Part shown: positions 1 through 47,225 of the stretch, one piece after another | How the letters are laid out: each line of letters starts with the position of its first letter | Position numbering within the stretch: position 1 is the first letter of the stretch | NCBI GenBank assembly: GCA_024704765.1 | Contig: JAKMXF010000051.1 | Location: 1 to 47,225, forward strand | Reading direction: 5' to 3' | DNA from: Oopsacas minuta | Taxonomy: Eukaryota > Animalia > Porifera | Length of the DNA stretch: 47,225 nucleotides | Notes under the pieces: model-generated | What the model saw: only the letters and a program-made list of their open reading frames with translations | What the model was told of the DNA's origin: nothing | Databases searched by the model: none | Made by a program: the position numbers and the translations under genes

Positions 1-904
1 AATACACTGTTTCCCCCCTTGAGCAAACCGAGGCTAGATAATCATGGCAAAGCCCATAGTCTAACATCTTAACATCTTCTTAGCCAGTTCTATATACTCT
101 CATCCACCCACAGCTTTATACAGATCCAAAAATAGTACAATCAAATCAAAATCCTTCACTGCTATCCATTTGAATCATTTGGTTACTTCTATAATACGCA
201 GAAGACACTCCATAACCTAGCTTTGAATCAAAACGCATCAATCCTTCACTGCTATCCAGATTCTTCTACAATCACATCAAAATCCTTCACTGCTATCCAC
301 AAAGTCTACTCAAATACACTGTTTCCCCCCCTTGAGCAAACCGAGGCTAGATAATCATGGCAAAGCCCATAGTCTAACATCTTAACATCTTCTTAGCCAG
401 TTCTATATACTCTCATCCACCCACAGCTTTATACAGATCCAAAAATAGTACAATCAAATCAAAATCCTTCACTGCTATCCATTTGAATCATTTGGTTACT
501 TCTATAATACGCAGAAGACACTCCATAACCTAGCTTTGAATCAAAACGCATCAATCCTTCACTGCTATCCAGATTCTTCTACAATCACATCAAAATCCTT
601 CACTGCTATCCACAAAGTCTACTCAAATACACTGTTTCCCCCCTTGAGCAAACCGAGGCTAGATAATCATGGCAAAGCCCATAGTCTAACATCTTAACAT
701 CTTCTTAGCCAGTTCTATATACTCTCATCCACCCACAGCTTTATACAGATCCAAAAATAGTACAATCAAATCAAAATCCTTCACTGCTATCCATTTGAAT
801 CATTTGGTTACTTCTATAATACGCAGAAGACACTCCATAACCTAGCTTTGAATCAAAACGCATCAATCCTTCACTGCTATCCAGATTCTTCTACAATCAC
901 ATCA
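1..904. repeat. Tandem repeat (satellite-like), 312-313 bp unit, about 2.9 near-identical copies, probably continuing left of the window
   Basis: Unit start aatacactgtttcccccc recurs at 1, 313 and 626. The only difference I saw is C6 vs C7 in the homopolymer. Each unit carries up to three copies of the 19-mer aatccttcactgctatcca (150, 240, 281 in unit 1). Identity breaks at about 904. Confidence 0.97.
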
Positions 905-960
905 CAACTTCACTGCCATGCATTTGGTTACAGTATCCATCAGGGCCTTCACTCTAACAA

Positions 961-1140
961 CTTGCTGGTTTTAAAGACATGTTATTATATAAGACATGCT
1001 GGTTTTAAGAATATGTTCTTCTATAAGAGATGCTGGTTATAAGAACTTGTTCGGCTAAAGACATGCTGGTTGTTATTATATAAGACATGCCGGTTATATG
1101 ATTATGTTCTTATATAAGACATGCCGGTTTTATCAACATA
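961..1140. repeat. Degenerate minisatellite with core aagacatgc(t/c)ggtt
   Basis: Core at 991, 1025 (one mismatch), 1058, 1082 and 1116, spacing 34/33/24/34. Related atgttctt fragments continue to about 1260. Confidence 0.8.
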
Positions 1141-1488
1141 TTCTTATCACATACTATCCAGGATACAAGACCATGTTCTTATAAGCGTAATTCTGGTTAT
1201 CGTAACATTCCGGATATATGAACAACATGTCCAGTTCTCGACGATGTTCTTTTAACCGGCATTTACTGTACTACTTGTTTAATCTTTATGAATGTTTCGT
1301 AGTATAACTATTCCACCACCCTATGCATTTTGTGCTCCATAATATTTACAAATATTCCAATATTAATTCCAAGCTCTTAACAATTCTAAGAATCAATTAA
1401 CATACGCTTTAATTGTATTTCCAATCATTTCTTTAGCATCTCTAATGTTCTAGGTTCAGTTAGATAGGAATTTATATTTATATTTATA

Positions 1489-1758
1489 ATGTCTGAGGGG
1501 AGTGATGTATTGAGAGAATTCTGTCAGAAAATTGAGCAGATGTGAGTGAAGTATTGAGGGTAAGATAGAGAATAGCGGAATGGAGGAGTGAAGAGATGAG
1601 ACATCTTAGAGAGAGTCAAAGAAATGTTTATATTGAAAAACATTCCTCGTATTTATACTTTTTTCCCTAGTGCAAGTGTTCCATGTGTTGCATTTGCCAC
1701 TACTATTGCAGGTGTTGCTACCATTACAATCATTTCCGTTGTTGCCGTTGGTAACTAA
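1489..1758 (+). CDS. Possible small spliced ORF (46 aa) with a hydrophobic C-terminal helix; speculative
   Basis: ATG 1489, GTGAGT donor 1542, pyrimidine tract plus AG ending 1670. Join(1489..1541,1671..1758) gives MSEGSDVLREFCQKIEQIASVPCVAFATTIAGVATITIISVVAVGN. No family recognised. Confidence 0.2.
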
Positions 1759-2529
1759 GGAAATATTATAGTTTATCTTAAACATGTTGTGACACCTGCA
1801 ACTCTCCCACAAGTATATATATATATACGACCTGAATTGATCATACTAACTCTTCCTTTTCTCTCTTATTCCTCCTTTTGTGACTGCGGGGTTAATTCGA
1901 AACCTCTTGTGAAGATCCAGTGGTGCATTCACAGTAAGAATACTAGACTGAGAGCTTGAAAGAATATTACTTATATATTCATGTTTTAAAATAATACATT
2001 TTGTGCCTCAAACTGATGTAGCATTGATTCATTTTATTGTGTATTAAACTAGAGCTATACATGTCAGTATTACGATATCGTACTAGGTGGACCAAGGATC
2101 TTGTAGACAGCTGCTAATCGTAATTATTTTTGTAGCAAAGCTCTTATAGTTTAAACGATTTTATAATTATAAGAACCTGCGCTTGAAAAAATTGAGATCC
2201 GAGGGGCTGACTGAGCTACTACCTGGCATTACTTAACAAAAATACACGATTTTGTTTGCTTAATCAGATTATGCCTTTTCTTATTTGTAATCTATCAGTT
2301 TCATATTCAGTGAAACCTCTTTAATACGAATTTCCGGTTAAGACAAACACAATTTTAGTTCCTACAATGGATATTCAAATGTTATCACTCCTGTTAATAC
2401 TAATCCGTACTCTGGGTTAGGAGTACAAATCTCGACAGTCCCTTGGCTTACGTATTAACGAGGTTCTACTGTACTTTGTTTCCAACATCAAAACTATTAC
2501 CTTGCTCTATTAGCATTTGCTTGTCTGAT

Positions 2530-3613
2530 ATGGCTGCCAATATTTATGGTCCCCGTAATGTGTCAGAGATGCTGAGTCAGTTGGAGAATGGATCTAACAC
2601 CAATCTGTCCCAAGAGGCTCTCCGTCTCCTCAGCTGTATTCCTGAGGGTTACATTCCTCTCCCGCACCAGATAGCTGGACACCGACACACCAATGGGAAG
2701 GAAGGATTGCTCAGAAACATACATAAACCTCAAATTCTTCTGAAACCTTTGGTTGTTAAGGAAATTCAATTCTATCAATATTTGCAATCAGCTGACGCGT
2801 CACAGGATGTTGTAAATATTCGAAAATTTGTTCCAAACTTTCATGGAATTGTCCAATTAAATGAGTCACATGGTTCAGGTAACAAACACCTTAAATATAT
2901 TTATTATCATATCTTCATTTTTCATTTCTCAGCTGATTATTTGGCCCTCGAAGATTGCGTATTTCCTTTCACAAAAGCCTCAATTGTGGATTTAAAAATT
3001 GGAAAGAAATTTTACGACAAAGGCACTGACGAATCAAAAGTACTTAGAACCCGCGTGAAATACACAGTTCTAGAAGCAGCTGGCTTTCAGATCGTCGGTA
3101 TGAGGGTGAGAATTTGATTGGCTGTTTGAGTGTTGTGCTAACGAGCTAATCTCTAGGTATTCCAACCATCGTTAAATGAATTCAAGTTTTATAACATTAA
3201 GTTTGGTCAGGGACTCTCAGATTATGATTCTGCTAATAAAGGTATTTATATTTATTTATCTGTTCTATCTTCCAGTTTTATTTGTGTTGCTAGGAATGTT
3301 GGATTTCCTTGACAACGGAACTGAAATAAGGTATGATCTAGTTCCTAGCATTATTAAGAAAGTAACAGAAATCAAAAACTGGTTTGCCGCTCAGACAACT
3401 TTTAAACTCTTCGCCACCTCAATTCTTCTCATTTATGAAGGCTCTCAGACACCAGGTGTTGATAGATCAAGGGTAGACATCCGATTGGTCGATTTTGCAC
3501 ACACTACCCTAGCAACAGAGGCGGAATGTGACCCAAATTGTTTGTGTGGAGTTGAAAATATTTTGGATCATTTTACACAAATATTTTCTGATTCTTTAAC
3601 TACAAAAATTTGA
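2530..3613 (+). CDS. Inositol polyphosphate kinase (IPK superfamily, IPMK/IP6K-like), paralog 1, 308 aa
   Basis: join(2530..2878,2933..3105,3157..3241,3294..3613) = 927 nt in frame, introns 54/51/52 nt. Motifs PHQIAGH, ASIVDLKIG (PxxxDxKxG variant), TSILLIYEG, LVDFAH. Confidence 0.9.
3281..3502 (+). repeat. 222-bp near-identical direct repeat, copy A (IPK paralog 1 last-intron acceptor plus last exon 5' part)
   Basis: Aligns ungapped to 4763..4984 (offset 1482) with 2 mismatches. Confidence 0.95.
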
Positions 3614-3798
3614 TTATTTATATATTATTTGTTTAATATATTTGTATTTTCCATCGCAGGTTAGTAACATTATTCAATTTTCTGTTAGACTTAATCATTC
3701 CGAAATTCATTTAAGTCTCAGGTTTGTAGAAATTCTATTATTAGTGAAGATTATTTGAATTCTAGTTATCACAATTATATATCTAATTAGCCTATCAA

Positions 3799-5086
3799 AT
3801 GGCAGAACGTAGTAACACCTCTCCCCTCCTCATCTCTTCGAGTGGTTCAGATTCTGAAACGTTCCCATTTCCTGAACTAACACCTCTCGAAGCTCCTCCT
3901 CAGATCGACCCCCCTGAGAAGAACAAGAAGGTACAGGACATGTTGTCACTAGTCGATCAGTACTGTGACACTGACGGTCTGTCTAGCGAGGCTATAGCAC
4001 TTTTAGGCGCCATTCCAGACGGATACACGCCAGTTCCTCACCAAATGGGCGGACACAAACATGTCAACGGAAAACCGGGTTTGGAATGTTAATAATAATT
4101 TGCTAAATATTCTGTAAATTTTATTTGTTTATTTTAATAGGATTTCTAAGGAAAATTGGAACTCCAGAATTTCTCTACAAACCTGTCCAACCTTTCCCGA
4201 AAGGAATCAGAGAATTAAACTTTTATAACTTCTTACAAACACCTGAACTAACTTCTGAAGTTCTCCAGCTCAAGAAATTCCTCCCTAAATTCTACGGAAC
4301 ACAAATAATCCCTCCAAAGACGAGTGATGGAGTTATTTGTATGTTGTTTGTTTGTTTGTTTGTTTGTTTGTTTGTTATCTCTTCCTTCTTAGCTGAATAT
4401 TTCCGTTTGGAGGACTGTGCTCATCCTTTCAAGAAGCCCTCGATCTTAGATCTTAAGATCGGTAAGAAGGTCTGTGAGCAAGGTAGTGCTGAGAATAAAA
4501 TAATTCGATCTGTAGAGAAGTATCCAGTACAAGATTCTATCGGATTCAGAATTGTTGGAATGAGAGTTAGTAAATTTTCATTCCTTAAGTATTTGTTATT
4601 TATTTGTATACTTGTTTACTTTAGGTGTATAAAACACTCACTGATGATTACAAGTACTACAACAGATGTTATGGTATGACACGTCTGGATAAAGAATCTG
4701 TTCATCAAGGTAAACGCCTATAGCTTATTTGTTTATTTATTTATTTGTAAACCCATCTTATCTTTGTGTTGCTAGGAATGTTGGATTTCCTTGACAACGG
4801 AACTGAAATAAGGTATGATCTAGTTCCTAGCATTATTGAGAAAGTAACAGAAATCAAAAACTGGTTTGCCGCTCAGACAACTTTTAAACTCTTCGCCACC
4901 TCAATTCTTCTCATTTATGAAGGCTCTCAGACACCAGGTGTTGACAGATCAAGGGTAGACATCCGATTGGTCGATTTTGCACACGCCTATTTCTCCTCAG
5001 AAGTAATGGATTTGGGTCCAAATTGTGAATTTGGCGCCAAACAGGTGTTGGAGCATTTTAGAATAATCAAAGAGTCTCAGTTTTGA
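3799..5086 (+). CDS. Inositol polyphosphate kinase (IPMK/IP6K-like), paralog 2, 348 aa
   Basis: join(3799..4078,4141..4338,4393..4565,4625..4709,4776..5086) = 1047 nt in frame. Motifs PHQMGGH, PSILDLKIG, TSILLIYEG, LVDFAH. The 173-nt and 85-nt exons match paralog 1 exactly in size. Confidence 0.9.
4763..4984 (+). repeat. 222-bp near-identical direct repeat, copy B (IPK paralog 2)
   Basis: Matches 3281..3502 except attattaag/attattgag (K/E) and gttgat/gttgac (synonymous). Confidence 0.95.
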
Positions 5087-5222
5087 TTGGTTGTCTCTTT
5101 TTATGGAATTTTTCAATTTATATATTTGTTTGTTTTGTTTAGTTTTATTTTCTTAGTTTTTACTTTTCTTTATTTTTTCGCGCATTTAATATTTCCATAT
5201 TTTATACAATAGAATAGCTTTG

Positions 5223-8129
5223 ATGTATTCCACAAACAGAATTACAACCCGTAAGGATGCGCGTCGAATCCAGAATCATCTGGACTCACTTCGTAGCAGA
5301 GAGAGGATTAGTGTTACTAGGAATTCCTCACTTTTAGCCGATATTTGTCGCCTAAAGAGACAGGTTCAAAGCATGAATGTTTCTGTGAACCGGTTGGAGA
5401 GAGCCCGCGGCAACTATGATCGATATGTGCAGACCTGTATGGTCAGCCTTGTCCAGAAGTCATTTCGGGAAACCGGAACTGATAATTTACTTAGTTCCGG
5501 TACAAAACTGGAACCAAATCAAACAGATCACCTTACTCCTACCAAAACTATCGGAGTCCAAACGTCTCTTGAGCAGACATCAACCCATATATCTGATTGG
5601 TCAATATCTCCAGACTCTCTCATGCACTCTACTATGTTAGCTCCAGATGTGTCGGATAAGCTGCCACCTCGCGACACACCGAAACGACATAATTATATGT
5701 CTCATCACCCCAAACCACCTGTAGACATGTCAAGCTTAGTTCCTCCGGTCATTAACTTCTCAGATCTACGGACTCCTATTGTTCCACTTCAGGACACATT
5801 TTCAACACCTTTACACGGCTCAGTTCCTAGAGTAATTGTGCCACCTGAATCTTCTATACCAATAGAATTACCGACCATTTCCACACCTCTATTTGCACAA
5901 CAAAATACATTCCAATCTCTTTCTAACGTATCTATGATTCCTCAAACTTACTTGGCTCTTCCACATTCCTACGTGTTGTCACAACAACCTGTGGGTTACC
6001 CCAACCAACCTTTTCAACCCTCTGAAATTATATCTGCCACTTCTCTGCATCCTGTATCATCTCCTGCCACTTTCCAGATTTCTGTATCATCTCCTTCCAC
6101 TTCCCAGTTACCTGTGCCATCTCCAGCCACTTCTCTGCATCCTGTGCCATCTCCTGCCACTTTCCAGATACCTGTACCATCTGCCATTTCTCAGTTAGCT
6201 ATACCATCTTCTGCCACTCCCCAGTTACCTGTGCCATCTCCTGCCACTTCTCAGTTAGCTGTACCATCTCCAGCCACTTCTCTGCATCCTGTGCCATCTC
6301 CTGTCACTTTCCAGATACCTGTACCATCTTCTGCCACTTCCCAGTTACCTGTGCCACCTCCGACCACTTCTCTGCATCCTGTGCCATCTCCTGCCACTTC
6401 CCAGTTACCTGTGCCATCTCCAGCCACTTCTGAATTCTCAAGCTTTGTCCAATTTCCTGAAACCTCAAAATCTCCAGTCTTAGAAGCAACCCAACCACTT
6501 GAGTTATGTGAAACGGAATTAACTACTTTTCACACTTTGCAGGGTCCTATATCTGGGGACACATCTAGACACCAAATGGCTCAGACAATCCGCCACTCCG
6601 ACACAATTCCTCAAAGAATTAAATCTCCTCCACCTCCTCCTAAACATTCTCTTCTTTCTCCTTCAAAGCCTGCCACACAAATTCTTGAGTTACAAACACA
6701 ATTTTCACACTCCCGCCAGTCTAGCTCCCTGCCCACAATTCCAGAACCAGATGAGCCACTATTTGAGCCACCTTCTGATAAACAACCACCTGTAACCATC
6801 CTTAACAACTCTGTGGGGATGCATCGCGTTCCCAGCGCTCACGAATTTGCTCTTCACCATCTCGACAACTTGGACAGAAGATCCAGTATTGATATTGGTG
6901 ACAGATCTGGCATAGTCCTGAAATCCACCAATAGTGACACTCATAAATCAGAGAATGATTTGGATACCGACAGTTCCGGTCCTGAAAGGATTTCACACCT
7001 CAAGAGCACGCCCAACCAGTTCGACCTTACAGCACTTTTGGTATTGGAAAGTGGCTCAGATGAAGAATTTAGACGAAAACCTAGTCAGGTAATGGCAGAA
7101 TTTGCCAATAATCAGCAGACACGTGACCACTTTATTATTCTTAATAACTTGGCTGTCACTCTTAATAAATTGTGTCTTAACACTACACCAGGTGGTGCTA
7201 GAATATATGGTGCGATTTCTCAAATCGACACATTTAAGCCACAAATATCAGAGTCGAATGTTGTCACCAGCAAGATTGAGTCACAGGCTGCCACTTCTGA
7301 GATGGCACAGTTAGCCACTTGGGATATGCAAGCTTTGGGAAATGTGTTTCTTTCCGAAATCACAAAATTGACACTTCAGAATGGCGCAATTTTGAATTCC
7401 GAAATTCTCTCAAAAGAAGAAATTAATTTGGATTCTTTCAATAATAATTTGCCTTTCGTCAATAAACGAATTTGGAATTGTCTGCTCGGACACTTCTCCG
7501 CACTTTTGCAAGCTAAAATGTCAGTCGAAGACATTTGTGCCACATTTGTGCCATTTTTAGTTGAGCCACTTTCTTCTAATGATCATCTCAAAACTGCCAA
7601 TAAAATTTTGCTCAGAATTCTTTCTGAGATATTTGATTTGAAAGAAACGACACCAAACAATGTGGAACCAAGTTTAAGTTTCAGTTCTGATTTGAATTCA
7701 GAGTCTTTCAAGGAAGATGCATACCAACACCTTTTGAAGAGTATGGCACTAGAAGCTAAAGATGGAGGTGTTAAAAGTGGCATACAAGACGACATACTCT
7801 CTGCTCCAAGTTCTCTAGTTAGTGATGAATCAGTCAAGCAGGATTTTAACGCGGGAATAAATTCTAAAAGTTGTGAAGAGTCTCCGACACAATTACTGGA
7901 ACAAGCTGTCCGCGAGGAGTCTCAATCTGACTCAAGTGATTCTGATGTGGTTGAGGACATTTATGTGCCATCTTTCGCACCTTCTAAGTTGATGAGTGAT
8001 CGCGAAAAGAAAACTAAATTTGAGAAGTTTTGGGGATCAGATTTGGACTCTGACGGATCGGAATCGGAACCTATGAGAAGTGTCAAAAGGAAGACAAGCA
8101 AAGGTGTGGACGAATTTGACTTTTTTTGA
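5223..8129 (+). CDS. Large intronless Ser/Pro-rich protein (968 aa from first ATG) with N-terminal coiled coil and internal decapeptide repeats; possibly Kizuna-like centrosomal protein
   Basis: Uninterrupted ORF; ATG at 5223 follows the TTG given in the track. The Kizuna resemblance is from memory only: an N-terminal RERISVTRNSSLL helix and a C-terminal FWG-acidic...DEFDFF tail. Confidence 0.75.
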   Translation: MYSTNRITTRKDARRIQNHLDSLRSRERISVTRNSSLLADICRLKRQVQSMNVSVNRLERARGNYDRYVQTCMVSLVQKSFRETGTDNLLSSGTKLEPNQTDHLTPTKTIGVQTSLEQTSTHISDWSISPDSLMHSTMLAPDVSDKLPPRDTPKRHNYMSHHPKPPVDMSSLVPPVINFSDLRTPIVPLQDTFSTPLHGSVPRVIVPPESSIPIELPTISTPLFAQQNTFQSLSNVSMIPQTYLALPHSYVLSQQPVGYPNQPFQPSEIISATSLHPVSSPATFQISVSSPSTSQLPVPSPATSLHPVPSPATFQIPVPSAISQLAIPSSATPQLPVPSPATSQLAVPSPATSLHPVPSPVTFQIPVPSSATSQLPVPPPTTSLHPVPSPATSQLPVPSPATSEFSSFVQFPETSKSPVLEATQPLELCETELTTFHTLQGPISGDTSRHQMAQTIRHSDTIPQRIKSPPPPPKHSLLSPSKPATQILELQTQFSHSRQSSSLPTIPEPDEPLFEPPSDKQPPVTILNNSVGMHRVPSAHEFALHHLDNLDRRSSIDIGDRSGIVLKSTNSDTHKSENDLDTDSSGPERISHLKSTPNQFDLTALLVLESGSDEEFRRKPSQVMAEFANNQQTRDHFIILNNLAVTLNKLCLNTTPGGARIYGAISQIDTFKPQISESNVVTSKIESQAATSEMAQLATWDMQALGNVFLSEITKLTLQNGAILNSEILSKEEINLDSFNNNLPFVNKRIWNCLLGHFSALLQAKMSVEDICATFVPFLVEPLSSNDHLKTANKILLRILSEIFDLKETTPNNVEPSLSFSSDLNSESFKEDAYQHLLKSMALEAKDGGVKSGIQDDILSAPSSLVSDESVKQDFNAGINSKSCEESPTQLLEQAVREESQSDSSDSDVVEDIYVPSFAPSKLMSDREKKTKFEKFWGSDLDSDGSESEPMRSVKRKTSKGVDEFDFF
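6033..6431 (+). repeat. Coding 30-nt minisatellite (about 13 units of P-A-T-S-x-x-P-V-P-S) with 90-nt higher-order period
   Basis: Repeated ctgccacttc...cctgtgccatctc. Unit variants cycle SLH/FQI/SQL; one unit is 27 nt. Confidence 0.92.
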
Positions 8130-8788
8130 ATTTACTTTCTCGCTAATATTTGTAATCGGAACTAAGCTTACACCAAATACTTTGTTTATATCTAAAGGGA
8201 TATAATTACGGTAACACTTTATTCATTTCGTTTGTTCCACTTTATATTACCATTTATAGGATAATTATTTCACTGAATTTTTGACACCTCACACATTAAT
8301 AATATTAAATTGAATTAATGGTGGTAACATATTACATATTTGTCACCGTTGTTTCGTACAGATGCGCGCTTTGTATGGCAGCTGCTCATTCTGACCAATC
8401 AGATTTTAGTATTCACTAATACATCTGTCATTCTTTGTGCTAATTAATAGGCTTATTAATCGCGAATAAATATTCCGGAAAATTCTAAGTTTTATTTTCT
8501 ATTTCTTTGTTTCTTCTAAAAAGGTGTTATAGCAAATTTTCTAAATTTATTTATTTAATTTAAACTGCGCTCAATTACGTTTAGCATCCCTTATACCGGA
8601 ACTAGAATATTGTTAGTTCCATATTCCCAATTAGGGCATGTCTTAACATTCATAGTTATGCAAGGTTCATTATGAATGACCATACACGTGAACATAGGCT
8701 GCCTATTGCTAGAGAATAGAAAGTCATCTCAGCTTACAATTGCAATGCATTTATACGAGAATTCTGCAGAGAGCAGTAGTCAGATAGA

Positions 8789-9919
8789 ATGTTACATTTT
8801 CTGAAGCAGTTTAAGATTGTTCAGCTCTACTTGACATACATTTTGGTGTTTGCTTGTATTTCGTGTACGATCGGTCAGATTATCGCATTTCCACTCAAAT
8901 ACATTAGTCCTCGATTATTCTACGTCCTTAACGATAAATTGTGCTATTGCTATTTCTGTCTGATACCCTATGCGGTAGAGAACTGGGGTGGGTACACTAT
9001 TAGAGTATACGGGAAAGATGGAATTTACCAAACATTCGAGAAATCGCGAAATAAGAACATGCTAGTTGTTATGAACCACACTGGAGAAGTTGATTGGATG
9101 ATTGGATGGAGTCTTATCGAGAGGGTCGGTCTCTTGGGAGTTGTTAAAACTATGATTAAAGACTCCGTCAAGTATGTCCCAGTATTTGGTTGGAGCTTTT
9201 ACTTCTCTGACTACATTTTCGTGAAGAGATCTGCTCAGACTGATCTCCCACTCATCAAGAAGGCATGTGACGTATACAAGAAGTATCCCTACAATTTCCT
9301 GATGACGATATTTCCTGAGGGGACCCGCTTCACGAGGGAGAAGCATTCAGAGAGTCTAGCGTTCGCTTGTAAGAGAGACCTCCCTCAGTACAAGCACCAT
9401 TTATTGCCCCGAGCTAAAGGTCTTTACACTCTTGTCTGTATGATGAAGAATAACGATAACTCTGAATTCTTCTACGATGTGGAATTTGCTTACAGAGGGA
9501 AAGAGGCAACCACTTTAGGTATCCTGTCAGGTGACGCAGGGATGTGTGACGTCAATATGAGACTGATTCCTCTCCGTGACATTCCATTAGAGGAGAAGGC
9601 GTTTAGTGAATGGCTCTATCAGCTTTTCAGGGAGAAGGATGAGCTGATGGAGTATCACCTGAAGCACGGATGTTTCCCGGGTATGCATCTGCAAGCGGAC
9701 CAGGGATACTGGAGATCTAAACTGGCATTATTCTGGTCCTTGGTCAGTACCCTCCCTATTCTGAGTCTCCTCTATTGTCTAATCTCAAGTGAACAGTGGA
9801 TTATTGTGGCATTCCTTATCGGATTAGTTCCGATTGCCAGCTGGATGTTTAAACAGCTGATTCACCTGACAGAGTCCAAACACGGTTCATCCTACGGTCT
9901 TAATAATAAGAAAGTTTAA
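8789..9919 (+). CDS. 1-acyl-glycerol-3-phosphate acyltransferase, AGPAT3/AGPAT4 family, intronless, 376 aa
   Basis: NHTGEVDW (HxxxxD), GWSFYFSDYIFVKR, IFPEGTRFT, LLPRAKG; hydrophobic N- and C-terminal segments. Confidence 0.92.
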   Translation: MLHFLKQFKIVQLYLTYILVFACISCTIGQIIAFPLKYISPRLFYVLNDKLCYCYFCLIPYAVENWGGYTIRVYGKDGIYQTFEKSRNKNMLVVMNHTGEVDWMIGWSLIERVGLLGVVKTMIKDSVKYVPVFGWSFYFSDYIFVKRSAQTDLPLIKKACDVYKKYPYNFLMTIFPEGTRFTREKHSESLAFACKRDLPQYKHHLLPRAKGLYTLVCMMKNNDNSEFFYDVEFAYRGKEATTLGILSGDAGMCDVNMRLIPLRDIPLEEKAFSEWLYQLFREKDELMEYHLKHGCFPGMHLQADQGYWRSKLALFWSLVSTLPILSLLYCLISSEQWIIVAFLIGLVPIASWMFKQLIHLTESKHGSSYGLNNKKV

Positions 9920-9980
9920 TAGTTGGTAAGAGAGTACATTTTATTATTTATTATACAACTAAGCTAACTGACAAACTATT

Positions 9981-10235
9981 CTACGTTTCTAACACCAGTT
10001 TATCAATTGCGTACATTTCATTCAGTTTAGTCTGTCTTTCTAATAGTTTTATACTAGCCATTGCTTGCGAATGAAGTTTTGACACCTTTTCTAATTCTGT
10101 CACAGATTTGTTGTCCCTGAATCTGTCCCTGATCCGTCGCTTGGCGTACTCTCTGTAATTGTAAATTGTGAAATCAGTTGATAGTCTCAGCAGTCTGCGA
10201 TAAGTGGCGAGCAATTGTGTCCTTGTTAGCGACAT
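9981..10235 (-). CDS. LYRM4: LYR-motif protein 4 (ISD11, Fe-S cluster assembly), 84 aa
   Basis: LATYRRLLR (LYR motif), YNYREYAKRRIRDRFR and C-terminal ERQTKLNEMYAIDKLVLE are typical of ISD11/LYRM4. Confidence 0.9.
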   Translation of the reverse strand: MSLTRTQLLATYRRLLRLSTDFTIYNYREYAKRRIRDRFRDNKSVTELEKVSKLHSQAMASIKLLERQTKLNEMYAIDKLVLET

Positions 10236-10348
10236 TTTTATAGCAATTAATAATCCAAATTTGATGTTTGAAATTTTTATTCATAAACTAATGGTTGAGT
10301 ATTAATACAATTATTTGTGAGTAAAGTTAGAATATTTCTGTCACTAAA

Positions 10349-11443
10349 ATGGCTGAAGCAAAACACCCAAACTATCCTGACCTATCAAAGCACAACAACT
10401 GGATGTCTAGATGTATGACTAATGAGATCTATACCCAGCTGGCCGGCGTCAAGACTAACACCGGCTATACTCTAGACGAGGCTATCCAGACTGGAGTAGA
10501 CAATCCGGGACATCCCTTTATCATGACGGTAGGCTGTGTGGCTGGAGATGAGGACACATATAAGGCATTTGCTCCATTATTAGATGAAATAATAGAGAAG
10601 AGACACGGAGGCTACAGCAAGACTGCTACGCATACCACTGACCTGAATCCTGCTAACATCAAAGGAGACGGACAGTTCGATCCGAATTATGTGCTCAGTA
10701 GTCGTGTCCGCACCGGCAGGAGTATTCGGGGGTACTGTCTGCCTCCTGCATGTAATCGGGGTGAGCGTAGAGCAGTCGAGGAAATACTCATAAAAGCTCT
10801 GGGAGCTCTATCCGGCGATTTTTCTGGGAAATATTACCCACTCAAGAACATGAGTAACGAGGAGCAGGAACAGCTGATCAATGACCACTTGCTCTTCGAT
10901 AAACCGGTCTCTCCACTGCTACTGGCATCAGGAATGGCGCGAGATTGGCCGGACGGACGTGGTATCTGGCATAACGAGAAGAAGAACTTTCTAATCTGGG
11001 TAAATGAGGAGGATCATATGCGCATAATATCCATGCAGCTAGGTGGTGACATGATGGAGGTGTTCAAGAGATGGTGTGAGGGTCTCAAGCTGGTGGAGGA
11101 TGGGATCAAGAACCTCGCTGGGAAGGAGTACATGCATAACGAACATCTAGGGTACATACTAACTTGCCCTTCTAATCTTGGGACAGGAATGCGAGCTGGT
11201 GTTCATGTGAAACTCCCAAACCTATCCAAACACGCCAAATTCGGAGATATTGTGGATAATTTGAGGCTCCAGAAGAGAGGAACTGGTGGCGTGGACACTG
11301 CTGCTGAAGGAGGAGTGTTTGATATCAGTAACAGAGATCGTCTAGGATCCTCAGAGGTGGAACAGATACAAACAGTCCTGGACGGAGTTACCCAGCTAAT
11401 CAATCTTGAAAAGAAATTGGAGAAAGGAGAGTCTATCGATTAA
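10349..11443 (+). CDS. Creatine kinase (phosphagen kinase), single-domain, intronless, 364 aa
   Basis: [26 protein letters not shown] (creatine-type specificity loop), [30 protein letters not shown]. Confidence 0.95.
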
Positions 11444-11602
11444 TCCTCTCTCTGAATTATTAGGTGTTAGGTGATGTATCTCCTTAGAATAGTCCTATAC
11501 TCTTGTAATTGTATTACTAGTTATCAACAAATATCTATGTTACTCCTGTGTTGTTAGGGAAATTATATTATTATTTTTGTCAGTATAATACATTACAGAT
11601 TA

Positions 11603-13622
11603 ATGACATCACTAGATGATCCTGTTGTGCGTAGTTACGAGGTGTTTGTATCACAAGCCCTTAACGATCAGCTGTTTGTTCTACAACACCCCACAAGACC
11701 CGCTTTCCTTCCCTTCGGTTCTGATCAGGTCCTATCCGTTAAAAATAAGCCCAATCAGAACAGACTCCAGCTGGAGTACAAGGTTACAAACTCTGACAAT
11801 CCAGCCCGTTTCTGTCCAATTAAATCCCAGTTAGCAAAAGGTGTGAAAATCTGTATATTCTTGTGTGAATATATATTTATATTTGCTATATAGAGCAATC
11901 AGATGATGTTGTAGATACACGAACACCTAGTTACTTACTGACCTCTGAGCCTGGTGTTGTGACTGGGGATCACTATGCAGTGGCAGTCCTGAAAGACAAC
12001 ACACTCCACCTGAACCCTCTGGAGTATGTTGTTCAGATGAGACCAGATATGTCACGCACTTTTGGCAAGAATATTCCTCTCAAGAAGCAACCAGAAACTG
12101 ATGAAGGTTAGTTAGTTCCACTTTATAACACCTCTTATTTCCGTATTTATCGAGGTGTTAGAAATGGAAGGTGACATCGTGCCACTTCAGATGAGAGTGG
12201 CTCGTCCATCATTCAATCAGGAACGAACCAATCAGCGTAAGAGGGAGCGACAGGACCAAGAGGAGGCCTGGGTGCCCCTGGGATATAATGAGTTCTCCAG
12301 CGGAACAGCTGGTTATCTCAGAAGTCTCCTATTCGGTGATGTAGTAGAAAAATCAGCTGGAAATAGACCAATCAGTAACGAGGAATATTTGGAACACCTC
12401 GCCCAGATTTCTAGACAAGTTGACAGATCTTTGGTGAGAAAATATTGATATATTTTGTAAACAATAATACTAACAAATTTGTTTATTTACAGGTGACAAC
12501 TACTCCAGTCAATAGCTCGTTAGACAGAGAGATCAGAAATAAACCAATCAAAGATCAGCTCTTGCATATTCTCAGGAAAGTAGCTGGAAAATGTGTCAAA
12601 TTTTCCTACGTACATGCGTTGCTAGGCAACCAATTCTCAGTTGAGAATTTGCTTAAAGGTCTTCAACAAATATCCCTGTTGGTTCAGGGATGGTTCGTGC
12701 TAATGTCTAGTGAGTTGTACCCTCTGACAGGTGACAACTCCTCTAAAGTGGACCCCTTGGAGCTGAGAAGGTGTCGTGATTTTGTTTTGTCTCATTATGC
12801 CCTCTACAAATTCTTGGAGAAACAAAACACATTCCATTTGTTAGGAATTCCAATCGAAGACTTCAATGAAATATTTGTTCCAATTTCTAGTTTCTATTTA
12901 AGAGGGAAACACTCCTTTAAATATTTGGAAGATAGGAATTTCATTAAGGAACATTTGGATATCTGTACCCAACATTCTGACAAATGGAAACAGGTTATTA
13001 TTGTTTACTTGTTTGTTGTTTTGTTTATTTATTATATTATTGATAGATTTATGAAACTATTCGGAAACATTACAAACTGGATCAGCCCTCTGAGACCCCC
13101 TCTCCCTCAAAAGTGTCCCTCACTGTAACTAACACCTCAAACAAGAAAAGAGCTAAATCTGATTCAGGAATTGACAATAATTCCGTCCGTCAGCTGTTAG
13201 GAAAATCTCCAATAATTTTTCAAACTTTGAAAAATAAAATTTCGATTTTGTACGAAAAAGTTAAACAAGAAAATTCAGAAATTTCAAATCTTTTCCAAAA
13301 CTCAGAAATGTTCGATCAAGTTTTGCGCACAATTCTGCAAGAGATTAACGCCGCAATTATTGAAATCCCCGCCTCTTCTGTAGCTAAAAATAGAATTATT
13401 GTAGTTGCCCGAGAGACTGACTCACCCAGTGACTCATACAGGATGGCACTAATCAGCTGTTTGGAGGTAAAGCCAGTCCAAAAGCGCCAAGAATTAATCG
13501 CCTCATTCAAGAAATCTGTCAAATCTCTTCCAACCAATTTAGACATTAACGAAATAATTCTTGATTTGTGTGACGTCACAGGAAGCAGCTGTAAGATCAA
13601 AGGATTGGATTCTGAATTATAA
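11603..13622 (+). CDS. POLR3E: RNA polymerase III subunit RPC5, 599 aa
   Basis: join(11603..11840,11894..12106,12162..12433,12493..12993,13047..13622) = 1800 nt in frame, introns 53/55/59/53 nt. DDPVVRSYEVFVSQAL...LQHPTRP and YAVAVLKDNTLHLNPLEYVVQMRP match the Sin/RPC5 N-terminal domain. Confidence 0.85.
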
Positions 13623-13697
13623 TTGGTTACTTATTCTGTGTGTTTGTTTGTTTGTTTTTACATGTTTGTTGTTTTGAGTTTAATTAGAATTTATTTG

Positions 13698-15803
13698 ATG
13701 GAAGAAGGGAAACTAAACTGGAACTTAAAGGTGTCAGATCTGCATGAACTATCGGAACTATACATCCGTGAGAAAAGACTAGTTTTCGACAAAATTGCTT
13801 CTCTAAAAGACCCTAATTTCAATAATACATTAGGTGTGATTATAATCACATATGATTAATCCTATATTTTTATTGAATGATCCCTAGGTGCTCTGGAGAG
13901 GTTCGATAGGGATTGGACCTGTCTCGTTAACACCTTAACTCTCTACCAACATGTCGCCTCCTCTCCGGAGCTCCGAACTGCTAGTAGCGAGGCAGACAAG
14001 AATATTAGCAATTTCGATATTCAAATGTCTATGAGATTTGACGTTTTTAAAGTGGTTAATAGTTTGGTGGCACAAAGTGGCACACTTGTGGCAGAGGAGA
14101 AAAGGTGTTTGGAAAAGTTTCTCTTGAAAGGGAGGAAGAATGGCCTAGAGATGGAAGAGGTGAAGAGGAATGCAATCGAAAAGTTAAAACAAGAATTATC
14201 CGATTTGTGTATTGAATTCCAGAAAAATTTGAATGAAGAAAATACGAAATTATTCTTCAATCCTGATCAGCTGAATGGTTAGTTCCGTATTAATATTATT
14301 AGTCCCGTATTAATATATTCTATAGGAACTAGTCAATCATTCCAGGATTCCCTCAAGAAGTCAGAGGATGGATTATTGGAACTGACACTAAGTTACCCGC
14401 ACTTTTTCCCTACAATGGAGTCCTGCTGTGTTCCTGAAACTAGAATGAAATTACAGAAGTCTTTTAATTCCAGATGCAAAGATACAAATTCCTTAATTCT
14501 ATTAAAGGTAACTTCTTAACCAATCAAATTACAGGCTTAATAGTTTCATTAATAGGTACTCAAACTACGTCACGAATTGGCGGGCATTTTAGGCTACAAA
14601 ACATTTTCCGATTTCACTTTGGATGGCGTGACAATGGCTGCCACTTCTCAGAGGGTCAAAGAATTCTTGGAGAATTTGAAACTTAGACTTAAGAGTTTAG
14701 GAGAACAGGATTTGAATGCCTTATTGGAACTGAAACTAACTGAGACAGATGACAATAGTCCTATAACTATGTATGACTACAGATATTATATGAAGAGGCG
14801 CCAAAAGCTTCATTGTGGTATTGACCATGAGGCATACCGATCATACTTTCCAGTAACCAAGGTTACTGATGCTGTATGTGATATTTATCAAGAATTATTG
14901 GGTCTCAAATTTACGCCGGACACATCTGCCAAATTGTGGCACGAAGAGGTTAGGTGTCATGTGGTTCACGATGCTTCATGTGGCGAGCTGCTCGGACACT
15001 TTTTCCTGGACCTGTTCCCGCGTGAAGGGAAGTACGGTCATGCATGTTGTATCGGAATTCAGCCATCATGCCACTCCGACACATTTTCACAGCCTGCTGT
15101 AGCTGTCATGCTTGCTAACTTTACTCGTGGACAAGGTGACAAACCGGGCCTCCTGACCCATGACGAGGTGGAAACTTACTTCCACGAATTTGGACACGTC
15201 ATGCATCAACTGTGTACACGTACTCAGCTCAGCTGTTTCTCAGGGACTCGTGTGGAGAGGGATTTTGTAGAGACCCCCTCACAGATGCTGGAAAACTGGT
15301 GTTGGAGTAGAGAAGGCCTCAAGAGGCTTAGCTGCCACTTTGACACAAATGAACCACTTAGTGACCTGATGATAGACAATCTTGTAAAGTCAAGATTCCT
15401 AAACCACCCACTCAAAACTCTCCGCCAGGTGGCTCTATCCACTTTAGATTTTGTGCTACACACAGACTCTAATGTTGATCTCTCTGTCTACGACCAAATT
15501 ATGACAGACATTCTTGGCATTCCTCCGTTGCTAGGGACATGTATGCCTGCCACATTTGTGCATCTTACGGGTGGCTATGACTCCAAATACTACGGATATC
15601 TCTGGAGTCAGGTGTTTGCTGCTGATATGTTTGTTACACGATTTGAGAAGGAGGGTATCTTCTCACAGAGAGTTGGGATGGATTATAGAAGGTTCATATT
15701 GGAACCAGGCGGTACCCTGGATGCAGATGTGATGCTTAGGAATTTCCTGGGAAGAGAGCCGAATAGTGACGCATTCTTCAGAGCTCTGACACCAAGAGTG
15801 TGA
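13698..15803 (+). CDS. THOP1: Thimet oligopeptidase/neurolysin-like M3 metallopeptidase, 651 aa
   Basis: join(13698..13833,13888..14277,14326..14507,14556..15803) = 1956 nt in frame. HEFGH zinc motif, DLFPREGKYGHA, ERDFVETPSQMLENW, GGYDSKYYGYLWS. THOP1 vs NLN orthology is not resolved. Confidence 0.9.
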
Positions 15804-15934
15804 ATTATTCATATGCTTAACTTGTTAATTACTAGAATTGATCTTAGAATTATTTGCTCAAATCGGAACTAATTAGAATATATCAGAGGTGTTAAATGTA
15901 TAATATTATCTATACCTTTATGCCCTAGCAACCA

Positions 15935-18919
15935 ATGTCTGCTCAGGAATGCTGTGACATAACTCTTAGAATATTTTCATCAATTCAAGAACTCAGAAAT
16001 CAGAGAATTATACAAAATGCAAAATCTGAAATATTATCTCTACTCTCTAAATTCACACCTCTCGAGGTGTTAGATGCCATTCTGCCACCTCTGCGACACA
16101 TTTTGTGCCACAAATCTAACAATAGATATCTTCAGGCTTACTTTGAACTCGTAATCTCACTAATTATAGAATTTTCACACCTCTCATATAGTGTCACCGA
16201 ATTATGTCTCAAAGATTCCATTTTAGAAGAAATATTAAAATTATCAGATGTTAAGAATAAAGTGGTTCGTACAAGAACGTGTCAACTATTGTGTCACATT
16301 GTGGCACGAGATGGTGCAACACAAATCAAGCTAGGTGTCTGGGAAGACAGAATTTATGATTGTCTCTTGAGTCACACGCGGGATAAGATTTCGTCTGTCA
16401 GGATTGAAGCCATTAAAGGATTGGCCAATTTTATGAAACCATCTGACCATTTGTGTCCATGTGTTCTCAGAATAATGTGGCACATCAAACATGACGCCTC
16501 TAGTGACGTCAGGAAAAAGTGTCTCCAATTGCTACCCCTGACGAATGAAACTTTAGATATAATTGTGTCACAAGTGGCAGATAATAGTGTCGAGGTTAAA
16601 GTGACAACTTTGAAAATTCTAACAGAAAATATTCATTTGAAATTTCTTAGAATGTCAGAAGTTATGCAAATTCTAAAAATAGCAACCTTTGAGCAGAATA
16701 AAGGTGTGATAATTGGATTCCAGAATCTTTTCAAGAAGTGGCTCTCTCTGGAATGTGACATTATTTTCATTTTGCAGAGATTCGATTTGATTGGCGAGCC
16801 ACAAATCTGCTCACAAACACTTCAGAATTTCTTGAAAATCTCACCACTTGGCGCTCTTTCTAAATTGTGGCAGAATTTGACAGGTATCGAGACAGCAGAC
16901 CTGCCTCCTGATGGTCTCTTGTGTGGTGACATATTTGAGCCATCTGCCATTTCTGTAGAATTCTCGTTTTTGTGGCTAAATTTAGCAAACTTTGTCCATA
17001 ACAACAAGGAAGGATCTCCGGTATGTGAGGAATGTGTAATTCCTGATCCTGTCCAGTTCTCTGAATATTTAATTAAATTTCAGGAATTTTTTGTGACACA
17101 AAATGGCGCTTATTCTGAACAGCTGAGATTCATTTTCGAGAATATTTTACAACTTTTGGAATTCATTGATTATTCAAACGAAAGTGGCAGAGATCGCATA
17201 ATTGTGTCACTCAGATCTTTGGTTACTAACAATGAATTCCACCTGTCTCTAATTGAGCCATCTCTGCGCCACTTCATACTTATATGCCCTGATGTCGATA
17301 AGAGAATTATGAATTTATCAACCGCCATTATTGCCATGAATGTGTCATCTCAGCCACCAGATATTCAAGACCCTTACACTCAATTATCAACTCCTTTAAC
17401 ACAGACCGACACATCTCTGCCACTTGACACTCATACCGACACAATTATGCCACCTAACACCCAGGAGAGTGACACTTTAGACAAAAGTTTGAGATCTCTT
17501 CAAATAACTATTTTGCTTATGCAACAAGTCAAAGTAAGTTCTGTTTGTTTATTTGTTTGTTTATCTGTATAGGTTCAGCATTTGTTTGTTTATTTGTTTG
17601 TTTATCTGTATAGGTTCAGCATTTGTTTGTTTATTTGTTTATCTGTGTAGATTCAGCATTTGTTTGTTTATTTGTTTGTTTATCTTTGTAGGTTCAGCAA
17701 CCTGACTCACAACTCCTATCTTTAGTTAATTCTGTTTTACTTCCAAATCTTTTACAAGAAGATTTTGCTGTTAGAGAATTGGCGCTCAAAGGATTGGCTG
17801 TCACTTCTATGACGTCATTTGAAATGGCACATAATGTGGTCCCTAGCTTCATAATGGTAGCAACAGAAGCCCTCTTCTTAGACCACCTCAGTGTACAAAT
17901 AACAGCACTTAGTTCCATATTGGACCTGTTCCTGTTGTATGGAGATCCTGTTTTCAAGGTGTGATATATAATCATATGAATAATCACTCTTTTATCACTT
18001 TCATATTTCTTTATAGCTAATGAAAATGTTGATTCATAATTCTGAGCCTGAAGAGTCTAATCCGGAACCAGAACAGGAACTTGGACAGGAACAAACTGAC
18101 CATGAAGCACACATTCCAGCTGTTAAGCAACACATAATTTCAATACTATTAAGAGTTATCCAATCAGATTCTCCGGAATTACAGGAAATAGCTCTCATAG
18201 GTTTGTGTAAATTATTCTTAGCCAATAGGATTCGTTCCTGTAATTTATTGGGACAACTTCTGATAAGATCCTTCCATCCGGTTACCAACACCTCTCCGTC
18301 CCTCACCGAGGCTATATTTGCATTTTTCTATTCCTTCACTTTGAGGTGTCAAGAGAATTGTGTCCTCTTAGCGGACTCTCTTATCCCGACACTTTGGACA
18401 GTGTTTGAAGCTCCTGAGGACACATTTTTGAGTTTAGTTAGTTTGGACGCTGTCAGTGACAAAGTTCTATTTTTCTTAACTCATAAGAATTCACACGATT
18501 TATTAGTTGAACAGCTGTTAATTCTGTGTCTGAATAATTTGGAAAATGAGGTGATATGTAGATCAGCTGTTCGATGTCTCAGCCAATCAGATTTGAGTCA
18601 TTTTGGGCATCAAATTCAGGTGGTGAAGCACTGGGGAAATTTAACCAATGAAATTGCAAAGAATTCCACTAATAATATATTCATAGGAAAATTCCAAGCA
18701 AAACTCAAAGTGTTAAACCCAGATTATGACATTGTGTCACCGTGCCACTTTATGACACCTAAGTCCGCCACTAAATCCAGTGTAAAGAAAGGTTATGGTC
18801 GCTCTATCAAGAAAAAGGCAGAATCCATCCGTGAGTCACTAACACCTCGAGTGAAATCATCGCGACACAAAACACCTATAAATTATACTATTGAATTCAG
18901 TTCTGGAGAAGAATCTTAG
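15935..18919 (+). CDS. NCAPG: Condensin I subunit CAP-G (HEAT repeats), 922 aa
   Basis: join(15935..17533,17692..17958,18017..18919) = 2769 nt in frame. KNKVVRTRTCQLL, RDKISSVRIEA, HDASSDVRK, LLPNLLQEDFAVRELALKGL, ALIGLCKLFL; CDK-site-rich basic tail. Confidence 0.85.
17542..17699 (+). repeat. Four tandem copies (41/37/41-nt spacing) of the NCAPG intron-1 3' splice site
   Basis: Unit tttgtttgtttatttgtttgtttatctgtatag|gttcagca; AGs end at 17572, 17613, 17650 and 17691. Confidence 0.95.
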
Positions 18920-19259
18920 ATTTATTATTATAGCAACCTAGCAACCAGATTGGTTACAAATATATCAAATTAACTGAAACTATAAAGATATAATTCTTAT
19001 CTTCAGAACAGCTGATGAACCCATCCATCAGTTCTAATCTTTTATTTGATTTCTTTGTTCTTTTGTGTCGCACGACAATATGTGACAGCTGTGCCACTTA
19101 GCAATTATGTTATTTATCCTAATCAGTCCTCTGTTACCAGAACCATAGGATAGTTCCATTTTAAAGAGGACAAAATTCTAAAATTAGAACAAGTATCTGT
19201 AATTCATACACGAATCAACCAATGAAATAAGAGAGATATACCAAACTAAATACACTAAC

Positions 19260-19315
19260 GTTTAGCTGTTTAGCTGTTTAGCTGTTTAGCTGTTTAGCTG
19301 TTTAGCTGTTTAGCT
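19260..19315. repeat. Perfect octamer microsatellite (GTTTAGCT)x7
   Basis: Read directly; 24 nt downstream of the gelsolin-like stop codon. Confidence 0.97.
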
Positions 19316-19339
19316 AGACATTTGACAAACACACACAAA

Positions 19340-20440
19340 TTATTGGAATTTACTAGAAAAGCTCTGTGGCTCTTGTCCCTGCTTGACTACACTAATCGGA
19401 ACCAAGGGGTGATCAGTTCCGGATAGATAGTTGTGTGCATAAGACATTCCATTCTTCTTTTCATCCCCGGAGGCGCCAGATCCTATCCACACGAAACAAT
19501 CGGTCCCTATGTCCGCTATGAACACATCGTTAGGGTCCAATTTGTTCCAATGGAGGGTCCCGTCCTCCTCGCAGGAGAACTGCATTGAACCCCCGGCGTC
19601 ACTGAGACGGTACAACTTTTTTATGGGTACCATTTGAGAGCTCTTAGAGGCCTCCTCGGGAGTCAGTTGTTCGTCTGACATGAATCCAAAGAACTCATTG
19701 ACTTCTGATCCGTGATCTCCTTCATCTATGATCTCAAATGCTATGCGTCCTATTCTGTCAGATTTAATCTCCTGTATTACCTGTGCTCCTTTGTATTTCT
19801 CATTCTTATTAGAGGTCTTACCCTGCCATAAGTACCCTTTTGTACCAGCATCAAGAATGAACACGTCATCACTGTTTATTACTGCCTTTTTAAGCGCCAC
19901 TTCTTTCACGGTTGTCGAGCTTTTCGCGTTTTCAGACCGGATGTGTAGGAGTCTGGGTTTGTAGTGCTCAGGTTCCACATGTTTGAACCCTGTCTCTGCT
20001 CCTCCTTCTAGGATATTTATAGATTTGAAATATTTCTTGAATAATTCAGATTCATATCCCATAACCTCTCTGTGTTGTATGGGTTTATCATCATGATAGG
20101 TGTCAAGCTCTACTGTCTTATAAGCAGCTGTTCCGTACTCATCCTGTGTAGAGTCCTTTCCTATCCAAAAGTGTACGTCATATTTTAACAGTTCCTCCTC
20201 TTTGTATGTATTTAGGATTATATAGGAATCTCCGCCGTAGAATTTTCCGTATTCGTCCTTTGGCCATGTTTCCACTTTGAATTTTACTATCCGCCAAATT
20301 TCCAGGCCCACCTTACTTCCAGATCCGTGCCAGGCAGGCTCAGCCTCCGCGGACTCCTTCTTCACACCTTTCTCTGTGTCAGACCCAAACAGAGCTAAAT
20401 TAGAATCCTTCCAATCGTATTCCTTTGCCTTGACTGCCAT
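19340..20440 (-). CDS. Three-domain gelsolin/severin-like actin-severing protein, intronless, 366 aa
   Basis: GLEIWRIVKF, GKFYGGDSYIIL, DVHFWIGKDSTQDEYGTAAYKTVELD, QHREVMGYESELF, DDVFILD, DVFIADIG. Confidence 0.93.
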   Translation of the reverse strand: MAVKAKEYDWKDSNLALFGSDTEKGVKKESAEAEPAWHGSGSKVGLEIWRIVKFKVETWPKDEYGKFYGGDSYIILNTYKEEELLKYDVHFWIGKDSTQDEYGTAAYKTVELDTYHDDKPIQHREVMGYESELFKKYFKSINILEGGAETGFKHVEPEHYKPRLLHIRSENAKSSTTVKEVALKKAVINSDDVFILDAGTKGYLWQGKTSNKNEKYKGAQVIQEIKSDRIGRIAFEIIDEGDHGSEVNEFFGFMSDEQLTPEEASKSSQMVPIKKLYRLSDAGGSMQFSCEEDGTLHWNKLDPNDVFIADIGTDCFVWIGSGASGDEKKNGMSYAHNYLSGTDHPLVPISVVKQGQEPQSFSSKFQ

Positions 20441-21026
20441 ATTTTGCTACTGTGACACTTTATGCCACTTTTATAGCAAAATGTGTCGTACTTGGCTGAC
20501 TAAAATTGGTAATTTCTCTTTGAAGCCATCTATTGAAACCTTTTCAATCTTAGATAACATAATACGCTAGCCAATAGGATTCTCAGGAATTTGCATTCAC
20601 AAATCCAACACCTTCAATAGCTTATTTGGAACTAAATATTTTATAGTTCCAATTTACTATAATTAATTCTTAGTTCACTAGATAAATTAGTTTCTAGAAT
20701 TGCGCGTTATTTGGCGCTTAATTCGATAATTGGCGCCTTACTCTTTTATTGCCTAAAATGGAAATAATAGAATCATTATTGAATTTTGGATTATTGTTTC
20801 TATTTAGTAATTAAGTTAAGGAAACCTTTCTAAAATGTGTCACAAATGGTTTCAGATAAATCACATTTCTTATAAACCCATATATCACTTCTAAACAGAT
20901 TTATTGACTCTACTCATGTGTCACACTTTAGCTCTAATTATTCATATTATTTAGGCGCCTGAATTTGGCGGAAACTTTAGTTATAATTCCTATTATTATT
21001 CTATAAATAGCAACTCTTATAACTCT

Positions 21027-21902
21027 ATGGATTGGTCAGCAGAACAGCTGATTCATTATCTCAAGAATCCGTATAACATAGCTTATGATATTCAGGGATT
21101 TTACGTCTCAAATCTGCCCAACTCAGACCCCAGGGTGTCAAACTGGCTCCTCATGCATTCCATAATGCCTACCATCTATGCAGTTGGTGCCTACCTCAGC
21201 TTGGTGTCAATAACTACGATTGTATCTCGACACCTTCCTAAGATGGAACTATTGTCTGCTATGCGTCTGTATAACATTTCTATTATTCTCATATGTGCTT
21301 ATACTATGTACGAACTTATCGTAAGCTCTATCCTGATTGGTCAGAACTTCTGGTGCTCTCCCGCCATTTACTCAACTGACGAATCAGCTGTTCGATATGC
21401 TAGAGCTATTTGGCTGTATTATGTGTCCAAATTTCTGGAATTCACAGATACTACATTCTTTGTATTACGCGGGAAATTCAATCAGGTTACATTCCTACAT
21501 GTGTACCATCATGCCAGTATGCCACTTATCTGGTGGGTAGGTGTGAAGTGGCACGCGGGTGGCATAACACACGTTGGACCCATTTGTAACAGTTTTATCC
21601 ACGTGGTAATGTACTCGTACTATTTCCTGGCTTCTTTTGGCGCCCGATTTCAGAGGTATCTATGGTGGAAGAAATATTTGACAGTCATGCAGCTGGCTCA
21701 GTTTCATATTGTACTTATTCACACCTTTTTGGCGCTCGTTTCTGAGGATTGCGGTTACTCAAAAGGTGTTTTAACAAGTCAAACAATTTATATGATTTCT
21801 CTGATTGGTTTATTTCTTAATTTCTATTTTCAAAGCTATTCTGCTAAGAAATCTAATCAGCCAATCAGAAACGGAGTTCGTAAAGAAATTCTCATTGAAT
21901 AG
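21027..21902 (+). CDS. Very-long-chain fatty acid elongase, ELOVL4/ELOVL7-like, intronless, 291 aa
   Basis: DPRVSNWLLM, SKFLEFTDTTFFVLRGK, FLHVYHH (HxxHH), NSFIHVVMYSYY, WWKKYLTVMQLAQF. Confidence 0.92.
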   Translation: MDWSAEQLIHYLKNPYNIAYDIQGFYVSNLPNSDPRVSNWLLMHSIMPTIYAVGAYLSLVSITTIVSRHLPKMELLSAMRLYNISIILICAYTMYELIVSSILIGQNFWCSPAIYSTDESAVRYARAIWLYYVSKFLEFTDTTFFVLRGKFNQVTFLHVYHHASMPLIWWVGVKWHAGGITHVGPICNSFIHVVMYSYYFLASFGARFQRYLWWKKYLTVMQLAQFHIVLIHTFLALVSEDCGYSKGVLTSQTIYMISLIGLFLNFYFQSYSAKKSNQPIRNGVRKEILIE

Positions 21903-22036
21903 AATCCTTAGTTACCAGATTTACAGATAGGAATTCTTATTTATTTATAACCTTTCACACTTTTTAATATATTCATATTTTCACACCTTTCTCTACTTAT
22001 AAGTATTAATTGACCAATTATTTTGCTAGTTAGCAT

Positions 22037-25000
22037 ATGTATAACAATATTGGACTTCCTACTCCCAGGGGGTCTGGCACTAATGGACACATTCAGAGGA
22101 ACTTCGCAGCTGTTCGGCCAGTGACGTCATCTCGTGGAGAGCATGATACCAAAGAGAGAGGACTCTATGGTAAGAAGACAAGTCATGACATTCAGGAACA
22201 TAACAGGAAGAGATTAGTTCACGTCAAATGTCTGGAGCTTAAAGATCAGCTGGAGAGAGAAGGGTGTGTTACTATTAATAGAATATTCACAGCTGATTGT
22301 TTAATAATTCAAATATTTAGATTGAGTGTTAATGAGATAGAAATACGTGTTAAACAGCTGAGCAGTGAGCTAATAAAAGATATCACAGGGTTAGAGAGGT
22401 ATATACACTTATATTAAATATTCATATGATTATTCACAAGGTGTTAGTTCTGGTAATTTTAGTGTAGCTTTAAACTTCATTTTGATATTTCTAGAATCTT
22501 TCCTGGTAAGTCAGATTTAAAGAATTTGTGTAAGTGGAAGCTCCACTTTTGTAGCTATTTTTGTTTATTTGTTAATTGTGTCGCCTACCTTTAAAATTTG
22601 TCTGTTTATAGGAAATGGGTCGATGATGACAACGCAGTGGCACGCGAGAAACAGCGTAAGTGGCGTGAAGCGCTAAACCCATCAGAAACCCAATCTGGTA
22701 GTCAGGAATCAAATAGGAGAAAACAAGCGTAAGTTTTTTGCCAATCAAATCTGCTAATTGGTAAGTTAATTCTTGAGCTAGCTAATTATTGTCTTTAGAG
22801 AGGTGTCAAGTGGCAGAAGTGGCGCAAGGACACACACATATTCTCAGCACCACAGGTATATCTTACTAATTAACCAATCATATTCTTGCTTTATCAGTTA
22901 TTTACAGAGAATCTTCAGAGGATAATTCTGAACAATTAGAACAGAGTGATAACGATAGTAGCTCTACACATTCCAGAGGCAAACTATCGTCTCCAGGGAA
23001 AGATTGTTCACATTCCAGTGCTCGTGTATCATCTCCAAGGAGGGAGCATCTGCATTCCAGAGCTAAAGTACCTTCTATAAGAGAGCAGTCACATTCCAGA
23101 GTACAGATTCCGTCTCCAAGGAGAGAGCATGCGCATTCCAGAGTACAGATGCCGTCTCCAAGGAGAGTAGCCTTCACACCTCACTCTGAACCTCCAGAAA
23201 TAGGCGGGGAAGTAGAGAGCCATTCAGAAAGCGAGGAGGAGACTCGTGACAAGAGGAAAAGGAAACATAGGTTTATACTCATATGACTAATTTAACACCT
23301 TTATATTCATATTTTCACACCTTTCTTAGGAACAAAAATTCTGGAAAGAAACACTCACATTCCTTGTAAGTATTATTATTCTATTTTTAGTAATTATTAT
23401 TCTATTTTTAGTAATTATTACTATTCTAAATAATTTGATTACTTAGGGAGGATTATGCCACTAAAGGACACAACAGACGACACAATAGTGGCACAGGTGA
23501 TGTGAAATCTAAGAAGCAGCTGAGAGAGAGGTGTGAAAATGTGTCCTCAGAGGTCCGACATAAAACAGACAAGAAAAAATCTAGAAAAGAGAAAGAGCGT
23601 AAATGTACGCTTGGAAATTATGGCACATTAGAAATGTATTTGTTTGTTTGTTTGTTTGTTTATAGTTTCCAAACAGAGGCGACACAGGAACAGCTCCCCC
23701 TCAGAGGATTCTTCTAGCAATGACGCAATCCTCTCACCCCCTCCGAGGAAGCTCAAGAAGAAATTTAACAAGAAGCGACAAAGAGACAGGAGTGTCAGTG
23801 AAGTGGCAGAGGACACAATACGACACAAACGACACAAAAAGAAGAAAATTGTGTCTAGCAGAAAGAAGCGACACATTTCAACTTCAGAAACCACCTCAGC
23901 TAGTGACACCTCGGATTCCGAGGACACATCTGAGCTCTCAATCAGTCAATCAGAGACAGAGTCTAGCGAGGTAACTCCCCCGCCTAAACCCGCCACTAAA
24001 AGCCACAAAAGAAAGAAATCAAAGAAAAATCGAAAAATTGAAACTTCTCTTGAAAGTTCCGATTACGAATCTCCCAAGAAAAAGGTAAAGCGACACAAAC
24101 GTGACACAATTTACAAACGGCGACACAAACATAGGAAAAATAAGAAAAAGCTGTCAGCTGTTAGGAAGCACAAAAAACGGCGCGCAAAGAGGAGAGAATC
24201 TAGTAGCCAATCAGATTCCGATTCTGAGGCCTCGGTTCAGGAATTCGTGGAAGTTAGACATTCCAGAAAGAAGCGTCGTAACCAAGATACGGAAAGTGAG
24301 ATTGAGAATGTGAAGAATGTGGACTCTGATTACGAAATAGAATCTAATGCAGATTTCATTCCTGACTCTCCTGGTCAAGTTAGTTCCAGTTATTCACAGT
24401 TTTATTTACATAATTTATTATATATCAATTTTAGGTGTTAGTTGAAACTGAAACTGAAATTAGTTCCGATTCACAATTCGAGGTTAGAAGGACACATCGT
24501 GACACAAAACACAAGAAACACGTCAAGTTATCCAAGCGACACAATTCTAAAAGCAAGAAGAAAAGAGGTGTCAAGTGGCACAAAATGGAGAGGAAGCGAT
24601 CAGTCAGTTCCAGTGAAGCGACTAGTTCCGATGAGATTGAGCACCAGAAGGAAACTGCTACTCAGAAAGGTGTGAAAAGACGTAGAAGAGATCCAAAAGA
24701 TAGTGACGTAGAATGTTAGTAATAACTCTACGATCTGATTGGTTAGAAATGTAACTTATTCTATTTATAGTAACGCATAAAACAGCTGATAATGTGTCAA
24801 AGAAGAAACAACGAATAGAAAGACATTCCTCTAGTTCTTCTGAGCAACCCAGCATTCCAGACATTCCTGCTGTTGCTATGGAAGAGGCTGTACAATCTTC
24901 TGAAGAAACGTTCCATCAGGTCCCTGTGGTTGCTAAGAGACGGCCAGGTAAGAAAGGAATGCTTACAGGTCTCTTTGGAGAGCAAGGATATGAGGACAAG

Positions 25001-28000
25001 GAATTGACCAATGAGAGACGAGAGGATTTCCCCGTCCAAAGATTTATGCCAGCTGGTTAGTTAACCGAACAATTATTTTACTAACAGCTGTTTATTTATT
25101 ATTTACAGAGTCTCCAACACCTCAGCAAATTCAGGCGCCACTTGGCACTGAGCTGTGGTCTGAGAAGTGGAATGTCTCGGGGAACCCCTGGCTAGCTGGG
25201 ACCGAGGGATCCGTACCTGTCTCTTACCCGTGTCCTTCAGGAATGTTTGGTCCTGCCCTCCCCATAAAAGAACCTGAGATAGCGGAACAGGAACTAATTA
25301 GACGCACCCCATCCTCTTCTAGCAAGGTAACATATATTCATAGTTCCAATAAGAACTAATTAATATTCTTTGTTAGAGTCAGTCAGAATCTCACGGGGAC
25401 TCAGACATGAGCATGAGTCCTGCCTCTGAGAGGAAAGTGGAACTGGAACCAAGTGGGGAGGACAGGTAGTTAGTTCCAGTTATATTTATAACAGGTGTTT
25501 TAATATCTATATTTAGAGTAAATACTCCTGAAGCAGAGACAGCTGATCCTATGAGAGAACAGCAGGAAGTTCTCTCTGAAAAGAGCCAATCAATTCATAA
25601 TACGGAGAACAGGGCTATTCCCCGAGCCTCCTCCCTCTCCTCTCTCTCCTCCAGACACTCTAGAGGGGACAGGATAAGGCGTCGCTCCCCCAGGAGATCT
25701 CCTGACAGATGGAGACGGCGGTCTAGAGAGAGATCACACAGACGGTACCGGACCCCCAGCAGGTCAAGGAGTAGATCCTATTCTCCTAACCGATGGAAGA
25801 GGAGGCGGTCCAGGAGCCGATCATCAAGTCGAGGGTATAGACACTATGATCGTAGGAGGCAGTTTGGAAGATATGATGTTAGTTCAATTTATTATTACTA
25901 CTTGTTTGTATTTACTTTTGTCACCTTAGGATAGACACAGATGGTCTCCGGATAGACGGGACTCTAGGGACAGATGGGGGAGGAGGGGATCCTATGAGAG
26001 GGTGTATGGAGGGTACCACTCTAGGTATGATAGCAGGGACAGAGACTGGAGGAGAAGAAGAGAGAACTCATACCAGAGAGACAGGTTTGTTTGTTTGTTT
26101 TGATTTTATGTATTTTTCATCTCACAATACGATATTATAAAATTATAATTAGTAAAACAAACTAGTAAACAAATTGTAATATATTTGTAGACTGTAGTTC
26201 TTATTATCTGACACACTAACTAATCTCCCGTTTGGAGTTATAGCTATTCCTCGGGGGTAATATAACATTCCTTGTTGGTGTCCCTTTGTTCCTATCATGT
26301 GTAGGAGATTTCCTTCTGGAGAGAATACCCGAATTGAGTGAGATTCGTTATCGTTAATTACAAAGTTATTAAGTGGATCTAGACAGAAGAATAAAGGGTA
26401 TAACACATCCATTCCTTGTCCACAGGTAATGAGGGAGTGTAGCTTGTCTCCCTCTAGGGTTAGCACGTGTATACACGGGTTGTTATTTGGACACAGTACG
26501 TACATGCGGTCACGTGACACTTTAACATCATATGGTCTTGTGATTGACTGATGAGTAATGTTACGGAGATGGTTCAGTTCTGTGTCGTGTACGCTGATTC
26601 TGTTGTTATCGCTATCTGCTATAAACACGTGACCGATGGGATCTGTTGTTAGTTGTCTAGGATAGTTGAATGGTCCGTTTTTTGATCCCCTACCTCCTAT
26701 CTCCCTAACAAGACTCATGTCAGTTAGTGTGAATTGGTTTATAGTGTAATGTGACAAGCTGCTGACATACACATTCTCTCTGTGTATAGCTATACCCCAT
26801 GGATCATCCAGCTGTCCTACACCCAGCTGATTGAGGTACTCTCCTGTATCAGAGAATATCTCTATTCTGTTATTGAAATAATTAGCTACGAATATTTGGT
26901 TAGTAGCTTCATGTATAGCTACACCTAATGGACCAATCAACTCGCCAGGATCTGTACCTCTCTCCCCAGTAGCAACAGTGGAAGTTTGGAATGTAGCATA
27001 ATCTGGTACTCCTGCTGGTACCTGTACGATCTCTCCTAGACGGGAAATACTCGTTTCTAGATCACGTGTGACGCACTTCCACTTTAATTGTGTCTCTACG
27101 GGGATATTATTTTGTAGGTCTCGTAATTTGTCGTTCATTTCTTGGACCATTCTGTCCTGCATGGACTGGAGGGGATTTTCTCTCAGGTCTCCTTGGAGGT
27201 GTGCTTGGGCCTCTGTTAGTTGGGCGATCATTTGGTCTCGAGCGATTTCTGCGGCTCTCTTGTCTTCACCGATATTACGGACTAGCTCCAGCAACTGAAC
27301 TCTTCGGACATTCAGTAGCCCTATGAGACCATCTATGGTGTAGTTGATGTGTGTCTCTATGGGGTCTACAATTTGTGGGGCGATTGGGTATCGTTCTGCC
27401 ATTTTGATAGTGAATATTTTGAATAGTTTAGATATGAATTGGTTGCTGGGGATAATCTTGTGTATTTATAGCTGTAATATTATTTAGTTACAAACAACAA
27501 TAATAATTCGATTATGGTAATATATTATTTGTTAGAATAAACGCGAGGTTATGTAGGTGTTTGGTATTGTGTCTCGTTGCTAGGATACTGTAAGGAATGT
27601 GGTTCATAGTTATTTCGTAATTTTGTATAATTTGCAAGTTTTGAATAACAAAATATGTAATTTTATTAATTAATTACTTTCAATATTCTTCCTTCTTATA
27701 AATGATTTGTTGGATATTAGGTGTTATAATTGTGTCATTTCTAGAGACCGCCATTATGACAGAGACCACTGGGCCAGAGAGAGGGAGAGGGATCAAAGAG
27801 ATAGGGACAGATACCACAGGTACCCTAGGTGTCCTGAGTATTGGAACTAACACTTATTATTATTTATTATTTTGTTTATAGACGCTCGCCGAGACGGAGC
27901 TCCCCCAGACGGGAACAGAGGCGACCTAGGACCAGGACCCCCAGCTGGACCTCTGACACTGACAGCTCTAGCTATAGCTCTGAGTCAAGTGGCACGTCTT

Positions 28001-28416
28001 CTCAGCGCGACACACGGCGACACTCCAGGACACAATCTAGGTCCAGTTGTCATTCTAACACTCTCTCTACTCCAGCTGAATGGAGTCAGTCTCCTCCCTC
28101 GGCTCAAAGCTCTGCTCACAAGGAGTCTAAATCGGAACAAGAACCGGAACCTAAACCTGACACCTCTCCAGCCATACAGGAAGTACTACAGGTGTCACTT
28201 CAAGTGGCTCAGAGTCCTAACAAGATTCTAGAACCACTTGGGGACAATTTTCTGCCACTTGCTGATGAACCAATCAAAAGTGAAATAGTGTCACATGTGG
28301 CAGAACCAGATGATCAGGACAATACACCTACTTTGATACCTCACGAAGTGGCACAAGAACCTGGAACTGAAACTAACGATACAAAGGTGTCAAAAGAACC
28401 ACTGCTTGAATCTTAA
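22037..28416 (+). CDS. SRRM2: SRRM2/CWC21-family serine/arginine repetitive-matrix splicing factor, 16 exons, about 1246 aa
   Basis: N-terminal cwf21 signature MYNNIGLPTPRGSGTNGHIQRN, then K/S-rich, RS and RD/RE regions. Exons 22037-22263, 22321-22398, 22612-22728, 22799-22855, 22908-23270, 23330-23365, 23447-23598, 23666-24378, 24435-24714, 24771-25055, 25109-25326, 25377-25465, 25517-25877, 25930-26084, 27745-27819, 27882-28416 sum to 3741 nt with matching phases. Confidence 0.8.
26149..27402 (-). CDS. NHL-repeat beta-propeller protein with N-terminal coiled coil (TRIM2/TRIM71-like C-terminus, no RING or B-box), intronless, nested in SRRM2-like intron 14
   Basis: Repeated NHL motifs PLGVAI, PWGIAI, PRQLTT, PYDVKV, PLFFCLD, PRGIAIT; lies wholly within the 26085..27744 intron. 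Confidence 0.9.
   Translation of the reverse strand: MAERYPIAPQIVDPIETHINYTIDGLIGLLNVRRVQLLELVRNIGEDKRAAEIARDQMIAQLTEAQAHLQGDLRENPLQSMQDRMVQEMNDKLRDLQNNIPVETQLKWKCVTRDLETSISRLGEIVQVPAGVPDYATFQTSTVATGERGTDPGELIGPLGVAIHEATNQIFVANYFNNRIEIFSDTGEYLNQLGVGQLDDPWGIAIHRENVYVSSLSHYTINQFTLTDMSLVREIGGRGSKNGPFNYPRQLTTDPIGHVFIADSDNNRISVHDTELNHLRNITHQSITRPYDVKVSRDRMYVLCPNNNPCIHVLTLEGDKLHSLITCGQGMDVLYPLFFCLDPLNNFVINDNESHSIRVFSPEGNLLHMIGTKGHQQGMLYYPRGIAITPNGRLVSVSDNKNYSLQIYYNLFTSLFY
27463..27470 (-). promoter_or_regulatory. Candidate TATA box (TATAAATA) of the nested NHL gene
   Basis: About 60 nt upstream of the NHL ATG on its sense strand. The context is AT-rich, so a chance match is possible. Confidence 0.35.
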
Positions 28417-28532
28417 CCAATAAAATGCTAGATTTGACACTAATTCAATTACTAATGAGTTAAGCTACAAATATATTTCAAATCTCAAATCTGATTGGTT
28501 AAATTCCCTTAATTACATTTCTATATAACTCA

Positions 28533-29165
28533 ATGATTAGATGTGAAGTGGCAGAAATGGCAGATGCCACTTTTGATAGAAAATCAATGAAGAGAATTTC
28601 TGACATAATTTCACACTTCCATCCCTGCTCTCCAATCGGAACCACAATCCGGAACTATCCTAAAGTTAGTGCCAGTTCTCCGATAATCCCGCCACCTACA
28701 AGTGGCAGGAAAAGAAAATCTGTTAACACCTGTTCTGACACAAATATAGATATCTTCCTTGACTACTATAAGGAGGGAATTGAATTTTATAGGCAACTGG
28801 GAGAGAAGTGTGAAAATATGAATAATTATTCAAAAGATACTTTGTCACAAATGCAGAATGTTGTCAACAACAAAAATCTAAATTTAGAAATTATCCCGCC
28901 TAAATATAAACAAACACTTCTAAAAGAACAACCAATCAGATTGGACGATTCAAATCAGCTGTTAGTTCATATACAGAATTCTGTCCAATCAGATTTGGAG
29001 AAGAAGAGAGCCATATTTCACACCTCAGAAAAGCGCGCTAGAAAAATCGCAGAATACAAATCAGAACTGAAACTAATAATTCAGGAAATACATTCTATAA
29101 ATCTAATTCTAACACCTCTCAGCGACCCGATACACTTATTCAAAGAACTAATAAGATATAATTGA
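28533..29165 (+). CDS. Hypothetical protein (210 aa) with basic NLS-like patch and C-terminal coiled coil
   Basis: Uninterrupted ATG-initiated ORF, SGRKRKS, heptad-like C-terminus. No family recognised; the start may be the second Met. Confidence 0.6.
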   Translation: MIRCEVAEMADATFDRKSMKRISDIISHFHPCSPIGTTIRNYPKVSASSPIIPPPTSGRKRKSVNTCSDTNIDIFLDYYKEGIEFYRQLGEKCENMNNYSKDTLSQMQNVVNNKNLNLEIIPPKYKQTLLKEQPIRLDDSNQLLVHIQNSVQSDLEKKRAIFHTSEKRARKIAEYKSELKLIIQEIHSINLILTPLSDPIHLFKELIRYN

Positions 29166-30002
29166 TTATTCATAAGGCCATATAAAATAATATACTTGCT
29201 TATCATCCCCGCCCATTTAATCTCCCGCTTCGGCAATTTTTTTTATTTTAATACATATCTTTACTTAACACCTATATTCGCAGATGAGCATCTTCGAAGC
29301 AGGCTAATTATTTAACACTAGCGCCCTTCGCTAGCTTGGTCGCTGAGCAGTGTGGCTAATCATGTGATTTTTCGAAAATCCAAAAAGGTGACAATGGCAT
29401 CATAATTTCGTGAGGTGTGAATTTTCGTCCAAGACACAAACCTGTCCGAGTCAGGCCCAAATACGCCTCCCTGTATGGCCAAAATCAGCCCTGGGGTGTG
29501 CACTAATATTTTATTATTATTATTTACATTGTACAATAATTCATATTACAGAGAGGAAGTGAATATTAGTTTCCCTTATACAGTGTAAGCTAATACGAAC
29601 ACCAACGGACCGGACACTTATAATTATTCGCCTCTCCGGAGTTCATAAACAGGAGTAATATCCCTTGGATTACGGTTGTAGGGGCCTGATTATGTCCGAA
29701 TATTGTTAGTCTTATCAGAAATTAGTATTAACGAGATTGTTTAAATAAATTAGTAAATTATGCTAAGCAAAAATAAAAATAAAATGCCGCCCCCCCCCCC
29801 CCCGCCCCTCTTCCGAAGAAAAAAATGGATGAGAAACGAGTAATTTATTTTACATGGCCTAAAGTAACACCTCTGATTAGCTGTGTAATACTAAGCTCGT
29901 TGCTATGTTAACCTCTGGAATGTTCTGATAATTACGTGATATAGCAAAATGAAACTATATATGCATATTGTTATTTGTTTGTTTGTTTATTTACTTAGCG
30001 GA

Positions 30003-31870
30003 ATGGATCACAAACTCATTTCATTCTGTGACATTAAGAAACAGGCCCGCTTGGACCAGGGACAATTCGGAGTGGTCTACAGGGCAGAGTACAACGAGCT
30101 GATAGTAGCAGCCAAGGAGATAACACCTCCAGACACAGGACAGGAATTTGTGCAAACGTTTAGGCGGGAAGTGGAGATAAACAGTCAGCTGGATCACGAT
30201 AATGTGGTCAAATTCTATGGAGCTTGCTTTGATCCTTTCTGTATAGTTATGGAATATGTGACAGGTGGCTCTCTTTATCACTGGATTTATAAGCAGAGAT
30301 ATAAATTTGATAACGACACAATTCTGTCACTTCTGTTAGGAATAACAAGAGGACTCAAGTACCTACACGACCTCAAGGTGTTACACAGAGACCTCAAGAG
30401 CAAGGTAAACGATAAACAAACAAACAAACTAACTAACAAACACCTATTTATTTCTAGAACGTGTTGATAGAGGAGGGAGGAGGTGTTTTGTCACCTAAGT
30501 TATGTGATTTTGGAGTTTCTAAGACTCTTAATGCTACTATGAATGTAAACACACAAGAAATAGGAACTGTTAGATGGATGGCACCAGAAGTGATGTGTTC
30601 TAACACCTATAATTATAAGTGTGATATATACAGTTTTGGTGTTACAATATATGAAATATTAGCAATGGATTTGCCATATAAGGATGTGGATCCTTACCGT
30701 ATTATGATGATGAAAGCAGTAGAGAAGAGACCACTGACACTCCCAAATTGTGTCGCTGACAGCAGTCACCAAATGTTCGTTAAAATATTCAAACAATGTG
30801 TCGAGTATGATCCAACACAGCGACCTAAACTCTTGGATCTCCTCCTTAAGCTCCAGAACGCTGACCTGTCCTCCGATTCAGACCCCAGTCTGGAGGTAGA
30901 TGAGGACACGAGACTAGCCTGGGAGTTCCAGCAGGAGGAGTATGAGAATTTAGCCATAATAACAACAGCTGATGAGCAATATGCAATGGAATTACAGCAG
31001 AGATTCTATCAGCTGAATATACAGCCACATTATAAACGGCACAATACTGACACCTCTTCTCACAGGTGGCATGGAAGGGACTATGATGAGGGGATAGGTT
31101 TTGCATCAAGATATGATATAGATACAGTACAACATGATAATCTTGTTGGAACTAACACCTGTAGTTCTGGTTACTTAGGAACAGCTAGTCCTGGTTCCAA
31201 TATTGAGTTCCTATACGATCCTCCCTCTATACAGGATGGTATAGACCCTCTCAGTCTGTCTGATATATCTAACAAAATGGAATCAGAACCAGAACTAGAC
31301 CTCTTAGACTTAACACCTTTATCGGAACCTACTATTCGCCCTGACATCCTGACACCTGTCAAATTCTCTCCTGTCCCCGCTATTCCAGAGGGGACACCTG
31401 CGGAGAAACGGCGTTTAGATGATATGGCCACCTGTTCTGGATTAGTACCCTCTGACCTCGGGTCGTTTCTCTTATTGAACTCTGATTTTAAGCCTGTACC
31501 CAAATCTCCCTCTCAGGATCTAACACCTAAGAAGAAGACCCCAATGGATAAGTTCTTGAAGTTACTTAGAAGTGAGTAATATTGAATTAGTAAATAACAA
31601 CAAATTAATCACGTGTATCTATTACAGGTGATTCCCGCAATAAATCTCCAGAACCAAGAGATAGGAATGCAACATTTTCTGGAAATAATAACAAGAAAAG
31701 TTAGTTCCATATTATAACACCTTTTAATCCGTTATTAATTGGTTCTTATTCTATTTTTAGAAACACATTTTGAAGTTAGGACCCAATCTTGTGTGGAGAA
31801 TAATGAACATGATGACGAGCAGAATTTCTCAAGTTTTCATCGTACCACTTCAAACCATAATGCCACCTGA
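30003..31870 (+). CDS. Tyrosine-kinase-like (TKL; MLK/ZAK/TAK1-like) protein kinase with disordered C-terminus, 565 aa
   Basis: join(30003..30404,30458..31571,31628..31699,31761..31870) = 1698 nt in frame. QGQFGVVY, VAAK, HRDLKSKN (across intron), DFG, GTVRWMAPE, DIYSFG. An upstream exon cannot be excluded. Confidence 0.85.
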
Positions 31871-32089
31871 TAAACCACTTAAGCCACAATCTGTATATAA
31901 GAATTTGTCTGTATATCTAAGCCTAGCGATCCCCTGGATACGAATTTGTAGCATTGGCATTTTACTGACGTATTTTATAGATCATATTTTAATATTAATC
32001 AACCCAGCTCTAATTTGTTTATTTGTTTGTTTGTTTACAAATATTTCAATTATACACTCAGACATATGATTGGGTAATTAGGTGTTTAT

Positions 32090-33628
32090 ATGGAGGTGAC
32101 ACTAAATAGTGGCATGGACACCAGACTCCATTTGTGGAGCAAGCTGAGACGTGGCATAGTTTTCACAGAAGGCGTTGTTAGGTATGTGCGTACAGCAAGA
32201 ATTGGCGCCACCACATTCCTGGACTACTGGTGGTCACTAAGGAGTCTCGATGAAGAAAGTGCGCCATATGAAGTGGCTATATTAAAGTGTCACAAACGTG
32301 CTGCCACCAGGATTTATAAAGGGGCATTAAAGAATGGAGGAATATATATAAAATTTGGACAAGCCCTCGCCACCTTAAACCACGTCCTGCCACGTGAATT
32401 CACAGAGAAATTAGCTCTCTTACAGGACCAAGTACCCAAGAGAGGGTACAAGGAGGTGGAGACACTTTTCCTGGAGGATTTCGGTAGGACACCTCTACAA
32501 ATATTCAAGGAATTTGACCTCCTTCCTGTAGCAGCCGCCAGCCTGGCTCAAGTCCACACAGCCCGAACAGCTGACGGAAAGAAAGTGGCAGTAAAGGTGC
32601 AATACATGGATCTACGAGATCGTTTCCATGGTGATATGGAAACTATTCGTATAATAGTGCGGGGAATGGATTGGGTGTTCGGACAGAGGGACAGGGTGCG
32701 AATATTTGATGAGATCAAAAAGAATTTGAAGGAAGAATTAGATTTTGAAAAAGAGGCGCGGAATAGCGAGAAATGCCAAGAGGGATTGCGGTTGCTAGGA
32801 TACGTATATGTACCAAAGGTATTTTGGAAATATACCAGTAAGCGTGTGCTCACTATGGAGTACATAGAAGGCGTCAAACCAACAGATCTGGAAGAGCTAG
32901 AGCGACACAATTTCAATCGTAAGGAAGTGGCACACAAAGTGGTGGAGACGTTTAACCACCAAATATTTCACACGGGGTTCATCCATGCGGATCCACACCC
33001 CGGGAATATATTCATACGGTCAGACACCAAGGGACAGGTCCAAGTTGTTCTGTTGGACCATGGACTATATACAGAGGTCGACACAAATACCCGTGTGGCA
33101 TTTGGGAAGTTTTGGAAGAATTTAATTCTCAGAAATGAAAGTGGCATTCAGGAAAGTTGTCGCGATTTGGGCATCAAAGAGTATGAACTGTTCACCATGT
33201 TATTAACTGGAAAGGTGTTAAAAAGACATCTGAGCCACCAAAATGTGTCCTCAGACATCAGTAAGGAAGATGTGGCACAAATTAAAGAATATATGTCCAA
33301 TAATGAAGACAAATTTGAGGACATATTCCAGAGTCTGCCACCTGCCACTTTCCTAATGTTCCGTAACATAAATATTATTAGATCCATAAACAAACACCTA
33401 GGGACACCAGTTAACAGGTTCCTACTTATGGCACGCTCAGCTGCTACTGGTAGTGAGACACATTCTTATGCTGGAATATGGTTGCTATGGAATACAGCTA
33501 TCTTTGATATTCGTCTAAGGATTTGGAGCTTTAAAATGTGGCTTTTTGTGGCATATTTGAAGGTGTTGGTGGCTCTAGGGAGAGTGCCACCTGAGGCGAC
33601 ACAACGCATTCAACAAATGCAAGCTTAG
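32090..33628 (+). CDS. ADCK5: AarF-domain (UbiB) atypical kinase, ADCK5-like, intronless, 512 aa
   Basis: LDYWW, NGGIYIKFGQ (KxGQ), AAASLAQVH, VAVKVQYMDLRDRF, ELDF, HADPHPGN, LDHGL. Confidence 0.85.
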   Translation: MEVTLNSGMDTRLHLWSKLRRGIVFTEGVVRYVRTARIGATTFLDYWWSLRSLDEESAPYEVAILKCHKRAATRIYKGALKNGGIYIKFGQALATLNHVLPREFTEKLALLQDQVPKRGYKEVETLFLEDFGRTPLQIFKEFDLLPVAAASLAQVHTARTADGKKVAVKVQYMDLRDRFHGDMETIRIIVRGMDWVFGQRDRVRIFDEIKKNLKEELDFEKEARNSEKCQEGLRLLGYVYVPKVFWKYTSKRVLTMEYIEGVKPTDLEELERHNFNRKEVAHKVVETFNHQIFHTGFIHADPHPGNIFIRSDTKGQVQVVLLDHGLYTEVDTNTRVAFGKFWKNLILRNESGIQESCRDLGIKEYELFTMLLTGKVLKRHLSHQNVSSDISKEDVAQIKEYMSNNEDKFEDIFQSLPPATFLMFRNINIIRSINKHLGTPVNRFLLMARSAATGSETHSYAGIWLLWNTAIFDIRLRIWSFKMWLFVAYLKVLVALGRVPPEATQRIQQMQA

Positions 33629-33850
33629 TCAACAATTGTAGATATTTTTTAGCCGTGTTAAAATATTATTAATCTCTAATTTCCAGCTCATAGAATTGTC
33701 ACTCTTAATTACATAGAAGTTACATTCCTTTCTGTTCTATCGTAACTATGTGGCTGCAGTGCCACTTTTGAGGATTTGTGACACAATTGTGTCCTGCGCC
33801 TATTTGTGCCTTTTTTCAGTATTTATTGATTTATTATTTTTAGAATTTAT

Positions 33851-34930
33851 ATGGAAAATTCGAACAATTTTATTATAGCAGGAAACCAGGTAAAGTTTGT
33901 TTGTTTGTTTGTTTATTTGTTTGTTTATTTATTTGTTTACAGCTGATCTGTGCGGGGATGGACCACCAGTGTGTGCCACCGGATCTAGGTGGCAGATTTG
34001 GTGGCACAATTAATCGTCTGGATTTCAGTTACAACCAATTAAGGTATGTGTTTTTCTAAAAATAGAATAAATATTATTATTAATAATAATTTAGAGAGAT
34101 TTCCAATTTGGAAGCATTTTCACACCTCAAAGAGCTCGTACTGGACAATAATGTTATTACAGATGGCGGGTTTGATCTGCCACAAATGCCACAATTAGAG
34201 CTGCTATCTCTAAACAAAAATAAGGTAAGATGACACATTCTAACAGATCATGACATGTTTTAAATAATATTATAAAACAGCTGGAAGATCTGGATGTAGT
34301 CCTCTCTAAAATTCGTAAGAACTGTCCAGACCTGAGTTACCTAAGTCTCCTTGGGAACATAGCTTGTCCCTCAGAGCTCCTCGGGGGAGAAGAGGACGAG
34401 AACGATTACCAAAGATACAGGTGACGAAATTGTGGCACTCATAAATCAGGTGTTATAATTGTGTCGCTGTAGATACTTCGTGTTGTACCAGATGCCACAT
34501 TTGAGATTCTTGGACTCAAGAGCAGTAACGTCATCTGAACTTAAGGAGGCTAAGAGGGTTGGCGCATACACCAAAATAGTTAAACCATCTGTCCACATGG
34601 TGAGTGTGCCACTCTGCCACTTAACACCTTTTGGATATTTATTCTATTTGTAGTACGCTAAGACTCAAGCAGTAGGGACACCAGTAAAGGAGGCATTCTC
34701 ACCTCTGCCACCTAGTGGAGAGCAGACACCAAGCGCCAAAGGTATGAAATGTATTAATATTATAAAATAAGTGGTTTGAGACACTTTGTTCTTGACAAAA
34801 GTGGCTCAAATTGCTCTATAAATATCTCATAACCTCTCTTATTTCCATAGCAACGTTTGGGAAGTGCAAATATGTGTATTATGGGAAGCACTCGGAAGGT
34901 AACAGATTTATAAGAGACAGACATCTGTGA
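33851..34930 (+). CDS. LRMDA: Leucine-rich melanocyte differentiation-associated protein (C10orf11), 7 exons, 234 aa
   Basis: join(33851..33889,33943..34043,34095..34224,34281..34420,34473..34599,34654..34741,34851..34930) = 705 nt in frame. [43 protein letters not shown], and C-terminal [20 protein letters not shown]. Confidence 0.9.
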
Positions 34931-35164
34931 ATATTCTAATCTGATTGGTCAATAATTGTATACTATTTTTATCGCGAATGTTTATACTTAGTTACAAACA
35001 CTGATTGTTGATTGGTCAGTTTATTCTATAAATAGTCAAAAATATATTTTAATGATTATCTTAAATTATCAGTAAGAAATAGACAACCAATAGAATTGCA
35101 GTGTTGCATGAGAATTATAAAACAGTGTTTTGGTTATATAGCAGTCTAAAAATAGAACTGGCGC

Positions 35165-37526
35165 CTAATCGTAGGCTAGTTCCGGATACATCTGCACCCT
35201 GTAGTGGTACAGGATCTCATAACGGACCCACTTCTCCGCCTTGCGGTCTATTTTTAGAGCTCTGATAGATAGACCAGATGAGGAACCAGGGACAGTATAA
35301 TCCACCTCAGCACATAACTCCATCCCGCTAGGATTCTGCATGCCAGCTCTGAAATCAACTTCACACATAAAGTTGTACTGAAAGGTTGAGTGTTGATATG
35401 TTCCTATCTCCCAGACAACGGCACCTAGCTCAGGAATGTATTTAGCTTGTCCAGCTGATGTAGTGACACGACAGGAATTTGACTTGACATTCCTCCGTAA
35501 GGACCCCCGGGCGCTGGAGCGGACACTTTTCTTCCCAAATTTAGTTTCAGCGCTAAATGCGTTCCTCCAAGAGGGAGGGATGGGGAACTTCAAAATTAAG
35601 TTTTTGATTGGCTTAGCTCTGAGATTCATTCTTCTACGCACGTAAATGGCGCTTGAAATATATATCGTGTTATCTCTGAATTCTAGGAGAGCGGACACAT
35701 GTACAGGTGGCAGCAAATGTGGCTCTACTGTACACCTATAGATAATATAGCATTATTAAACCACTAGCAATGTGTTAAGTGGTGCAAACCTTAGGAGTTC
35801 GAATCTAGCTCCATCTACAGGAAAGAACACAATATCTCTGCTGTCTCTAAACTGTTGTGTATCTACACATGGATGTATCTCTGGTCTCTCCATGTGTACA
35901 GGTTTAGATATACCAGTTGTTAGCAGAGAGCTGTTACCTAGAGTATTCATATGATTAGTCATATATCCACACCTATATACGACAATATGAACTGTGAATT
36001 TGTTGTACTTATCACATATTTAACACCATGGATGACAGTTCTATAAAGACCATTTGTGTACCTGTCTGCTTGAGTATAGATTCGACATCATTGAGTAGGA
36101 GGCGACACTCCGGTGCTCCTGTCAGGTAGGCCTGTACCATAATTCTATTCTGTGATTGTCTCTCCAGAACAGCCCCGTCACTACTCATAATTATATTAGC
36201 ATGATCCTTAACGTCAACAAACACCTAACAAATAAACAGTAATAATATGTTTAAGGTGTTAAAATGTGAATATACCCTCCTACCTCGTTAGCATGATAAG
36301 CTACTCCCTGTTGTCTAGATACTGGTAGCTTCCTTATGGCGTTATGGAATGCTTCTTGGAATTCTTTCAGCTGATTGAGATCTCTAAATCCAAACTTGCA
36401 TACCGTTAGTCTCCTAGTTACGTGTTCGTACATAAAGAATCTGCGGAATGTTCTTTTCTCCAAATAAGACGTCTATATTAATAGGATAATATTATTCTCT
36501 GTTAACCAATCAAATTCTAGAGTTTACCTGTTGTAACTTAATTTGTGTAATTTTGGCGCCAATTTCAAATCGTTTATTGATTGGTTCAGACAGTGAGTGG
36601 AGGTGTTGGAGAATTATGTCCTTAAACACGTCAGGATCATCCAATCGTCCTGACACAGGGAGAGCGTGTATGGACTCACGAATAGAAATGATCCCATCCT
36701 CCACGGAGAGGAACACAGGGAACCAATTAGTCAGAGCTCTAGTGGGTCTGTTACGTAACTTAACATGTACATTCCATTGTGTCGGTGCTGTATGTGTATC
36801 GGTTGCTATGGTAGCATTGTGTCCTCTCTTGAGGAGTTCTGTGTCGTCATAGGAACTTGGAGGTTGTGTCTGCATGTGTCGCTGTCTTATACGGACACTT
36901 TGTGACCTACGGAAGGGTAACTCTCCCGTGTGTGTGTGCTCAACAGAGGCGTGAAGTGATTTATAGTCAGGGAGACTGGAACTATCCGAGGGGGACATCT
37001 GTTGTGACGATATAGCCAACCAATTGCTACCCCTGTATAACAGCTGTAATATATTTGTTGCTATTAATAGTAACAATAACTTACGTAGAATTTGGTGTCT
37101 GTGCCACTTCAATCTCAGAGAGGTGTTTGTGAGGAGGAGGGGGTGCTTGTCTAACAGGAGGTTTGTTGGAGTGAGGAGATTTAGGAAAGGGGAGATCTTC
37201 AAATCCTTCCCAAGAGCGTCTCATGCTAGGTGTCGTAGAAGTTGATAAATTGTCCTCTTCCAGCAGATTGCCTACATTTATACATATATTATACAGCTAA
37301 TTCATTGGTTAATATATCAACCCACTGATTTGATAATTAATCAAAAGATTACTATACATTCCTGAAGAGATATCCCTAGCAACTAACCTGGAATTCCTTT
37401 AGGCTTAACAGTAGTGTCAATACCGTCAACAGCTGGTTGAAAGGGTAGTTCTGGTTCTGATTTGTTTCCTTGTGAGAAAGGCAGTATTTGTCTGGACACA
37501 TAAGAATATGGCATTTTCCCATCCAT
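35165..37526 (-). CDS. Stonin-family endocytic adaptor with mu-homology domain, 7 exons, about 651 aa
   Basis: Exons 37526-37388, 37271-37085, 37032-36528, 36472-36284, 36224-36062, 35991-35790, 35735-35165 = 1956 nt in frame. SWEGFEDL (WxxF), EKRTFRRFFMYEH, KFPIPPSWRNAF, AKYIPELGAVVW, EKWVRYEILYHYRV. The exon 6 acceptor is the least certain boundary. Confidence 0.8.
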
Positions 37527-37647
37527 TCTATTATATATCAAAAATAGTATAGGAAAACCTATAAATTCCTTGTTATATAGTAACTAGTGATCTTATTGCT
37601 CACTACACTAGTCATGAGCTATACACATGGCTCAGTGAATATTTGTG

Positions 37648-37660
37648 GTTGCTTGGCAAC
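37648..37660. promoter_or_regulatory. RFX X-box-like palindrome GTTGCTTGGCAAC
   Basis: Matches the RFX consensus GTNRC-N-RGYAAC; about 120 nt upstream of the stonin ATG. Confidence 0.45.
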
Positions 37661-38371
37661 CGAAATCTAGGCAAGAATGTTAATAATTGTTAGTGTCATA
37701 TTATATATGAATTTAAATGCAGAGTTCTTATGAAACGTGTATACATATTAACCAATCAAATGATTGGTTTCTTCTAAATATAGTCTTCTTAAAATCATAT
37801 TATTAAACACATTCCTGTCTATGATTCCGTAACTAGGATTATGACTACGTGTAGAATTGTGTATTATAGTGGCAGGGTGGTATATATATTGTGTCGAGGG
37901 ACACTTTGTGGATAAAAGGAACATACATTAAGATCCGTATACACAATTATAGCACAAATGTGTCGAATAATTAATCTAATTAGTGATTTATTAACCAATA
38001 AGATTAAAGCATAATTCTTATCTAACGATTCATTGGTTAATATATTTTAGCTTAAAACAGACACAAAATGGGCCATGTGGTACATGGCGACACAATCCAC
38101 TTAGCCAGGTGGCAGGTTATTAATTTGTCCACTTTTAAGTTGTATGATTCGATAATTTAATTATGACGTCATAACATTATTTCCTTATAGCTTCGATCTT
38201 GTGACACAATTGTGCCACTTGTATAATTTCCTATTGTGTCGCTTTTAGAAGATAACTTATAATTTGTGTTCTGAAGCCTTGGAGATTATTGGTCAAATGA
38301 TTTGTAATGATTAGTATATGAACTCTACAAATTGTGTCGAAAAGAGGACACAATTGAGAAGTGGCAGAGTG

Positions 38372-38372
<1 letters not shown>

Positions 38373-38407
<35 letters not shown>
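38373..38407. repeat. (CA)17 microsatellite
   Basis: Read directly; lies about 80 nt downstream of the ELOVL6 stop codon. Confidence 0.97.
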
Positions 38408-38409
<2 letters not shown>

Positions 38410-38489
38410 TATAAATCAATAAATAATAATCCATCTAATAGTTCGAAATAGAAAAGTACAAAATCGCTAGTTCTAAAAATAGAATAATT

Positions 38490-39434
38490 CTACTTTGAAT
38501 TGGAACCATTCTTTAGTTCCAGTTTCGGTTTCGGTTTCAGATAAGTTTGATAGAAGAAATTGGCGAATAAAGCGCCATACGACACATAAATCAGGATTGA
38601 GATTTGTATCTTGAAGGAATCCGTGCCACATGTAACACCTTTGAGGAATGCTCGTATTGTGATTGTGTTAAATATGACACCTAAAACCATTTGGAAGAGC
38701 TGGAGGATTGTGACACATTTGTTCACAATTTTGGGAATTGGAATGTGTCCGTTAGCCCGCACAGCGTAGTAGGAGTACATAACAAAATGGACTATGTAAT
38801 TCATGAACCCAAACCAGAGACCTAAGAGGAGGTGTTAGATATATACATAAGGTGTTAGATATATACATATGATAAACTCACCACTAGAAGTAGGGTGTGC
38901 ATATGAGTACCAGCAGTACACAAACACAGTAATGTGATGGTACCAGTGTAGGAAGGAGAGCGGGGTCTTCCTGAGGACAATAAACGAGGTGTCAATTAAT
39001 TCCGGTAGCTTGGACAGGGGGAACAGGAACGCATACAATTTCTTACCCCTGACTCCCTTGTAGTAGGTAACGTCACAGAGGGCAGCTGTCCACCCGACCT
39101 TAAGGGGCTGCTCAAATATGTAGTCACTAATCCTCAAGAATGCTATGAGGGAGAAGAGGGAGAGGGAGAGAGACCAGAGGAACAGCGGTTTCCTGAGATC
39201 AAAGGGTCGTTTGTCTGTCATATATTTTCCTATCAGGAATATACACACGACGTAGATGAGTGACACATATATTGATACATGCCAATTCTGTCGCATCCAC
39301 TGGTTTACTTTTACGTCATCAAATGCCAACTCAATTGTGTCCAGACTTGTCAATAATGGCAGTTTATCCTGCCACTTGGGTAAATTCACATATGACAATA
39401 AATTCATGAATTTGAATCCAATTGAGTCTCCCAT
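38490..39434 (-). CDS. ELOVL6: Fatty acid elongase ELOVL6/ELOVL3 type, 294 aa
   Basis: Exons 39434-38882 and 38821-38490 = 885 nt, intron 60 nt. FDLRKPLFLWSLSL, SKLPELIDTSFIVLRK, FLHWYHH, MNYIVHFVMYSYYAVRA. Confidence 0.88.
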
Positions 39435-39443
39435 TTTTCTATC

Positions 39444-39576
39444 GTTTAACCGTTTAGATAGATAGATAGATGTTTAACCGTTTAGATAGCTAGATAGATG
39501 TTTAACCGTTTAGATAGCTAGATAGATGTTTAACCGTTTAGATAGCTAGATAGATGTTTAAACGTTTAGCTAGATA
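39444..39576. repeat. 28-bp minisatellite, 4 full copies plus a degenerate partial
   Basis: gtttaaccgtttagatag(a/c)tagatagat at 39444, 39472, 39500 and 39528; begins 10 nt upstream of the ELOVL6 ATG. Confidence 0.95.
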
Positions 39577-39611
39577 TAATTTAGATAATTGAATTGACTA
39601 ATAATACTATT

Positions 39612-40252
39612 TTACGACTGAATATGTGGCAGTACCAGTGCCACTAACTCCTTATAACCTGACACCTCGGGAAGTGGCACAGTGCCATCATTCTGTATAG
39701 TTATGTCACATTCCAGATTATCTAAGCCACATTCTGATTGGGCATTATCGACTCCGTCCACAAATTTGAATCCTCTTTCCTCCCTGACAGATTGTGTCGC
39801 TGCCACTTTTACAGTGACACAATTATACTTTTGTCGGAAGTATGACACATCTGAGTGGCGCCTGACATCAGAAATTATCCAGATAGTATACAAGTGTCCC
39901 TCCTCTGTAGCCAGTCTAATTAGGTGTTAAAAAAGTGTCACAATTCTACATAAAATGGCACAAACCTGCAGAAATATCCAGGATCTTTGTTCCTAACCTC
40001 CTCCCCCCATTCTATCATATTCTTACGATGTATCTCTTTGTACTCAGTAGCACTCATCAGCTGATCAAGATCCAAGGTGTGAATTGTGGCATAACTCTTT
40101 TTCAGAGGGGCGGATAATCGAAAAATGGCACAGGTCTTCCCTAAATTGGCACACAGTGTCTCCGACACAAAATCTTTGCCACATTTTCTCTTTCCGCTTA
40201 CAAGAATAACAACAAGTGGCAGATATGTCGCTGTGCCACTTAACTGTGCCAT
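39612..40252 (-). CDS. PMVK: Phosphomevalonate kinase (animal type), 196 aa
   Basis: Exons 40252-39966 and 39915-39612 = 591 nt, intron 50 nt. SGKRKCGKDF P-loop, RLSAPLK, YKEIHRKNMIEWGEEVRNKDPGYFCR, ISDVRR, GVDNAQSECGLD. Confidence 0.93.
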
Positions 40253-40315
40253 TTATCAGCTAATAAACACAAACAATAACAAATATATTATAGTTCCATA
40301 TACGAATAAATATCT

Positions 40316-43276
40316 TTAATTATTTGATTTATCTCTCTGCCACTTTTCTATCCTTTCCTTTAGTTCAGGTATTGGTTCCAGTTCTTCTATGCTTAATGGC
40401 TGTCTGGAAAAAGGATCGTTCTTTTGGTTCAATATGTGTCGCTCTATGGTGGCACGATCCACCACATTGCCAGATGGCAGGAGGATCGGATCAGACATTA
40501 AAGTGTTCATTAAAGCATCCAAGAATTCCTCAGGAATATTTTCTATTGAAATATTGTTGCATTCCAAAGTACGTTTTGTGTTGCTAAACTTACCACATAT
40601 CTCCTGCCACTTCTCCATCTTGTCAAAAGGTGCTTTAGCGACACCTAACACCTTCTGGGTGTTAATGAGAAGAGATTCCGAGTAACTCCGTCCGTCGCTA
40701 ACGACAGCAATCAGGAATGTGTCAAATTGAGCCATATTAAAATACACCTCTAGAATGTGGCACAGAAGGTCAAGTGGCTTAAAACTCAGCTGTTCCCGAT
40801 CTAACACATTTAGAGTTCTATTTTTAGGTCCAGTCAGCTGATTTAGGAAATAGTTCAACATCGTTGCTAAGGAATCTATCTGTACAGGAATTGTAAGTAT
40901 CTGAGGTGTCTCATGACTGATCCTCACTAAGGTGTGAATTGTCCTCTCTGCTAAGCGATTCATGGTACGAGCTAATCGGGTCTCTTGTCCCAATTCTGTA
41001 ATTTTAGAATTCTTTTCCTCTTCCGACAACTCATGCCACTTTGTCCCACTTTTAAGTTTCTCGATGACTGCCACATTTTGAACATGTGACAACCCTTCAT
41101 CCAATAGGAATGTGGCATCGTTAATTAGCGCGTTTAGGAATTTGAGGAGTACAGGTGGCGTAGAATATGTCCTATCTAACACCTCGCGACACAATGTGTC
41201 CAAACATGGCTTAAATGGCGCACTAGACCACAATAACTCAATCAAGTCATACATGGAGTGTCGATATGTGAATTTTTGTTCAAATTCTAAATCGTCACCT
41301 GTCACTTCTATCTCTGCAAACACCTTCAAAAGACCGGGCAAAAAGTGTCGCAGTGCCATGCGATCAGATTGGAGGGTTTCACGTATCCTGTCTGTATGTG
41401 ACACCAAAAAGTGTCGTGTGTCATTGTCAGAATGTGTCAGAGTACCTAACACCTCTGCTATCTTCCCTCTCTTATGAGGATTCAGTATTAAATCTGAGTT
41501 ATTAAGGAATACTGTAGAAAATTGGATAAACTTTGAATAATCTGGCTGAAGTGTCACTAATGTGTCCTTGCAGGTGGCAGAGAGGAACTGGAGAATCTCC
41601 AACACGTTGCTAAGGTAGAACTCAGGAATGCAGGCTATCTGAGGCGTCACTTTATGTTTAGTTCCGGTTAGAAACAAGAACCAATCGCATGAAAATAAAC
41701 AGAATTGTGTCAACATTTGGACAAGATTTTCACTCAAAAGGTGTGATTTTAGTGACAAATATGAGCCAATCAAATCCTCGTATGTGGCCTTCAAAAGTGG
41801 CTGATTTTCCAGAGTTGGCAGGATGTCTTTGATCTCTGCCAGTTGTCGCGATTTGTTAATAAAGGTGTCAATGACTGGCACATAATAAACACTCAAAGCA
41901 AAATGTGTCACATGAAATAATTGTGTCGGAAATGAGAAATCAGGAGACAAGTCTAAAATTAGATCTTCTGTGTCCTCGCAGTGACACAATTTGGATTCCT
42001 TACACAACTCAAGAATGTGAGGAACAGGAACTGAACTAGGATTAGTTCCAATTCTAGAAACAGCTGACTCAAAACTGGAATTATTCTCAATCAAACAATA
42101 AAATGAATTAATTTTACTCACAAGTTTTCCCTCACAAAGTTTTTGACAAAATTTTAATAACAAAGTTGTTACGTTTAAGCCCATTCCGTCAGTGGCATAA
42201 AGTGTTTGCTGAAAGGTGTTAGTTCTTAATTGTAGGCCCAGTGAGCCACGTGGGTGGTTCCGTTTTAAAAAGAGAGACAACCATAGGAATATGGAATGGG
42301 AATTATGTTTGAAAAGTGGTTTAAATGTTTGGTGTGCCACTTCACATAAAGTTGTTAATCTCTGGTTAAGCATGCCACACATTCCTTCAATAGAACTGGT
42401 TGTCAAGGTACTGGCATCCTTGAAATGGGAGGGATAGGTGTTGATAGGTGACACTCTGAAAAGTGGCCCTAAAATGGTTTTAAACTCAAAGTCAAGTGGC
42501 GTAGTTAAGCCTCTAAAATCAAGTAACATAGATGTGAACAGCTGAGCTATCCTAGCCACTGAAAAGAGGACAGAATATGGCACAAAGTGGCACGTGGGTA
42601 TCACATCCGGCGAGGTGTTAGAAATGAATGGCTCAGAAAACTTGAGAAGAATAGGTGTGAAAATTCGACACATTTCTTCATGAGATAATTGGCCAATAAG
42701 ATTAGTTAGAAATTCTAACGTCTGGGGAAGTGTGGCTCGCTCAGACACAAAATTCATGCGACACATTTTCATCACCTCTTCCCCTAGATCACTATTGGAA
42801 CCAGAAGTAACTGACCTAGCAACCGCAGAATGTACCAAAGGAATGCAATGGGTTCTAACGTCATAACTTTCAAGATAGGATAATCTCACAAAACAGCTGA
42901 AAAGATAATTAAGTGATGTCTGCTTTGTGCCACTTGACGCCTGTAAATACTCATTCAGTGCCACTTCTATATTAAACAACGAGAGCAGCGGGTGCCACAC
43001 GTAGACACCTTGATCCGATTGTGTCGCGGTATATGGCAGATATGTCACTTCCTTAGCAACCGTTTTGGGAGACAAATATTTGATATTTTTAAGGAATTTT
43101 CTGATATCTGGATGACACAAAGTGAAACCAAATGTGTCTTCAAGTGTCGCATTTAAACGAAGTGGCACGGTTGGAAAGTGAGTAGTTAACACCTTGAAAT
43201 TAGGCGGGTAATGTCTCTGAATCTCTAATTGTACTTTCGGGCAAAATCTCTTGAACGGATTCTCATCAGTTGCCAT
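40316..43276 (-). CDS. UBE4A: Ubiquitin conjugation factor E4 A (Ufd2 core plus U-box), intronless, 986 aa
   Basis: NPHKRGKIAEVL, KVFAEIEVTGD..FEQKFTYR, LINDATFLLDEGL, U-box PEEFLDALMNTLMSDPILLPSG...DPFSRQPL. Confidence 0.9.
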   Translation of the reverse strand: MATDENPFKRFCPKVQLEIQRHYPPNFKVLTTHFPTVPLRLNATLEDTFGFTLCHPDIRKFLKNIKYLSPKTVAKEVTYLPYTATQSDQGVYVWHPLLSLFNIEVALNEYLQASSGTKQTSLNYLFSCFVRLSYLESYDVRTHCIPLVHSAVARSVTSGSNSDLGEEVMKMCRMNFVSERATLPQTLEFLTNLIGQLSHEEMCRIFTPILLKFSEPFISNTSPDVIPTCHFVPYSVLFSVARIAQLFTSMLLDFRGLTTPLDFEFKTILGPLFRVSPINTYPSHFKDASTLTTSSIEGMCGMLNQRLTTLCEVAHQTFKPLFKHNSHSIFLWLSLFLKRNHPRGSLGLQLRTNTFQQTLYATDGMGLNVTTLLLKFCQKLCEGKLVSKINSFYCLIENNSSFESAVSRIGTNPSSVPVPHILELCKESKLCHCEDTEDLILDLSPDFSFPTQLFHVTHFALSVYYVPVIDTFINKSRQLAEIKDILPTLENQPLLKATYEDLIGSYLSLKSHLLSENLVQMLTQFCLFSCDWFLFLTGTKHKVTPQIACIPEFYLSNVLEILQFLSATCKDTLVTLQPDYSKFIQFSTVFLNNSDLILNPHKRGKIAEVLGTLTHSDNDTRHFLVSHTDRIRETLQSDRMALRHFLPGLLKVFAEIEVTGDDLEFEQKFTYRHSMYDLIELLWSSAPFKPCLDTLCREVLDRTYSTPPVLLKFLNALINDATFLLDEGLSHVQNVAVIEKLKSGTKWHELSEEEKNSKITELGQETRLARTMNRLAERTIHTLVRISHETPQILTIPVQIDSLATMLNYFLNQLTGPKNRTLNVLDREQLSFKPLDLLCHILEVYFNMAQFDTFLIAVVSDGRSYSESLLINTQKVLGVAKAPFDKMEKWQEICGKFSNTKRTLECNNISIENIPEEFLDALMNTLMSDPILLPSGNVVDRATIERHILNQKNDPFSRQPLSIEELEPIPELKERIEKWQRDKSNN

Positions 43277-43393
43277 GGTTACAGCTAAGTTATGCAGGAT
43301 TATAAGTTAAAAATTAAAATAAAACACGAAAAGAATTGCAGCTAAAAATCAACAAATAAAAACTACAAATATTAGTATAAAAATAGAAATTAT

Positions 43394-45449
43394 TCAGCAA
43401 AGAGTTTCGACACTATTGAACCTGTTCAGAGGTGACAAGTGGTCGTGAGGAGTCGATGTGGTAGGAACAGAATCTACAAGGTGTGTGCTATAAAGAGATG
43501 AAAATTAATTAGAAGAAATAACTCACATTTTCTCTGTGTTGGTCCTGTTGATATCTCAGCTCTTATCAAGCTGTTATTCGTCAAGTGATCGGGTATCTAA
43601 ACAGAGTAGAGATTAATCATATTTTCACACCTCTACAGAGGGCATTACGGATCTTCCAGAACGTGCAGTCACAGTCAACTCCCGTAAGTAATATCGAAGC
43701 TGAAGGGACCACGATAATTATAACAGGAGTTTGATTAATATATCCATGGTTCATGTAATACCTTATCAGGGTTAGTAAAGGTGGGAGTAGATCCAACATC
43801 CCTAACATTCTTCTGCTCCATAGCAACGGATTTCCTCAATCCTGCATAAGGAATGCCATCAGGAAATCCTGTTCTATTTTTAGTATCACTTATACTACGA
43901 GGTTTGATTGGCTCAGGAGTTCTACTGAATAGAAATATTTAAATATTAGATAACACATTTGGTTGCTATGGTAACATACCTTGTTATAGGTGGTAAAGTG
44001 TCAGAGCAAGTCCGTGCCATTTCTTCAATATTGCTATAAATAGAATTGGAATGTGGCAGAGGTGGTTTTGTGGCACATTTCTGAAATGGCAAGTTTTCAT
44101 ACACATCATCTTGTCGAAGTGGCAGGGTGGTTGGTTTAATGTGTCGTTTGTTTGGCTTAGAAGTGGTATGATCTTGCGATACATTGGATTGGTTAGAGGG
44201 TTGTCTGTCAAATTGAGGCCTAATTGTGTCGCGCGACACATTTGACGCCCTTTTAATAGGGGAGCTAGTGAGAGGAACGCTTAGCTCTTTGAAAAGAGTT
44301 ATTTGTGGACTGTTAGAATGTGTCGCATGTGGCTGATACGACACACTAGTGCGGGATAGAGGTGACAACTCTCTTGGGGTAGAGGTCAAGTGGGAGGGTG
44401 CGCCAGAAGGTGTCAAGTGCTCAATTACTCCAATTTTACTCTTCCTCTTATCAACTTTACGACTTGATTGTCTGTTCTTTCTCTTAGGGCGATGACGGAA
44501 TAATCCCACAATCCCGCCTGAAAGTAAACAAATAAACAAACAAATAAACAAACAAACAAACAAACAAGCAGGCAAATAACTCACTTATAATTTTTCCAAA
44601 CACCTTGTCTTTCCGCTGTTCCATACCATCAGCCCTATTTGGTTGCCATTCTAGAGATTCATCTGATTGGTTAATTGAGGAATGTCCAGCAGATGCTAGT
44701 GAGTGTCTCTTAACGCGCGCAGTGGGCGGGATAACCCAGCTGGTAATATCAGGATTAAGATTCATACTCTGTGATAATAGCTTTATGCATTTCTTTTGTG
44801 TATTCTTGTCGTTATGGTAGATACAGTCCTGAGAGGCAGAGAGGGAGACCATGTCTGGGTCTACTGGGGTAGTGGATATGAATAAACGGGTAGATACAGG
44901 CGTTACTAGGGAGCGATGTGAGGTATGTGGCTTGTCTTCATCCGGGGTTATGAATTTCACAGGTTGGAATGTGTCATTCTCTGGAGTTATAAAGGCGTTA
45001 TTGCGTGGTCTATGTGGGGCACCATGAATATAATCTAGAGAATCCTGAGAAGTGTCATCTGCCATATTGTGTCGCGTAAGTGGCACGAAAGATGGCGCAA
45101 TTTCAGTATTCTGGAATGGGAGATTACAATAGACGGGAAATTGTGTCGGGGAGTGTAGCACCTCATAGTGACCGCTTTGACGTGGCACGGTCTCGTTAAG
45201 GGGTGTAGGCGCGGGCTGGTACGGGACATATCCGTAGCTAGACTCTGAAATCCGATTGGAGTCTCGGTTGCTAGGGTGCACCTGATGGAATGTGGAAGGA
45301 AGTGATTTTCTTTTATCAGAATTCTCTTCGATAAAATCGTGACTGAGTTTGTGAGAACTTCTGTATTTGAGTGACGGAAATGCATCTATTGCATTCTTTT
45401 GTCTCTCCATGGTAACCAGGTTGCGAGGTAATTGAGGAGAGTCTGACAT
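43394..45449 (-). CDS. Disordered Ser/Pro/Thr-rich protein with multiple tyrosine motifs (candidate docking/adaptor protein), about 588 aa
   Basis: Exons 45449-44585, 44517-43980, 43924-43762, 43699-43649, 43596-43527, 43473-43394 = 1767 nt in frame, introns 67/55/62/52/53 nt. Exons 1-2 are solid; the last four are chosen for frame and typical intron size. No folded domain recognised. Confidence 0.6.
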
Positions 45450-45555
45450 TCTAATTTTAGAATTTATAAATATTAGTTTACCAAAGGTGTGAAAAGTAAA
45501 TCACAAACAAACAAATATTTTAATTGCTAAAAGTGCGATTAGTTGCTTAACAAGA

Positions 45556-46898
45556 TCAAGTGGTCCTCCGTCCTCTAGGCAGAGGGGGAGCAAGGAACCC
45601 TGTGGTACTGGAGCCAGCTCGAGTGTAGGAGACAGTTTTAACGCCAGAACGTGTCAAATCAGAGGACACATTCTTGGTTGATTTACCGCGCCAATTCTTA
45701 ACGAATTTCTGTTTGGAATTTTTTCCATTTTTGAAATATTTTGATTTTGCTTTTCTAGAATATTCCACAGAATTTCTTATAGAATGTGACTGAGTGGTGT
45801 GTGTCACTAATGTGTCGGCCTGAGCTGCCAGAAACTGTCGCTTCAACTCACAGAACTTTGCTGTCACTTCCAAGAATGCCTCACCCTTGAACTTGTTCCA
45901 CTTAGACTCGGTTACCCCTGTAACAGCTAGGAATGTGGCACGTGTCTCAGGGGTGTTATAACTCATCTCTCTGAGGGTTGCCATATTGAAAATATTCTCA
46001 GGCGATAAGTCACAGTCCTCTGCCACCTGGTGGCGCAGAGTTCTCAGCTGATCCAGACACTCTGCGAAGTTTGGATACCCAGCTGTCTGTCCATTTGCAA
46101 TTTCATCATTCGTAGCATTCTTTTGCTTGCTTTTGGTTGCTATGATGGGTGAGCAACGGAAAAGTATTTTCTTAGTTTCTTTCAAAACCTAAAATTATAC
46201 TTTAAAATTGCTACTCATTCATAGTTCCAGTTGTTGTCACCTTTTCAGCTTCAGGACCTATTTTAACATAATTGAATACCCTGTCATGCAATCCTATATT
46301 CACTTGCTCCACTAACACCTCAGAGATGATCAGGAGGTGTAGAAACCTGTCAATATCTGTCCTACTTAATCCCCCAGATCTCCCGTACATAGGGAGGGTG
46401 TTGTAATTGGATTGGTACATCTTCTGACCCTGACACCCTCTAGAGAACAGCTGTGTTATATTTATTTTACAAACAAGATTAGCTCCTGAAATATAGGTGT
46501 ACACATATGGCGCCGTTAAGGTGCCACTTGTATTCATATATACATTTCGGTTCCATATTCAGTAGATAATTGAATTAGTGATCTCACAAACACAAACCAG
46601 ATTACAAATTCGTAGTTATTAACAGTTACCTGAATATGTCTGCCATCTGTATAAGTGTCAAATTAGAATGTGGCAAGAGTCTAACACTCAGGATTATATT
46701 TTGCGTCTCAGCTGTCATATCCTTCTCCATAATATCACCAGCTGATTTCTCACGACAATTGTCACAAGTCTTGCCGCATTCCTCAGCAGAGAACTCCTCA
46801 CCAAGGTAATTGAGTATTAATACTCTCCTACAGTCTGTCAAGTTCTCACAGAATGCCACCATCATGTGGAGGTTGTCAAAGTGGACACGGGCGACACT
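45556..46898 (-). CDS. BLM: RecQ helicase, Bloom-like: last three exons (Zn-binding RQC, winged helix, HRDC); 5' part outside the window or unresolved
   Basis: Exons 46898-46630, 46439-46241, 46188-45556 in frame. HFDNLHMMVAFCENLTDCRRVLILNYLGE...CDNC (RQC zinc site), and HRDC CLDQLRTLRHQVA...IFNMATLREMS...VTGVTESK. Confidence 0.8.
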
Positions 46899-47225
46899 CT
46901 AAATATAGATTGGCACATAAATGGTGTTAAGTCAGGTGGCTATATCCTCTCATGGACAACTGTCCCCTAAGGAAGAGTTGGAACATTAAACGGATCAATC
47001 CAAGCATACAACAAAAGGTGTGAAAAACAAACAAATTTATTAAATGGATATACTTCCTGAGGTGTTAAGCTCAAATTAAATAAGACACATTTGTAATAAA
47101 AGTGTATGGAATTAGAATTGTCTTTCAATTCTTGTGCCATTCATTAGATATGCCACATTCCTTGTGAGCTATCTGGTATCCTAGCAGAGCTATCTCTGTA
47201 AGAACTATGAGAAGTGTTAGATTAC

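Follow-up and report, generated by a model that had tools for sequence, protein, structure and literature searches.

Why does one octamer, AGGTGT(G/T)A, recur so often, inside exons as well as outside them, in a 47,225-nucleotide stretch of DNA from the glass sponge Oopsacas minuta (contig JAKMXF010000051.1, positions 1-47,225; this whole stretch will be referred to as the window)? There are 68 copies of AGGTGTKA in the window, the first at 3813 and the last at 47060-47067. The use of the two strands is balanced (33 sites on the forward and 35 on the reverse strand), with no strand polarity. The preliminary description had claimed over 60 sites on both strands, in agreement with this count. 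AGGTGTTA is found 19 times, as reported there, and TAACACCT 24 times rather than 22. The 14 copies of AGGTGTGA and 11 copies of TCACACCT make up 25 sites, where at least 22 had been claimed. The GC content of the window is 39.3%, and the earlier estimate of about 36% was off.

Both variants in the original definition of the word are enriched, but a third, AGGTGTCA, had been missed. It is present at 21 sites in the window and its enrichment equals that of the other two, while the octamer count finds no copy of AGGTGTAA in the window. Because AGGTGTCA adds 21 sites and AGGTGTAA none, the word is redefined here as AGGTGTBA (the T word), with a total of 89 sites in the window, about one per 530 bp. 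Its commonest variant is AGGTGTTA. The segment from 3813 to 47067 contains all 68 AGGTGTKA and 20 of the 21 AGGTGTCA sites, the remaining AGGTGTCA being located at 1790.

The expected number of AGGTGTKA was estimated with 100 dinucleotide-preserving shuffles of the window. They give 3.74 ± 1.96 sites (largest value 9), close to the figure of about 3 proposed earlier, and the 68 observed sites represent an approximately 18-fold excess. The word is also located inside real coding sequence, with 32 sites in 27 long ORFs. Amino-acid-preserving codon shuffles of these ORFs give 3.7 ± 1.8 sites (z = 15.8), and codon or dipeptide usage is rejected as the cause, as the excess survives this treatment. 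When a 5th-order Markov model is trained on the window itself, it accounts for 28.9 of the 43 AGGTGTTA sites, which would favor an artefact. However, this background is circular and not independent, because the model holds the word's own hexamers, and an order-3 model predicts only 4.9 of the 43. The 5th-order background was replaced by the dinucleotide shuffles, the order-3 model, the codon shuffles and outgroup loci. A single dispersed repeat or transposon-derived motif is rejected as the source as well, as the copies lack homologous flanks. The information content of the flanks is about zero outside positions -2 to +11 of the word, and none of the repeat families of the window contains it. 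Only two small tandem duplications contribute, adding 2 sites.

The syntenic loci of seven further glass-sponge assemblies (four deep lineages) were used for comparison. The same excess is observed in these relatives, and the eight loci together contain 355 sites compared to 18.2 expected (19.5-fold). The orthologous loci of Corticium and Sycon, outgroup sponges with similar GC content, show no excess of the word. Among the three sponge classes sampled, the excess is restricted to glass sponges.

The UBE4/Ufd2 gene (40316-43276, reverse strand), a single exon encoding 986 amino acids with Ufd2P_core and U-box domains, served as the test bed for conservation across species. It holds 10 AGGTGTBA sites, distributed over both strands and several reading frames. 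The word is retained in another deep lineage in 44% of cases, and other 8-mers in 9.8%. At positions with unchanged amino acids, the word is kept in 79% of cases and other 8-mers in 27% (Fisher p = 5e-17, although such p-values are inflated because the species pairs counted share ancestry). The same-codon test gives 76% versus 52%, and the conservation result is replicated in the ABC1 gene. Three sites illustrate this retention. The AGGTGTTA at 40646-40653 (reverse strand), in the UBE4 sense strand over the codons K-V-L, is kept in 7 of 8 glass-sponge lineages, the AGGTGTGA at 41739-41746 (forward strand, antisense to UBE4) in 6 of 8, and the AGGTGTTA at 43187-43194 (reverse strand) in 5 of 8, including the most distant one (L003). 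In non-ORF DNA, 64-83% of the sites are fully identical in closer species, compared to about 25% expected. Conservation at synonymous and non-ORF positions points to the retention of individual sites. Selection and a persistent site-directed drive have an identical footprint in these tests.

The specificity of the word was assessed in the pooled loci. At position 7, T is enriched 20.4-fold, G 20.5-fold and C 17.5-fold, while A is at 0.3-fold. Single substitutions at positions 1-6 lower the counts from 140/116 to 0-31 (198 kb pooled), and the single-base neighbors of the core are found at 0.2-1.2-fold, with several core variants as low as 0.2-0.4-fold. At position -1 a purine is found, and the sequence 3' of the word is rich in A (57% at +8 and 43% at +9). 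The half-site of the T-box binding element, AGGTGTGA(AA), and the TBX5-type consensus, (A/G)GGTGT(C/T/G)(A/G), share these features. The unvarying GGTGT with A or G before it, the G, T or C at position 7 with A disfavored, the purine at -1 and the A-rich 3' flank all correspond. The likeness to a T-box half-site noted before is thereby borne out, and the profile is close to the preferences of TBX5 and Brachyury.

The arrangement of the sites is different from that of known T-box enhancers. The T sites show a near-Poisson scatter (gap CV 1.19, variance/mean 1.08) with a flat pair-distance histogram, in line with the earlier view that they do not resemble ordinary enhancers. The gap and pair-distance statistics reveal no enhancer-like or homotypic clusters, and no helical or nucleosomal periodicity was found for the word. 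No offset of an inverted partner is enriched in the pool of all loci, and palindromic T-sites are absent. AGGTGTBA is thus present as single, near-random sites, and the palindromic or clustered layout of discrete enhancers and promoters is not seen, an observation that runs counter to the T-box reading favored below. An inverted pair with 4 bp between the two words is located at 16053-16072, but this arrangement is not general. The T word abuts AAGTGGCA, another enriched word (see below), in the composite AGGTGTBAAGTGGCA at 21539-21553 (forward strand), with more such composites at 22801-22815, 24566-24580 and 34615-34629 (reverse strand); this fixed offset is found for 23 of 353 pooled T sites. 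At 27719-27736 (forward strand), the T word is followed after 2 bp by ATTGTGTC, and the identical 18-mer is found again at 34448-34465. The density of sites is 1.7 per kb in ORFs and 2.2 per kb outside them. That the two values are so close is unexpected for classical regulatory DNA, and is a second observation counter to that reading.

The preliminary description treated the octamer as a single special code. It is instead one of about a dozen transcription-factor-like words that behave alike, the approximately 10 others, enriched equally or more, having been overlooked. These include AAGTGGCA, WTGTGTCGC, CAGCTG (E-box), CCAATCA (CCAAT box), the E2F-like TGGCGCC, the RFX-like TAGCAAC, the TEAD-like GGAATGY, the MEF2-like CTAWWWWTAG, and bZIP words, and they correspond to the consensus sites of further families of animal transcription factors. 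AAGTGGCA and WTGTGTCGC are the two most enriched and have the frame A-N-GTG-K in common with the T word, but no consensus can be confidently assigned to either. An NK2 homeodomain site was considered for AAGTGGCA and rejected, as the upstream T of the NKE consensus is absent. TTTGTTT, a candidate Fox site, was left out of the lexicon because its excess is mostly due to (GTTT)n tracts in introns. Summed over all its members, the lexicon takes up about 10-12% of these loci, and in exons about one base in ten.

The distribution is not uniform either. The words are patchy by gene, with several-fold contrasts in density between neighbors, and the lineages agree on which genes are rich and which are poor, in a stable ranking (6-14 per kb in UBE4, 0-1.6 in NHL and 0-4.6 in AP-mu). 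The ORFs for AGPAT (8789-9919) and an ATP:guanidino phosphotransferase (guanidino kinase, 10349-11443), both on the forward strand, contain no T words and carry 2.6-2.7 lexicon words per kb, compared to 9-23 in most later ORFs of the window. The NHL-repeat gene (26149-27402, reverse strand) has no T words, and its relatives in the loci L001 and L003 are equally word-poor. The region of tandem repeats and young paralogs at 1-3800 contains no AGGTGTKA and one TGACACCT, at 1790, and the other lexicon words are almost absent from it too. These absences, in the AGPAT, creatine kinase and NHL coding regions and in the first 3.8 kb, had been noticed before and are confirmed by the counts.

The best reading of these observations, to which we would give an even chance, is that AGGTGTBA is a T-box-type protein-binding word kept by selection. 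The word would be the putative site recognized by a protein that binds DNA sequence-specifically, with a T-domain (T-box) factor the most likely candidate, and it would belong to a small lexicon of words of the transcription-factor type. Selection would retain individual copies in the exons, introns and spacers of glass-sponge genes. This supposes three things: protein binding at the word, a T-box identity for the protein, and a function of the binding. In favor of this reading are the size and sharp specificity of the excess, its survival under codon shuffling, the company of other transcription-factor words, the positional conservation, the composite with AAGTGGCA, the stable ranking of genes across lineages, and the lack of an excess in Corticium and Sycon. 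A hexactinellid Brachyury is said to have been cloned by Manuel et al. in 2004. Unlike known T-box elements, the putative sites are present about once per 0.5 kb, coding exons included. The Oopsacas minuta genome paper describes a markedly reduced transcription-factor complement, and does not mention T-box genes (PMC10280926). In a very compact genome with few intergenic bases and reduced factors, scattered single sites with regulatory or chromatin-organizing roles may run through gene bodies instead of being gathered in separate enhancers.

As the main rival reading, the words may accumulate neutrally, through a sequence-specific bias in mutation, repair or gene conversion or through protection of bound DNA, being easily gained and hardly lost. 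Such words would pile up wherever selection does not oppose them and would themselves have no regulatory function, consistent with the near-Poisson scatter and the similar coding and non-coding densities. Moreover, the non-cognate neighbors are depleted (AGGTGTAA 0.3-fold, core variants 0.2-0.4-fold), as if near-misses had been converted, and young DNA (1-3.8 kb, tandem repeats, recent paralogs) is without words. A persistent drive also predicts positional conservation. Against this, the bias would have to exist in about a dozen separate forms, all of them happening to match a known transcription-factor consensus, and the conserved several-fold differences between genes are not predicted without extra assumptions on chromatin or expression. 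We know of no precedent for such a sequence-specific drive in animals. Biased mutation or conversion, raised in the preliminary description, is less economical than the retention of sites, and we consider it unlikely, though to be taken seriously.

The binder may also be a protein other than a T-box factor, such as a lineage-specific zinc-finger or other architectural protein that coats gene bodies. The likeness to T-box sites would then be coincidental, and the role of the word would be in chromatin organization or in the licensing of self DNA, rather than in gene-specific regulation. The uniform scatter of single sites over gene bodies, which lacks palindromes and clusters, sets the word apart from known T-box targets and agrees with such a protein, as do the clade-specific excess and the top words AAGTGGCA and WTGTGTCGC, which have no assignable consensus and share the A-N-GTG-K frame with the T word. 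However, the specificity fits TBX5/Brachyury preferences closely, and we regard this explanation as rather improbable.

Action at the RNA level, with the word enriched as a 5' splice site (AG/GTGTGA) or an exonic splicing signal, has very little probability. Such donors do exist. AGGTGTGA is the 5' splice site of a 54-nt intron at 13832-13839 and of a 58-nt intron at 17957-17964 (both forward strand), and spliced contigs of an RNA-like run confirm two of the three claimed AG/GTGTGA donors, 13834 and 17959, the third (11841) being located outside the stretch compared. Within 6 kb, five introns are seen, and two of them use this donor. (In the contig comparison, one of 11 SNPs in 6 kb lies within a T word, at 15889, a number too small for a polymorphism test.) Splice donors are nevertheless rejected as the cause, as at most 6 of the 89 sites are sense words followed by AT-rich sequence. 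Unlike 5' splice sites, most words are antisense or deep in ORFs; both orientations to the gene are common, with antisense exceeding sense in ORFs (30 versus 15). In addition, the commonest variant is AGGTGTTA, and the intronless UBE4 gene holds ten sites. The RNA-level reading is already largely refuted by orientation. The weakest explanation, that base composition, the usage of codons or dipeptides, or a dispersed repeat produces the excess as an artefact, deserves almost no credence and is already refuted by the shuffle, flank, repeat and outgroup tests described above.

A broader proposal, advanced here tentatively and as somewhat doubtful, is that in Hexactinellida a lexicon of about a dozen transcription-factor-type words has evolved that is spread out, reaches into exons and would have been kept by selection for hundreds of millions of years, a previously undescribed form of animal genome organization. 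The lexicon would then act as a gene-body licensing or chromatin-opening code and not in the manner of classical promoters and enhancers, with AGGTGTBA among its commonest words and its scattered single sites running through the bodies of particular genes. Such a code may suit an animal whose genome is very compact, whose body is syncytial and whose transcription-factor repertoire is reduced.

Several known systems are similar in part. Transcription-factor sites within exons that restrict the choice of codons ('duons') were reportedly described by Stergachis et al. in 2013. They have in common with AGGTGTBA the presence of transcription-factor-type words in coding sequence and extra conservation at synonymous sites, here seen as the excess over the codon-preserving expectation and the conservation in UBE4 and ABC1. 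The effect in glass sponges is far larger, about 9-fold over the codon-shuffled expectation for one word, and the lexicon occupies about 10% of exon bases and is limited to one animal class. The genome-wide iterated words of bacteria, HIP1 of cyanobacteria, the DUS/USS uptake sequences and Chi, are similar in that an 8-mer is found every 0.5-1 kb in coding and non-coding DNA, is clade-specific and is positionally conserved. In contrast to such single, uniform and often strand-polar words, AGGTGTBA lacks strand polarity, has a gene-specific density, and belongs to an animal genome with about a dozen words that match animal transcription-factor consensus sites. The PATCs of C. elegans, periodic An/Tn clusters in germline-expressed genes, are likewise spread through some gene bodies only and conserved as a property of the gene, but they are intronic and of low complexity, whereas the glass-sponge words are specific 7-8-mers, exonic and without periodicity. 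A literature search on octamers in sponges gave nothing relevant, and neither glass-sponge genome paper mentions such a word excess (one is PMC10280926).

In hexactinellids, unless the lexicon is modelled, bias is to be expected in motif scans and gene finders as well as in analyses of codon usage or dN/dS. Whether the words are selected or built by a drive can be tested, given how large the excess is, its restriction to a single clade, and its presence in several public assemblies. If a drive of mutation or conversion is responsible, the words would reveal a previously unknown sequence-specific force in the animal germline. If instead binding and selection are borne out, no other animal would offer so clear a case as glass sponges of regulatory-type words overriding synonymous codon choice. 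Glass sponges would then provide a natural system for how much transcription-factor sequence coding DNA can carry, and may show how regulation works with little intergenic DNA and a small set of transcription factors.

The window (47,225 bp) has a GC content of 39.3%, and its genes are closely packed, many of them with long exons. They include AGPAT (8789-9919), an ATP:guanidino phosphotransferase (guanidino kinase, 10349-11443), an M3 peptidase, a HEAT-repeat protein, gelsolin, an NHL-repeat protein (26149-27402, minus strand), a protein kinase, an ABC1/ADCK kinase (32090-33628), and an intronless UBE4/Ufd2 ubiquitin ligase (40316-43276, minus strand). The T-box-like octamer AGGTGTKA has 68 sites, ranging from 3813 for the first to 47060 for the last; they comprise 19 + 24 copies of AGGTGTTA/TAACACCT and 14 + 11 copies of AGGTGTGA/TCACACCT. 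Dinucleotide-preserving shuffles of the window give 3.74 ± 1.96 sites (maximum 9). The counts behind the roughly 20-fold excess in the preliminary description hold. The true word is more sharply defined, and also a little wider, than was stated there: AGGTGTCA has 21 copies, AGGTGTAA has none in the whole window, and nearly all other single-base changes give counts of 0-10. AGGTGTBA (B being T, G or C) is referred to here as the T word. The oriented logo of its sites is R-AGGTGT-B-A-A-R-W, with no information in the flanks outside positions -2 to +11. In runs X2 and X3, contigs carry a G to A change at 15889, inside the copy at 15887-15894, so at least one copy varies, either as a polymorphism or between the samples sequenced.

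Greedy word discovery, run on the window and independently on related loci, finds further enriched words, among them AAGTGGC(A), WTGTGTC(GC), CAGCTG(A), CCAATCA(G), TAGCAAC, TGGCGCC, GGAATGY, CTAWWWWTAG, TGACGTCA, and TACGTTA. Most words of this lexicon match consensus sites known for animal transcription-factor families (E-box, CCAAT/NF-Y, RFX-like, E2F-like, TEAD-like, MEF2-like, and bZIP). The lexicon covers 10.2% of the window bases. AAGTGGC(A) (AAGTGGCA/TGCCACTT) is more enriched than the T word, with 54 copies across the whole window (for example in 6034-6431, 21546-21553, and 34615-34622) against 1.2 expected; a 30-bp coding tandem repeat at 6034-6431 supplies only 6 of them. Its extended logo, A-A-GTGGCA-S-A, has no confident match to a known factor consensus. 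WTGTGTC(GC) (reverse complement GCGACACAW) is at least 12-fold enriched in the window and the related loci, despite its own CpG and a window CpG o/e of 0.58, and it tends to cluster together with the GTGGCA word (Spearman 0.45, 500-bp bins). An extended CCAAT word, TTAACCAATCA(A/T)AT, is located at 14511-14538 (immediately upstream of a listed ORF at 14577), 22865-22892, 36497-36524, and 37743-37770. TTTGTTT was rejected as a lexicon word, as most of this Fox-like excess comes from (GTTT)n/(AAAC)n tracts within introns. Such tracts recur at 33882-33945, 17534-17700, 4329-4384, and 44519-44578, and some apparently fill entire short introns (GTAAAG-(TTTG)n-TTTACAG).

The excess does not follow from codon usage. 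When synonymous codons are shuffled ORF by ORF across 27 long ORFs (27.6 kb in total), with protein sequence and codon usage preserved, 3.7 ± 1.8 sites are left, whereas the real ORFs hold 32 (z = 15.8); the other lexicon words likewise resist such shuffling (z = 6-18). An order-3 Markov model predicts 4.9 of the 43 copies of AGGTGTTA. A 5th-order model, the other background proposed earlier, predicts 28.9 and absorbs most of the excess, yet it is fitted to the window and built from the word's own hexamers, and is therefore not an independent background.

With the UBE4 protein as the query, seven orthologs (60-75% identity) were found, and their contigs provide syntenic loci (L001-L007) in other glass sponges. 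Together they represent four deep lineages: the window; L001/L002/L007; L004/L005/L006; and L003. The same word vocabulary is found in all seven loci. In the pooled 197.8 kb, window included, AGGTGTBA is observed 355 times against 18.2 expected, a mean spacing of 557 bp; at position 7 the enrichment is equal for T, G, and C (17-20-fold), with A at 0.3-fold. Orthologous ADCK5 loci from two other sponge classes served as the control. AGGTGTBA occurs twice in 33.8 kb of Corticium candelabrum and 8 times in 27.5 kb of Sycon ciliatum (about 5.6 expected jointly), and the remaining lexicon words show no excess at either locus. The word excess is therefore a glass-sponge trait among the sponges sampled. 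Microsatellite-like CAACAAC/GTTGTTG tracts are very abundant in L003 (80 AACAACAA) and L001/L002, and not in the window.

Individual sites are also conserved in position. In the UBE4 codon alignment of eight lineages, many T sites share an identical position, and that at 40646-40653 is kept in 7 of the 8. When representatives of the four deep lineages are compared, 44% of T words are also T words in the other lineage, while 9.8% of other 8-mers are identical. For stretches whose codons specify the same amino acids, these shares become 79% and 27% (Fisher p = 5e-17), and for a codon-matched test 76% and 52%; shared ancestry inflates the p-values, but the effects are of large size. ABC1 shows the same effect, though on small numbers. 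Alignments of DNA lacking long ORFs between closer species leave 64-83% of T words wholly unchanged, where background identity predicts about 25%.

The T words are scattered in a near-Poisson manner, with gaps that fit an exponential distribution (gap CV 1.19; variance/mean 1.08 in 500-bp bins) and a flat pair-distance histogram, without periodicity or palindromic preference. One fixed arrangement, AGGTGTBAAGTGGCA, accounts for 23 of 353 T sites, four of them in the window. Density differs from gene to gene: it is low (0-1.8 T+G+C words per kb) in AGPAT, the guanidino kinase, gelsolin, NHL, and two further ORFs, and 5-15 in the majority of the others. The ranking of genes is kept across lineages (per kb, UBE4 6-14, ABC1 4.5-8.4, NHL 0-1.6, and AP-mu 0-4.6). 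The first 3.8 kb, with tandem repeats and recent paralogs, is almost empty of words. A 313-bp tandem repeat (1-916; 2.9 copies, 99% identical) and a 34-bp repeat array (946-1177) there are essentially without any lexicon word.

Excess and positional persistence would likewise arise under a neutral drive, either a bias in mutation, repair, or conversion or the shielding of bound DNA from mutation, and such a drive would account for the near-random scatter and the scarcity of near-miss variants. However, it requires many separate biases that coincide with factor consensus sites, and the conserved density differences between genes need extra assumptions; we consider it unlikely. Splicing accounts for just a small portion of the excess. 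Over a 6-kb stretch, spliced contigs of the RNA-like run X4 contain five GT..AG introns of only 48-59 nt (12433-18014), with donors GTGAGA, GTTATT, GTGTGA (twice), and GTTAGT. They confirm the AG|GTGTGA donors noted earlier at 13834 and 17959; the third, at 11841, lies beyond this stretch. But of the 89 AGGTGTBA sites, no more than 6 are in sense orientation with AT-rich sequence after them, sites in either orientation to the nearest gene are frequent inside and outside ORFs, and intronless UBE4 carries ten T sites in several reading frames. In the same run, the M3-peptidase 3' exons (13701-15900) have a summed contig depth 10-60 times that of adjacent genes, contig depth being a poor measure of expression. 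A single dispersed repeat is rejected, since the 68 sites have unrelated flanks and the word is found in no repeat family; one extra copy comes from each of just two small tandem duplications (23281-23324 and 38830-38869).

The Oopsacas genome paper describes a transcription-factor repertoire that is markedly reduced, without settling what this means for regulation (PMC10280926); the word excesses are unmentioned there and in the Aphrocallistes genome paper. The density of the T words, their equal presence in exons, and their unclustered scatter do not fit ordinary T-box enhancers, and in that respect the preliminary description fairly set them apart from ordinary enhancers. Protein recognition of the retained sites is suggested by their sharp, binding-like specificity, the accompanying factor-type words, the conservation of position where protein-coding constraint is absent, and the fixed-offset composite together with conserved gene-specific densities. 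With moderate confidence, we suggest that individual words may be kept by selection as protein-binding sites. A binder independent of T-box is improbable; the most economical candidate for the putative reader of AGGTGTBA would be a T-domain protein.

Follow-up and report, generated by a model that had tools for sequence, protein, structure and literature searches.

Gene content of the window

The window, i.e. the whole stretch of DNA that was analysed (47,225 nucleotides), corresponds to one complete scaffold (47 kb) of Oopsacas minuta, a glass sponge. Its features are given below with their content of the hexamers GTGGCA/TGCCAC and GACACA/TGTGTC and of a third companion word, ACACCT/AGGTGT.

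2443..4679, forward strand: two inositol polyphosphate kinase ORFs; word-poor, about 3-4 per kb
5220..8129, forward strand: 969-aa ORF, no Pfam match; 14 GTGGCA, 13 of them antisense
8789-9919, forward strand: AGPAT-type acyltransferase; word-poor, 0.9 per kb
10349-11443, forward strand: creatine/guanidino kinase; word-poor, 1.8 per kb
13881..47225: word-rich stretch of 33 kb with 341 GTGGCA/GACACA/ACACCT on either strand, about 10 per kb, interrupted by word-poor genes
14577..15803, forward strand: THOP1-like peptidase M3 ORF; rich, 8 per kb
15935..18919 (ORFs 15935-17572 and 18020-18919), forward strand: NCAPG-like condensin subunit, HEAT and Cnd3; rich, 12-14 per kb
19340..20440, reverse strand: gelsolin; poor (0, 1 and 2 words, the shuffle expectation), 2.7 per kb, with rich neighbours on either side
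23644..24441, forward strand: 265-aa ORF, no Pfam match; 10 GACACA, 9 of them sense
26149..27402, reverse strand: NHL-repeat ORF; intermediate (0 GTGGCA, 5 GACACA), with the same pattern in a relative
32090..33628, forward strand: ADCK5, ABC1 kinase-like; 13 GTGGCA, 5 GACACA, 4 ACACCT
33740..34900, forward strand: putative small-intron leucine-rich-repeat-type gene, its identity read from the sequence directly
39615..40252, reverse strand: PMVK exons, named via the syntenic P-mevalo_kinase ORFs of relatives; the densest spot, 19-26 words per kb
40316..43276 (word counts for 40319-43306), reverse strand: UBE4A (Ufd2P core and U-box), one 986-aa ORF
44484..46185, reverse strand: unnamed 321-aa ORF and HRDC-domain (RecQ/BLM-like) ORF; moderately rich, 7-8 per kb

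A preliminary description of this DNA had divided its genes into a motif-rich and a motif-poor class. This division holds, and the class of each gene is kept in related species: NCAPG, ADCK5, THOP1, PMVK and the HRDC/BLM-like ORF are word-rich as described, and the genes assigned to the poor class (AGPAT, creatine kinase, gelsolin and the inositol polyphosphate kinases) all lie at shuffle expectation. Besides the named genes, two unnamed ORFs are also word-rich. In the 969-aa ORF, about 8 of the 14 GTGGCA come from a 30-bp coding tandem array (6034-6431) whose unit holds CTGCCACTTC; in the 265-aa ORF, 3 of the 10 GACACA lie inside a 9-bp repeat (23812-23838). Words of the putative leucine-rich-repeat-type gene occupy its upstream flank, exons and introns, with at most three per 50 bp.

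Word excess and controls for composition

The window contains 124 copies of GTGGCA/TGCCAC, where 100 dinucleotide-preserving shuffles gave 14.7 +/- 3.9 (maximum 27), and 137 of GACACA/TGTGTC, where shuffles gave 27.0 +/- 5.1 (maximum 38), so that the excess reported for both hexamers lies far beyond what such shuffles produce. The hexamers are the cores of longer words of 8-11 bp, chiefly AAGTGGCA(G/C), (G)CGACACAAT(T) and (T)TAACACCT(C/T). Relative to the expectation of a third-order Markov model, AAGTGGCA was observed 54 times (3.7 expected), TAACACCT 43 times (4.8 expected) and GACACAAT 45 times (5.4 expected); CGACAC, one word that keeps a CpG, was observed 71 times for 11 expected. The looser family GYGNCR proposed earlier fits two of the words, GTGGCA and GTGTCG/GTGTCA.

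UBE4A holds 16 GTGGCA, 18 GACACA and 16 ACACCT, the first two being exactly the approximate counts given before. Synonymous shuffles, in which the protein and the codon usage of the gene itself were kept, gave 5.5, 4.6 and 2.9 (z = 5.0, 6.9 and 7.9), and codon permutation 1.4, 2.3 and 2.1. Codon usage and dinucleotide bias thus fail to account for the counts. That the pattern is an artefact or has a trivial cause, be it codon usage or dinucleotide bias, dispersed repeats, a contaminant or faulty assembly, is given a negligible probability: the 30-bp array and the 9-bp repeat do inflate the counts of two ORFs, but the shuffles and the codon permutation reject composition and codon usage, the words occupy unique, conserved coding genes, and the pattern recurs in five independent assemblies, which refutes such a cause for the bulk of the sites. 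A contaminant scaffold is excluded by UBE4A, which is single-copy in the O. minuta genome, and by a gene order shared with five related assemblies.

Word flanks show no conservation past about 10 bp, and longer repeated units do not underlie the words, two arrays excepted. In the spacing analysis, words of a cluster stand 9-40 bp apart; no fixed or preferred spacing between words was found in the window, for which a composite or palindromic site architecture was rejected, and no long-range, nucleosome-scale or 10-bp periodicity of the words was detected.

Strand, reading frame and coding state

AAGTGGCA is strand-neutral (38 sense, 34 antisense), GTGGCA and TAACACCT are likewise without strand bias, and the words use all reading frames permitted by stop codons. 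In UBE4A each of the three frames and either orientation is represented. Orientation and frame are therefore immaterial, as they would be for a signal in double-stranded DNA. The excess had been attributed to coding exons. It extends to non-ORF DNA: between 14 and 47 kb, densities are 3.4-3.9 per kb inside ORFs vs 2.7-3.3 outside, and exon specificity is unsupported because non-ORF DNA is equally dense and its words are equally conserved.

These data also bear on the idea that the words work at the RNA level, as signals for the export, stability, localisation or splicing of mostly intron-less transcripts. Many local genes are single-exon, and within ORFs GACACA is commoner on the sense strand (146 sense vs 68 antisense). 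However, this excess is mostly frame-0 coding of Asp-Thr (72 of the 146 sense copies), AAGTGGCA, GTGGCA and TAACACCT are not restricted to the transcribed strand, and the words outside ORFs argue against it as well; we consider a role in RNA very improbable.

Conservation in related assemblies

The comparison set comprised O. minuta and five related assemblies (ENA ERZ25071281, ERZ25069837, ERZ25072740, ERZ25072730 and ERZ20067936), six in all. Single ORFs were used as protein queries, and the loci of Corticium and Sycon served for word counts alone. Gene order agrees with that of the five related assemblies, in which the rich or poor state is preserved gene by gene: gelsolin is word-poor in two relatives too, the AGPAT-type acyltransferase and the creatine/guanidino kinase in a relative as well, and the ADCK5 orthologues of relatives are word-rich. 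At the ADCK5 locus of two other sponge classes (Corticium, Sycon), no word excess was found.

Individual sites are conserved along with density and gene class across the six assemblies. Word sites are 3- to 5-fold more conserved than control hexamers, and their better conservation extends to synonymous sites and to DNA outside ORFs (79% vs 43% in the latter). In UBE4A, an identical aligned word was found in two relatives at 61% and 41% of sites, vs 21% and 12% for other hexamers; where only identical amino acids were considered, the word was kept in 73-84% of cases vs 31-37%. The same word is present in at least four of the six species at 26.5% of UBE4A sites vs 3.5%, and each UBE4A orthologue carries 38-53 words over a GC content spanning 40 to 55%.

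All hexamers were also scanned for excess conservation, using pairwise alignments that share species and are therefore not independent; GTGGCA, GACACA and ACACCT took ranks 1-3 (z = 15, 12.9 and 11.9). The next were CATTCC, GTTGCT, CCAATC and CAGCTG, which match TEAD, RFX, NF-Y and E-box sites, respectively.

CpG content

The rich and poor classes had been likened to gene-body-methylated and unmethylated genes, in which case the words would be either a product of methylation or a signal for its reader. The genome is CpG-depleted (0.58), C5 DNA-methylase domains (PF00145) are encoded at two loci (C354 and C266), and every word includes TG or CA. Against this, word density correlates with CpG observed/expected with the wrong sign (rho +0.23, 51 ORFs), the word-rich class being no more CpG-depleted than the other (0.5-0.85 in rich ORFs, overlapping the 0.5-0.9 of poor ORFs). 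Of the stretches sampled, the one lowest in CpG (C66:850-915 kb, 0.26-0.5) has no GTGGCA at all, one word (CGACAC) retains its CpG, and whole words are conserved beyond what deamination can explain. As word density fails to track CpG depletion, the analogy is unsupported, and we regard methylation as an improbable cause.

Effect on protein sequences

The dipeptides DT, VA, AT and CH are 1.9-4.5 times as frequent as expected in rich ORFs; in poor ORFs, DT, VA and AT are at about 1.1 times expectation and CH is absent. The dipeptide bias suggested earlier thus applies to these four and not to CV, which is not enriched. ADCK5 of the glass-sponge group is 2-5 times richer in VA and AT than that of 114 other animals.

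Genome-wide extent and candidate binders

The genome-wide picture was built from word counts and from the first 100 places among the matches listed per search. Word density in the window is 21-24 times the genome mean and, by word counts, rich loci make up a few percent of the genome; the rich class, earlier labelled replication/housekeeping, is therefore too small for housekeeping genes in general. Perfect inverted pairs of the form TGCCACTT-N7/8-AAGTGGCA number 133 in the genome vs 0 for the control, as expected if they were the full site of a dimeric binder. Those among the matches listed lie outside identifiable word-rich stretches. They may be the few strong sites (133 perfect palindromes) of a two-tier layout in which the words are the many weak ones, or they may be copies of a repeat family.

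The T-box half-site consensus is TCACACCT. T-box domains are encoded at about four loci of the genome, in which TEAD genes are also present; AGGTGTGAAA occurs 13 times, and the commonest form of the ACACCT type, TAACACCT, is one base off the consensus. As binders of AAGTGGCA and GACACAAT, NK-2, YY1, CTCF-like, THAP and Sox motifs were rejected for their misfit with the flanking preferences, for which reason no binder is claimed for these words. To our knowledge, no published motif fits the two main words.

Interpretation

We propose, with a probability of about 0.5 and on sequence evidence, that the words are selected candidate binding words of DNA-binding proteins, marking whole loci of a small fixed set of genes. 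The words of 8-11 bp, which lie about one per 60-100 bp across the whole locus, including flanks, introns and coding sequence, would be sites for sequence-specific proteins, read on double-stranded DNA. Selection would preserve individual sites, and turnover would hold the number per gene nearly constant, at the expense of a free choice of synonymous codons and of amino acids. The probable role would be to mark one class of genes over the whole locus, at the level of regulation or of chromatin, in a genome with intergenic spacers too short to house such a mark. As in binding-site clusters, specific words exceed a composition-matched background and sites are conserved above flanking sequence in relatives; that proteins bind the words, and what such binding does, we infer. 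Some 50 sites in a 3-kb housekeeping-type gene are, on the other hand, far beyond ordinary enhancer architecture, and a transmission bias resembling selection would give an identical conservation pattern.

Such a bias would consist of a locus-specific mutation, repair or gene-conversion process that makes and restores words with no benefit to the animal, for example a word-binding protein directing mismatch repair to the word-bearing strand. Very-short-patch repair of E. coli provides a model for mismatch repair steered by a word; we know of no eukaryotic repair system that restores words in this way. Genes keep a nearly constant number of words though half of the sites turn over, words arise via amino-acid changes without obvious benefit to the protein, and at the population level the process is indistinguishable from selection on present data. 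We nevertheless hold it to be unlikely: adjacent genes with only a few hundred bases between them show ten-fold differences that persist across species, no fewer than three unrelated words act alike and co-occur, and words resembling textbook transcription-factor sites come just after the main words in the conservation scan.

A broader and more tentative reading may be considered, which we think doubtful: glass sponges might tag a small fixed gene set (about 2% of the genome if equally dense) with a class mark written in the sequence, whole loci being filled with a private DNA vocabulary for dedicated reader proteins, for licensing, dosage or nuclear compartment control in a tissue of many nuclei, conserved proteins having been partly rewritten class-wide. 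Should proteins read the words, they would represent an unusually clean natural second code across protein-coding sequence, gene-specific, class-wide and amino-acid-changing, and would offer a direct way to study how regulatory or chromatin information is stored in very compact animal genomes where intergenic DNA is nearly gone. The words might also bear on the stability of glass-sponge gene order (PMC10282587). Where this DNA-level constraint is ignored, dipeptide and codon statistics and selection tests on such genes would be misread.

Comparison with known systems

Literature searches with the words returned primers and unrelated matches only, and no paper describing the phenomenon was found; neither of the two glass-sponge genome papers reports such words or an enrichment of any motif.

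Transcription-factor sites inside coding exons are known as duons, and homotypic or heterotypic clusters of binding sites are also known. As in these, short orientation-free words share their positions with codons, place a constraint on synonymous sites and exceed the background in conservation, and several companion words resemble T-box, TEAD, RFX, NF-Y, MEF2 and E-box sites. Unlike them, the words studied here do not form discrete modules: one word per 60-100 bp covers entire loci, a few words recur from one locus to the next, the pattern is all-or-none per gene and conserved class-wide, and amino acids are visibly reshaped.

The plant intron-mediated-enhancement motif TTNGATYTG acts inside transcribed, even coding, sequence (bioRxiv 10.1101/269852), its reach being limited to about 1 kb from the transcription start. 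Both systems use short, codon-compatible words in multiple copies inside the transcription unit, their action being putative in the present case; here several words extend over the full gene length and flanks, and an effect on expression is only putative.

Periodic An/Tn clusters (PATCs), which characterize germline-expressed genes of C. elegans, are 10-bp-periodic A/T runs, mostly intronic. They too are a locus-wide sequence feature marking a specific conserved gene class, whereas the sponge words are specific, contain G+C, are aperiodic and occur in exons as much as elsewhere. MSL recognition elements of Drosophila and rex/MEX motifs of C. elegans show a modest (about two-fold), chromosome-wide enrichment; the likeness is that of a recognition word concentrated in one defined portion of a genome, but the sponge words are enriched 20-fold, in individual genes, and the palindromes among the matches listed lie outside identifiable rich stretches. 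Finally, Chi, DNA uptake sequences and KOPS are genome-wide prokaryotic words for recombination, uptake or segregation. Like the words of O. minuta, they occur in conserved genes irrespective of frame and strand and measurably alter the dipeptide content; the present case differs in concerning an animal, several words and only a few percent of genes.

Sequences and gene content

The window constitutes the complete scaffold C51 (GC 39%, CpG observed/expected 0.58). The O. minuta genome was searched over 61,460,524 bases in 365 pieces; Table 1 of PMC10282587 gives 61.46 Mb and 365 scaffolds for Oopsacas minuta. The sequence examined amounted to 250 kb from O. minuta and about 150 kb from related assemblies; single ORFs were used in place of exons, and protein queries were unspliced single ORFs. 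Gene names proposed in the preliminary description were mostly upheld by Pfam scans of the window ORFs.

Genes of the window (Pfam scan unless stated)
UBE4A: Ufd2P core and U-box
Condensin NCAPG-like: pair of ORFs
Peptidase M3, THOP1-like
ABC1 kinase: database name ADCK5
Gelsolin
Guanidino (creatine-type) kinase
AGPAT-type acyltransferase
IPK: two ORFs
HRDC (RecQ/BLM-like) ORF
PMVK: named from P-mevalo_kinase ORFs at the equivalent place in relatives

A roughly 313-bp tandem satellite opens the scaffold (1-1000) in at least 3 copies, each containing three times a 19-base word (AATCCTTCACTGCTATCCA). A 969-aa ORF without Pfam match contains a 30-bp coding tandem array (6034-6431; 13.4 copies, 75% matches) whose unit includes the main word in the form CTGCCACTTC. 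The commonest 10-12-mers of the window are (AAAC)n-like runs such as TAAACAAACAAA (33895-33940 and elsewhere), which are located in short introns and spacers and overlap forkhead-like TAAACA words.

Excess of the words

Counted on either strand, GTGGCA occurs 124 times in the window against 14.7 +/- 3.9 in dinucleotide shuffles, and GACACA 137 times against 27.0 +/- 5.1. Earlier tallies of these two words in the UBE4A ORF were exact, and a third word, ACACCT, was found there; all are present in every frame and in either orientation.

Word counts in the UBE4A ORF (GTGGCA, GACACA, ACACCT)
Observed: 16, 18, 16
Synonymous-codon shuffle (protein and codon usage unchanged): 5.5, 4.6, 2.9
z relative to the synonymous shuffle: 5.0, 6.9, 7.9
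Codon permutation: 1.4, 2.3, 2.1

Since both controls are exceeded, the choice among synonymous codons and the order of amino acids both contribute to the excess. Codon and dinucleotide bias as the full cause of the counts fails against the shuffle controls. Counts in AGPAT, creatine kinase and gelsolin equal the shuffle expectation, in agreement with the proposed division into word-rich and word-poor genes; in 250-bp bins, density is near zero over these three genes and recovers within a few hundred bases. GC3 is higher in word-poor genes (0.47-0.51 vs 0.35-0.45).

The hexamers are cores of longer words, each lengthened to about 10 bp by flanking-base preferences. Under a third-order Markov model, the observed and expected numbers were 54 and 3.7 for AAGTGGCA, 45 and 5.4 for GACACAAT, 27 and 1.7 for GCGACACA, and 43 and 4.8 for TAACACCT. 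In 95 bins of 2.5 kb taken from two scaffolds, the 7-mers with the most uneven distribution were the AAGTGGCA and GACACAA families, which cluster with each other. Further enriched words are present alongside, namely AGGTGTGAAA, CACATTCC, GTTGCTAG, CCAATCAG, AACAGCTGAT and CTAAAAATAG, which we take to resemble T-box, TEAD, RFX, NF-Y, E-box and MEF2 sites, respectively; T-box and TEAD genes are encoded in the O. minuta genome.

Distribution along the locus

The words are a DNA-level, locus-wide feature and not an exon feature. Their supposed confinement to coding exons was not borne out: between 14 and 47 kb, the three hexamers are about equally dense outside (2.7-3.3 per kb) and inside (3.4-3.9 per kb) ORFs of at least 100 aa, and direct reading of the gene at about 33.7-34.9 kb located them in exons, introns and upstream flank. 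Within ORFs, AAGTGGCA has no strand bias (38 sense, 34 antisense), and the surplus of GACACA on the sense strand comes mainly from frame-0 Asp-Thr coding; RNA-level signals as an explanation rank below the main rival, the repair or conversion bias considered under Interpretation. The usual gap between words is 9-40 bp, and examination of word spacing gave no fixed distance and no long-range period.

Conservation

Five ENA assemblies, which we infer to be other glass sponges, yielded UBE4A orthologues (60-75% identity) in protein searches, located on long contigs; for ADCK5, next-best matches beyond the glass-sponge group, including Ephydatia, Corticium and Sycon, reached at most 47%. The six assemblies have in common (60-75% protein identity) the gene order of window 26000-47225 (kinases, NHL, RecQ/BLM, UBE4A, PMVK, ELO, AP subunit, ADCK5), and a second order is kept at 8700-27500 (AGPAT, CK, RPC5, THOP1, NCAPG, gelsolin).

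UBE4A is one intron-less ORF in all six assemblies, and every orthologue contains 38-53 copies of six hexamer forms over a GC range of 40 to 55%. Alignment of UBE4A places an identical word opposite an O. minuta word in 61% of cases in the 75%-identity relative (other hexamers, 21%) and in 41% in the 60%-identity relative (12%). When only positions with identical amino acids were considered, words were kept in 73-84% of cases vs 31-37% for other hexamers, and 26.5% of sites (controls, 3.5%) had the same word in four or more of the six species. Conservation extends to non-ORF DNA (79% vs 43% of controls in a closer pair). Ranked by excess conservation among all strand-symmetric hexamers, GTGGCA, GACACA and ACACCT came first to third (z = 15.0, 12.9 and 11.9, values which overstate independence as the eight pairwise locus alignments have species in common), followed by CATTCC, RFX-like, CCAAT and CAGCTG words. 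Some half of all sites are specific to a lineage, frequently arising through an amino-acid change (e.g. EV, DN, QP or GK to DT). Artefacts, too, rank below the main rival.

Whether a gene is rich or poor in words is itself conserved.

Words per kb (one relative; O. minuta)
Gelsolin: 2.7; 2.7
Creatine kinase: 1.8; 1.8
AGPAT: 0; 0.9
NCAPG: 20.3; 14
THOP1: 9.4; 8
WD40 gene: 19.3 (relative)

At ADCK5, Corticium candelabrum and Sycon ciliatum have no word excess, so the trait does not extend to sponges in general, as far as this locus shows. The most conserved proteins are also those of word-poor genes (gelsolin, 86-88% identity to relatives vs 60-75% for UBE4A).

Genome-wide occurrence

Word counts (genome; control; this scaffold)
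GAAGTGGCAG: 139; 23; 11
AAGTGGCA: 2,941; 870; 54 (24 times mean density)
CGACACAA: 1,941; 1,809; 31 (21 times mean density)
AATTGTGTCG: 440; 192; 13
CTAACACCTC: 282; 130; 11

At the window's density, the genome excess over control would occupy about 1-2 Mb, a few percent of the genome. A 200-kb sample of scaffold C66 comprised three kinds of stretch.

Stretches of C66
760-805 kb: background; EGF/LRR receptor genes with 0-1 words
810-845 kb: rich in the window's words; TRAFD1-type zinc-finger ORF and WD40 ORF, 7-11 copies of each hexamer; GGAACT co-enriched at 830-845 kb
850000-915000 (65 kb): different set (CAGCTG, CATTCC, GTTGCTA, ACACCT), almost no GTGGCA; amidase, P450, many short ORFs; CpG observed/expected only 0.26-0.5

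The word vocabulary thus seems to differ from locus to locus. C66:924050-927882 is a run of 3,833 N, either a gap or withheld sequence.

The word-rich class had been likened to gene-body-methylated genes, and cytosine-5 methylase domains are indeed encoded in the genome, which is CpG-depleted. However, word density has no inverse relation to CpG observed/expected (rho +0.23), and the most CpG-poor stretch sampled (C66 850-915 kb) has almost no main word; the analogy is therefore not supported, and methylation classes likewise rank below the main rival.

The genome contains 133 perfect inverted pairs TGCCACTT-N7/8-AAGTGGCA vs 0 for the reversed control, in two recurrent forms (T5-G/C-A5 or GTGTCAC centre) on many scaffolds (e.g. 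C4:54157-54180, C9:100325-100347, C3:123417-123439); those among the matches listed lie outside word-rich stretches. Such pairs could suit a dimeric binder with the main word as half-site, or could be a repeat family or its core.

Effect on proteins

Of the dipeptides expected to be favoured by the words, DT, VA, AT and CH are raised in rich ORFs (2.1, 1.9, 3.1 and 4.5 times expectation) and CV is not; in poor ORFs, DT, VA and AT are at about 1.1 times expectation and CH was seen 0 times for 1.0 expected. GACACA encodes 21 of 30 DT dipeptides. In ADCK5, six glass-sponge-type proteins average 6.2 VA and 5.3 AT vs 2.8 and 1.1 in 114 other animals, with no rise of the reversed AV and TA; gelsolin has no comparable VA/AT difference between glass-sponge type and other animals.

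Interpretation

We consider it about an even chance (probability near 0.5) that these are selected binding words. Word specificity, strand and frame independence, local clustering, like behaviour in coding and non-coding DNA, site conservation unmatched by anything else in the locus, turnover that leaves density constant, and similar statistics for textbook-like factor sites form the picture expected of selected protein-binding sites. The main rival, a repair or conversion bias directed by the words, appears unlikely. For putative binding words, the unusual density, whole-locus coverage and all-or-none gene specificity suggest a mark of whole loci and not enhancers of the ordinary kind; when bound, the words may mark a class of genes at the regulatory or chromatin level.

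Known phenomena that come closest include exonic factor sites, C. elegans PATCs, X-chromosome recognition words and bacterial over-represented words. Literature word searches and glass-sponge genome papers (including PMC10282587) gave nothing on these words. A near likeness is the plant TTNGATYTG motif, which functions within coding sequence (bioRxiv 10.1101/269852).
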